Of a stretch of 64,000 nucleotides of DNA, positions 1-64,000 are shown one piece after another. The translations under genes and the position numbers were made by a program. Positions within the stretch are counted from its first letter, which is position 1, and every line of letters begins with the position of its first letter. The notes under the pieces are model-generated. The model had not been told where the DNA came from. It saw nothing but the letters and a program-made list of their open reading frames with translations, and made no database searches. The stretch covers positions 4,774,001 to 4,838,000 of the forward strand of contig NC_091477.1 of the NCBI RefSeq assembly GCF_036971445.1. The letters run 5' to 3'. This stretch comes from Narcine bancroftii (taxonomy: Eukaryota).

Positions 1-2065
1 TCAAATTTAACCCCCAAATCCTTCTCCCATTTAAGTCGTGATTTATCCAATTCAATCATATGCATTTTCTGCTGCATTAATGTATACATTTCAGAAATAA
101 AATCCTTCTTCCCTTCATCCCGGACCAACACTTCATTTCAATTCTTTAGGTGAAAGCAAATGTGTCTCGAAATAATCAAACAACATTGATTTAATTTGTT
201 TATAACAAAAAAAATGTGTGAGTAGGGATTTGCTATTTTTCCTTCAACCTTACAAATTGTACAAAATGACTCAATTCAAAGCAGTCATTTACCGTTGTAA
301 TTCCTTTCTGATTCCAAATTTTTAAGGTTATTGTCAATCATAAAAGGTTATTTATTCTGAAACAAAGGTGTATATCTAGAAAATTCAACTTAATTAACAA
401 TATTTTTACATACTCTTCCCAAATACTTATCAATGAGATTAAATATGTGCTTTCTAACCGCTAATAAATTTACTATTCCATTTATAGATAAAATAATCTC
501 TTCTATCTTCTCCAATTCACTTCAATTCTACATCTAGCCAAGTTACAGGACTATCTAAGTCAAACATTCTATTTATAATTTTTAGTTGAGTGGCTTTATA
601 ATAATTTAAAAAATTCAGAAGTTGCAAACCACCTAATTCGTATTTCCATGTTAATTTATGCATAGAAACCATTGCTAATTTTCCCTTCCATAACAATTTC
701 CTAACAATTTCATTGAAATCCCTAAAATTAGTTTTTGGTAAATTAGAAGGTATATTTTGAAAAAAATACTGGTCGAGGAAATATATTCATTTTTATACTG
801 TTCACACTACCCACTAATGTTAACGGTAAATCCTTTCATTTATTTAAATCTTCTTTTATTACAGACATTAATAATAAATAATTTAATTCAAATAATTGAT
901 TTTTATCTTTATTCACTTTAATAACTAAATACTTAGTGTGATTTGGCCATTAAAAGTCTCCCCCTCCTTTAGAACCAGAATAATCAGGTTCGGACAATGG
1001 CATAAGTTCACACTTGTTCCAATTCACTTTATAACCAGATAATTCCCCATATTGTAATAACTTGTTCTGTAACACCTTCAATTATTTTTGAGTCTGTTAA
1101 GTGTACTAATATATTATCTGCTAATAAACTAATCTTATAATTGATCAATCCTGATTTAATCCTCTTTATATAACTTTCCAGTCTTATTAATTGAGGTAAA
1201 GATTCAAACACCAATGGCAAACAATGCAGGTGATAAAGAGCACCCCTGACTCGTAGATCTCTCCAAATTAAAAGATTCAGATATGACTCCATTTGTCATA
1301 ACTCTCGTATTAGTTTGTTTATATATTGCCTTAATGCAATTTATAAACATTGATGCAAACCAAAATTTCTCCAATACATTAAATTAAAAAAGAAAACATT
1401 CCACCCTATCAAATGCTTTTTTCAGCATCCATCGATAAGACCACTTGAACTTGGATTGCTCCAGAGAAATATGTATTAAACTAATTAATTTAACTACATT
1501 ATCTGCAAGTATCTACCCTTAATTAAACACGTCTGAACAATATGAATCAACTTTGTTAAATACTGTGCCAGTCTATTTGCCAAACTCTTAGTCAAAATTT
1601 TATACTCAACATTCAATAATGAAATTTGTCTATAAGAGCCAGGATGGAAAATGTTTTTATCGTTTTTAAGGATGACTGTAATAATTGCTAGTGAAAATTA
1701 TTCCAGAACAGATCATGTATCCGAAAACTGTTGTAAAACCTCAACAAACACTGGAAGCACTAAATGTTGGAATTTCTTTTAAAATTCGAGAGAAAACCCA
1801 TCTTCTCCTGGAGATTTACCATTTGGCATTGAATTCAAAACAGATTTAATTTGTCTCGAAGCATTTGGTTTCTCCAATAGTTCCATCATTGAATATTGGT
1901 AACTGCAATCTGCTTAAAAAATCTCTATTTTATTCGCACCTTGTCGTATTTCGGAAGAATATAGTTTTTTTTATATAAAATTCTCTAAACCCTTTATTAC
2001 TATGCCCATAAGAAACTTACGAATTTTTATTAACTGTATTTATCATTCTAGATGTTTGCTCAGAT
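1..2065 (-). mobile_element. Degenerate L1-clade LINE ORF2 (RT region) relic, part of the amplified cassette
   Basis: Minus strand encodes L1 RT motifs with stops/frameshifts: DAEKAFDRVE at ~1400-1430, YRQISLLNVEYKILTK at ~1590-1640, GKSPGEDG at ~1800-1820. Paralogous copies precede genes 3 and 4. Ends approximate. Confidence 0.85.
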
Positions 2066-2180
2066 ACAAATTACACGACAAATCATAATATTTCTGATTA
2101 GAACATCATAATAGCCGAAGGCGTAACCATTCATTTTGTCGTTTATGGTTGTACAACATTAAACATTTAACAGAATAGTC

Positions 2181-2290
2181 TAGCTTTAAGAATTGTCGCT
2201 GCAGTTATTGAAAAGGACTGACAGCGTCGCTGTCTACCAATGGGAAACTCTAGTTCGCGGCTGGATCCATTACCCGCCCACACCCCTGCA
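2181..2290 (+). promoter_or_regulatory. Clustered-Pcdh promoter with conserved sequence element (CSE, CGCT box; putative CTCF site), CCAAT and GC box
   Basis: GCGTCGCTGTCTACCAATGG at 2224-2243 resembles the known Pcdh CSE. CTTTAAGAA at 2184, GGATCCATT at 2263, CCCGCCC at 2273. The CGCT lies 254 nt before the ATG. Confidence 0.85.
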
Positions 2291-2481
2291 CAAAATAGAG
2301 TAGTCGACCAGAAGGCGAGCAGTGCCCGAATTGAGATCATGAAGTCCGACGGAGGTGGATAAATCACTTGCTGTTTCGATTCGATATGTAGAGTATTCAC
2401 ATTCACATTATTTTGGTCAGAACCGTTTTTCGGATTAATCGAGACGAGGCCTGGTTTTGCAAAATAATTCACTGCGGAACA

Positions 2482-4860
2482 ATGGCGTACCCACTGTGGT
2501 TTGCCTTCAATCTGCTTGCATGCGCGTTTCTGACATGTATACCAGATTTAATTACTGGCCAAATTCGTTATTCAATTCACGAGGAATTGGAAGAAGGGGC
2601 ATTTGTCGGGAATATCGCTCAGGATTTGGGACTGAATGTCCGGCAATTGTCCACTCGCAAATTACGCCTGGCCCCTGTCGCCGGAGGACGGTACATGAAG
2701 GTTAGTTTGGATAATGGGCTTTTGTCTATTCGTGAAAGGATCGACCGGGAACATATTTGTGGACAGGCAGTTGTGTGTATTTTACCTTTCGAAACAACTC
2801 TGCAAAATCCTTTGGAGGTTCATCACGGCGAACTGGAGATTCTTGATGTAAATGACAATTCCCCGGTTTTCCGCGACGGCAGCATTTCTTTGAAGATGTC
2901 CGAAGCAATTCCACCAGGAATACGCTTCCGCCTCGAGGGCGCAGAAGATCAGGATATTGGGATAAATACTGTCGCCGGCTACACAATCAGTTCCAGTGAG
3001 TACTTCAGTCTAAAAACGCAGCTCACCGATGACCGTGTTATAAGGGCAGAGTTGGTGTTAGAGAAATCTTTGGACCGAGAGCGGCAATCATCCTTTCAGT
3101 TGTTGCTTACGGCCACTGACGGTGGGATTCCTCAAAGGTCCGGTACGGCTCAGATTCTCATTACAATATTGGACTTCAATGATAATCCACCTATATTCGA
3201 GCATGATGTCTACAAAGGCAGCCTCAGTGAAAACGCACTGCCAGGTACCTCAGTGTTGAAAGTTAATGCAAACGATTTGGACGAGGGGGTGAATGCTGAG
3301 ATAACATATTCTTTCAGTGATCGAACCATGAGACAAATACGTGATATATTAATCATAGACCCAGATACAGGAGAGATTCGGCTAGAAGGACCGCTGGATT
3401 TTGAAGAAGCAAACACCTATTCGCTCGACGTTCAAGCTGTGGACCACGGTTTCCCTGCGATTACAGGATACTCAAAAGTGCTGATCAAGGTAATTGATGT
3501 GAACGACAACGCCCCCGATATAACATTGACATCAACATTTAACAAAATCACGGAAGATGCTCCTCCGGGAACATTCATAACCTTGATCAATGTCATCGAT
3601 CGCGATTCTGGAGAAAATGGTCGAGTTCGGTGTGCAATACCGAAGAACATCCCTTTCAGGCTACAAACATCATCTGACCGTTATAAACTAATTTCTAGTG
3701 AAGCGTTGGACCGTGAGGCGATCTCTGAGTACAAGATTCCTGTTTCAGCCTGGGACCAGGGATCTCCTTCACTGTCAACAAATAAAACCATCCATGTCAC
3801 AATTTCCGATGTAAATGATAATGCCCCACAGTTTACGGAGCCTTCCTACAACATTTATGTGATGGAAAACAACGGCCTTGGTGTTTCTATATTCGCGGTT
3901 ACAGCGTCCGATCCTGATTTGGACCAGAATTCGTATGTTTCATACTCTCTTCTGACCAATCAAATGGGAGACTTGCCAATGTCCAGTTTTATCAGCATTA
4001 ACTCGATGAACGGTACCATTTACGCGCTGCGCTCATTCGACTACGAGAAACTAAAAACCTTCCAGATCCAGGTTCAAGCCCGTGACGCTGGAGTGCCCCC
4101 GCTGAGCAGTCGCGCTGCGGTTAATGTGATAATCCTGGATCAAAATGACAACGCGCCGGTAATTGTTTCACCTTCAGCACCGGGTGGATCAGCAGCAGTG
4201 AATTTCATGCCCCATTTAGCGAGTCAAGGCTACCTGGTGACCAGGGTAATGGCTACAGATGCAGATTCCGGGCAGAACGCACGGCTGTTATATCAGATGC
4301 TCAAATCGACTGATTCTAGCTTGTTCAACGTTGGACGAAATTCCGGTGAAATCAGAACTGCTCGCAATATTTTGCAGTCAGATAGCAGCTCACAGACTTT
4401 GGTGATATTGGTGAAGGACAACGGGCAGCCAAGCCTCTCGAACACGGTTACAATTCACATTACAGCTTTGGAGAACATCACCGAAAAAATAAGCAAAAGT
4501 AGTAAATTAGTGAAGTATCCGGAATACGTTTCCAATCGAAATCTTTATTTGATCGTCATTTTCGGTTGCACGTCCATTGCCTTTCTGTTGATCATCGTTC
4601 TGTTGATTGGCATCAAGTGTAAGCAGGACAGAACTGTCATCCAGGAGTACAATTACCCCAGTTATTGTTACAAAGGCGGAGATTCGCGCGTCACGTTGAA
4701 CCGGGGAGCTGCAATGGAGGAAACTTTGCGCTATCCCGGGACTGGCCAGGTAATCCGCGTGCCAGAATTGAATCAATATTCTGTCTGCCTGTCCCCGGAA
4801 TCAGCGAAAAGTGATTTTCTCTTCTTGAAGCCATGCGACGTTCCCACCTCTCAAGCCTAA
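2482..4860 (+). CDS. Clustered protocadherin 1 (type A), 792 aa, intact single ORF: signal peptide, EC1-EC6, TM, short tail
   Basis: ATG in good Kozak context (acaATGG). QIRYSI..EE..G.FVGNIA.DLGL start of EC1, C-x5-C (CGQAVVC), repeated DxNDN/LDRE/DxD calcium motifs, TM LYLIVIFGCTSIAFLLIIVLLIGI, tail YSVCLSPESAKSDFLFLKP. The ORF-track start at 2413 is a non-ATG extension. Confidence 0.95.
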   Translation: MAYPLWFAFNLLACAFLTCIPDLITGQIRYSIHEELEEGAFVGNIAQDLGLNVRQLSTRKLRLAPVAGGRYMKVSLDNGLLSIRERIDREHICGQAVVCILPFETTLQNPLEVHHGELEILDVNDNSPVFRDGSISLKMSEAIPPGIRFRLEGAEDQDIGINTVAGYTISSSEYFSLKTQLTDDRVIRAELVLEKSLDRERQSSFQLLLTATDGGIPQRSGTAQILITILDFNDNPPIFEHDVYKGSLSENALPGTSVLKVNANDLDEGVNAEITYSFSDRTMRQIRDILIIDPDTGEIRLEGPLDFEEANTYSLDVQAVDHGFPAITGYSKVLIKVIDVNDNAPDITLTSTFNKITEDAPPGTFITLINVIDRDSGENGRVRCAIPKNIPFRLQTSSDRYKLISSEALDREAISEYKIPVSAWDQGSPSLSTNKTIHVTISDVNDNAPQFTEPSYNIYVMENNGLGVSIFAVTASDPDLDQNSYVSYSLLTNQMGDLPMSSFISINSMNGTIYALRSFDYEKLKTFQIQVQARDAGVPPLSSRAAVNVIILDQNDNAPVIVSPSAPGGSAAVNFMPHLASQGYLVTRVMATDADSGQNARLLYQMLKSTDSSLFNVGRNSGEIRTARNILQSDSSSQTLVILVKDNGQPSLSNTVTIHITALENITEKISKSSKLVKYPEYVSNRNLYLIVIFGCTSIAFLLIIVLLIGIKCKQDRTVIQEYNYPSYCYKGGDSRVTLNRGAAMEETLRYPGTGQVIRVPELNQYSVCLSPESAKSDFLFLKPCDVPTSQA

Positions 4861-5038
4861 TGCTAAATTACCATGATGTTCCACATCATTCATTTACCAT
4901 GGTGCCCAGCTTAATTGCAATAATTTCTTTTGTTATCAAGGAATGTTAGTTATTGTAATTGAAGTTTTTAAGAAAGTATCCATAGGCGTAAAACAGTTTA
5001 GTTTTAATTTAAACTTCTGTTAAGTTTTAATGGTCTAA

Positions 5039-5044
5039 AATAAA
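5039..5044 (+). terminator. Candidate polyadenylation signal of gene 1
   Basis: AATAAA 179 nt after the stop; an equivalent signal follows genes 2-6. Confidence 0.6.
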
Positions 5045-5095
5045 AGTGTGAAAAATTAAGAATCCAATTTTTTAAGATTACCATCTGTTAATTTT

Positions 5096-7464
5096 TTAAA
5101 AAACTTTATTTATTCGTTCAAAATACAGATAGTAAATAACATATACAACAATGAACCTGAAACATGAACGTTATATTTTATATAAAAAATAAAAGTAAAG
5201 AAAAAATGAAAAAAAAACGAAACCCCCCCACCTTCCCCTTCAGCCAACTCTCCTAAAGATAGTCATAAAGAAAGGAAAATATAATTAAGGAAAATTAAAC
5301 ATATATATTAAGATCTGATCAACATAAATCAAAATGTAAATATTCTAAATATAACAATCACTTACTAATAACATTTCACGCGAAAAATATGTAATCTATT
5401 CCATTATTAAACAATATTTCATCTCATTATATCATCTATTAATATCAATCATATTCGTATTTTTCCACGTACTAACAATACATTTTTTCGCTAAAAATAA
5501 TGCTAAATATACAAAAGCAAGTTGAAATTTATCTAATTCTAAACCTTTCAAAGGTTATAAGCTGCCCAATAAAGATGCTATCGGGGCTAAAGGTATTTTA
5601 TCCTTATACAGGTATTCTAAAAACAATTGAATTTTCCTCCAAAAAGATTTTACATATATATGTAAAATATACATACATATATATACATGACCGGACAGCA
5701 TGAAAAAATTTTTACAACAGAATTACCACATCTAAAACACGAATTTAATTAACGAAAAACATACTTTTTTAGTTTTTCAGATGTTAAATATAATTAATAT
5801 AAAAAAATTAATCATTGCATAGCGTAAATGTATTAGCCTAATTACAGTATCATAACAAATCATCTTCAGGAAAAATAAAACCAATATCCACTTCCCATTT
5901 CCCTTCGGATTTATCCCAACCTTTTTTATCCATACCATCCTATAATATTTAATACATAAATGAAATATAACCCTTCTCTGGTACCTTCATAAGAAAAGTC
6001 TCAAATTTAGTCATTTCATGTAAAATCATATCACTACCAAACACACGTTTTACCAAAGATCAAATTTAATAATAAAGAAACAAAGAGTTCTTATCAATAC
6101 CATAGCTGTCCCTCATCTTCACACTTAATCGGACTGTTTAAACCTCAAACATTAAAAGTAGCAAACCTCAACTTTAACATATCTACTAATATTACTAAAG
6201 ACCAATAATATCTTTATATGAAAACTCAAATCATCATATATAGGCCGTCCAATAGGAGAAAAAAATCACAAATTAAAAGCTAGATAAAATGAAAATAATA
6301 AAAAGAAGAATAAAATTAACAACCCCCCACCCAAAAAAAAAATTATCAAAAGGTAGTAATCCCTGAACAAAATTTGGGTGTGGATAACCCACCAGTGGCT
6401 GATGACTAATAGAACCTAGAACTAATCTCTTCCTCCCCAGCCAAACATAAAGTAATCTCAAAATATCATAATAACATAAAAAATAAAATAAGAATAAGAA
6501 GATTCTTCTATTCATCCAAGAGGTTCCAAACTCGGAGATCCCATTTCAAAAGAAGCTGGACTCTTTCCATTTCCGTTTTCCCCATTTCTGCCATTTCTTC
6601 CAATGGTGGACTACGTGTTTGTCCTCTTATATCTGGCAATGAATCAGCAAAAATCATTGCTTCACGATCATCCTCAAAAAACCGAGATTGATGGTCTCCA
6701 TGAAACACCTTCAACACTGCCGGATAGCAAAAAGTAGACTTATAACCTTTACGCCACAAAACTTCTTTAACTGGATTAAATTGACGTCGACGTTGAATGA
6801 CCTCTTGACTCAAATCAGGATAAAAAAACTCTGCTATTCTGAATCAATAACAGAGTTTTTCGTTTCTCGCATTTTGCACTGCCAGTCGAAGTATTGCTTC
6901 TCTATCCAAATAATTCAAACATCGATTTATTACAGGTCTCGGTGGTTGACCAGGTAAAGGTGTTCTTGAAGCTCTATGAGTTCTTTCCAGTACCAAGCTT
7001 CCAGAAAAAAAATTCTTGCCCTTTGTGGGATCCAGTCTTTAAAAAAAACGAAGAGGATCTTGTCCTTCCATACCTTCCGGCAAACCAACAATTTTCACAC
7101 TATTCCTTCTACTTTGATTCTCCAAATAGTCTATTTTCCTCTCTAACTCCTTCTCACATTCTCGCAATTCTATAATGGATTTTTCAACCTTCAACACTTT
7201 TTCTGTATTAGAAGTCACTTGCTGTTTACATTCCAAAAAATAAGACTGAAAGTTTAAAAAATCTTCACAAGATGCTTCCACACGTGCTTTAACTGTATTC
7301 AATTCTGAACTTATCCTTTAAGCCATCTCATTCTTTATAGGCTGGATGACAGCATTTAACTGCTTAACATGTTGTTCAGAAAAACACAGCCCTGCTTTCT
7401 CTAACGTAGTGGCAGAACCAGGTAAATGCAGCTCCTGCTGCAACTCAACAAAAGGCATTTTAAT
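5096..7464 (-). mobile_element. L1-derived insertion (ORF1 plus only the C-terminal part of ORF2), unique to unit 1
   Basis: Absent from the paralogous sites after genes 2, 3 and 4. Flanked by imperfect direct repeats catctgttaatttt (5082-5095) / catttgtcaatttt (7465-7478). ORF1 motif RRNSVKIVGLPEG (7039-7302) and C-terminal ORF1 domain (6508-6813). ORF2 zinc-knuckle remnant CFRCG..FHA..SC at ~5690-5745. Confidence 0.85.
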
Positions 7465-7949
7465 CATTTGTCAATTTTGAAGGAAATTCGAACGCTCCGG
7501 CAATTAACGACACAATCAAGTGGTTGTTATCGGAATGATTATGCAATGAAATTTGATGTCTGGATTGAGTTATGTGCTTTAATATTAATAATGAAAATTG
7601 CGCTCAATATACAAATATGGTTGCATACGTTCCACACGAATGTCAAAATTGAAGACAAATATAGGATAAAAGGTAGAATCCTGAAACCCAAACTTAAAAC
7701 TAGAACCTCCAGGAAACACTGCTTCCCTTTGCAGGGGAATATAACTCATTCCAACAGTATATCTTCTCCATCATAGATATCACTCGCCTCCCTTTTTAAA
7801 AATTTCATAGAAAAATCTATGGATTATTTTTTCTTCCATCAATCCCTCCCATCCTTCAGCGCGTTCCCTTCCACCTGCAGGAGTTGCAATGTGAGTCCTT
7901 TAAAAAAATCTGTTTGCTTGCCTCTGCTCAGCAAGTTTTGAGATGAAAT

Positions 7950-8590
7950 GAAGATTGGAGACAATGTTGACAGCGAATAAAGTTTTCAGAACTTGCAGAG
8001 AGATTAGGACCAGCTGGAAAAATGAGGTGAAGTTGGCAGATGGCATTTCATGCAGAGAAGTTTGAGATGTTGCATCTTGGAAGGACAAACCAAGGTCGGA
8101 CGCATTCGTCCTGTGTTCTATAGATGCAAAGCTTATTGTAAAGTAGAACATAGAACACGACAGCGCAGTAGAAGCCCTTCTGCCCCCATCTCGCACTGAC
8201 ACATATATTCTTTAAATTATGCACTCTACCCACCCTACCCCATCAACCTCTATTTTACTCTCATCCATGTGCATCTCTAAGAGTCTCTAAATGCCTGTAA
8301 TGTTTCCGCCTCTCCCACCGCCCCTTGCAAGGCATACCATGCACCCATAAATCTCTGCAGAATACACGTACCCCTGATATTTCCCCTAAACCTCCCTCCC
8401 TTCACGTTTTGCATATGTCTTCTGCTGTTTGGTATTCTTGACCTGGGAAACAGGTGGTGGCTGTCAACCCGATCTAAGCCTCTCAGTCATACAAAGGTCT
8501 ATCATGTGTCCTATCATCCTCGACAAAGATAAAATTCCTTGTTCGATTAGCCTTGCTTAATAAGACATGTTTTCCTATCCAAGCAACATA
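7950..8590. mobile_element. CR1-clade LINE relics (short + strand RT fragment, then - strand 3' end)
   Basis: LQRD.DQL..W...WQMAF..EK.EMLH.GR-like + strand fragment; tagaacatagaac terminal repeat at ~8145 begins a minus-strand CR1 3' end. Paralogues at ~14980-15620 and ~26230-26860. Confidence 0.7.
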
Positions 8591-9795
8591 AGTTCTAAAA
8601 TATTAATTCCTCAAATTCAAAAGTGGTCTTATCAGGAAAGAATAGTTTCGGTACGCTGGTATTCACTGCAGATGGAAAGGGCGAGAGGGACTTTGCATGT
8701 GTTACAGTCTCAGAGGATTCTAAAACACAGCAGCAATAGAGGTTCATCAAGCCAAATGTTTCGTTAAACATTTTCTTTAACATAAAAACAGGATCAAACT
8801 TTAACTTATTACTATTAAATTAACTTAACCTGACATCATCCCCTTCTGATTCTAAATCACGTGCAAGTAATGTGCACATTCTCAGAAAAGTTCTTTGGTT
8901 CAAAGTCCAATCTTACTTCACACTCCTTCAGGGTCACTTGTATCAGGCAATTCTCATACTGTGAACAGAATGTAACATTTCTGAATTTTCACTGGGCGCT
9001 AGTTGAAAGGAAAATGGTCACTTCTCAGGAAGTGTTTAGATGGATTCAGAGCGAGATTTGATGCTCGTTGAACTGATTTCCCATGATCAGTAATTCAGTA
9101 TCATGCCGCAGAGACTTTCCCCATCATGGATTTTCCAAATGAAAAACTTTTCTTCCAGGTTATCCCTTATTTCAGGAGAAACATTCTAGCCAGCCATATC
9201 CTGTTGAAACGACTACAGGGGGTTTTCAAATGGTTCAATTCATAAACTACAACCCATATTCATAATGGGGTTTCAAACAAGCTTCCTAAAGTCACTGCAG
9301 AAGTTTGTTCTGTCTGTCTGTCTGCCTGTCTGTCTCTCTCTTTCAAATAAGAATCCTGTTTGGTCTTTTTCTCTCTCTTTGCTTGCAAAACCACATGAAC
9401 CTTCTGAGAAGAGCAAACTGGAAGCAGACAGATTGCTGACACCAGAATCACCTGCTTGGCCATCTGTTGCTTTCAAAACATTAATCGATTAACTCCACAG
9501 CATCAGTTCAAGTAACACCTACGTGAAATCTTCATAAATATTCTTCAAAGTTTCTGTAAATTCACTGTGGACATGCTGTCTCTCCTTCTGCATAGCTCTT
9601 GCAGTTTAAATGAGGTGTCTCGTGTGAAGTGTGACCGTCTTTGCTTGTGGTAACCTGCACTAAACCGCACCCCCTACAACCTATCTTTTTTAAAGATATA
9701 TAATTCTGTTATTATTACACTGACTTTACATTCACAACAGTAAAAAGAATACACATCTTCTCTCTCTCTCGCTCACACTTTCTCTCTCTCTCTCA

Positions 9796-9836
<41 letters not shown>

Positions 9837-11740
9837 TATAAACATGTTATAACAATGTATCCCAATGTTGAGAGTTATATGTCTTTAGATGTTCAATTTA
9901 ACTTCTTGACAAACAATCTTTTCTTACATTATTTGTTCCTTTCATATTATTAATTTGCAGATTATATTCTTGCAATACTAAAGACCAGTTTAACAATCTT
10001 CTGTTTTTATTCTTCGTTTTATTAAAATAAACACCAGAGGGCTGTGGCCAGTAAATATCACAACTGGTTCATGAGTGGTACCCAGATACATGTCAACATT
10101 CTGAACAGCTATTATTGTAGATAACAGTTCATTTCCAATACTAGAATAGTTCCTTTGATGAACATTGAAATTCTTTGAAAAGTAGGCAATGGTAAGGCCA
10201 ATTTCATGTTTTTGCAATGAAATTATGCCTGCTGCTCCCTCACTGGCATCTACTTATAAAGGAAATTGTCTGTCAAAAGCATAGCATCTGGCATAGCATC
10301 TCCTTTAAATTTTTAAAAGATTTCTAACAATCTGTCGTCCACGCGAATTTCTCCCATTTCTTCAAAACATTGATTGAATGAATAGTAACTTCAGCAAGCT
10401 TTCTATAAAATATCCTAGAATTTCCAAATTCCTCACTGCTTTCTTGCCATTGGGAATAGGACATTCAGAAATTGCATACACTTAGCTTGAACAGGTGCAA
10501 CTTTTCCATGACCAACTACATGAGCTAAGTATGTCAGTAGCACTTTCTAATACACCTTTATCTAAACTGACAGTTAAGCGTCCTTTGGATAATCATGAAA
10601 ACAATTTGTTCAGTTCTCTCAGGCGTTCTACCCATGTGCCACTTTTTGTGAGGAAGTCATCAAAATAAGCATCTCTTTGTCAAAAGTTTGAGTCCCGAAT
10701 TTAACATCCTTTGGAATGTGGCACGGACATATTCCATGCCAAAATGTTTCAAATTATATTCATATATACCAGATGGTGTCACAAATGCAGAAATAATCCT
10801 TCCTCCATCTATTAGTGCCACACACACCAGTAACCCTTCCACAAATCCACTTTAGTAATAAATTTAGCTTTCTCAATTTTATTAATATAATCATAAATTT
10901 TAGGAATAAGACAAGTATGTGCTTTAGTTACTGAATTAACATCCCTATAACCTGAACACAAGGAAAACTCCATTCTGAGTTTGAAGGTCTAATAATATAA
11001 TTTTTCAAGATATATTCCACCTCCAGATCGATTATTTTACTCTTTTGAATATTTATGGTATATGGATATTCGCTTATGGGATTTGCGTCACCCACATCCA
11101 CATCATATTGAATTACTGACGTCCTGTTAGGCACATCAGGAAAATAATGTGCATTTTTCAAAAGTAAATACTTTAATGCTTCTGTTCTTGAGATTTAACA
11201 TTTTCCTTCAGATTTTCTAAAATTGTTGAGTTAGACAGGTGCACAGGAATTACTGTTTTATAAGGTTACTCTTAAAAGATTCTGATCCATAATCTTATTA
11301 ATCGAACTTCTGCAACTCTGCCAATAGCTAGCACCTCTGATATAAACTGTTCTCTGCTACCTTTATCCTCATAATAATTTTTGAGCATATTTATTTGACA
11401 CACCTCAGATTTATTCCTACCATCTGGAGTGTTAACATCATTCATTTTCGATTTCACTTCACATGGTTTAGAAAATTTCGCACTCAGGGGATTGTCATTT
11501 GTTAGGAACAAAATTAACAATTTACTTTCTTTATTAAAAATCCTCACTTGAGCCTTCCTGTAAAATAAACGCTCCATTTCACCCTGGGCCATTTCTAAAT
11601 TCTTTTAAGCCAAAGTCCACAAATTTTGTAACTGATCTTTAAATTTAGAAACATAATCCAGCAAGTACAGCTGTACATCCTCATGAACCCACCGTTTTTT
11701 AACAACATTAACGGTCCTCTAATCTGAAGTCAAACCCATC
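8590..11740 (-). mobile_element. Degenerate Gypsy (Gmr1-like) LTR retrotransposon relic: integrase C-term, RT, RNase H, putative LTR
   Basis: Minus-strand fragments: integrase C-term (11272-11592), RT N-term (IIRPSNSEWSFP, SAFVTPSGIYEY), RNase H (AYFSKNFNVHQRNYSSI). The region ~8590-9850 with CT repeats is a probable LTR. Ends approximate. Confidence 0.8.
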
Positions 11741-12004
11741 TCGCTAACAATCCCAATTAAAAAGATTTTTTGATCCAAAGAAAATTTTATTTTCAAAATA
11801 CTTTGTAAACAATCTCTTACTCTATAGCAAAAAACACTAATGTTATCACAAGGCCATAATGAGTGTAAAAACGCATCTCTCAGACCATTTCACCGAAGGC
11901 ACAGATCTGAAGCTCTCTGCTTATATCTTTTCAAACGTTTTGTGGTCAGGAATATTTGATGTAGGAAATTATCAATTACCAGTCCATACCTAACATTTAC
12001 TAAT
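11741..12004 (-). mobile_element. Remnant of the cassette L1 relic (ORF2 C-terminal region), truncated by a deletion
   Basis: Homologous to 19366-19630 and 29575-29840; joins directly to Pcdh coding sequence at 12005. Confidence 0.75.
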
Positions 12005-14263
12005 TTTGTCGGGAATATCGCTCAGGATTTGGGACTGAATGTCCGGCAATTGTCCACTCGCAAATTACGCCTGGCCCCTAACGCCGGTGGACGGTACATG
12101 AAGGTTAGTTTGGACAATGGGCTTTTGTCTATTCGTGAAAGAATCGACCGGGAACATATTTGTGGACAGGCAGTTGTGTATATTTTACCTTTCAAAACCA
12201 CACTGGAAAATCCTTTGGAGGTTCATCGCGGCGAACTGGAGATTCTTGATGTAAATGACAATTCCCCGGTTTTCCGCGACTGCAGCTTTTCTTTGAAGAT
12301 GTCCGAAGCAATTACACCTGGAATACGCTCCCGCCTCGAGGGCGCAGAAGATCAGGATATTGGGATAAATACTGTCGCCGGCTACACAATCAGTTGCAGT
12401 GAGTACTTCAGTCTAAAAACGCAGCTCACCGATGACCGTGTTATAAGCGCAGAGTTGGTGTTAGAGAAATCTTTGGACCGAGAGCGGCAATCATCGTTTC
12501 ATTTGTTGCTTACGGCCACTGACGGTGGGATTCCTCAAAGGTCCGGTACCGCTCAGATTCTCATTACAATACTGGACATCAATGATAATCCACCTATATT
12601 CGAGCATGATGTCTACAAAGGCAGCCTCAGTGAAAACGCACTGCCAGGTACCTCAGTGTTGAAAGTTAATGCAAACGATTCGGACGAGGGGGTGAATGCT
12701 GAGATAACATATTCTTTCAGTGATCGAACCATGAGACAAATACGTGATATATTCATCATAGACCCAGATAGAGGAGAGATTCGGCTAGAAGGAAGGCTGG
12801 ATTTTGAAGAAGCAAACACCTATTCGCTCGACGTTCAAGCTGTGGACCACGGTATCCCTGCGATTACAGGATACTCAAAAGTGCAGATCAAGGTAATTGA
12901 TGTGAACGACAACGCCCCCGAGATAACATTGACATCAACATTTAACAAAATCACGGAAGATGCTCCTCCGGGAACATTCATAACCTTGATCAATGTTATC
13001 GATCGCGATTCTGGAGAAAATGGTCGAGTTCGGTGTGAAATACCGAAGAACATCCCTTTCAAGCTTCAAACATCATCTGACCATTATAAACTAATTTCTA
13101 GTGAAGCGTTGGACCGTGAGGCGATCTCTGAGTACAGGATTCCTGTTTCAGCCTGGGACCAGGGATCCCCTTCACTGTCAACAAATAAAACCATTCATGT
13201 CACAATTTCCGATGTAAATGATAACGCCCCACAGTTTACGGAGGCTTCCTACAACATTTATGTGATGGAAAACAACAGCCCTGATGTTTCTATATTCGCG
13301 GTTACAGCGTCCGATCCTGATTTGGACCAGAATTCGTATGTTTCATTCTCTCTTCTGGCCAATCATATGGGAGACTTGCCAGTGTCCAGTTATATCAGCA
13401 TTAACTCGATGAACGGTGTCATTTACCCGCTGCGCCCATTCGACTACGAGAAATTAAAGACCTTCCAGATCCAGGTTCAAGCCCGTGACGCTGGAGTGCC
13501 CCCGCTGAGCAGCAGCGCTGCGGTTAATGTGATAATCCTGGATCAAAATGACAACGCGCCGGTAATTGTTTCACCTTCAGCACCGGGTGGATCAGCAGCA
13601 GTGGATTTCGTGCCCCATTTTGTGAGTCAAGGCTTCCTGGTGACCAGGGTAATGGCTACAGATGCAGATTCCGGGCAGAACGCACGGCTGTCATATCAGA
13701 TGCTCAAATCGACTGATTCTACCTTGTTCAACGTTGGACGAAACTCCGGTGAAATCAGAACTGCTCGCAATATTTTGCAGTCAGATAGTAGCTCACAGAC
13801 TTTGGTGATATTGGTGAAGGACAACGGGCAGCCAAGCCTCTCGAACACGTTTACAATTCACATTACAGCTGTGGAGAACATCACCGAAAAAATAAGCGAA
13901 AGAATTAAATTAGTGAAGAATCCGGAATACGTTTCCAATCGAAATCTTTATTTGATCGTCATTTTCGGTTGCACGTCCATTGCCTTTCTGTTGATCATCG
14001 GTCTGTTGATTGGCATCAAGTGTAAGCAGGACCGAACTGTCATCCAGGAGTACAATTACCCCAGTTATTGTTACAAAGGTGGAGATTCGCGCGTCAGGTT
14101 GAACCGGGGACCTGCAAAGAAGGAAACTTTGTGCTATCCCGGGACTGGCCAGGTAGTCCGCGTGCAAGAATTGAATCAATATTCTGTCTGCCTGTCCCCG
14201 GAATCAGCGAAAAGTGATTTTCTCTTCTTGAAGCCATGCGACGTTCCCACCTCTCAAGCCTAA
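12005..14263 (+). pseudogene. Protocadherin 2 (type B), 5'-truncated: lacks promoter, ATG, signal peptide and start of EC1; remaining frame open
   Basis: Starts at FVGNIAQDLG directly after L1 sequence; no CSE upstream. EC1 C-x5-C second Cys changed to Tyr (CGQAVVY). More than 744 codons still open. Confidence 0.85.
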
Positions 14264-15619
14264 TGCTAAATTACCACGATGTTCCACATCATTCATTTAC
14301 CATGGTGCCCAGCTTAAGTGCAAAAATTTCTTTTGTTATCAAGGAATGTTAGTTATTGCAATTGAAGTTTCTAAGAAAGTATCCACAGGCGTAAAACAGC
14401 TTAATTTTACTTTAAACTTCTGTTCAGTTGTAATGGTCTAAAATAAAAGTGTGAGCAATTTAGAATCCAATTTTTGAAGATTATCATCTGTTAATTTTTG
14501 AAGGAAATTCTAACGCTCCGTCAATTAACGAGGCAATCAACTGGTTTTTATCAGAATGATTATGCAATGAAATTTGATGTGTGGATCGAGTAATGTGTTT
14601 TAATATTAATAATTGAAAATGCGATCAATATAGAAATATGGTTGCATACGTTCCACACGAATGTCAAAATTGAAGATACAAATATAGGATAAAAGGTAGA
14701 TTCCTGAAACTCCAAGTTAAAACTAGAACCTGCATGAAACACTCAAGATGTCCTGCTGCCCTTTGCAGGGGAAAATAACTCGTTCCAACCGTATATCTTC
14801 TCCATCATAGATATCACTCGCCTCCCTTTTTAAAAATTCCATACAAAATATTATGGGTTCTTTTTTCTTCCATCAAACCCTCCCATCCTTCAGCGCGTTC
14901 CCTTCGACCTGTAGGACATGCAATGTGAGTCCATTTAAAAAATGTTCGCTTGCCTCTGCTCAGCAAGTTTTCAGATGAAACGAAGATTGGAGACATTTTC
15001 GACAGCGAATAAAGTCATCAGAACTTGCAGCTGGATCTGGACCAGCTGGAAAAATGTGGTGAAATTGGCAGATGGCATTTCATGCAGAGAAGTTTGAGAT
15101 GTTGCATCTTGGAAGGACAAGCCAAGGTAGGACGCATTCGTTCTGTGTTCTATAGACTCAAAGCTTATTGTAAATTAGAACATTGAACACGACAGCGCAG
15201 TGCAGGCTCTTCGTCCCTTGATCTAGCGCTGACCCATATATTCTTTAAATTATGCACTCTACCCACCCTACCCCATCAACCTCTATTTTACGCTCATCCA
15301 TGTGCGTGTCGTAGAGACTCTAAATGCCCCTAATGTTTCCACGTCTCCCACCGTCCCTCGCAAGGCATTCCAGGCACCCATAAATATCTGCGGAATACAT
15401 GTACGCCTGATATTTCCCCAAAACCTCCCTCCCTTCACGTTTTGCATACGTCTTCTGCTGTTTGTTATTCCTGCCCTGGGAAACAGGTGGTGGCTGTCCA
15501 CCGTATCATTCATACAAAGGTCTATCATGTGTCCTCCCATCCTTATATTCTACAAAGATAAAAGCCCTTGTTCCATTAGCCTTGCTTAATAAGACATGTT
15601 TTCCAATCCAAGCAACATA

Positions 15620-18600
15620 TGTTGTAATATATTAATACCTGAAATTCGAAAGTGGTCTTATCAGGCAAGAATAGATTTGGTACTCTGGTATTCACTGCAG
15701 ATGAAAAGGGCGAGAGTGACCTTGCATGAGTTACAGTCCCACAGGATTCTAAAACACAGCAGCAATAGAGATTCATCAAGCCAAATGTTTACTTAAATAA
15801 ACATTGCTTTTAATTTTCTTTAAACATAAAAACAAGATCAAACTTTAACTTATTACTATTACATTTACTTAACCTGACATCATCCCCTTCTGATTCTAAA
15901 TCACGTGCAAGTAATGTGCATATTCTCAGAAAAGTTCTTTGATTCAAAGTCCAATCTTACTTCTCACTCCTTCAGGGTTACCTGTATCAAGCAATTCTTA
16001 TACTGTGAACAGAATGTAACATTTCTGTATTTTCACCTGGCGCTAGTGAAAAGTAAAATGGTTACTTCTCAGGAAGTGTTTAGGTGGATTCAGAGAGAGA
16101 TTTGATGCTCATTGATCTGATTTCCCATGATCAGTAATTCAGTGTCTTGCCGCAGAAACTTTCCCCATCCTGGGTTTTCCAAATGATAACCTTTTCCTTC
16201 AGGTTATCACAGACTTTGTCATGTTTTCCTTATTTCAGGAGAAATATTCTAGCCAGCCATATCCTGTTGAAAGGACTACAGGGGATTTCAAATGGCTACA
16301 TTCAAAAACCACAAACCATATTCAAAATGGAGTGTCGAACAAGCTTCCAAAAGCCACTGCATAAGTTTGTTCTCACTCTCTCTCTCACACACACACACAT
16401 ATTTTCACTGTCTCCCTCTCTCTGTCTCTCTATCTCTCTCTGTTTGTCTCNNNNNNNNNNNNNNNNNNNNNNNNNNNNNNNNNNNNNNNNNNNNNNNNNN
16501 NNNNNNNNNNNNNNNNNNNNNNNNNNNNNNNNNNNNNNNNNNNNNNNNNNNNNNNNNNNNNNNNNNNNNNNNNNNNNNNNNNNNNNNNNNNNNNNNNNNN
16601 NNNNNNNNNNNNNNNNNNNNNNNNNNNNNNNNNNNNNNNNNNNNNNNNNNNNNNNNNNNNNNNNNNNNNNNNNNNNNNNNNNNNNNNNNNNNNNNNNNNN
16701 NNNNNNNNNNNNNNNNNNNNNNNNNNNNNNNNNNNNNNNNNNNNNNNNNNNNNNNNNNNNNNNNNNNNNNNNNNNNNNNNNNNNNNNNNNNNNNNNNNNN
16801 NNNNNNNNNNNNNNNNNNNNNNNNNNNNNNNNNNNNNNNNNNNNNNNNNNNNNNNNNNNNNNNNNNNNNNNNNNNNNNNNNNNNNNNNNNNNNNNNNNNN
16901 NNNNNNNNNNNNNNNNNNNNNNNNNNNNNNNNNNNNNNNNNNNNNNNNNNNNNNNNNNNNNNNNNNNNNNNNNNNNNNNNNNNNNNNNNNNNNNNNNNNN
17001 NNNNNNNNNNNNNNNNNNNNNNNNNNNNNNNNNNNNNNNNNNNNNNNNNNNNNNNNNNNNNNNNNNNNNNNNNNNNNNNNNNNNNNNNNNNNNNNNNNNN
17101 NNNNNNNNNNNNNNNNNNNNNNNNNNNNNNNNNNNNNNNNNNNNNNNNNNNNNNNNNNNNNNNNNNNNNGCCTCTCTNNNNNNNNNNNNNNNNNNNNNNN
17201 NNNNNNNNNNNNNNNNNNNNNNNNNNNNNNNNNNNNNNNNNNNNNNNNNNNNNNNNNNNNNNNNNNNNNNNNNNNNNNNNNNNNNNNNNNNNNNNNNNNN
17301 NNNNNNNNNNNNNNNNNNNNNNNNNNNNTGTCTCAGTATCTCTCTCTGTTTCTCTCTCTCTGTCTGTCTTTCTCTGTCTCTCTCCCTCTCTCATTTGTTG
17401 TCACTCTCCCTCTGTCTGTCTCTCCCTCTCTCCCTCTAAACTTGTTATAACAATGCATGCCAATGTTGAGAGTTTATATTTCTTTACCTGTTCAATATGA
17501 ATTTCTTGACAAACAATCTGCTATTACATTATTTGTACCTTTGATATAATTAATTTGCAGATATGATCTTGCAAAACTAAAGACCAGTTTAACAATCTTC
17601 TGTTTTTATTCTTCGATTTATTAGTAAACACCAGAGGGTTGTGGCCAGTAAATATCACAACAGGTTCATGAGTGGTACCCAGATACACATCAATCTTCTG
17701 CACAACAATTATTATAAATAACAATTCCTTCCCAATGCTAGAATAGTTCCTTTGATGAACATTGAATTTCTTTGAAAAATAGGCAACTGTAAGGACAATT
17801 TCATGTTTTTGTAATAAAATTATACCTGCGTCTCCCTCACTGGCATCTACATATAAAGAAAATTGTCTGTCAACATCAGGAGATTTTAAAACTGGGTAAT
17901 GGCATAGCATCTCCTTTAAATTTTCTAAAGCTGTCTAACAAACCTTCGCCCACATGAATTACTTCCATTTCTTCAAAACATTAGTTAAAGGAAGTGCAAC
18001 TTCAGCAAACGTTCTATAAAATGTCCTATAATATCCTGTAATTCCTAAATTCCTTATTGCCTTCTTGCCATTGGGAATAGGACATTCAGAAATTGCATAC
18101 ACTTAGCTTGAATAGGTGCAACTTTGCCACGACCCACTACATGAGCTATGTACGTCAGTAGCACGTTCTATTACACTTTGAGGTAAACTGACAGTTAAGC
18201 TTCCTTTGGATAATCATGCAAATAATTTGTCCATTTCTCTCAGGCGTTCTTCCCTTGTGCCACTTTTTGTGACCAAGTTATCAAAATAAGCATCTGTATG
18301 TGTCAAAATTTTGATTCCCGTATTTATCATCCTTGGGAATGTTGCAGGGACATATTCCATGCCAAAGGTATCAAATTATATTCTTATAAACCAGATGGTG
18401 TCACAAATTCAGAAATAATCCTTCCTCTATCTGTTCGTGCCACACACCAGTAACCCTTCCTCAAATCCACTTTAGTAATAAATTTAGCTTTCCCAATTTT
18501 ATTAATATAATCATAAAGTTTAGGAATATGACAAGAATCTGCTTTTGTTTCTGAATTAACTTTCATAGATCCTATACCAGAACACAAGGAAAACTCCAAT

Positions 18601-19365
18601 CTGAGTTTGAAGGTCTAATAATGTAATGTTTCAAGATATATTCCATCTCCTGATCGATGATTTTACTCTTTTGAATATTTATTCTCTATGGGTATTCTTT
18701 TATGGGACTTGCATCTCCCACATCCACATCATATTGAATCACTGACGTCCTTTTAGGCACATCAGGAAACAAATTTGCAGGTTTGGAAAATAAATACTTT
18801 AATGGTTCTGTTCATGAGATTTAAGATTTTCCTTCAGATTTTCCAAAATTGTTGAGTTAGACAGGAGCACAGGAACTATGTTTTTTTCAGGTTACTTTCA
18901 AAAGATTCTGATGCATAATCTTATTAACCGAACTTCTGCATCACTGCCAACAACTAACACCTCTGATATAAACTGTTTTCTACTACCTTTATCCTCATAA
19001 TAATGTTTAAACATATTTATTTGACACACCTCATATTTATTCCTACGATCTGGAGTGCTAACATCATTCATTTTCGATTTCATTTCACATGGTCCAGAAT
19101 ATTTCACACTCAGGGGATTGTCATGCGTTAGGAACAAAATTAACAATTTACTTTCTGTATTAAAAATCCTCACTTGAGGTTTCCTGTCAAATAAATGCTT
19201 TATTGTACCCTGAGCCATTTCTAAATTCTCTTAAGCCAAAGTCCACACTTTTTGTAACTGATCTTTAACTTTAGAAACATAATCCAGCAAGTAAAACTGT
19301 ACATCCTCATTAACCCAATGGTTTTTAACCACATTAAAGGCCCTCTAACCTGAAGTCAAACCCAT
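15620..19365 (-). mobile_element. Gypsy (Gmr1-like) relic, cassette copy 2 (contains an assembly gap)
   Basis: RNase H FSLYVDAS...AYFSKKFN..QRNYSSI.KELL (17524-17910), RT AKFITKVDLRKGYW (18384-18599), integrase C-term (18898-19218). Confidence 0.85.
16451..17328. other. Assembly gap inside a CT-rich simple repeat
   Basis: N run (with one short called island) flanked by (CT)n/(CTGT)n sequence. Confidence 0.95.
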
Positions 19366-22300
19366 CTCGCTAACATTCCCAATTAAAAAGATTTTTTGAT
19401 CCAAAGAAAATTTTATTTTCAAAATATTTTGTAAACAATCTCTTACTCTATAGCAAAAAACACTAAAGTTGTCACAAGGCCATAATGAGTGTAAAAACGT
19501 ACCTCTCTGATCATTTCACCGAAAGCACAGATCTGAAACACTCTGCTGATATCTTTTCAAAATATCTGGGGTCAAGAATATTTGATGTATAAATTATAAA
19601 TTACCAGTCTATACCTAACATTTACTAAATTTGTCATACTATCTCTACAAATACTCCTCCCATTATTATTTTCAAATTTAACCATCAAATCCTTCTCCCA
19701 TATAAGTGGTGATTTATGCAACTCAATCTTAGGCATTTTCCGCTGCAGTAATGACGTCCTGTTTTGTGGAAACTGCGAAAATGTTTGGCCTGGAATTCAG
19801 CCTAAAGAAAACTGGGGACCTCCATCAGCCAGCTCCCCACCATGACTACCAGCCCCCCACATCTCCATCGGGCAGACAGAACACAAAACGGTCAACCAGT
19901 TTACCTACTGCGACTGCACCATTTCATCTGATGCAAGGATCGACAAAGAGATAGACAACAGACTCGCCAAGGCAAATATCGCCTTTGGAAGACTACACAA
20001 AAGAATCTGGAAAAACAACCACCTGAAGAAACACACAAAGATCCTCGTGTACAGAGTCGTTGTCATACCCACGCTCCTGTTCGGCTCTGAATCATAGGTC
20101 CTCTACCAGCATCACCTACAGCTCCTAGAACACTTCCATCAGTGCTGTCTCTGCTCCATCCTCAACATTTATTGGAATGACTTCATCACCAACATCGAAG
20201 TAGTCGTGCTGGCAGAGTCCACAAGCATTGAATCCATACTGCTGAAGACCCAGCTGTGCTGGGAGGGTCACGTATCCAGAACGGAGGACCATCGCCTTCC
20301 CAAGATCATGTTATATGGTGAGGTCTCCACTGGTCACCGAGAGAGAGGTGCACCAAAGAAGAGGTACAAGGATTGCTTAAAGAAATCCCGGTGCCTGCCA
20401 CATTGACCACCGCCAGTGGGCTAATATCTCCTCCAACCATGCATCTTGGCTCTCACAGTTCGGTGGGCAGCAACCTCCTTTGAAGAAGACCGCAGAGCCC
20501 ACCTCACTGACAAAAGACAAAGGAGGAAAAACCCAACACCCAACCCCAACCAACCAATTTTCCCTTGCAACCGCTGCAACCATGCCTGCCTGTCCCACAT
20601 CAGATTTGTCAGTCACCAACGAGCCTGCAGCAGACATGGACATACCCCTCCATAAATCTTCATCCGTGAAGCCAAGCCAAAGTAGGAAGGAATGTATACA
20701 TTTCGGAAATAAAACCCTTCTTCCCTTCATCCCGGACCAACACTTCATTTCAATTCTTTAGGTGAAAACAAATGTCTCTAGAAATAATCAAACAACATTG
20801 ATTTAATTTCTTTATAAAAAAAGTATGAGTAGGGATTTGCTATTTTGCCTTCAACCTTTCAAATGGTACAAAATGACTAAATTCAAAGTAGTCATTTACC
20901 GTTGTAATTCCTTTCCGATTCCTAATTTTAAGAAGGTTATTATCAACCATAAAAGGTTACTTAGTCTGAAACAAAGCTGTATATGTAGACAATTCAAATT
21001 AATTAAGAATATTTTTAGATACTCTTCCCAAGTACTTATCAATAAGATAAAATAGGTGCTTTCAAACTGCTAATTAATTTACTATTCCATTTATAGATAA
21101 AATAATCTCTTCTATCTTCTCCAATTCTCTTCAATTCTACATCTAGCCAAGTTACAGGACTATCTAAGTCAAACATTCTATTTATAATTTTTAGTTGAGT
21201 GGCTTTATAATAATTTTAAAAATTCAGAAGTTGCAAACCACCTAATTCGTATTTCCATGTTAATTTATGCAGAGAAACCATTGCTAATTTTCCCTTCCAT
21301 AACAATTTCCTAACAATTTCATTGAAATCCCTAAAATTAGTTTTTGGTAAATTAGAAGGTATATTTTGAAAAAAATACTGGTCGAGGAAATATATTCATT
21401 TTTATACTGTTCACACTACCCACTAATGTTAACGGTAAATCCTTCCATTTATTTAAATCTTCTTTTATTACAGACATAAATAATAAATAATTTAATTCAA
21501 ATAATTGATTTTTATCTTTATTCACTTTAATAACTAAATACTTAGAGTGATTTGGCCATTTAAAGTCTCCCCCTCCTTTACAACCAGAATAATCAGCCTC
21601 GGACTATGGCATAAGTTCACTGTTATTCCAATTCATTTTATAACCAGATAATTCCCAATATTGTAATAACTTGTTCTGTAACACCTTCAATTACTTTTCG
21701 GTTTGTTAAGTGTACTAATATATTATCTGCTAATAAACCAATCTTATAATTCATCAATCCTGATTTAATCCTCTTTATATAACTTTCTTATCTATTAATT
21801 GAGGTAAAAATTCCAAAACCAATGCAAACAATGCAGGTGATAAAGAGCACCCCTGACTCGTAGTTCTCTCTAAATTAAAAGATTCAGATAAGACTCAATT
21901 TGTCATAAATCTAGTATTGGTTTGTTTATACATTGCCTTAATCCAATTTATAAACATTGATGCAAACCGAATTTTCTCCAATACATTAAATTAAAAAAAG
22001 AAAACATTCCACCCTATCAAATGCTTTTTCGGCATCCATCGATAAGACCACTTGAACTTGGATTGCTCCCGAGAAATATTTATTAAACTAATTAATTTAA
22101 CTACATTATCTGCAAATATCTACCCTTAATAAAACACGTCTGAACAATATGAATCAACTTTGGTAAATACTGTGCCAGTCTATTTGCCAAACTCTTAGTA
22201 AAAATTTTATACTCAACATTCAATAATGAAATTGGTCTATCAGAGCCAGGATAGAAAAGGTCTTTATTGTTTTTAAGGATGACTGTAATAATTGCTAGTG

Positions 22301-22710
22301 AAAATGATTCCAGAACAGATCATGTATCCGAAATCTGTTGTAAAACTTCACTAAACACTGGAAGCACTAAATGTTGGAATTTCTTCTAAAATTCGAGAGA
22401 AAACCCATCTTCTCCTGGGGATTTACCATTTGGCATTGAATTCAAAACCGATTTAATTTGTCTCCAAGCAATTGGTTTCTCCAATTGTTCCCTAGTTCCA
22501 TCATTCAATATTGGTAACTGCAATCTGGTTAAATATTCTCTATTTTATTCACATCTTGTCGTAATTCAGAAGTTTATAGTTTTTTTTAATATAAAATTCT
22601 ATAATTATTCTATAATTCTATAATTCTATAATTCTATTATTATTTTGAGGCCCATAAGAAACTTACGAATTTTTATTAACAGTATTTATCATTCCTGATG
22701 TTTGATCAGA
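19366..22710 (-). mobile_element. L1 ORF2 relic upstream of gene 3 (interrupted by an RTE insertion)
   Basis: Paralogous to 1-2065 (position 1 corresponds to 19672); DAEKAFDRVE at ~22010-22040. Confidence 0.85.
19754..20690 (+). mobile_element. RTE-clade LINE, 5'-truncated, decayed copy
   Basis: Homologous to the 3' part of 33303-35519; ends GCCAAGCCAAAG...; AATG on both sides; absent from the paralogous L1 copies. Confidence 0.9.
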
Positions 22711-22827
22711 TACAAATTGCAACGACAAATCATAATATTTCTGATTAGAAGTTCAAAATAGCCGAAGACGTAACCATTCATTCTGTCGTTTATGGTTGTA
22801 CAACATTAAACATTTAACAGAATAGTC

Positions 22828-22935
22828 TAGCTTTAAGAATTGTCGCTGCAGTTATTGAAAAGGACTGACAGCGTCGCTGTCTACCAATGGGAAGCGCTTG
22901 TTCCCGGCTGGATCCATTCCCCGCCCACACCCCTG
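22828..22935 (+). promoter_or_regulatory. Pcdh promoter/CSE of gene 3
   Basis: CTTTAAGAA at 22831, GCGTCGCTGTCTACCAATGG at 22871-22890, GGATCCATT followed by CCCCGCCC. Confidence 0.85.
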
Positions 22936-23128
22936 CACAAAATAGAGGAGTGGACCAGAAGGCGAGCAGTGCCCGAGTTTAGATCGTGGAGTCGGACGGA
23001 GGTGGATAAATCACTTGCTGTTTCGATTCGATATTTAGAGTATTCACATTCACATTATTTTGGTCAGAACCATTTTTCGGATTAATCGAGTCGAGGCCTG
23101 GATTTGCAAAATAATTCACTGCGGAACA

Positions 23129-25507
23129 ATGGCGTACCCACTGTGGTTTGCCTTCAATCTGCTTGCATGCGCGTTTCTGACATGTATACCAGATTTAATT
23201 ACTGGCCAAATTCGTTATTCAATTCACGAGGAATTGGAAGAAGGGGCATTTGTAGGGAATATCGCTCAGGATTTGGGACTGAATGTCCGGCAATTGTCCA
23301 CTCGCAAATTACGCCTGGCCCCTGTCGCCGGTGGACGGTACATGAAGGTTAGTTTGGACAATGGGCTTTTGTCTATTCGTGAAAGAATCGACCGGGAACA
23401 TATTTGTGGACAGGCAGTTGTGTGTATTTTACCTTTCGAAACCACTCTGGAAAATCCTTTGGAGGTTCATCGCGGCGAACTGGAGATTCTTGATGTAAAT
23501 GACAATTCCCCGGTTTTCCGCGACGGCAGCATTTCTTTGAAGATGTCCGAAGCAATTACACCTGGAATACGCTTCCGCCTCGAGGGCGCAGAAGATCAGG
23601 ATATTGGGATAAATACTGTCGCCGGCTACACAATCAGTTCCAGTGAGTACTTCAGTCTAAAAACGCAGCTCACCGATGACCGTGTTATAAGTGCAGAGTT
23701 GGTATTAGAGAGATATTTGGATCGAGAGCGGCAATCATCGTTTCAGTTGTTGCTTACGGCCACTGACGGTGGGATTCCTCAAAGGTCCGGTACGGCTCAG
23801 ATTCTCATTACAATACTGGACATCAATGATAATCCACCTATATTCGAGCATGATGTCTACAAAGGCAGCCTCAGTGAAAACGCACTGCCAGGTACCTCAG
23901 TGTTGAAAGTTAATGCAAACGATTTGGACGAGGGGGTGAATGCTGAGATAACGTATTCTTTCAGTGATCGAACCATGAGACAAATACGTGATATATTAAT
24001 CATAGACCCAGATACAGGAGAGATTCGGCTAGAAGGACCGCTGGATTTTGAAGAAGCAAACACCTATTCGCTCGACGTTCAAGCTGTGGACCACGGTTTC
24101 CCTGCGATTACAGGATACTCAAAAGTGCTGATCAAGGTAATTGATGTGAACGACAACGCCCCCGATATAACATTGACATCAACATTTAACAAAATCACGG
24201 AAGATGCTCCTCCAGGAACATTCATAACCTTGATCAATGTCATCGATCGCGATTCTGGAGAAAATGGTCGAGTTCGGTGTGCAATACCGAAGAACATCCC
24301 TTTCAGGCTACAAACATCATCTGACCATTATAAACTAATTTCTAGTGAAGCGTTGGACCGTGAGGCGATCTCTGAGTACAAGATTCCTGTTTCAGCCTGG
24401 GACCAGGGATCTCCTTCACTGTCAACAAATAAAACCATCCATGTCACAATTTCCGATGTAAATGATAATGCCCCACAGTTTACGGAGCCTTCCTACAACA
24501 TTTATGTGATGGAAAACAACAGCCCTGGTGTTTCTATATTCGCGGTTACAGCGTCCGATCCTGATTTGGACCAGAATTCGTATGTTTCATATTCTCTTCT
24601 GACCAATCAAATGGGAGACTTGCCAGTGTCCAGTTATATCAGCATTAACTCGATGAACGGTACCATTTACGCGCTGCGCCCATTTGACTACGAGAAATTA
24701 AAGACCTTCCAGATCCAGGTTCAAGCCCGTGACGCTGGAGTGCCCCCGCTGAGCAGCAGCGCTGCGGTTAATGTAATAATCCTGGATCAAAATGACAACG
24801 CGCCGGTAATTGTTTCACCTTCAGCACCGGGTGGATCAGCAGCAGTGGATTTCATGCCCCATTTAGCGAGTCAAGGCTACCTGGTGACCAGGGTAATGGC
24901 TACAGATGCAGATTCCGGGCAGAACGCACGGCTGTCATATCAGATGCTCAAATCGACTGATTCTACCTTGTTCAACGTTGGACGAAACTCCGGTGAAATC
25001 AGAACGGCTCGCAATATTTTGCAGTCAGATAGCAGCTCACAGACTTTGGTGATATTGGTGAAGGACAACGGGCAGCCAAGCCTCTCGAACACGGTTACAA
25101 TTCACATTACAGCTTTGGAGAACATCACCGAAAAAATAAGCGAAAGTAGTAAATTAGTGAAGAATCCGGAATACGTTTCCAATCGAAATCTTTATTTGAT
25201 CGTCATTTTCGGTTGCACGTCCATTGCCTTTCTGTTGATCATCGTTCTGTTGATTGGCATCAAGTGTAAGCAGGACCGAACTGTCATCCAGGAGTACAAT
25301 TACCCCAGTTATTGTTACAAAGGTGGAGATTCGCGCGTCACGTTGAACCGGGGAGCTGCAATGGAGGAAACTTTGCGCTATCCCGGGACTGGCCAGGTAA
25401 TCCGCGTGCCAGAAATGAATCAATATTCTGTCTGCCTGTCCCCGGAATCAGCGAAAAGTGATTTTCTCTTCTTGAAGCCATGCGACGTTCCCACCTCTCA
25501 AGCCTAA
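23129..25507 (+). CDS. Clustered protocadherin 3 (type A), 792 aa, intact
   Basis: Same architecture as gene 1; about 20 amino-acid differences by manual comparison; AATAAA at 25686-25691. Confidence 0.95.
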   Translation: MAYPLWFAFNLLACAFLTCIPDLITGQIRYSIHEELEEGAFVGNIAQDLGLNVRQLSTRKLRLAPVAGGRYMKVSLDNGLLSIRERIDREHICGQAVVCILPFETTLENPLEVHRGELEILDVNDNSPVFRDGSISLKMSEAITPGIRFRLEGAEDQDIGINTVAGYTISSSEYFSLKTQLTDDRVISAELVLERYLDRERQSSFQLLLTATDGGIPQRSGTAQILITILDINDNPPIFEHDVYKGSLSENALPGTSVLKVNANDLDEGVNAEITYSFSDRTMRQIRDILIIDPDTGEIRLEGPLDFEEANTYSLDVQAVDHGFPAITGYSKVLIKVIDVNDNAPDITLTSTFNKITEDAPPGTFITLINVIDRDSGENGRVRCAIPKNIPFRLQTSSDHYKLISSEALDREAISEYKIPVSAWDQGSPSLSTNKTIHVTISDVNDNAPQFTEPSYNIYVMENNSPGVSIFAVTASDPDLDQNSYVSYSLLTNQMGDLPVSSYISINSMNGTIYALRPFDYEKLKTFQIQVQARDAGVPPLSSSAAVNVIILDQNDNAPVIVSPSAPGGSAAVDFMPHLASQGYLVTRVMATDADSGQNARLSYQMLKSTDSTLFNVGRNSGEIRTARNILQSDSSSQTLVILVKDNGQPSLSNTVTIHITALENITEKISESSKLVKNPEYVSNRNLYLIVIFGCTSIAFLLIIVLLIGIKCKQDRTVIQEYNYPSYCYKGGDSRVTLNRGAAMEETLRYPGTGQVIRVPEMNQYSVCLSPESAKSDFLFLKPCDVPTSQA

Positions 25508-26859
25508 TGCTAAATTACCATGATGTTCCACATCATTCATTTGCCATAATGCCCAGCTTAATTGCAATAATTTCTTTTGTTATCAAGGAATGTTAGTTAT
25601 TGCAATTGAAGTTTTTAAGAAAGTATCCACAGGCGTAAAATAGTTTCCTTCTAATTTAAACTTCCGTTCAGTTGTAATGGTCTAAAATAAAAGTGTGAGA
25701 AATTTAGAATCCAATATTTTAAGATTATCATCTGTTAATTTTGAATGAAATTCTAACGCTCCGTCAATTAAAGACGCAATCAACTGGTTTTTATCGGAAT
25801 GATTATGTAATGAAATTTGATGTGTGGATCGAGTTATGTGTTTTAACATTAATAATTGAAAATGCGATCAATATAGAAATATGGTTTCATACGATCCACA
25901 CGAATGTCAAAATTGAAGACACAAATATAGGATCAAAGGTAGATTCCTGAAACTCTAACTTAAAACTAGAACCTGCAGGAAACACTCAAGATGTCCTTCT
26001 ACCCTTTGCAGGTGAAAATAACTCGTTCCAACAGTATGCCTTCTCCATCATAGATATCACTCGCCTCCCTTTTTAAAAATTCCATAGAAAAATTTATGGA
26101 TTCTCTTTTCTTCCATCAATCCTTCCCATCCTTCAGCGCTTTCCCTTCGACCTGTAGGAAATGCAATGTGAGTCCTTTTAAAACAAAAATATTTGCTTGC
26201 CTCTACTCAGCAAGTTTTCAGATGAAACTTTGTCGACAGCGAATAAAGTTTTCAGAACTTGCAGAGGGATCAGGACCAGCTGAAAGTATGGGGTGAAATT
26301 GGCAGATGGCATTTCATGCAGAGAAGTTTGAGATGTTGCTTCTTGGAAGGACAAACCAAGATAGGAAACATTCGTTCTGTGTTCTATAGACGCAAAGCTT
26401 ATTGTAAAGTACAACATAGAACACGACAGCTTAGTACAGACTCTTCGGCCCTCGATCTAGCACTAACCCATATATTCTTCAAATTATGCACTCAAACCAC
26501 CCTACCCCATCAACCTCTAATTTACTCTCATTCATGTGCGTGTTGTAGAGTCTCTAAATGCCCCTAATTTTTCCGCCTCTCCCACCGTCCCTCGCAAGGC
26601 ATTCCAGGCACCCATAAATATCTGCAGAATACACGTAGCCCTGATATTTCCCCTGAACCTCCCTCTTTTCACGTTTTGCCTACGTCTTCTGCTGTTTGTT
26701 ATTCCTGCTCTGGGAAATAGGTGGTGGCTGCCCATTGTATCTAAGCCTCTCATTCATACAAATGTCTACCATGTGTCCTCCCATCCTTGTATTCTACAGA
26801 GATAAAATTCCTTGTTTGATTAGCCTTGCTTCATAAGACATGTTTTCCAATCCAAGCCA

Positions 26860-29575
26860 CATAAGTTCTAAAATATTAATACCTGAAATTTGAAAGTGGT
26901 CTTATCAGGCAAGAATAGATTCGGTACTCTGGTATTCACTGTAGATGAAAAGGGCGAGAGGGACCTTGCATGAGTTACTGTCCCAGAGGATTCTAAAACA
27001 CAGCAGCAATAGAGATTCATCAAGCCAAGTGTTTACTTAAACAAACATTTGTTTTAATTTTCTTTGAACATAAAAACAGGATCAAACTTTAACTTATTAC
27101 TATTAAATTAACTTAACCTGACATAATCTCCTTACGTTTCTAAATCACGTGCAAGTAATGTGCATATTCTCAGAAAAGTTATTTGATTCACATTCCAATC
27201 TTACTTCTCACTCCTTTAGGTTCACTTGTATCAAGCAATTCTCATACTGTGCACAGAATGTAACATTTCTGAATTTTCACCGGGCGCTAGTGAAAAGGTA
27301 AATGGTTACTTCTCAGGAAGTGTTTAGATGGATTCAGAGAGAGATTTGATGCTCGATGAACTGATTTCCCACGATCAGTAATTCAGTATCTTCCAAATGA
27401 TAATCTTTTCTTCCAGGTTATCCCTTATTTCAGGATAAATATTCTAGCCAGCCATATCCTGTTGAAACGACTACAGGGGGTTTTCAAATGGTTCAATTCA
27501 GAAACTACAAACCATATTAAAAATGGGGTTTCAAACANNNNNNNNNNNNNNNNNNNNNNNNNNNNNNNNNNNNNNNNNNNNNNNNNNNNNNNNNNNNNNN
27601 NNNNNNNNNNNNNNNNNNNNNNNNNNNNNNNNNNNNNNNNNNNNNNNNNNNNNNNNNNNNNNNNNNNNNNNNNNNNNNNATAACAATGTATCCCAATGTT
27701 GAGAGTTTATATTTCTTTACCTGTTCAATTTTAATTTCTTGACAAACAATCTGCTATTACATTTATTTGTACCTTAGATATTATTAATTTGCAGATTATA
27801 TTCTTGCAAAACTAAACACCATTTTAACAATCTTCTGCATTTATTCTTCGTTTTATTAAAAAACACCAGAGTGCTGTGTCCAGTAAATATCCTAAATGGT
27901 TCATGAGTGGTACCCAGATACACATCAACATTCTACACAGCACGTATTATAGATAACAGTTCCTTTCCAATACTAGAATAGTTCCTTTGATGAACATTGA
28001 AATTCTTCGAAACGTAGGCAATGGTAAGGCCAATTTTATGATTTTGTAATAAAATTATACCTGGTTCTCCCTCACTGGCATCTACTTGTAAAGAAAAAGC
28101 TGGAGATTTTAAAAGTGGGCAATGGCATAGCATCTCCTTTAAATTTTCTAAAATTCTCTAACAAACTTTCGTCCACACGAATTTCTCCCATTTTTTCAAA
28201 ACATTGGTTGAATGAATGTTAACGTCAGTAAACGTTTTATAAAATATCCTAGAATTTTAAAGTTACTCAGTGCTTTCTTGCCCTTGGGAATAGGACATTC
28301 AGAAATTGCATACACTTAGTTTGAATAGGTGCAACTTTGCCACGACCCGCTACATGAGCTAAGTACGTCAGTAGCACGTTCTATTACACTTTGAGGTAAA
28401 CTGACAGTTAAGCTTCCTTTGGATAATCATGCAAATAATTTGTCCATTTCTCTCAGGCGTTCTTCCCTTGTGCCACTTTTTGTGACAAAGTTATCAAAAT
28501 AAGCATCTGTATGTGTCAAAATTTTGATTCCCGTATTTATCATCCTTGGGATGTTGCACGGACATATTCCATGCCATAAGGTATCAAATTATATTCATAT
28601 AAACCAGATGGTGTCACAAATGCAGAAATAATCCTTCCTCTATCTGTTAGTGCCACACACCAGTAAACTTTCACAAATCCACTTTAGTAATAAATTTAGC
28701 TTTCCCAATTTTATTAATATAATCATAATTTTTAGGAATAGGACAAGTATCCGCTTTAGTTACTGAATTAACTTCCTTATAACCTGTCCCAGAACACAAG
28801 GAAAACTCCAATCTGAGTTTGAAGGTCTAATAATAAAATTTCTCAAGATATATTTCACTTCTTAATCGATGATTTTACTCTTCTGAATGTTTATTCTATG
28901 TGGGTGTTCGTTTATTGGACTTGCTTCTCCAACATCCACATCATAACGAATCACTGACGTCCTTTTAGGCACATCAGGAAACAAATTTGCAATTTTCGAA
29001 AGTAAATACTTTAATGCTTCTGTTCTTCAGATTTAAGATTTTCCTTCAGATTTTCCAAAATTGTTGAGTTAGACAGGCGCACAGGAACTAGGGTTTTTTA
29101 AGGTTACTCTCGAAAGATTCTGATGCTTAATCGCATTAACCTAACTTCTTCAACACTGCCAACAACTAACACCTCTGATATAAACTGTTCCCTACTACCT
29201 TTACCTCATAATAATGTTTGAACATATTTATTTGTCACACCTCAGTTTTATTCCTCCTATCAGGAGTGTTAACATCATTCATTTTCTATTGCACTTCACA
29301 TGGTCCAGAAAATTGCGCACTCAGGGGATTGTCATTTGTTAGGAACAAAATTAACAATTTACTTTTTGTATTAAAAATCCTCACTTGTGCTTTCCTGTAA
29401 AATAAACGCTTCATTGTACTGTGAGCCATTTCTAATTCTCTTAAGCCAAATTTCACACTTTTTGTAACTGATCTTTAAATTTAGAAACATAATCCAGCAA
29501 GTAAAACTGTACATCCTCATGAACCCACCGTTTTTTAATAACACTAAAGGTCCTCTAATCTGAAGTCAAACCCAT
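26860..29575 (-). mobile_element. Gypsy (Gmr1-like) relic, cassette copy 3 (gap at 27538-27679)
   Basis: RNase H fragment at 27933-28133; paralogous to 8590-11740. Confidence 0.8.
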
Positions 29576-32365
29576 CTCGCTAACAATCCCAATTAAAAAG
29601 ATTTTTTGATCCAAAGAAAATGTTATTTTCAAAATATTTTGTAAACTATCTCTTACTCTATAGCAAAAAACACTAACGTTATCACAAGGCCCCTAATGAG
29701 TGTAAAAACGTACCTCTCTGATCATTTCACCGAAAGCACAGATCTGAAGCACTCTGCTGATATCTTTTCAAACGTTCTGGGGTAAAGAATATTTGATGTA
29801 TATAATTATCAATTACCAGTTTATACCTAATATTTACTAATTTTATCATACTATCTCTACAAATATTCATCCCATGATCATTTTCAAATTTAACCACCAA
29901 ATTCTTCTCCCATTTAAATCGGGATTTATGCAACTCAATCTTAGGCATTTACTGCTGCAGTAATGTATATGTTTCAGAAATAAAACCCTTCTTCCGTCCA
30001 TCCTGGACCAACACTTCATTTCGATTCTTCAGGTAAAAGCAAATCTCTCCCGAAATAATCAAACAACATTGATTTAATTTGTTTATAACAAAAAAAAGGT
30101 GTGAATAGGGATTTGATATTTTTCCTTCAACCTTTCAAATGGTACAAAATGATTCAATTCAAAGCAGTCATTTACCATTGTAATTCCTTTCTGATTCCAA
30201 ATCTTAAAAAGGTTATTATGAACCATAAACCATAAAAGGTTATTTATTCTGAAACAGAAGTGTATATCTTGATTAACTTGATTCAACTTGATTAACAACA
30301 TTTTTACATATTATTCCCAAATACATATTCTTTTTTTTGGCTTGGCTCAAAAACGAATATTTATGGAGGGGAATGTCCACGTATGCTGCAGGCTCATTGG
30401 TGACTGACAAGTCCGATGTGGGACAGGCAGGCACGGTTGCAATGGTTGCAAGGGAAAATTGGATGGTTGGGGTTGGGTGTTGGGTTTTTTCTCCTTTGTC
30501 TTTTGTCAGTGAGGTGGGCTCTGCGGTCTTCGTCAAAGGAGGTTGATGGCTGCCAAACTGTGAGGCACCAAGATGCACGGTTGGAGGCGATATCAGCCCA
30601 CTGGCGGTGGTCAATGTGGCAGGCACCAAGAGAGTTCTTTAAGCAGTCCTTGTACCTCTTCTTTGGTGCACCTCTGTGTGGTGGCCAGTGGAGAGCTGGC
30701 CATAGAACACGATATATTAATGAGATAAAATAGGTGCCTTCTAACTGCTAATTAATTTACCATTCCATTTATAGATAAAATAATCTCTTCCATCTTCTCC
30801 AATTCTCTTCAATTCTACATCTAGCCAATAACAGGACTAACTAAGTCAAACGTTCTATTTATAATTTTTAATTGAGTGGCTTTATAATAATTTTAAAAAT
30901 TCAGTAGTTGCAAAACACCTAACTCATATTTCTATGTTAATCTATGCATAGAAACCGTTGCTAATTTTCCCTTCCATTAAAAAGGTCGAAACCATTGCAA
31001 TCAGATCCCTAAAATAACTTTTTGGTACATTACAAGGAATATTTTGAAAAACAAAATACTGGTCTAGGAAATATATTCATTTTTATACAGTTCACACTAC
31101 CCACTAATGTTAAAGGTAAATCCTTCGATTTGTTTCAATCTTCTTTTATTACGGACATTAATAACAAATAATTTAATTCAAATAATTGATTTTATCTTTT
31201 TTCACTTTAATAACTAAATACTTAGTGTGATTTGACCATTTAAAGTCTCCCCCTCCTTTACAACCAGAATAATCAGCCTCAGACAATGGCATAAGTTCAC
31301 TCTTATTCGAATTCACTTTATAACCAGATAATTCCCCATATTGCAATAACTTGTTCTGTAACACCTTCAATGACTTTTGAGTCTGTTAAGTGTACTAATA
31401 TATCATCTGCAAATAAACTAATCTTACAACCATCAATCCTGATTGAATCCTGTTTATATAACTTTCCTGTCTTATTAATTTAGCTAAAGAATCAAACACC
31501 AATGCAAACAATACAGGTGATAAAGAGCACCCCTGACTCATAGATCTCTCCAAATTAAAAGATTCAGATAAGACTCAATTTGTCATAACTCTAGCATTGG
31601 GTTGTTTATATATTGCCTCAATCCAATGAATAAACATTGATGCAAACCGAAATTTCTCCAATATTTTAAATTAAAAAAATAAAACATTCCACCCTATCAA
31701 ATGCTTTTTCGGCATCCAATGATAAGACCACTTGAACTTGGATTGCTCCCAAGAAATATTTACTAAACTAATTTAACTACATTATCTGCAAATATCTACC
31801 CTTAATAAAACAAGTCTGAACAATATGATCAACTTTGGTAAATACTGTGCCAGTCTATTTGCCAAAATCTTAGTCAAACTTTTATACTCAACATTCAATA
31901 ATGAAATTGGTCTATAAGAGCCAGGATGCAAAAGGTTTTTTTTAAATCTTTTTTTAAGGATGATTGTTATAATTGTTTGTGAAATTATTTCGTCACAGAT
32001 CATGTATCTGAAATTTGTTGTAAATCTTCACCAAACACTGGAAGCACTAAATGTTGGAATTTATTTTAAAATTCCAGAATAAACCCATCTTCTCCTGGAG
32101 ATTTACCATTTGGCATTGAATTCAAAACTGATTTAATTTCTCTCGAAACAATTGGTTTCTTCAATTTTTCCATAGTTTAATCATTCAATATTGGTAACTT
32201 GAATCTGATTTAAAAATTCTCTATTTTGTTCTCATCTTCTCATACTTCAGAAGTATGTAGTTTTTAATATAAAATTATTTAAATTATTTGTTAATATTTT
32301 GAGGTCCATAAGAAACTTCCGAATTTTTATTAACTGCTTTTATCATTCTAGATATTTGCTTAGAT
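29576..32365 (-). mobile_element. L1 ORF2 relic upstream of gene 4 (interrupted by a short RTE)
   Basis: PGSYRPISLLNVEYKSLTKILANRL (31782-32003), YGELSGYKVNSNKSE (31173-31370). Confidence 0.85.
30330..30713 (-). mobile_element. RTE-clade LINE, short 3' fragment
   Basis: Homologous to the RTE 3' end; ATATT direct repeat at 30325-30329 and 30714-30718. Confidence 0.9.
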
Positions 32366-32481
32366 ATAAATTGCAAAGCCAAATCATAATATTTCTGATT
32401 AGAACTTTATAATAGCCTAAGGCGTAACCATTCATTTTGTCGTTTATGGCTGTACAACATTAAACATTTAACAACATAGTC

Positions 32482-32590
32482 TAGCTTTAAGAATTGTCGC
32501 TGCAGTTATTGAAAAGGACTGACAGCGTCGCTGTCTACCAATGGAAAGCTCTTATTGTTGGATGGATCCATTCCCCGCCCACACCTCTGC
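32482..32590 (+). promoter_or_regulatory. Pcdh promoter/CSE of pseudogene 4 (intact)
   Basis: CTTTAAGAA at 32485, GCGTCGCTGTCTACCAATGG at 32525-32544, GGATCCATT, CCCCGCCC. Confidence 0.85.
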
Positions 32591-32782
32591 ACAAAATAGA
32601 GGAGTCGACCAGAAGGCGAGCAGAGCTCAAGTTTAGATCGTGGAATCGGACGGAGGTGGATAAATCACTTGCTGTTTCGATTCGACATTTAGAGTATTGA
32701 CATTCACATTATTTTGGTCAGAACCATTTTTCGGATTAATCGAGTCGAGGCCTGGATTTGCAAAATAATTCACTGCGGAACA

Positions 32783-35700
32783 ATGGCGTACCCACTGTGG
32801 TTTGCCTTCAATCTGCTTGCATGCGCGTTTCTGACATGTATACCAGATTTAATTACTGGCCAAATTCGTTATTCAATTCACGAGGAATTGGAAGAAGGGG
32901 CATTTGTCGGGAATATCGCTCAGGATTTGGGACTGAATGTCCGGCAATTGTCCACTCGCAAATTACGCCTGGCCCCTGTCGCCGGTGGACGGTACATGAA
33001 GGTTAGTTTGGATAATGGGCTTTTGTCTATTCGTGAAAGAATCGACCGGGAACATATTTGTGGACAGGCAGTTGTGTGTATTTTACCTTTCGAAACCACA
33101 CTGGAAAATCCCTTGGAGGTTCATCGCGGCGAACTGGAGATTCTTGATGTAAATGACAATTCCCCGGTTTTCCGCGACGGCAGCTTTTCTTTGAAGATGT
33201 CCGAAGCAATTACACCTGGAATACGCTTCCGCCTCGAGGGCGCAGAAGATCAGGATATTGGGATAAATACTGTCGCCGGCGACACAATCAATTCCAGTGA
33301 GTCTTCTTTTCTTCTTTGGCTTGGCTTCGCGGACGAAGATTTATGGAAGGGGTAAAAAGTCCACGTCAACTGCAGGCTCGTTTGTGGCTGACCAGTCCGA
33401 TGCGGGACAGGCAGACACGATTGCAGCGGTTGCAAGGGAAAATTGGTTGGTTGGGGTTGGGTGTTGGGTTTTTCCTCCTTTGCCTTTTGTCAGTGAGGTG
33501 GGCTCTGCGGTCTTCTTCAAAGGAGGCTGCTGCCCGCCAAACTGTGAGGCGCCAAGATGCACGGTTTGAGGCGTTATCAGCCCACTGGCGGTGGTCAATG
33601 TGGCAGGCACCAAGAGATTTCTTTAGGCAGTCCTTGTACCTTTTCTTTGGTGCACCTCTGTCACGGTGGCCAGTGGAGAGCTCGCCATATAATACGATCT
33701 TGGGAAGGCGATGGTCCTCCATTCTGGAGACGTGACCCATCCAGCGCAGCTGGATCTTCAGCAGCGTGGACTCGATGCTGTCGACCTCTGCCATCTCGAG
33801 TACCTCGACGTTAGGGGTGTGAGCGCTCCAATGGATGTTGAGGATGGAGCGGAGACAACGCTGGTGGAAGCGTTCTAGGAGCCGTAGGTGGTGCCGGTAG
33901 AGGACCCATGATTCGGAGCCGAACAGGAGTGTGGGTATGACAACGGCTCTGTATACGCTTATCTTTGTGAGGTTTTTCAGTTGGTTGTTTTTCCAGACTC
34001 TTTTGTGTAGTCTTCCAAAGGCGCTATTTGCCTTGGCGAGTCTGTTGTCTATCTCATTGTCGATCCTTGCATCTGATGAAATGGTGCAGCCGAGATAGGT
34101 AAACTGGTTGACCGTTTTGAGTTTTGTGTGCCCGATGGAGATGTGGGGGGGCTGGTAGTCATGGTGGGGAGCTGGCTGATGGAGGACCTCAGTTTTCTTC
34201 AGGCTGACTTCCAGGCCAAACATTTTGGCAGTTTCCGCAAAGCAGGACGTCAAGCGCTGAAGAGCTGGCTCTGAATGGGCAACTAAAGCGGCATCATCTG
34301 CAAAGAGTAGTTCACGGACAAGTTTCTCTTGTGTCTTGGTGTGAGCTTGTAGGCGCCTCAGATTGAAGAGACTGCCATCCGTGCGGTACCGGATGTAAAC
34401 AGCGTCTTCATTGTTGGGGTCTTTCATGGCTTGGTTCAGCATCATGCTGAAGAAGATTGAAAAGAGGGTTGGTGCGAGAACACAGCCTTGCTTCACGCCA
34501 TTGTTAATGGAGAAGGGTTCAGAGAGCTCATTGCTGTATCTGACCCGACCTTGTTGGTTTTCGTGCAGTTGGATAATCATGTTGAGGAACTTTGGGGGAC
34601 ATCCGATGCGCTCTAGTATTTGCCAAAGCCCTTTCCTGCTCACGGTGTCGAAGGCTTTGGTGAGGTCAACAAAGGTAATGTAGAGTCCTTTGTTTTGTTC
34701 TCTGCACTTTTCTTGGAGCTGTCTGAGGGCAAAGACCATGTCAGTGGTTCCTCTGTTTGCGCGAAAGCCGCACTGTGATTCTGGGAGAATATTCTCAGCG
34801 ACACTAGGTATTATTCTATTTAGTAGAATCCTAGCGAAGATTTTGCCTGCAATGGAGAGCAACGTGATTCCCCTGTAGTTTGAGCAGTCTGATTTCTCGC
34901 CTTTGTTTTTGTACAGGGTGATGATGGTGGCATCACGAAGATCCTGAGGCAGTTTACCTTGGTCCCAACAAAGCTTGAAAAACTCATGCAGTTTGGCATG
35001 CAGAGTTTTGCCGCCAGCCTTCCAGACTTCTGGGGGGATTCCATCCATACCTGCTGCTTTGCCACTTTTCAGTTGTTCGATTGCCTTATATGTCTCATCC
35101 AGGGTGGGAACCTCATCCAGCTCTAGCCTTAGGGGCTGTTGAGGGAGCTGGAGCAGGGCGGAATCTTGGACTGAGCGGTTGGTACTGAAAAGAGATTGGA
35201 AGTGTTCTGACCATCGGTTGAGGATGGAGATCTTGTCGCTGAGGAGGACTTTGCCGTCTGAGCTGCGCAGCGGGCTTTGGACTTGGGGTGAGGGGCCGTA
35301 CACAGCCTTTAGAGCCTCGTAGAAACCCCTGAAGTCGCCAATGTCCGCGCTGAGCTGTGTTCGTTTGGCGAGGCTAGTCCACCACTCATTTTGGATCTCC
35401 CGGAGTTTGCGCTGAAGATGGCTGCATGCGCGACGGAAGGCTTGTTTCTTCTCTGGACAGGACGGCTTTGTAAGGTGAGCCTGGTGGGCAGCTCGCTTCT
35501 TTGCCAGCAGCTCCTGGATTTCAGTCTAAAAACGCAGCTCAACGATGACCGTGTTATAAGTGCAGAGTTGGTGTTAGAGAAATCTTTGGACCGAGAGCGG
35601 CAATCATCGTTTCATTTGTTGCTTACGGCCACTGACGGTGGGATTCCTCAAAGGTCCGGTACCGCTCAGATTCTCATTACAAGACTGGACATCAATGATA

Positions 35701-37375
35701 ATCCACCTATATTCGAGCATGATGCCTACAAAGGCAGCCTCAGTGAAAACGCACTGCCAGGTACCTCAGTGTTGAAAGTTAATGCAAACGATTTGGACGA
35801 GGGGGTGAATGCTGAGATAACATATTCTTTCAGTGATCGTACCCTGAGACGAATACGTGATATATTCATCATAGACCCAGATACAGGAGAGATTCGGCTC
35901 GAAGGACGGCTGGATTTTTGAAGAAGCAAACACCTATTCGCTCGATGTTCAAGCTGTGGACCACGGTATCCCTGCGATTACAGGATACTCAAAAGTGCTG
36001 ATCAAGGTAATTGATGTGAACGACAACGCCCCCGAGATAACATTGACATCAACATTTAACAAAATCACGGAAGATGCTCCTCCAGGAACATTCATAACCT
36101 TGATCAATGTTATCGATCGCGATTCTGGAGAAAATGGTCGAGTTCGGTGTGAAACACCGAAGAACATCCCTTTCAAGCTTCAAACATCATCTGACAAATT
36201 TAAACTAATTTCTAGTGAAGCGTTGGACCGTGAGGCGATCTCTGAGTACAAGATTCCTGTTTCAGCCTGGGAGAAGGGATCCCCTTCACTGTCAACAAAT
36301 AAAACCATCCATGTCACAATTTCCGATGTAAATGATAACGCCCCACAGTTTACGGAGCCTTCCTACAACATTTATGTGATAGAAAACAACGGCCCTGGTG
36401 TTTCTATATTCGCGGTTACAGCGTTCGATCCTGATTTGGACCAGAATTCCTATGTTTCATACTCTCTTCTGGCCAATCATATGGGAGACTTGCCAGTGTC
36501 CAGTTATATCAGCATTAACTCGATGAACGGTACCATTTACGCGCTGCGCCCATTCGATTACGAGAAATTAAAGACCTTCCAGATCCAGGTTCAAGCCCGT
36601 GACGCCTGTGTGCCCCCGCTGAGCAGCAGCGCTGCGGTAAATGTGATCATCCTGGATCAAAATGACAACGCGCCGGTAATTGTTTCACCTTCACCATCGG
36701 GTGGATGAGAAGCAGTGGAGATTGTGCCCCATTTAGCGAGTCAATGCTACCTGGTGACCAGGGTAATGGCTACAGATGCAGATTCCGGGCAGAACGCACG
36801 GCTGTCATATCAGATGCTCAAATCGTCTGATTCTAGCTTGTTCAACGTTGGACGAAACTCCGGTGAAATCAGAACTGCTCGCAATATTTTGCAGTCAGAT
36901 AGCAGCTCACAGACTTTGGTGATATTGGTGATGGACAACGGGCAGCCAAGCCTCTCAAACACGGTTACAATTCACATTACAGCTGTGGAGAACATCACCG
37001 AAAAAATAAGGGAAAGTAGTAAATTAGTGAAGAATCCGGAATACGTTACCAATCGAAATCTTTATTTGATCGTCATTTTCGGTTGCACGTCCATTGCCTT
37101 TCTGTTGATCATCGTTCTGTTGATTGGCATCGTGTAAGCAGGACAGAACTGTCATCCAGGAGTACAATTACCCCAGTTATTGTTACAAAGGCGGAGATTC
37201 GCGCGTCACGTTGAACCGGGGAGCTGCAATGGAGGAAACTTTGCTCTATCCCGGGACTGGCCAGGTAATCCGCGTGCCAGAATTGAATCAATATTCTGTC
37301 TGCCTGTCCCCAGAATCAGCGAAAAGTGACTTTCTCTTCTTGAAGCCATGCGACGTTCCCACCTCTAAAGCCTAA
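32783..37375 (+). pseudogene. Protocadherin 4 (type B) pseudogene
   Basis: RTE insertion in EC2 (33303-35519), +1 T frameshift at ~35915-35919, TCA>TGA nonsense at 36706-36708, 2-bp deletion after the TM at ~37131. Confidence 0.93.
33303..35519 (-). mobile_element. Young RTE-clade LINE, 5'-truncated, RT reading frame uninterrupted
   Basis: Open frame from 35519 to 33366 (~717 codons): NYRGITLL, QCGFR, FVDLTKAFD, GVKQGCVLAP, LLFADD, FTYLG, C-terminal C-x2-C..H zinc finger; GAA-type short-repeat tail. Confidence 0.95.
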
Positions 37376-38089
37376 TTCTCAATTACCATGATGTTCCACA
37401 TCATTCATTTATCATGATGCCCAGCTTAATTGCAATAATTTCTTTTGTTATCAAGGAATGTTAGTTATTGCAATTGAAGTTTTTAATAAAGTATCCACAG
37501 GCGTAAAATAGTTTCGCTCTAATTTAAACTTCTGTTCAGTTGTAATGGTCTAAAATAAAAGTGTGAGAAATTTAGAATCCAATATTTTAAGATTATCATC
37601 TGTTAATTTTGAATGAAATTCTAACGCTCCGTCAATTAACGAGGCATTCAACTGGTTGTTATCGGAATGATTATGCCATGAAATTTGATATCTGGATCGA
37701 GTTATGTGTTTTAATATTAATAATTGAAAATGCGATCAATATAGAAATATGGTTGCATACGTTCCACACGAATGTTAAAATTGAGGGCACAAATATGGGA
37801 TAAAAGGTAGAATCCTGAAACTTCAATTTACAGCTAGAACCTGCAGGAAAAATTCAAGATGTCCTGATGCCCATTGCAGGGGAAAATAACTCGTTCCATG
37901 AGTATATCTTCTCCATCACAAATATTACTCGCGTCCGTTTCTAAAAATTCTAAAGGACAATTTATTGATTTTTTTTTCTTTTTTTCCATCAACCTCTCCT
38001 CATCCTTCCTTGCTTCTGCTCAGAGACATAAATATCTTTCAATGTAAACCATGGTATGCGTGCAGTTATTACAATGTATTTTACGGTCA

Positions 38090-38905
38090 TCATCACAAGA
38101 TCACAAGATAAAGGAACGGAAGTAGTCCATTCGGCCCATCGGTCTTCTCCGCAATCCACCCTGAGCTTACCATTGTCACATCTAGTTATAAATTCCGGCT
38201 TTTTCTCCATATACCTTGATGCCCCAGAGAAATTTATCTTCATCTCTGTTTTAAATGGTTGCCTTCTAATTCTAATACTATGCCCTCTTGTCCTGGATTC
38301 ACCCACCAAGTGAAACATCTTATTGACATCTGCACTGTCCAATCCTTTCAGCATTCAGAATGTTTCTATGAGATCCCCTCTCATTCTTCTATACACCAAT
38401 AAATGCACTCCAAGAGCCGATAAACCTCTCATGTTTTAGTCCTTGCATTCCAGGAATAATCCTGGTAAATCTTCTCTGCACTCTTTCCAACATAATTATA
38501 AAACCTGCATACAGTACTCCAAATGAGGACTCATCAGTGCCCTATAGAGGCTCATCATCATCTCTTTACTCTTATACACTATTGCTCTTGAAATGAATGT
38601 CAACATAGCATTCACTTTATTTACTGCCGATCCAACCTTGTGGTTCATCTCTAGGTTATCCTGCACAAGGACCTCCAAGTCCATTTGTATTTTCTAATTT
38701 TGAATTTCTCAACATCCAAATAATAATCTGCCTGTTTATTTCCTCTTCGAAAATGTTCAACCAAACATTTTTCAACATTATAACTCATCTTCCATTTCTT
38801 TGCCCACTCTCCTAAGCTGTCCAAGTCTTTCTGCAACCTTTTCGTTTCTTCAATGTTTTCTTCGCCATCACCTATCTTGGAGCATTTTCAAACTTAGCCA
38901 CAATA
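38090..38905 (-). mobile_element. CR1-clade LINE 3' fragment
   Basis: cacaagatcacaagat terminal repeat; QKDLDSLGEWAKKWKMSYNVEKC, LYRALMSPHLEYCMQ, SRTRGH on the minus strand. Confidence 0.85.
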
Positions 38906-39419
38906 CCTTCTTCACGATGTGATAAAAACATAATTCTGGAGAAACTCAGCAGGTACAGTTTATCGCCAGGATAAAGATCGGAATGTGGAGCTACTTTGGA
39001 GTAAAAAATAAGATTGTGAGATTGTTTTGCGTTCATTTCACAGGAATAAACCCGAGTTTCCAGTGGATTACCATTGTAATTCATGTCCCGCTGAGCTTTC
39101 TGTCTCGGACCTCCAGTACTGTTTCGACTAGACGCAGGCAACAACGCAAACTTGACAACATCCGACACGCTGCAAACTTCTAAAATCAATATTGAATTGC
39201 TAAGATTACTTATCATTTTATTTCTGTATTTATCAGAACTAACCATTTCTCCCTTTCATCAATATGGCATAATGTTATCTCTTTAAGTTAATATAGAGTC
39301 ATAGTGTTGCACAAAATGGACACAGCTCATTGACTAGCTACGTGAATGCTGATCGTCATGACTATCTGTACTTACAATGGTATGTGAGTGGAAAGAAAGA
39401 AGGTTAGGAACCACTGTTG

Positions 39420-40240
39420 TAGAGGGATCTAGACCAGCTGAAAATATGAGATGAAAATGGCAGATGGAATTTAATAAAAACAATTGTTTGGTGTTGTACT
39501 TTGGAAAGACAAATCAAGGTACACGGTGAATGTTAGGGCATGAGGTGTGCGACAGAGCAGAGGGATATGGTAATACAAATACATCATTCCCTGAAACTAG
39601 AGTCTCATGTGGATAGGCTTGTAAAGAGAGCTTTAGGAATATTGGTCTTTATAAATCAGAGCATTTAATACAGGAGTTGGGTGTTATGGTAAAGTTGTAC
39701 AAAACATTGGTAAGGCAAAGTTTGGAGTATTGTGTGCAGTTTTGGTCACCTAACTACAGAAAAGATATTAACAAGACAGAAAGTGCAGAGAAGATTTATT
39801 AAGATGTTCGCCGGACCTAAGAAACTGAGCTACAGGAAAATGTTCAACAGGTTAGGTCTTTATTCTCTGGAGCACAGAAGAATGAGGGGAGATTTGACAG
39901 AGGTGTTTAAAATTATGAGCGAGATAGACAGAGTAAATGTAGTTAGGCTTTTTTTTCACTGAGGGTGGGTGAGATACAAACCAGAAGACATAGGTTAAGT
40001 GTGGAAGGGGAAGGATTTAGGGGGAACATGAGGGAAAGCTTCTTCACAGAATGTAGGGTGGCAGTGTGGAACGAGCTTTCAGCTGCATTGTTGAATGCGG
40101 GGTCAATTTTAACATTTAAGAATGATTTCAACGTGTGCACGGTTGGCTATGGATTGGGTGCAGGTAAGTGGGACTAGGCAATATATAATTCGCCACAGAC
40201 TAGAAGGGCAAATGCGCCAGTTTCTGTGGTTGTAATTCTT
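39420..40240 (+). mobile_element. CR1-clade LINE 3' fragment
   Basis: KVQRRFIKM...RLGLYSLEHRRMRGDL, FFTECRVAVWNEL. Confidence 0.85.
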
Positions 40241-40954
40241 ACTCAAGATTTCGGCTAAAGGGGACAATGATGCCATGTTCACCTTCCTCAGCACAGTCTA
40301 CACGTGTTCCACTTTTTCAGAAGCTCTGGGCTTGATCCCCCAGGTCTCTTTTTTAACGACACCCCTTAGAGCTCCGGCATTTACTTTGTAATGATATAGT
40401 CCACTGGCTTTTCCCCACGGATTTGCTATTCGTAATTTACAACAGAGACAAATATGTTGTCTCCCGAAAAATACATTTGTGTGGTCTATCCTTTTCAGAT
40501 ATATTCCTTTTTCCCGTCCTCCACTCCCCAACTTCACTGCCAATGAAGACTATTTTATTTCTTTCACAGTTGTGACCAAAGGCCCCACACCTTCCGCGCT
40601 AATTGTTTTACAGACGAGGCACGAGGTAATCATCGTTTCCAGCAATAGTCATTTTGTTGCAGATAAGAATTCAGTTCAGATCAGATTTAAATTTGCCTCA
40701 ACATATAGGCGAAATTACGGAAAACTTGAAATCGTAATAAAACTTAGATCAATTTTAAACTGTAATTGTAATAACTTAGATAAAGTTAAGATTATAAGGA
40801 TCATTGTGTAATACTTTTGTTAAGAAAGTACCACGTGCGGAACAACAATAATTCAAGTTCATGTCGACCAAGGGTCTTTCCTGAGCTCGCCCTGCTCCTC
40901 TGCAAATGTTCCATATTAAGTTCATGATCACCTGACTGTACATATACAATCAGA

Positions 40955-41180
40955 CGAAGGAGTAAAACACGAAGGTCTGCAGACACAGTGATTGAAGTAA
41001 AACACAACGCTGGAGAAACCCAGCAGGTCAAACAGTGTACTTTATGTAGCAAAGATAAAAATGCAAAGATACGAGATTGCTACCTTGATGAAGCCGGAAA
41101 CGTTGGTTAGTGTTTTATATTTGCCATATTAATGTACAGTGTTTGACTTGCTGTGTTTTTACAGCATTGTGTTTTTACAA
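40955..41180. repeat. Short palindromic element with ~44-bp inverted arms (Penelope-associated/MITE-like)
   Basis: Arm 40997-41040 is an imperfect reverse complement of 41134-41178; the centre contains TTGATGAAGCCGGAAACG. Confidence 0.65.
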
Positions 41181-41299
41181 CGAGACGAAGCTGCATTTGT
41201 CCGGATCATAGTCCACACACATAATACGCAACACCTGATAATCAGAATTAGATAGATAGATAGCAGAATGTAACCGTGATTTAAAAAAATTCGGACTCA

Positions 41300-41510
41300 T
41301 TTACTCGTTGCATTTATAAGGGACACGAGGATACGCGATACCGTTTATCAGTCTCATAACCTGCTGGATGAAGCTTTTCCCGAGTGTGACAGCTCTGATT
41401 TTGATGCCGTTGTACCTCCTTTCTTCTGGTCGTAGGCCAACGATCCTGTGTGATGGGTGATAGGGATCCTCAATTTTCTGCACCCTATTTAAGGATTTTT
41501 TATGCAATGA
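41300..41510 (-). mobile_element. Rex1/Babar-like LINE 3' remnant
   Basis: DPYHPSH....RRYNGIKIRAVTLGKSFIQQVMRLIN resembles the C-terminus of Rex1/Babar-type ORFs. Confidence 0.55.
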
Positions 41511-42362
41511 GCAATAAAGAAATGAAAACCCTATCGCCGAAGTGAGAATTAATGCATTTGACCTCCAGGTATTATTTGATCAATTGAAGCGCCAAGCAGA
41601 TTGTGAACGCCTTGTGACTCCTTTATGTGCGCACGTGTAGACTTGGGGTGATGAATGAAAGAATTGTGGATACAACCTGAGAATTATCTTGATGCTAATC
41701 GCGTGGCATTCTATAAATGCAAAATGCAAAAAAAAAAGTGTGGATTTGCACTTTCCCGGAAATTAGGCATTTCATTCTTGTTAGGGGATATATTGTCAAG
41801 GCAAATTCTGTCCCAACCAGAATTAATATGGTATTGTAATGTAGCAGGAATTTCAAACCATCTTTTATTCCTCTTTTCTTTAAATTCGCTATTAATGAGC
41901 TCCCTTTTAAATTCCCGAAACCGGCCCTCACTATCTGGAAGGTAAAACTGACAGGATCATATTACTTTCCATTGTTCAATACGTTGTTCTTTTTGGAAAA
42001 CGTGTTTATTGTTAAGATGTATGAATTTACTCCATCAAAGAGGGTGATACTGACGTAGTTTTTGAAGAAACATGTTTTGAAATATCCCTCACCTGCGATT
42101 ACCAGATCAAATCAAATTGCAAGCAAATTCTTTTTTCTCTGACAGGACACGTCGGATCACAAAAATATTGATGTCCTCATTTTATTCTTAATAAAGATTT
42201 TCGAGTGATTCCGTAGGCCGTTTTATTATTATGGCCAAAAAAAATTTCTAACTCTAGGAACGATGACGTTCGAAGTTAAATGGTGAACACAAACTAAAGA
42301 GGCAATTTTATAATTATTTGATATTTATAGTTGTACACCAGAAAATGTTAAGATGAACTTTG

Positions 42363-42470
42363 CAGCTTTAAGAACTGAGCCTGTCGTTGTTGAAAAGGAC
42401 TGGTTGTGTCGCTGTCGACCAATGGGAAGCTCAGCCTCACAGATGGATCCATTGCCCCTCCCACATCGCG
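42363..42470 (+). promoter_or_regulatory. Pcdh promoter/CSE of gene 5
   Basis: CTTTAAGAA at 42366, GTGTCGCTGTCGACCAATGG at 42406-42425, GGATCCATT at 42445, C-rich box. Confidence 0.85.
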
Positions 42471-42669
42471 GAATAAAGTCACCGGAGTCGACGAGAAAGG
42501 CGAGCAGTGCTTGAGATGAGTTGTGTGATTAAGCTGAGAAAATCAACATTCTCGTCTTTGCAGATACTCCGTTCGGAAAATATATTTCTACGTTCAATTT
42601 GTGATAAGCGTCTTTTCGGACGAATGGAGTAGAGGCCTGCAGTGAAAGAAAAACATTGAATGCGGAAAA

Positions 42670-45048
42670 ATGGCGTACCCACCGAGATTTACCTTCGGTG
42701 CAATTGCTTTCATGTATCTCTTGTATGGTTCAGACCTAGCTTCCGGGCAAGTGCATTATTCAGTTTTTGAGGAACTGGATGAAGGGGCATTTGTTGGGAA
42801 TATCGCTCAGGATTTAGGCTTGAATATACGGCAATTATCAGCTCGCAAACTACGACTGACCGCTGACGATGGAGGACGGTACATGAAGGTTAGTTTGGAC
42901 GATGGGCTGTTGTGTATTCATGAAAGAATCGACCGGGAACATATTTGTGGACAAGCAGCTTCATGTGCAATATCTTTTGAAATAATACTAGAGTACCCTT
43001 TGGAGGTGTACCGCGGGGAAGTGGAAATTCTTGATATAAATGATAATTCACCCATGTTCCGGGACAGTAAGATTGCTTTACAGATGTCCGAAGTAATTGC
43101 ACCTGGGACACGTTTCCCTCTCAAGAGGGCGCAAGATCCAGACATTGGAATAAATACAATTGCTGATTACGCCATCAGTTTCAGCGAAAATTTCAGCGTA
43201 AAATCACACAGAACCGATGATGGGATTGTAACTGCCGAGTTGATTTTAGATAAACATTTGGATCGAGAACTGCAGCCATCATTTCAGCTGATTTTGACGG
43301 CGACTGACGGTGGGGTCCCTCCGAGATCAGGCACAGCTCATATCCTCATTACAGTACTGGACAATAACGATAACCCACCAGTCTTTGATCAAGAGGTTTA
43401 CAGAACGAGTTTGAGTGAAAACGGACCTTTGGGAACCTTGGTGATGAACGTCAAAGCAACCGATTTAGACGAAGGGTTGAATGCTGAGCTCACATATTCT
43501 TTCAGTGATCTTGCCTCGTCAAGAGTGCGTGAACTGTTCATTTTGGACCGCCAGACTGGGGAGATACGTACTAAAGGACCGCTAGATTTTGAGGAAGCGA
43601 GCAGTTATTCACTCGACGTTCAGGCTGTGGACCACGGGTCCCCTGCAATTTCAGGACACGCCAAAGTATTGATCAAGGTAATTGATACTAATGACAACTC
43701 GCCCGATATAAAACTGATATCTACTTCCATCAGGCTTCCAGAGAATGCTCTGCCGGGAACTTTGATAACATTGTTCAATGTCATTGATCACGATTCTGGA
43801 GAAAATGGAGAAGTGCAATGTGATATCCCAAAGAACATCCCATTTAGGCTTCAGTCGTCTTCGAAGAATCATTATAAATTGTTCACCAGTGCACCTTTGG
43901 ACCGTGAATCTGTTCCCGAGTATAAAATATCTCTTGCCGCCTGGGATTTGGGGTCGCCTTCACTCTCAAGTAATAGAACCATCCAGATTATTATTTCAGA
44001 TGTGAACGATAACACGCCACGGTTTGCTGAATCATCCTTTAACATATACGTGACGGAGAATAACACACCCGGTACTTCTATCTTCGCAGTAACTGCAACA
44101 GACCTTGATGAGGATCAGAATTCCCTTGTTTCATATTCTTTTTTGGAGAACTTTATCCAAGAGTTCCCAGTGTCCGCTTACCTCAGCATTAACTCAATGA
44201 ACGGTACCATTTACGCGCTACGTTCGTTTGACTATGAGGCTACGAAAACCTTTCGGATCTATGTTGAAGCCCGTGACGCAGGAGTGCCCCGTTTGAGCAG
44301 TACTGCCTCGGTCAACGTGATCGTTCTGGATCAAAATGACAACGCTCCTGTAATTCTTTCACATTCAACAGGAAGGGGACCAGCAACTGTTGAGATCGTG
44401 CCTCAGTCAGCAGGACAAGGGTACGTGATCACGAAGATAAAAGCAACTGATTCGGATTCTGGGCAGAACGCACGGCTCTCCTATCAAATGCTGAAATCTA
44501 CCGATCCCAGTTTGTTTGATGTTCGGCCGAACTCCGGAGAAATCCGAATGACCAGAACCGTTCTGGAGTCGGATGCCACCACACATTCCCTTGTGGTCCT
44601 CGTGAAAGACAATGGGCAACCGAGCCTCTCCAGTACAGTTACAATTCCCATTTCGATATCAGAGAACATCACTGACAGTCGTCACTTGACAGCGAATCCC
44701 GAACCAATCTCTGAGCAAGATCTTTACTTGATGGTCCTTTTTGGTTGCACATCTGTTCTCTTTCTTGTGATCATAATTCTGCTCATTGGTGTAAAATGCG
44801 CACAGGACCGAAGTACCATTCAAGGAGGATATGCTTCTCCAACTTGTTGCTACAAACCTGAACATTCCGCAGATACCTATGATCGAAGATTTGCAATGGA
44901 GGAAACATTGCGGTATTCTGCGTCTGGACGGATGGTGCGTGTGCCAGAAGAGCCTCATTACTCGGTCTGTCTGTCTCCAGAATCAGCGAAGACTGACTTT
45001 CTCTTTTTGAAACCACGCGTCGTCCCCACAGCTCAAGCGCAATGCTAA
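42670..45048 (+). CDS. Clustered protocadherin 5, 792 aa, intact, divergent from genes 1-4
   Basis: Signal peptide, six EC repeats, CGQAASC, TM, tail YSVCLSPESAKTDFLFLKP..AQAQC-stop; AATAAA at 45218-45223. Confidence 0.95.
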   Translation: MAYPPRFTFGAIAFMYLLYGSDLASGQVHYSVFEELDEGAFVGNIAQDLGLNIRQLSARKLRLTADDGGRYMKVSLDDGLLCIHERIDREHICGQAASCAISFEIILEYPLEVYRGEVEILDINDNSPMFRDSKIALQMSEVIAPGTRFPLKRAQDPDIGINTIADYAISFSENFSVKSHRTDDGIVTAELILDKHLDRELQPSFQLILTATDGGVPPRSGTAHILITVLDNNDNPPVFDQEVYRTSLSENGPLGTLVMNVKATDLDEGLNAELTYSFSDLASSRVRELFILDRQTGEIRTKGPLDFEEASSYSLDVQAVDHGSPAISGHAKVLIKVIDTNDNSPDIKLISTSIRLPENALPGTLITLFNVIDHDSGENGEVQCDIPKNIPFRLQSSSKNHYKLFTSAPLDRESVPEYKISLAAWDLGSPSLSSNRTIQIIISDVNDNTPRFAESSFNIYVTENNTPGTSIFAVTATDLDEDQNSLVSYSFLENFIQEFPVSAYLSINSMNGTIYALRSFDYEATKTFRIYVEARDAGVPRLSSTASVNVIVLDQNDNAPVILSHSTGRGPATVEIVPQSAGQGYVITKIKATDSDSGQNARLSYQMLKSTDPSLFDVRPNSGEIRMTRTVLESDATTHSLVVLVKDNGQPSLSSTVTIPISISENITDSRHLTANPEPISEQDLYLMVLFGCTSVLFLVIIILLIGVKCAQDRSTIQGGYASPTCCYKPEHSADTYDRRFAMEETLRYSASGRMVRVPEEPHYSVCLSPESAKTDFLFLKPRVVPTAQAQC

Positions 45049-46115
45049 AATGGATTATGATTTCCCAAATCACAGTTATTGCCAGTCTTCCACCCTTCTC
45101 CCAGAACTCAGAATATAATTCATTGTGCGTAAAGTCCAGACAGATATATCCCCCTTGTTTATGTTTCTTTTTTTTTGTTTGCACATGAAAATGTGCGTTA
45201 ATTGTGCTATTTACAAAAATAAAGGTTTCAGTAACTGGTAAAAAGCAGCTTAAAGTGGGGTTTATTTTGACGACTAGTTGCCGATCACCAGAATCAATCT
45301 AAACAGTGCTTCCATACAGCTTTACAAACAATTAAAGCACATGCCGTTGGAGATCCCGTGAATTCAATTTGTCTCAATTGTGTCTGGACCTAGATTCTGC
45401 ATCGGTATCCAGCCAAACCTATTCAGTTATAAAGCAAGCGAAATATGGTATTAAAGGTACCCATTTGAAACTTAATACTGATCAATTCACCGACCTATTC
45501 GAATCATTATTACATGACCTTAAACGAATATTTTGCAATCACTAACAGCACGAGTTATGTAAAATATTCGACACAAAAGCAGACCAATAGGTATTTGTTG
45601 ATACTCCACAGGACTGGGGAGCATACTAAATGAAAATGGGAAAAATGAAACTTCTGGAAATATTTATGGTTAAAATGTTGGAAAACATATTAGGTCAAAA
45701 GCAGCTGCACAAGTAGGAATAAAGCCCGACATTGCCTGATTTTATATGGTGCGTAATCAATGACAACGGCAGAACGGGATGCGCATGCCCTGTACATGAT
45801 TGTGCTGAGAGTATAAATTGAATAAAACATTTAGATTACTGTTGAAGACAAACGGTTTATAACTTTGGTTGAAGGCCGAATGGTTCAAGATCCGATGGTA
45901 CATATTTATTGAAAAATAAATTTGAAGCTAACAAGTATTTGGAAACTTCGAGTTTCAATGCCGGAAAAAGGAATCGCATCTGACTGCAAGGTGAGATTTT
46001 GTGCTCGTTTAAACCAACTGTACCAAAATTATGTCGCGTGCACCAAATTGACAGTGAACCCAGTAGTGCTGAGATCTCTCTCTCTCTCTCTCTCTCCGCC
46101 TCGCTCTGTTCCTGT

Positions 46116-46279
46116 NNNNNNNNNNNNNNNNNNNNNNNNNNNNNNNNNNNNNNNNNNNNNNNNNNNNNNNNNNNNNNNNNNNNNNNNNNNNNNNNNNNNN
46201 NNNNNNNNNNNNNNNNNNNNNNNNNNNNNNNNNNNNNNNNNNNNNNNNNNNNNNNNNNNNNNNNNNNNNNNNNNNNNNN
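46116..46279. other. Assembly gap next to (CT)n
   Basis: N run. Confidence 0.95.
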
Positions 46280-46649
46280 CTAAGATAGAGGTGGTTGCTG
46301 ATGCGCGGGAAGTTATAATGTCGGATAACGTGTTAGAATTAACGCAATGACATGTTAAGCCAAAAGTATATTTCATTCCCACGGTAAGACAATTCTAGCA
46401 ATTTATGGGAAGCATCATTAAGATAAACACAGTTTCCATAATCGTTCAAACCTTGACAACTTAGCCATTTCAAACACATAAAACAAAATTGATTTCGAGA
46501 TACTTTGCGTTCAGAAGAAGGTTTAACATCCAAGATGTTTTGAGATGGGGAGGCGGATGGTGTGGGTTTACTCTGTCATAATTTCCCGTCCCTGGACAGA
46601 ACATGAGCGCAATGTACTATTGTATCTAACAGCAACCCATTTCACAAAT

Positions 46650-47050
46650 CTGTAGAATAATGCAGTACACGAAAAGTTCCTTCGGCCAACGTTTCTGCGT
46701 CAAACATAATGCTCATATTGAACTAAGGCACTTCTGCTTGCACATGATGCACATTCTTCTATTACCTGAATATTCAGGAATCTATCTAGATGTCCCTTAA
46801 ATCCTACTGTTCTTTCTGCTTCCACCACTACTACAGCCAGTTCGAGGCACCAACGAGTTACTGCGTAAAAATGTTCTGCAGAGCTTTAAAGTTTCCCCTT
46901 GGCTCCTTACCCGCAGGGTCCCCAGTATATAATATTCCTACCCTGTAAAAAAGTTTCTGTCTATCCTATTAACGCCTCTCATCACTCCACAAACTTCTAA
47001 CAGTTCCTCGGTCAGCGTCCTGAACTTCAAATAAAACGACCCTCTCCACA
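46650..47050 (-). mobile_element. Highly degraded CR1 3' end
   Basis: Loose similarity to the minus-strand CR1 ends at 8145-8590 and 57450-57655. Confidence 0.45.
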
Positions 47051-47879
47051 ACAACATGGAGAGACGTTGGTGTTATTTCGACAGCACGAGGAGAGTACCC
47101 CATTGTTGTCGCTGGTGCAACAGGTTCTACTCAGACATGGAAATGTGCTGATATATCACCAGCGGTGTGGCGTCGACACCAGTGCGATCGGAAGCTGGGT
47201 AAAAAGTCGCTTGTATCACCTCGGCTCTTTCCTGACGAGAAAACCCGACACCAGACTCATATTGGGCTTATTTCATTTGGGGACAGCGATAAATATTTTG
47301 ATTCATTACATGCACGATCCAAGATTCAATATCCCATTTATCCTCGACTGACGAATTCGGGGAAATTTAGCGAATTTAGAATATGATCTTTCGTAAGAGA
47401 ATAGTTGTGGGTAAATAGCTGAAATTGCTGCATAATACTTTATGGAGATAGTTCACGTCGATAAAAAGCTTAAAAATGTCCAAAATATTTACAGCGACTT
47501 TCCGATGGCACCACTAAGAAGTGTAGGGTGATTCCATCTGCTGGAAGAGGTCAATTTCGTTAACACAAATCTTGAACTGGGAATTCATGTGGCACAAGGT
47601 CCATTTAGCTACCATTTCACAGGTACAAAATGTGGATGAGTGTAATGAAGGAATGAAGATGGCTGATTTCTGATCAAAGGAGCAATACACACGTGGAACC
47701 ACAGGAGGAAGATAACATGTAACATCAATATTTCTTATCATTAATTGAAATTGCATTGAGAGATTTCAAGGAAGGGACTGGTATTACAACACCAGCGAGC
47801 CGGTTCTAATCCAGCGCTGTCTGTAAAGAGAAGGCTCTAGTCTGTTGAAAACTGGATGGCACTGGATCATTTGCAAAAC

Positions 47880-48930
47880 TGGTAATGCCGTAGTTCAGTA
47901 AGTTTTCAGATGGCGCAACAATTGTTGGAATTCTGTATAGTGGGGAAGGTTGTCAATTGATGTAGGAGGGTGTTGAAAATCTGAGCACCAAAAATTTAGA
48001 TGGAGTTTACTCGGACAAATGTGAGGTGCTACAAGCCTGAATATTACATTTAAATGGAAAGGGTGCAGTAAATGGCAGGAGAATTAGGAATGTATGTTCA
48101 GAGAGGTCTTCCACTGCATGTTCATCATCCATAACATTGGAATTAAAAGTAGAAAGTTAAATTACGCACGTGAAACGACTTCCTTTAAAGGCCCGAGTGG
48201 AGACTGTAAAAGTTGGGAAGTCTGTTGTAATTTCACAAAACCCGGCCACTTTAGAGGTATTGCGCCTAATTCTGGACACCTCACGACAGAACCAATATGG
48301 AGCCTTTGGGAAAGGTTCGGAAGAGATTCGCATATACAATGCTTGGATTAGAAATTGCGAGGATTACTTGAACGAACGGATTCTTTTCTCTGCAGCATCG
48401 GAGGCTGTGCGGGTGGTCTCAAATATTCTCATGAGTATATAACGACTTGAGAGGCATAGACAGCGTATATATCTTTTTTTCACGGTGGAAATGCGAAATA
48501 CGAGATGATACAACTTTAAAATGAAAGAGGAAAATTTAAAGCAGATTTATGACGAAAATTCGATACACAAAAAACAGAAAATGTCCGGGNNNNNNNNNNN
48601 NNNNNNNNNNNNNNNNNNNNNNNNNNNNNNNNNNNNNNNNNNNNNNNNNNNNNNNNNNNNNNNNNNNNNNNNNNNNNNNNNNNNNNNNNNNNNNNNNNNN
48701 NNNNNNNNNNNNNNNNNNNNNNNNNNNNNNNNNNNNNNNNNNNNNNNNNNNNNNNNNNNNNNNNNNNNNNNNCAAAGTTTCCGAGGCATTTAAATATTTA
48801 AATGGAAGGGACAGGAATGGAGCAATGTAGACCATGTGGAGACTGATGGCATATGTTTAAATTGCTGTCTTGGTTAGTACAGACATGATGGGGTTGAAGG
48901 ACTTATGGGTGTACTGCTCTGTGTTCTAAG
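47880..48930 (+). mobile_element. Degraded CR1 LINE 3' portion (gap at 48590-48772)
   Basis: Colinear loose similarity to the CR1 copies at 39420-40240 and 55560-56580; ends gtgttcta. Confidence 0.6.
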
Positions 48931-49384
48931 AAATGTTAGGCCCACTCATATGAGAACACGTGTGTTAAAGTGGACCTGCAAACACTTGACAAACGCACAC
49001 AACTACAGCTGAAAAGCACTATTTCTGTTTTTGCAAAGCGTATGAAATCCGTTACAGAATGGGGCACTGCTACCTGCAACTAAGCTCACCACAGGGAGCT
49101 CCGCCTGGCTCAAAGCCACCCCCTCCCATACACACAGAGATTATTTTGATTTTTCAGAACATTCACACAACTGTTTACACATTTACATATTTCTTAGAAT
49201 CTTTGGGGGATTTATTAATCAGGGCCATGTCCCTGACCCAATGATTAATAGTCTTTCGCTGTATTCGCCAAATATAGTGTTTTTGCTCTTCATAATCAAC
49301 TTTAATCATGCTGAATGATCAAAATATGCCATGGAATGTTCTCTGCTATAATATTTCGTTTACTACTTTAAAACGTGCATTCTC

Positions 49385-49468
49385 TGGAAGTGCCTGAGGC
49401 CAGGATTGTCTCATGTTGCTGCATCCGTGCGGTACAGGTACACTAACCGCGCCTCCGTGCCGCCCTTA
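49385..49468 (-). mobile_element. tRNA-derived SINE head, degraded
   Basis: Reverse complement begins GGGCGGCACGG..GCGGTTAG (A-box-like). Confidence 0.45.
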
Positions 49469-50029
49469 AAACATTGTAATTTAGAAGCAACATCTGGTCA
49501 CAGCGATGACTATAAGCAAAAAAAAAAATTAAAAAATACGGTTGATTCGAAATATCATTCAGGACAGGAAGATTGGAAATAGGTCTCCCCCTTTAGAAAT
49601 TTTCTGATCTACTAAGGTAATGTAATTGCGACGACATTGCCGTATTTGATGATACCATCTAGTCTAAAGAATCCGAACAAGAAGACAGACTTATCCTTAA
49701 TCCTTCACTGAGATGGTGGCATCTCCGCTAGTGAAGCACTTCATGAATACCAGATAAGAGAATTAGAACTTCCTCAATTGTTCTGCACCACGCATGGCGA
49801 GTGCCAGAATCCCACCTCCACCCCACCTCTCAGATATGTCACTCACTGAGATGCACTACCTCAAATGAATATTAAAGGCCTACTGACCAATGTCGAACAA
49901 AACATTTTAAGACAGCTTAACTCGTCCAGGTTTGCGCCTCGTTCTATTTTCATTCGTGGCGTGAGCAATGTTTCTGTGGGAAGGATCTGAGCAGGTGGTT
50001 CCATCATATGTGTTCAATTTCGTCTGCAG

Positions 50030-50200
50030 ACCGCGCGGTGGCGCAGCGGTTAGTGTCGTGGCATCTCAACGTTAGGAACCCGGGTTGGATCCGAATCCGT
50101 GCACATTTTCGCCGTCAAACTTTCGTCCAGTTGCTGTTATTTCCTTTCTTAGGCCAAAAGTTTTTCCCTATGTTTATTGGATATTTTAAATTGCCTAAAT
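50030..50200 (+). mobile_element. tRNA-derived SINE (HE1-like), degraded
   Basis: A box GGTGGCGCAGCGGTTAG and B-box-like CCCGGGTTGGATCC. Confidence 0.6.
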
Positions 50201-51302
50201 ATGGAACACTGCAAAGAAAGCACACCATTGCGGCGTCGATGTGCATGTTCGATAGAGAATACTTTCAGGTGGTTTAACAGAAATGGGAAATTGGACAAAC
50301 GAAGCAGATCAATTCCACCCACACTCCCTACCGTCGGGCGAACATGTACTAAGTGGCTTCATTTCTGTAGTTGTAAGACTGACATGACTTAAACAATTCA
50401 GCTCAGGGCATTCGTGATGCCATAACGACTGAAATTTCCAGTTGTAATTAAATACTGAAAAAAAATCTGCATTTTCTACATGAATAGAGCAGCCAATTCC
50501 TAAACGGTGAGCATAACGTATCCCCCAATTCTAATTTTTGTGGCTCTATCCCAAGCGTTCTCACCTATGGCTTAGATGCTCTTTGCTTAGTAAGGAGATA
50601 AAGAAAACACACACAGAAATCCTGGAGAAACTCAGCAATGCCATAATGTAGCAAACGTTTATCAAGGGATTTCTTAAGGTAGGATGTGAGTGGAAAAAGA
50701 GCTGAGAACCATTTCCTTATCCTAACATACCCCTCTTATTTTTGTTTTTAGGTGAGTAGTGTAATGAATCATCGTATTTCCAACATTACATTTGAAAATT
50801 CCCTCCTGTCAGTTACTGTATCAAGGAAGCATGTTATAAATGTTTTCTCGCCATCTTCCATTAAATTTCCTGGCGCCAGGTCATGTATTCAGAACAGAAT
50901 TAATTACTCATTAAATGTATTAACTAGTCATTCTATAGTTTGATTACCTTTCTTTGTGTCCTTAATCTTGAAATTGTCCAGTGGCCAGCCTGCTTTTATT
51001 TCTCTGCTTTTAATAGGCTTTTACAAAATGTTCTTTTGGCTGAAGATTAGAACAGAATCAAGGACTTCGCATACACCCATTAGCAGTCTCCAGCACCAGG
51101 GTGTACGTTCCACCCTCCCCCCACAACATTGTCACCAGTGAACAGGTAGACTGTGTAGTATATCACTTTTATTGATAAGGCCTTTTCCATGGCTAACCAA
51201 CGCCGACAAGAATGTTGTCCTCAGAGGGTCGTCAGCCTAATCAGAGAATGTAGTATTTTAGTTCCGCATTTGACTATCTTTACGTTGGTCGTTAGCGACC
51301 TC

Positions 51303-51494
51303 AGTGACAAAAGACAAAGGAGGAAAAACCCAACACCCAACTCCATCCAACCAATTTTCCCCTGCAACCGCTGCAACCGTGTCTGCCTGTCCCGCATCGG
51401 ACTTGTCAGCCACAATCGAGCCTGCAGCTGACGAGGACTTTTACCCCCTCCATAAATCTTCGTCCGCGAAGCCAAGCCAAAGAAGAAAGAAAGA
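51303..51494 (+). mobile_element. RTE-clade LINE 3' fragment just upstream of promoter 6
   Basis: Very similar to the 3' end of the RTE in gene 4; 9-bp TSD AGCGACCTC at 51294-51302 and 51495-51503. Confidence 0.92.
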
Positions 51495-51600
51495 AGCGAC
51501 CTCCGTTTAATTATAATTGGACTCTTAATTGATACATAGATGTGCTAATGAAATAGAAAACTTTATGGCTAGTCAATGTTAAATATTTGTGAGAACTGTC

Positions 51601-51710
51601 TAGCTTTAAGAATAACCTATGCAGTTATTGCTGGAGACTGGTTGTGTCGCTGTGAACTAATCGGGATCTCAAACGCAGCGATGGATCCATTGTCCCGCCC
51701 ACAACCCAGA
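51601..51710 (+). promoter_or_regulatory. Pcdh promoter/CSE of pseudogene 6
   Basis: CTTTAAGAA at 51604, GTGTCGCTGTGAACTAATCG at 51644-51663 (CCAAT altered), GGATCCATT at 51683, CCCGCCC. Confidence 0.8.
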
Positions 51711-51901
51711 AAATAAAGATCAGAATCGATGAGAATCGCGAGGAGTATGTAAATTTAGATCGCGGAGTCAAGCTGAGAACGACAATCGGCCCTTATACCT
51801 GAAGCAGATCAAGATATAGCGGCAATAATTTCGTGATTAAAGCAGTGGTCCGGTTTAATCGAGTAAAGACCTGGTTTCGGAAATTATTCCATTGCGGCAC
51901 A

Positions 51902-54282
51902 ATGGAGAATTCGGCGATCAACAGCGCCATTGCTGTCAAAACCTTTGGCTTCCTGATTCTGGTATGTTCACCGGGTCTGATTTTGGGGCAAATTCGGTAT
52001 TCCATTAGCGAGGAATTGGAGAAAGGGGCTTTTGTTGGCAATATCGCTCAGGATTTAGGTTTGACTGTAGCGCAATTGTCAGCTCGTCAATTTCGGCTGA
52101 CCTCAGAAGACGGTCGAGAGTATATGATGGTTAATTTCGAGAACGGAATTTTGACTGTGCGTGAAAGAATCGACAGGGACCATTTCTGTGGTCAAGCAAA
52201 TATGTGTACAATTCCTTTCAAAATAATAATGAAGAATCCTTCGGCACTGCATCATGGAGAACTAGAGATTCTTGACGTTAATGACAACTCCCCCACTCTC
52301 CCCGAGAGCACGGTTGCCGTAGAGATTGCCGAAGCGATTGCACCAGGTGTTCGCTTCCCCCTCGAAAATGCGGAAGATCCGGACGTTGGAACAAACCCAG
52401 TCACCGCTTATACGATTAGTTCCAACGATTATTTTAGTTTAAGAACACAAGTTGAGGGAGATGTTTTAAGTACCGAGTTGCCACTCGAGAAACCTTTAGA
52501 TAGAGAGCAACGGTCATCATTCCGACTGATCCTGACGGCGACTGATGCAGGAACCCCTCCGCGATCGGGATCTGCCGAGATTATCATTAAAGTTGTGGAC
52601 ATGAATGATCAGAAGGTTTACAGGAGCATCTTACGCGAAAACGTGCTGCCAGGTACCTTGGTGGTGAAAATCAAAGCAAATGATTTGGACGAGGGGCCAA
52701 ACGCTGAGTTAACATATTCGTTCAACAAACAAACTTCACTAAGAATTCGCGAGTTGTTCAGTTTGGACCCACAATTTGGACAGGTGATATACATATAGAA
52801 GGAGTTTTGGACTTTGAAGAGGCCAAAAGTTATTCTCTAAATGTCCAGGCTGTTGATCATGGTTCACCCGCAATCATAGGCCGATCCAAAGTGTTAATCA
52901 ACGTAATTGACATAAACGACAATGCACCCGAGATAAAAGTATCATCAAAGACCTTCAATGTTCCGGAAGATGCCCCGCCGGGAACAATCATATCTTCCAT
53001 CAATGTTATCGATCGAGATTCTGGGGAAAACGGCCAAGTGCAGTGCAAGGTATCAAAGACGAACTCATTTAGGCTTGAAATGTGGTCGGAAAATCATTAT
53101 GAATTGATTACGAGTGAACCAATGGACCGCGAATCGGACCCCGAGTATGAAATAGCTTTTATAGCCTGGGATTTGGGGCCCGCTTCACTCTCAAGTAATA
53201 CAACCATCCAGGTTATAATTTCCGATGTAAATGATAACCCACCACAGTTTGTAGAAACTTTATACAACATATATGTTATGGAAAACAAAGCTCCGGGCGC
53301 TTCTCTGATGGCACTAACTGCTTCCGATCCTGATCTGGACCAGAATTCCTATATTTCGTACTCTTTGCTGAACAATGTTGGCTACGTTTTTCCAGTGTCC
53401 ACTTACCTCAGCATTAATTCAATGAACGGCACCATTTACGCACTGCGCTCTTTTGACTATGAGGAATTCAAAAGTTTCCAGATCCATGTTCAAGCCCGTG
53501 ATGCTGGCCTTACCCCACTGAGCAGCAGTGTTGCTGTGAACGTGATCATCTTGGATCAAAATGACAACGCTCCCATAATTGTTTCACCTTCAGGACAAAG
53601 TGGATCAGAAGCGGTGGTGCTCCTACCCCAGTCGTCAGCTCAGGGGTACTTAGTCGTCAAGATTTTGGCTACTGATGCAGATTCTGGTCAGAATGCACGG
53701 CTCTTTTATCATATGGTGAAATCTACCGATCCCAGCTTATTCAATGTTGGTCAAAACACCGGAGAACTAACAACATCGAGGGTGATGATGCAGAGAGATA
53801 CCACTACACACACTCTCGTTATCTTGGTGAAGGACAATGGGCAGCCGAGCCTTTCCAGCATACCTACAATTCACATCTCAGTGTTGGAGAACATAACTAA
53901 AACAACCACATCAAGCAGGATTTCCGTGGCGAGTTCCAAACATTTCCATGATTTAAATTTTTATTTAATCGTCATTTTCACATGCACTTCCATTCTCTTT
54001 CTTTTGATGATTATTCTGCTAATTGGCATCAAATGAAAGCAGCATAGAAATATTACCCAACAGTATCATTCTCCGCACTGTTCTTATAAACATGGGAATT
54101 CAAACTATACGTCCAACCGAAGACCAGCCATGGAGGAAACATTACGCTATCCTGGGACTGGTCGTCGAGCTCGCGTGTCAGAAGCGCACCATTACTCAGT
54201 TGGTCTTTCTCCAGAATCAGCGAAGAGTGATTTTCTATTTTTGAAGCCATGCACCGTTTCCACGCCGCAGGCCCAATGCTAA
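51902..54282 (+). pseudogene. Protocadherin 6 pseudogene
   Basis: In-frame 6-codon deletion at the EC2-EC3 linker (~52609), frameshift at ~52785 (stop 52798), Cys codon changed to TGA after the TM (54034-54036); ancestral end ..PQAQC-TAA at 54282; AATAAA at 54457-54462. Confidence 0.9.
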
Positions 54283-54999
54283 ATTATAGTGATCTCTTTA
54301 CATCACAGGGTAGCCGATGATGCCGGTCATCCTGTTCATCCAGCAAAGTGAATTCTTGCAAGTCAAATATTTGTTTCCGAGTGTTCCTTTTTTGCACGTT
54401 TTTGTTTTGCCATTGTTATGGGTGATGTAACCAGCTGGTTTGTTTTGATCGACGAAAATAAAAGTCCAGTCAATGGGATCTAAACGTTTAACACTGACAA
54501 ATGTTACTTTTGGAAGTAATAATGAGGTTTGTCACTGAACGGTTTGCTTTTGCAGCTTCCTTTCGGTCGACAAACATGAATATAGAGAACTGATAGACGA
54601 TTTGTTATTAATATCCGAAAATGGGTTGACATTACATTGAAAGAAATTGTATAAGGTTATTAGTACTTGTAGTTTATTGTAGGGATCGAGTATACTTTCT
54701 TTAAATTTAATTCCTAAATAGTTATAATGTGCCTGCGTTAAAGGAATGCAATTCCACTAACTGTAAAGGTCATTTTAGTGAAGACTTCCAGATGAGTGCA
54801 ATAAGGTTGGCTCTATTGCATCAAATTAATATGATTAGTAAAGTTAAACATTCGAATGTTTCCTTAAACCATCGGACTCCTACAAGGATGTTCAGTGCAA
54901 TAGGTCCTTGTCTTTGCAAGAAGAATTGTAAGAAAGGCATACAATCTTAGAACGTGGCCATGCGTGAAACGTGGATGCAGGAGAAGCAGGACTGGCAGC

Positions 55000-56580
55000 T
55001 TAAAATTCCGGGATTTCTTTGTGTCAGATGCTATAGAACAGGGGAAATGAAAAGGCATTACTCGTCAGGGAAAATAGCATAGCTGTGTTCAGGCAGAACA
55101 GACCAGATCGCTTATCTACTGAGGTTACATGTGCGGAAATGAGGAATGGGTCATATACGTCCACACGCATGGAGTTATATATAGACCACCCAATAGTCAG
55201 CGAGAATTGGAGAAGTAATTCTGTAGACAGAGAGCAGGCAGATTGAGACAGGAAGTATGACAGAAGAGAAGTATGTGTAGGGGATCATTTTGGGTCCAGT
55301 GAACATAGTGTTACGAGTTTCTAGTTAATTATGGAGAAGGATAGGTTTGGAATTCGGATTGTGATTCTAAATGGTAGAAATGCCAATTTAGAGTTAATGA
55401 GTAAATGCGTGAACTGGGTGAAATCGTTTTAACGAATGGATATGTTGGGTAAGTGGAAGATTTCAAGGGTACAATTTTGATTCAGAAGAAGAGAGAGGTG
55501 TACTTCTAGGTATTTATGGGGAGACAGTCAACTGGATAAGGCTTTGACATTGGCTCCACTGGAGAAACCATAAGGTAGTCGTGGAATTTGCTTCTCAGAC
55601 TGCAGTCCTGTGACTAGTGGTATGCCTTAGGGATCGGATCTAGGACCATTGCTGATTGTAACCTACAACAATGATCTGGGTGATACGTGGGAAATTGAAT
55701 CAGCAAGTTCGTAGATCACACTAAGATTAGAGGCGTTGTGGACAATGAGGAAGGTTTTCAAAGTTTGTAAAGGGATCTGGACCAGCTGGAAAAATGGCAG
55801 ATGGAATTTAATACAGACAAGTGTGAGGTTTTATATTTTGGAAGGACAAAATGGTAGGGCACAGAGAAATGCAGAAGATCAGAGGAATCTGGGAATACAG
55901 ATACATAATTCCCTAAAAGTGACGTCACAGATAGGGTTGTAATGTACAATTTTGGCACATTGCGTTTCTAAATCAAGGTATTGAGTATAGGAGTTTGGAT
56001 GTTATGATAAAGTTGAATAAGACGTTGTTGAGGCTAAATTTCGAGTTTTCTGTGCAGTTCTCGTCAATTAACTACAGGAAAGGAAACATTAAGAGAGAAA
56101 AAAGGCAGAGTAGATTTATTTGGATCTTGTCAAACTTTAGGAACTGAGTTACAGGGAAGGTTAAAGATGTTGGGACTTTATTTCCTGGATCATAGAAGAA
56201 TGAGGGGAGATTTGACAGATGTATTTAAAATTATGAGTGGTCTAGACAGAGTAAATGTAGGTCGGATTTTTGAACTAAGGGAAAATGAGATACAAACCAG
56301 GGGGAGAGGGTTAAGATTGAAAGAGCCAAGGTTTAGAGGGAACATTAAGGGGAATGTCTAAACATAGAGAGTGGTTGGATTATGGAACGAGCTGCCAAAT
56401 GAAGTGGTGAGTGCGGGCTCAATTTTAATTTTCAATAACAATTTGGACAGATAAATGCATGGGAGATGTGTAGAGGGCTATCGACTGGATGCAGGACAGT
56501 GGGACTGGGCTGAATAATAGTTCAGCAGAGACGAGAAGGGCTGAGGGTCTGTTTAGTGTTGTATTCTATGGTTCTTTGAT
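55000..56580 (+). mobile_element. CR1-clade LINE, internally deleted (endonuclease and RT fragments)
   Basis: YRPP-like endonuclease remnant at ~55180, G.P.GS.LGP at ~55620, LGLYFLDHRRMRGDL (56167-56361), end ttctatggttct. Confidence 0.8.
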
Positions 56581-57444
56581 ATACTTCGCATTAGCCAGTT
56601 TCATTCCTCTGCATGAGCATACTTACAATCTGTTGCAAATATTAGACGAGTTTACCTTAACACCAAACTGTCTGTAAATATTTCCTTTGGACAACAGGTA
56701 AATGTAGATTTTAGGCAAAAATATGAAGACAAGAACCAAAGTCTATCAACGACCCCGAGGCATATTTGAGAAAAATTTGAGAATGCCATACTGCTAAGAT
56801 TTCATGATACTAAAAGGAAAATAAAATTATGCTCTCTGGCACAAAATTCTGCGAATGCACTCCAAGTTCATAGCTCTTATCTGGTCAAGATTCTTTTTAA
56901 AAAATATTCCCTTTAGTTTGCTCATATTTTTCATGATTCGACTATATTTACATGTATTTGAAAGTCGCAGTAATGGAGTTATTCACGCCTTTACATTAAG
57001 TATCATGTTCTATTCACCTTCGTGGTTGCCGGCTGAATGAACCGCAATGATGTAAGAAATTGTGTGTGGCTCTGATTTGAACACAAATATATGATTGATA
57101 TGTGGAAAGTCAGAATTTGGCAGGCAACATTTTGTTTTGTTTGACAAGCATTCTTTTAAAAATATAAAACGTATTTGCAATCAGTGGGAGAGTTCAGTCT
57201 CGCATTTCAATGTATTCTTTGCGTTTAGGTTTCAATTACTGAATAACTAAGGTGGTCGCATTCAAAGCATTCAAAGCCATGTTTCTTCTCCTTACTAACA
57301 AGATATTGATAAACCATGTTTTGAATCCCTTCATCCTAACTTGATTTTCTTCGCTGGTGTAATTGCAATTAGACTTGGACTGGCTTTTGCATCTTAACAA
57401 GCCCTCCACCATCTTGACATTTGTGGTATAAAAATCATGAATAT

Positions 57445-57655
57445 AGAATAGGGAACATAACAGCACAGCACACCTCTTCGGCCCAAGATGTTGTGCTGAC
57501 CAATATTTTTAAGCCTGCTCAACAATCTATACCTTCCCTCCGTGACACTCACAATTCTCTATATTTATTTCATCCATGAGCCTATCCAAAATAATTTTAA
57601 ATATCCCTTTTGTACCGGCCTCCAGCATCAACCCTGGCAGTGCATTCCAGTGTCC
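57445..57655 (-). mobile_element. CR1 3' end fragment
   Basis: WNALPGLMLEAGTKGIFKIILDRLM on the minus strand. Confidence 0.6.
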
Positions 57656-59288
57656 AGAGATCACATGGAACGGTAGCATTTGACCTGCAGGCGCCATTTT
57701 ATGAATTGTTGCAAAACTAATCTGGCCGAAACTGAAGCTACTGGGGTCTGAGACAAGATCTTGGTTGTCAACCTCTCTCTTTATACATTCTCTCCTGTCC
57801 ACATTCCCACAACATTGACTATGACAAATTGTATTTGTTGCTGCAATTTGAGAAGACATTCATAGCACCAAATAATTTGCAATAGTTTGGACATTCCAAA
57901 ATAACTGGGAAATACATTATCAACAACATAAAGGAGATTCGTTTCTGGAAATGTTAAATTATATAGTTAACGATGAGCTTTACGACCAATAGCAACGGAC
58001 AAATGGATAAAGATCAGGTCAACGTATTCCCGATGAGTGCAACTGCAGTAACGTCTGCTGTGTTAATACTTTCAACCGGTGAAAGGTCGAGCTCTGCAAT
58101 GACATTTTCGAACTTTCACGTCGTAGTATCTTCTATTGGTAGCCTCGAAGAAATAGTTTCCAATGGGCCGAAATCTTCAGTTTTTCTGGATGTCTCCCTG
58201 TCTATCTCTGCCTCTGTTTCTCTGTCTGGGTGGGTGAGCATTTCGGAGACAGTGAGCAGAGCTCCTTTCGTGTGGCCATGGACAAGGGTAGGAGGAGAAA
58301 ATATAGGACGCGTTTAATTGGGGAAAGGCTGATTTTGATGGGATTAGGAAGGAACTAGGGACAATAAACTGGGAGCAGATGTTTTCGGGGAAAGTATATC
58401 AGAAATGTGGAGGATGTTCAGGGGCTACATGCGTGGAATCCTGGATACATTTGTCTCAATGAGCCTGGGAAACAATTGTATGGTAAAGTGGACACGTTGA
58501 CAAGAAAGGTGGGCAGGTAACTAAGTGGAAGATCTTTCTTGTCAAATATGTTTATAAACTTCGTACATTTAACTACGACGTTTCAAAAAATTATTCCAAG
58601 GTTACATGGTATTCCTTATCCTCGTAATCTCGTTATTGATGGTGTGAAATATTCTAAAGAGCATTCAGTTCCAATATGTTGATGTGATCATTTTTATTTT
58701 TGTTTGAATTAATTTCAACTTTTCGTGAAACTTACAAGACAATGGAAAATGTGGATTTATTTTAATATGTCGGAACGCTATTTTATAGTTGCACTTCCAT
58801 GAGAGAAGTGTGCGTAATTATTGCTTATGCTCCCTACACATACATTAAAAGGATACAGAGAATTAAAGGCGATTAAATAATCATAATCTATGACCAGATC
58901 TGGAAGAACATATTGCAATGAAACAAAAACAACAAAAAAAGACATACTAATCAGCTATAATAAAAAGTTACATTTTTTACAGTTATCAACCCAGTCAACC
59001 GATATACAGTATTGTTCAGTCAATTTCTCTCTATTCATCATAATGTCCAGAGTGAACAAGCAGACATCAAGATAGAAGTTGTGTCAAGACGTCTGTCTGT
59101 CTCATTGGTTGCAGTTAATGGACTCTTTCTGGCCCCATATTGCAGATCGATGACGCGTATTTTTCGTTTATCGGATTGAGTACAGTATTATGATATTATG
59201 GATGCTATAATGAAATATGAATCATGAATTTAGTGAAGAGTTTGTATTATACGACTGTGCGCTATTAAATATTCACGAGCTCGTCCTT

Positions 59289-59385
59289 GTTTTAAGAATT
59301 GTTGTAGCGTTTGTTGAAAGGAACTGATTGTATAGGGTCAACCAAAGGTAATCTCATACGCGGCAGTGGATCCTTTTCCCTTCCA
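59289..59385 (+). promoter_or_regulatory. Decayed Pcdh promoter of pseudogene 7 (CGCT box lost)
   Basis: TTTAAGAATTGT...GTTGAAAGGAACTG..., GTCAACCAAAGG and GGATCCTT remain alignable; CGCT core absent. Confidence 0.6.
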
Positions 59386-59572
59386 CTATACAGTAAAAAA
59401 TTATATTCGCCGGAAAAAGCTGATATTCCTTAATATTGAGGAATTAAGGTGAGAAAAATAAACTTCACGTCTCTTTGCGTTTAATGTGTAGATGTTACTG
59501 CTATAATGAGAAGGAGAGTGCTTCGGAGTAATCGACCTGAGGCCTTATTTGGTCAAACTGCAGCACGGAACA

Positions 59573-61625
59573 ACAGCGGTTATTAACATTTCCAATCGGA
59601 ACTTTGGCAGGTTCGCTTTTAATTTCCATAGGAAATAAATGAAGAGGTCTTTATGGCAATATATCTTAAAATTTTAGGATGAATCGTCCACGATTGTCTG
59701 CTCCTAATTTTCGGCTAACCTCAGATGATGGAGTGCAGCATGTGAAAGTTAATTTCGAAATGGGATTTTGTCTGTTTGTCAAACAACCAATCAACAGGGA
59801 GCATATCTGTGGACAACTGTACGCAAAATTCTTTTCAAAATTATACTGCAAAATCCTTTGGCAGTGCATCGCGGAAAGCAGATTCTCGATGTTCATGATC
59901 ATTTCCATGATTTCGGGGAGAGCAGGAATGTTTTACAAATACCCAAAGCGATGACACCGGGTTATATTTCCCTCTTGGATCCGGGGAGTTCCGGATATTG
60001 GAACAAATTGGCTGCTTAAAGAATTAGTTCTGACGAATAAATTAGCGTATAAACGCAAAAGAAAAACCTGGAGGATAGTATTGCAATTTTCAAACTGCCT
60101 TTGCGCAGAGAGCGACAATCCTAGTTTCTGTTCATTCTGTCAGCGACTGTTAGTGGAGAAATGGCACAGCTCAGATTCACATTACTATAATGGACATCAC
60201 TGGTAATCTTCGGGTTTTGAATCATGAAATTTAAAGGAACAGCGGAAGAGAAAGATTACCATTACGTACCTTGGTGATGGAAATTAAAGCTAATGACTCA
60301 GACAAAGTTTGAATGCCGAGTTAAACTATTCTTTCAGCAATTTAACTTCACCAAGAATTCACGAATTTGAGGTGAAGGAGAGCTTGATTTTGGAGAAGAA
60401 CTCGATGTTCAAGCTGAAGATCACTGTTCTCCAACAATCACAGGGCACTGCTAGGTATTGATCAGGATAATTGTTGTAAACGACCACATATCTGAGATAA
60501 AAGTGACATCAAGCACGGGAAAATGTTCCAGAAGCAACTGAGAGGAATTTTAATAACTTTTCTCAATGATATCGATCGTAGTTCTAGAGAAAGCAGGCAG
60601 ATTTACTGCGAGCTGCGAAAGAACATTTTGCTTTCAAACGTCGTCGAAGAATCATTATGAGTTGGACCTTGAATGTGTCGCTGGGTATACAATAGCTCTG
60701 GTCTCTTAGGATCTGCTAAGTAATAATTCACTGTTAAGTAATAAACGATATATGTTGTAGTTTATGATGTAAATGACAATGCGCCTCGGTATGCTAAATC
60801 GTCCTACATTTATCGTGGGAACTTTATTTGTGATCTAGAATAGAATTCCACCGTTTCTTTCTCATTCCTGAATAGATCGTTGGTGATTTTCCTGTGTCGA
60901 GTTTAATCAAGATTAACTAGATCAGCAGCAGGCGTTTGTTTACTGCACAGTTTAGACAACAAAAATCTAAAAGAATATAAATCCATGTTGAAATCCATGT
61001 TGCAATCATCTTGGATTAAAACGATACCGCTCCCGTAATAATTTCACGGTCAGTATTGGCGTGATCAAAATCAGTGGAGATCCTGCCTCAATCAGCGAGA
61101 CAGGCGCATTCGATCACCATTGATATAGATTCTGACAAAAAACATAGAACGTTTACTTAGAGAGTAAAATATGATATGGATCTGAGTTTGCTCAGTTGGA
61201 TAAAATCTCTAGTCAAATTAGAATAGCCAGAAAATGTTTGAAGCCTGATAGCACCACACAAACTCTTGTCATTTTGGTGAAAGGCAACGAGCAGACGAGC
61301 CTCTCCAGCAACGCTGCAATTCAGATGGCACTTCTCGAAAACATTACTAAAACATAAACTGCGAATTTTGCACACAGTGGCGAACCCCGAAATGTTCACT
61401 GATTTAAATATTTATTTAATTGTTAATTTCGCTCGCACATCCATTCTAGTTCTTGTGACGATTATTCTGGTTATTAATATTAAATGTATGTAAATTATCT
61501 GGAACTATCCCAGTTTGTACAAACGTGAAGGTTCAAACGATACATTCTTGCGAAGGGCTGGTTTGGCGCGCGTCGATGAAGCACAACATCCGTCAGTCTC
61601 CAGAAAGAGCAAAAGCGATTTTCTA

Positions 61626-61630
<5 letters not shown>
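59573..61630 (+). pseudogene. Protocadherin 7, heavily degraded pseudogene
   Basis: Alignable remnants: INREHICGQ, NPLAVHRG, GATGTAAATGACAATGCGCC (DVNDNAP) at ~60766, ILVKGNEQ, SPE.AK.DFL at ~61600. The start codon reads ACA; many indels and stops; 3' end replaced by L1. Confidence 0.85.
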
Positions 61631-61663
<33 letters not shown>

Positions 61664-64000
61664 AAAATTTTTCACACTGTGAACCATATCAACCAAAATA
61701 TGTACAAACGTTTCTCATTAAACTTACACAGTGGTCTTTTCTCCCCTTTTTCTCCCTTTCCCTCTCTCCCCTCTACCCACTCCCTCCAAAACCCATAAAT
61801 ATTCAACATATACAATACAATAAAACTATAAAACAATATTTTCACACAAAGGAAAATAAACAAGAAAAATGCATCATCTATTTATTACACACTGAATCTA
61901 GGAGTTTTGTCTTATCATTTTCATTCACATTTTAGGGGATGGAGGTCGTAGGCAAGCTCTCTCCAATATGCTCCATGTATGATTCCCAAATTTTTTCAAA
62001 CATTGTGACTTTATTTTTTAAATTATATGTTATCTTTTCCAATGGAATACATTTATTAATTTCCATGTACCATTGTTGTATACTCAGGCTCTCTTCCATT
62101 CTCCAAGTTGATATTATACATTTTTTTGTTATCGCTAAAGCGATCATAATGAATTTTTTTGCACTTTATCCAATTTCAGGCCTAATTCTCTACTTCTTAT
62201 GTAACTTAAAAGAAATATCTCTGGTTTTTTTGGTATGTTATTTTTTGTAATTTTATTTAGTATCTGATTTAATTTTTCCCAAAACGTATTTACTTTCGTA
62301 CAAGTTGCATGTAATGTTGTTCCCATTTCCATTTTACAGCGAAAACATCTATCCGATAATGTTGAATCCATTTTTAATTTTTTTTAGGAGTAATATATAC
62401 CCGCTGTAACCAATTATACTGTATCATGCGTAACCTTGTGTTTATTGTATTTTTCATAGTTCCAGAACATACATTTTCCCGTACTTCATTTTTTATCTTT
62501 ATGTTTAGATTCTTTTCCCACTTCTGCTTAGGTTTATAGTTTATTTCATTTTCCTTATTTTGCAGCTTAATGTACATGTTGGTTATAAATATTTTAATTA
62601 TCATTGTGTCTGTGATCACGTATTCAAAGCTGCTTCCTTCAGGTAATCTCAAGCTGTTTCCCAATTTATCCTTTAAATAAGCTTTCAATTGATGATATGC
62701 AAATATTGTACCATGAGTAACCCCATTTTTGTACTTCAGCTGTTCAAATGTTAATAAATTATTTCCACAAAAACAATTTTCTATTCTTTTGATTCCTTTT
62801 CTCTCCCATTCTCTAAAGGAAAGTTTGTCGATTGTAAAAGGGATTAGTGGATTTTGAGTCAATAGTAATTTTGGTATTTGATAATTCGTTTTTTTTTTCC
62901 TTTCTAAGTGGATCTTCTTCCATATATTAAGTAAATGATGCCGTACTGGTGAGTTTTTATATTGCTCCAGTTTTTCATCCCACTTATAAAGTGTATGTTC
63001 CAGTACCTATTTTATCTAGTTCTGTCTTCGTCCAGTCTGGTTTTTCCCTTGTCTGTTAAAAATCTGATAAATACCTCAATTATGCGGCTTTATAATAATT
63101 TCTAAAATTTGGTAACTGTAAGCCACCTTGATTATACTTCTCTGCTAATTTATCTAATGCTAACCTGATTCATCCCTTTCCACAAGAATTTCCTTATTAT
63201 TCTCTTTAGTTCGTTAAAGAATTTTTCTGTTAAGAGAATTAGTAATCATTGAAATATGTATTGTATCCTTGGGAACATGTTCGTTTTAATGCAGTTTACC
63301 CTCCCTATCAACGTTAGCGGTAATTCTTTCCAATGTTCTAAGTCTTCCTGAAATTTCTTTATTAGTGGCTGATAATTTAGTCTGTACAAGTGGCTTAAGT
63401 TATTATATAACCTGATCCCTAGGTATTGGATTGCTTGTGTTTTCCATTTAAATGGTGATTCTTTTTAAAAATTCTGTATAGTCTGCATTACTCATTGGCA
63501 TCACTTCAGTTTTCTTTTGATCTTAAACCCGATATTTCTCCATATTCCTTCAATTTCTTATGTAATTTTTGACTGATATCTCTGGTTCTGTTAGGTATAC
63601 TATGATGTCACCTGCAAATGAGCTGATTTTATACTCCTTCTCCTTTATTTTGATCCCTTTTATTTTATTTTCTATTCTTATCAGTTCTGCCAAATGTTCT
63701 ATTTCTAAGGTGAACAATGAGGGGGAGAGTGGACAATGATGTCTAATTGACGTACTTAATTTAAAGTGACTCGATACATATCCATTTAGTGTTACCTTCG
63801 CCAATGGTCCATTATACAATGCTTTAATCCAATTTATATATTTTTCTGGTAGATTGAACTTCTGTAATACTTTAAATAAGTAATTCCACTCTACTCTGTC
63901 AAAGGCTTTTTCTGCATCTAGAGCAACAGCCACTGTTGGTTTCTTATTTCCTTGAACTGCGTGGATTAGATTAATAAATTTGCAGACATTCTCTGCTGTT
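61631..64000 (-). mobile_element. L1-clade LINE (ORF2 RT, C-terminal zinc knuckle and 3' UTR), runs off the window; (TA)n at its 3' end
   Basis: AVALDAEKAFDRVEW, CPLSPSLF (63550-63933), KWEKNL, CFRCK..LHATC (62144-62371); several frameshifts. Confidence 0.9.

Follow-up and report, generated by a model that had tools for sequence, protein, structure and literature searches.

Do the tandem protocadherin exons at this locus end on their own, or do they splice to shared constant exons like ordinary variable exons, and is their design that of Pcdh-beta or one reached separately? The window (the whole 64-kb stretch of Narcine bancroftii DNA that was analyzed) carries 7 tandem protocadherin units by sequence analysis, all on the + strand. 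Each coding unit is one ~2.4-kb exon with six EC repeats, a TM segment and a short cytoplasmic segment, and a domain search returned PF08266, five PF00028 and PF16492 for the window proteins. A CGCT-containing promoter block stands ahead of each exon in the array and is missing only in the truncated gene 2. The units were recognized as clustered protocadherins, genes for nerve-cell adhesion, by this exon form and by these blocks. The window is very probably part of the chondrichthyan Pcdh-epsilon subcluster as found in a ray, whose genes have their own promoter-like blocks and stops, likely their own AATAAA polyadenylation, and likely no use of shared constant exons.

Feature coordinates are collected in Table 1. 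Six tandem genes were counted in the initial annotation; the six exons with their claimed ends were recovered, but no more than 3/7 copies are intact (genes 1, 3 and 5); the seventh is an additional, decayed copy behind gene 6. Genes 1-4 are 92–97% identical in units of ~10 kb, and genes 5 and 6 are ~60–65% identical to them, which gives three lineages (genes 1-4, gene 5, gene 6). The array is turning over by duplication and decay. Gene 2 begins abruptly at codon 41, its promoter and signal peptide deleted or mis-assembled, and its residual frame is 721 aa from an internal ATG. The LINE in gene 4 bears a reverse transcriptase and has an open frame of 560 aa, and further, shorter stretches of this family are scattered through the spacers at 19752-20692, 30330-30713 and 51298-51494, some of them upstream of promoters. 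In the gene 7 region (59290-61631) the promoter block is recognizable, and a TA repeat with AT-rich, repeat-like DNA has taken the place of the 3' end. Runs of N occur in spacers (16451-17328, adjoining a TC microsatellite; 27538-27679; 46116-46279; 48590-48772), and assembly errors are possible in such near-identical tandem units.

Table 1. Features of the Pcdh-epsilon array in the 64-kb window. Genes 1-6 end with their stop codon; AATAAA distances are in nt from the stop.
Feature	Position	Strand	Description
Gene 1 promoter-like block	2142..2481	+	CGCT, CCAAT, GGATCC, CCCGCCC; common to genes 3-6, decayed in gene 7
Gene 1	2482..4860	+	Intact single-exon Pcdh-epsilon, 792 aa; signal peptide, EC1-6, TM, ~80-aa tail
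AATAAA behind gene 1	5039..5044	+	+179
Gene 2	12005..14263	+	5'-truncated copy without promoter block and codons 1-40
AATAAA behind gene 2	14442..14447	+	+179
Gene 3	23129..25507	+	Intact, 792 aa, 97.5% identity to gene 1
AATAAA behind gene 3	25686..25691	+	+179
Gene 4	32783..37375	+	Broken: LINE insertion, frameshifts, internal stop
LINE with reverse transcriptase inside gene 4	33305..35519 (approximate limits)	-	PF00078, E 5e-36
AATAAA behind gene 4	37554..37559	+	+179; another at 37485 (+110)
Gene 5	42670..45048	+	Intact, 792 aa, 65% identity to gene 1, end QAQC∗
AATAAA behind gene 5	45218..45223	+	+170
Gene 6	51902..54282	+	Broken: frameshift near 52780, stop just behind TM segment; end QAQC∗
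AATAAA behind gene 6	54457..54462	+	+175
Gene 7	about 59640..61631	+	Heavily decayed copy, ends at DFL motif; absent from the initial annotation

For the elephant shark, the available text of Jiang et al. (2009, PMC2764143) gives delta, epsilon, mu and nu subclusters, a four-subcluster picture repeated in the accessible parts of PMC4978886 and PMC7811963. A homologue search with the last 153 residues of gene 5 returned 176 proteins of 435–1386 aa, and tail counts were taken from the 120 of these 176 matches that were listed. Among those 120, all but 2 from the window itself are named chondrichthyan proteins (118), which bears out the cartilaginous fish origin first proposed from the letters. 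The nearest tail homologues among the matches listed belong to sawfish and skates, so that the DNA comes from a ray. Elephant shark protocadherin epsilon8 and epsilon9 are listed as well, and epsilon4, 6, 7 and 10-13 were added by cluster look-ups. Trees were built on EC1-TM units using FastTree (71 rows) and IQ-TREE under LG+G4 and C20 (44 of the 71 rows, near-redundant rows dropped). The rows were a manual selection out of 424 units, with the trees left unrooted; beta was represented by a single beta-like row (turtle P0328), with neither mammalian nor coelacanth beta, and delta was absent. Window genes 1 and 5 were placed in one clade with the named elephant shark epsilon4, 6 and 9 (100/100 under LG+G4, SH-aLRT 100 under C20), and the 71-row FastTree agrees on this clade. 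By their place in these trees, the window genes are members of the already known Pcdh-epsilon group and form no new subcluster; the suggestion that the subcluster might be undescribed is therefore not supported, epsilon being a name already given to elephant shark deposits and used in published work. The automatic NCBI names (protocadherin-10-like, gamma-C5-like) were discarded, as the tree puts these rows with epsilon. Best matches in a PDB search were Pcdh10 and gamma-B4, partly by length, and are uninformative on orthology.

The elephant shark epsilon proteins (ABV59322-ABV59331; epsilon4, 6-13; Yu et al., 2008) resemble the window genes in their size (~800 aa), in the tail motif SPES.KS[DE]FL[FY]LK and in being deposited without a constant region. 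The CGCT promoter element is likewise common to the window genes and to the elephant shark cluster as described in the available text of PMC2926608. The window genes differ in belonging to a shark and ray subgroup that ends 17 residues from the motif, often in QAQC, whereas elephant shark epsilon runs at least 30 residues from it. Recent copies of 92–97% identity with 4/7 broken also set the array apart from the elephant shark, for which low gene conversion is reported in the accessible part of PMC2764143. A literature search that covered few subscription papers and no supplements turned up nothing published on the 3' ends of epsilon or on this subcluster in sharks or rays.

All six stops are TAA, 15 residues from the D of DFLFLKP in genes 1-4 and 17 residues in genes 5 and 6, and both the equivalent stop in three lineages and the AATAAA distances noted at the outset were measured again with the same result. 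Genes 1-4 read QA∗C∗, with a CAA>TAA change two codons ahead of the QAQC∗ end of genes 5 and 6, through which their last two tail residues are lost; counted from the equivalent stop, the AATAAA spacing is 173, 170 and 175 nt in the three lineages. The 3' flanks had been taken to be otherwise dissimilar, but they are diverged homologues (g1-g6 z = 4.5 and g5-g6 z = 4.4, 0/300 shuffles as high; g1-g5 z = 1.2, 39/300). The AATAAA spacing was therefore inherited from one duplicated unit and is not a convergence. With 64 AATAAA in the 44,279 non-coding bases of the window, the chance of equal spacing is ~1e-4 (~2e-4 for two further lineages within the same 10-nt window; 5e-5, or 1/20,000, for simulated flanks), figures that overstate the independence of the lineages because the flanks are homologous. 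At the exon ends, no donor-like GT (≥6/9 consensus positions) common to the three lineages was found, in line with the initial annotation. The candidate donor CAG|GTAATC (4750) occurs in genes 1, 3 and 4 only. A GT in the Val codon that lies 9-10 residues inside the tail is common to the window genes and was rejected as a donor, as it matches <6/9 consensus positions and the residue is unconserved in relatives.

Contigs of four runs (X1-X4), whose RNA status was guessed, were compared with 36000-46100; X1-X3 are from one study, and X4 is from a second study of another organism. Against gene 5, X1-X3 had 0 differences in 10 pieces among the matches listed, and X4 gave one 2433-nt contig with 2428 letters on 42812-45240. 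The gene 5 stop was bridged by wholly aligned contigs in 3/4 putative RNA runs (X1, X2 and X4; two studies), the X3 piece having too few letters ahead of the stop to count as bridging. A gene 4-type stop was bridged by X1 and X3 contigs, and the candidate donor CAG|GTAATC at 37265 (gene 4) was crossed unbroken by paralogue contigs in 4/4 putative RNA runs. Joints and loose ends, among those listed, fell on repeats at 38000-41100 only and nowhere on exons. Rare spliced forms of epsilon exons are possible, because contigs drop rare forms and repeats obscure loose ends. Cover behind the AATAAA sites was little or none (45436-46100 zero in 4/4 runs, 37685-38021 zero in 3/4); two unique intergenic bins likewise had little or none, and missing cover was not counted as evidence.

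Poly(A) cleavage normally takes place 10-30 nt behind AATAAA; the contigs of the four runs showed no poly(A) tail. Contigs end near the gene 5 hexamer at 45223 (X3, 0 nt after) and 45240 (X4, 17 nt after), a weak hint, as contigs cannot show transcript ends; X1 and X3 contigs also end at 37563, 4 nt past the gene 4 hexamer and closer than the normal cleavage spacing. The AATAAA match could also be a neutral relic of tandem duplication with the real 3' ends farther downstream, which would fit the homology of the flanks, the further AATAAA/ATTAAA downstream and the hexamer retained in the broken genes 2, 4 and 6. However, the AAAATAAA block is invariant in 6/6 flanks while the remainder aligns at ~50%, and the gene 5 contigs from two studies stop at or shortly past the hexamer, so that a neutral relic is considered unlikely. 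Polyadenylation behind the conserved AATAAA is the likely course, and epsilon is therefore likely made without shared constant exons.

Whether a constant region is attached after all was examined in the named deposits and in the homologues. In elephant shark deposits, a constant region is present in 0/9 named epsilon (796–827 aa) and in 16/16 named nu proteins (977–991 aa). Yu et al. 2008 reportedly described epsilon as being without constant exons, which agrees with the deposits of that study. The PF15974 constant tail was not found in the window proteins by domain search, and contigs run colinear over the stop; no constant exon was found in the 64-kb window (best E 0.22), and the constant-region start motif was found in 0/120 of the listed tail homologues (of 176), lengths up to 1386 aa being searched. 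The accessible part of Jiang et al. (2009, PMC2764143) shows a constant-exon tree of alpha, gamma, delta, mu and nu, with no epsilon. Absence from automated models is weak evidence alone, because 40/59 nu-type rows are also without constants. The unspliced nu models are, however, of scattered length, 59–165 residues past the motif, and ~25/40 (by eye) show E-V-R/S at the constant-region junction, unlike the epsilon-type tail, which is conserved right up to the stop. Among the 120 listed tail homologues, 116 end ≤30 residues from the motif and 56 at exactly 17 residues, with conserved ends (near the end Q in 48/56, Q in 43/56, C in 36/56). Since so many stop at 17 residues with conserved ends and nu read-through lengths are scattered, the sequence comparison favours the epsilon end as a true, selected C-terminus. 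The terminal Cys in these 36/56 proteins of the 17-residue class (..SQAQC) corresponds to the gene 5 end at 45040-45048.

The opposite reading is that these are ordinary variable exons, mostly spliced to downstream mu/nu constant exons, and that the stops and AATAAA are intronic read-through. Such exons would have to sit past the end of the window, nu-type models annotated without constants are common, minor junctions are invisible in contigs, and an alpha isoform without the constant part, the O-isoform, is known (available text of PMC7339444). Set against this are the lack of a donor common to the three lineages, the best donor crossed unbroken in every putative RNA run, the listed homologues, none of which is modelled with a constant region, and a tail that is conserved to the stop where unspliced nu is scattered. 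Splicing to mu/nu constants as the main fate of the exons is accordingly regarded as highly improbable. The claim of a constant-exon-independent subcluster with its own, likely, 3' ends is supported.

With an epsilon gene that likely ends on its own, the remaining question is how it relates to Pcdh-beta. The beta genes of lobe-finned fishes and tetrapods are single-exon and, like epsilon, have a variable cytoplasmic segment only (accessible parts of PMC7811963 and PMC2764143); the window genes are likewise single-exon without constant exons, which bears on a works-like claim only. In the trees, epsilon is not sister to the one beta-like row but to nu plus a constant-bearing group labelled mu (100/99 under LG+G4, 99 under C20). 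The mu label was given by exclusion, and no sequence named mu was recovered; a search for longer proteins gave no named mu proteins, only fused gene models, which were used as sources of tree rows. No beta was found in a search of 50% representatives, which multi-repeat cadherins dominated. Nu and mu-type proteins are thus the nearest ectodomain relatives of epsilon under both models, but they splice to constant exons (16/16 named nu) and have other variable tails; the window genes showed neither the tail motif nor the splice junction nor the constant region of the nu/mu type. In AU tests, grouping of epsilon with the beta-like P0328 was rejected (p = 0.0013, a single turtle beta-1-like row), and so were trees that joined the gamma/beta-like group to epsilon (p = 0.0027) or to nu (p = 0.0026). 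P0328 is a turtle beta-1-like model whose annotation splices it to a gamma constant region; a genuine join of this kind would be atypical of beta exons.

Two origins had been left open for the single-exon design, an ancient beta-type relative or an independent origin, and the second is favoured because epsilon with the beta-like row was rejected and epsilon groups with nu and the mu-type. Going by these trees, the design was likely reached independently of beta. The converse makes epsilon the orthologue of Pcdh-beta in chondrichthyans, with a single origin of the constant-less design in the jawed-vertebrate ancestor; it would account for the same gene design and for a tail motif like that of turtle P0328 (YEVCL...EFKFLRP). 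Gene conversion can pull genes of one lineage together in trees, and lineage-wide conversion could hide ectodomain orthology. This orthology is nevertheless very unlikely in view of the AU results and of the grouping with nu and the mu-type. A similar tail motif in gamma-C5 (P0189) is further evidence against it, the motif hence not being beta-specific, and according to the available text of Jiang et al. (2009, PMC2764143), bony vertebrates lack orthologues of epsilon, mu and nu, and the elephant shark lacks beta. Under the independent origin preferred here, it is conceivable, though rather doubtful, that epsilon, mu and nu were not three ancestral subclusters which bony vertebrates lost but duplicates that arose within cartilaginous fishes. 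In that lineage epsilon would then have dropped its constant exons and arrived at the beta design a second time, by convergence, with a conserved poly(A) signal and a C-terminal tail under selection (..SQAQC) fixing it. Of the results here, only the epsilon+mu+nu clade reaches past the cited literature, and it questions the seven-subcluster ancestor.

In the proposed mechanism, each intact epsilon gene would yield a single-exon transcript from a promoter of its own, promoter choice per gene presumably running through the CGCT block, and the transcript would be cleaved at the textbook distance of 10-30 nt behind AATAAA. The product would be a 792-aa receptor with the variable cytoplasmic segment only (PF16492). 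By analogy, the epsilon protein may work like Pcdh-beta, adding homophilic recognition identities, and may pair in cis with constant-bearing mu, nu or delta isoforms. In gamma, trafficking is directed by the variable cytoplasmic segment without the constant part (available text of PMC3216661).

A subcluster described in one chimaera is now extended to rays and, via database homologues, to many sharks, and exact candidate 3' ends are given for epsilon genes. An origin of epsilon, mu and nu internal to the lineage, if true, would cut the published model of seven ancestral subclusters. Should broader sampling bear out the trees, tail-less clustered protocadherins evolved twice in vertebrates, and two origins, if true, would suggest that isoforms with recognition diversity but no shared signalling tail are recurrently useful.
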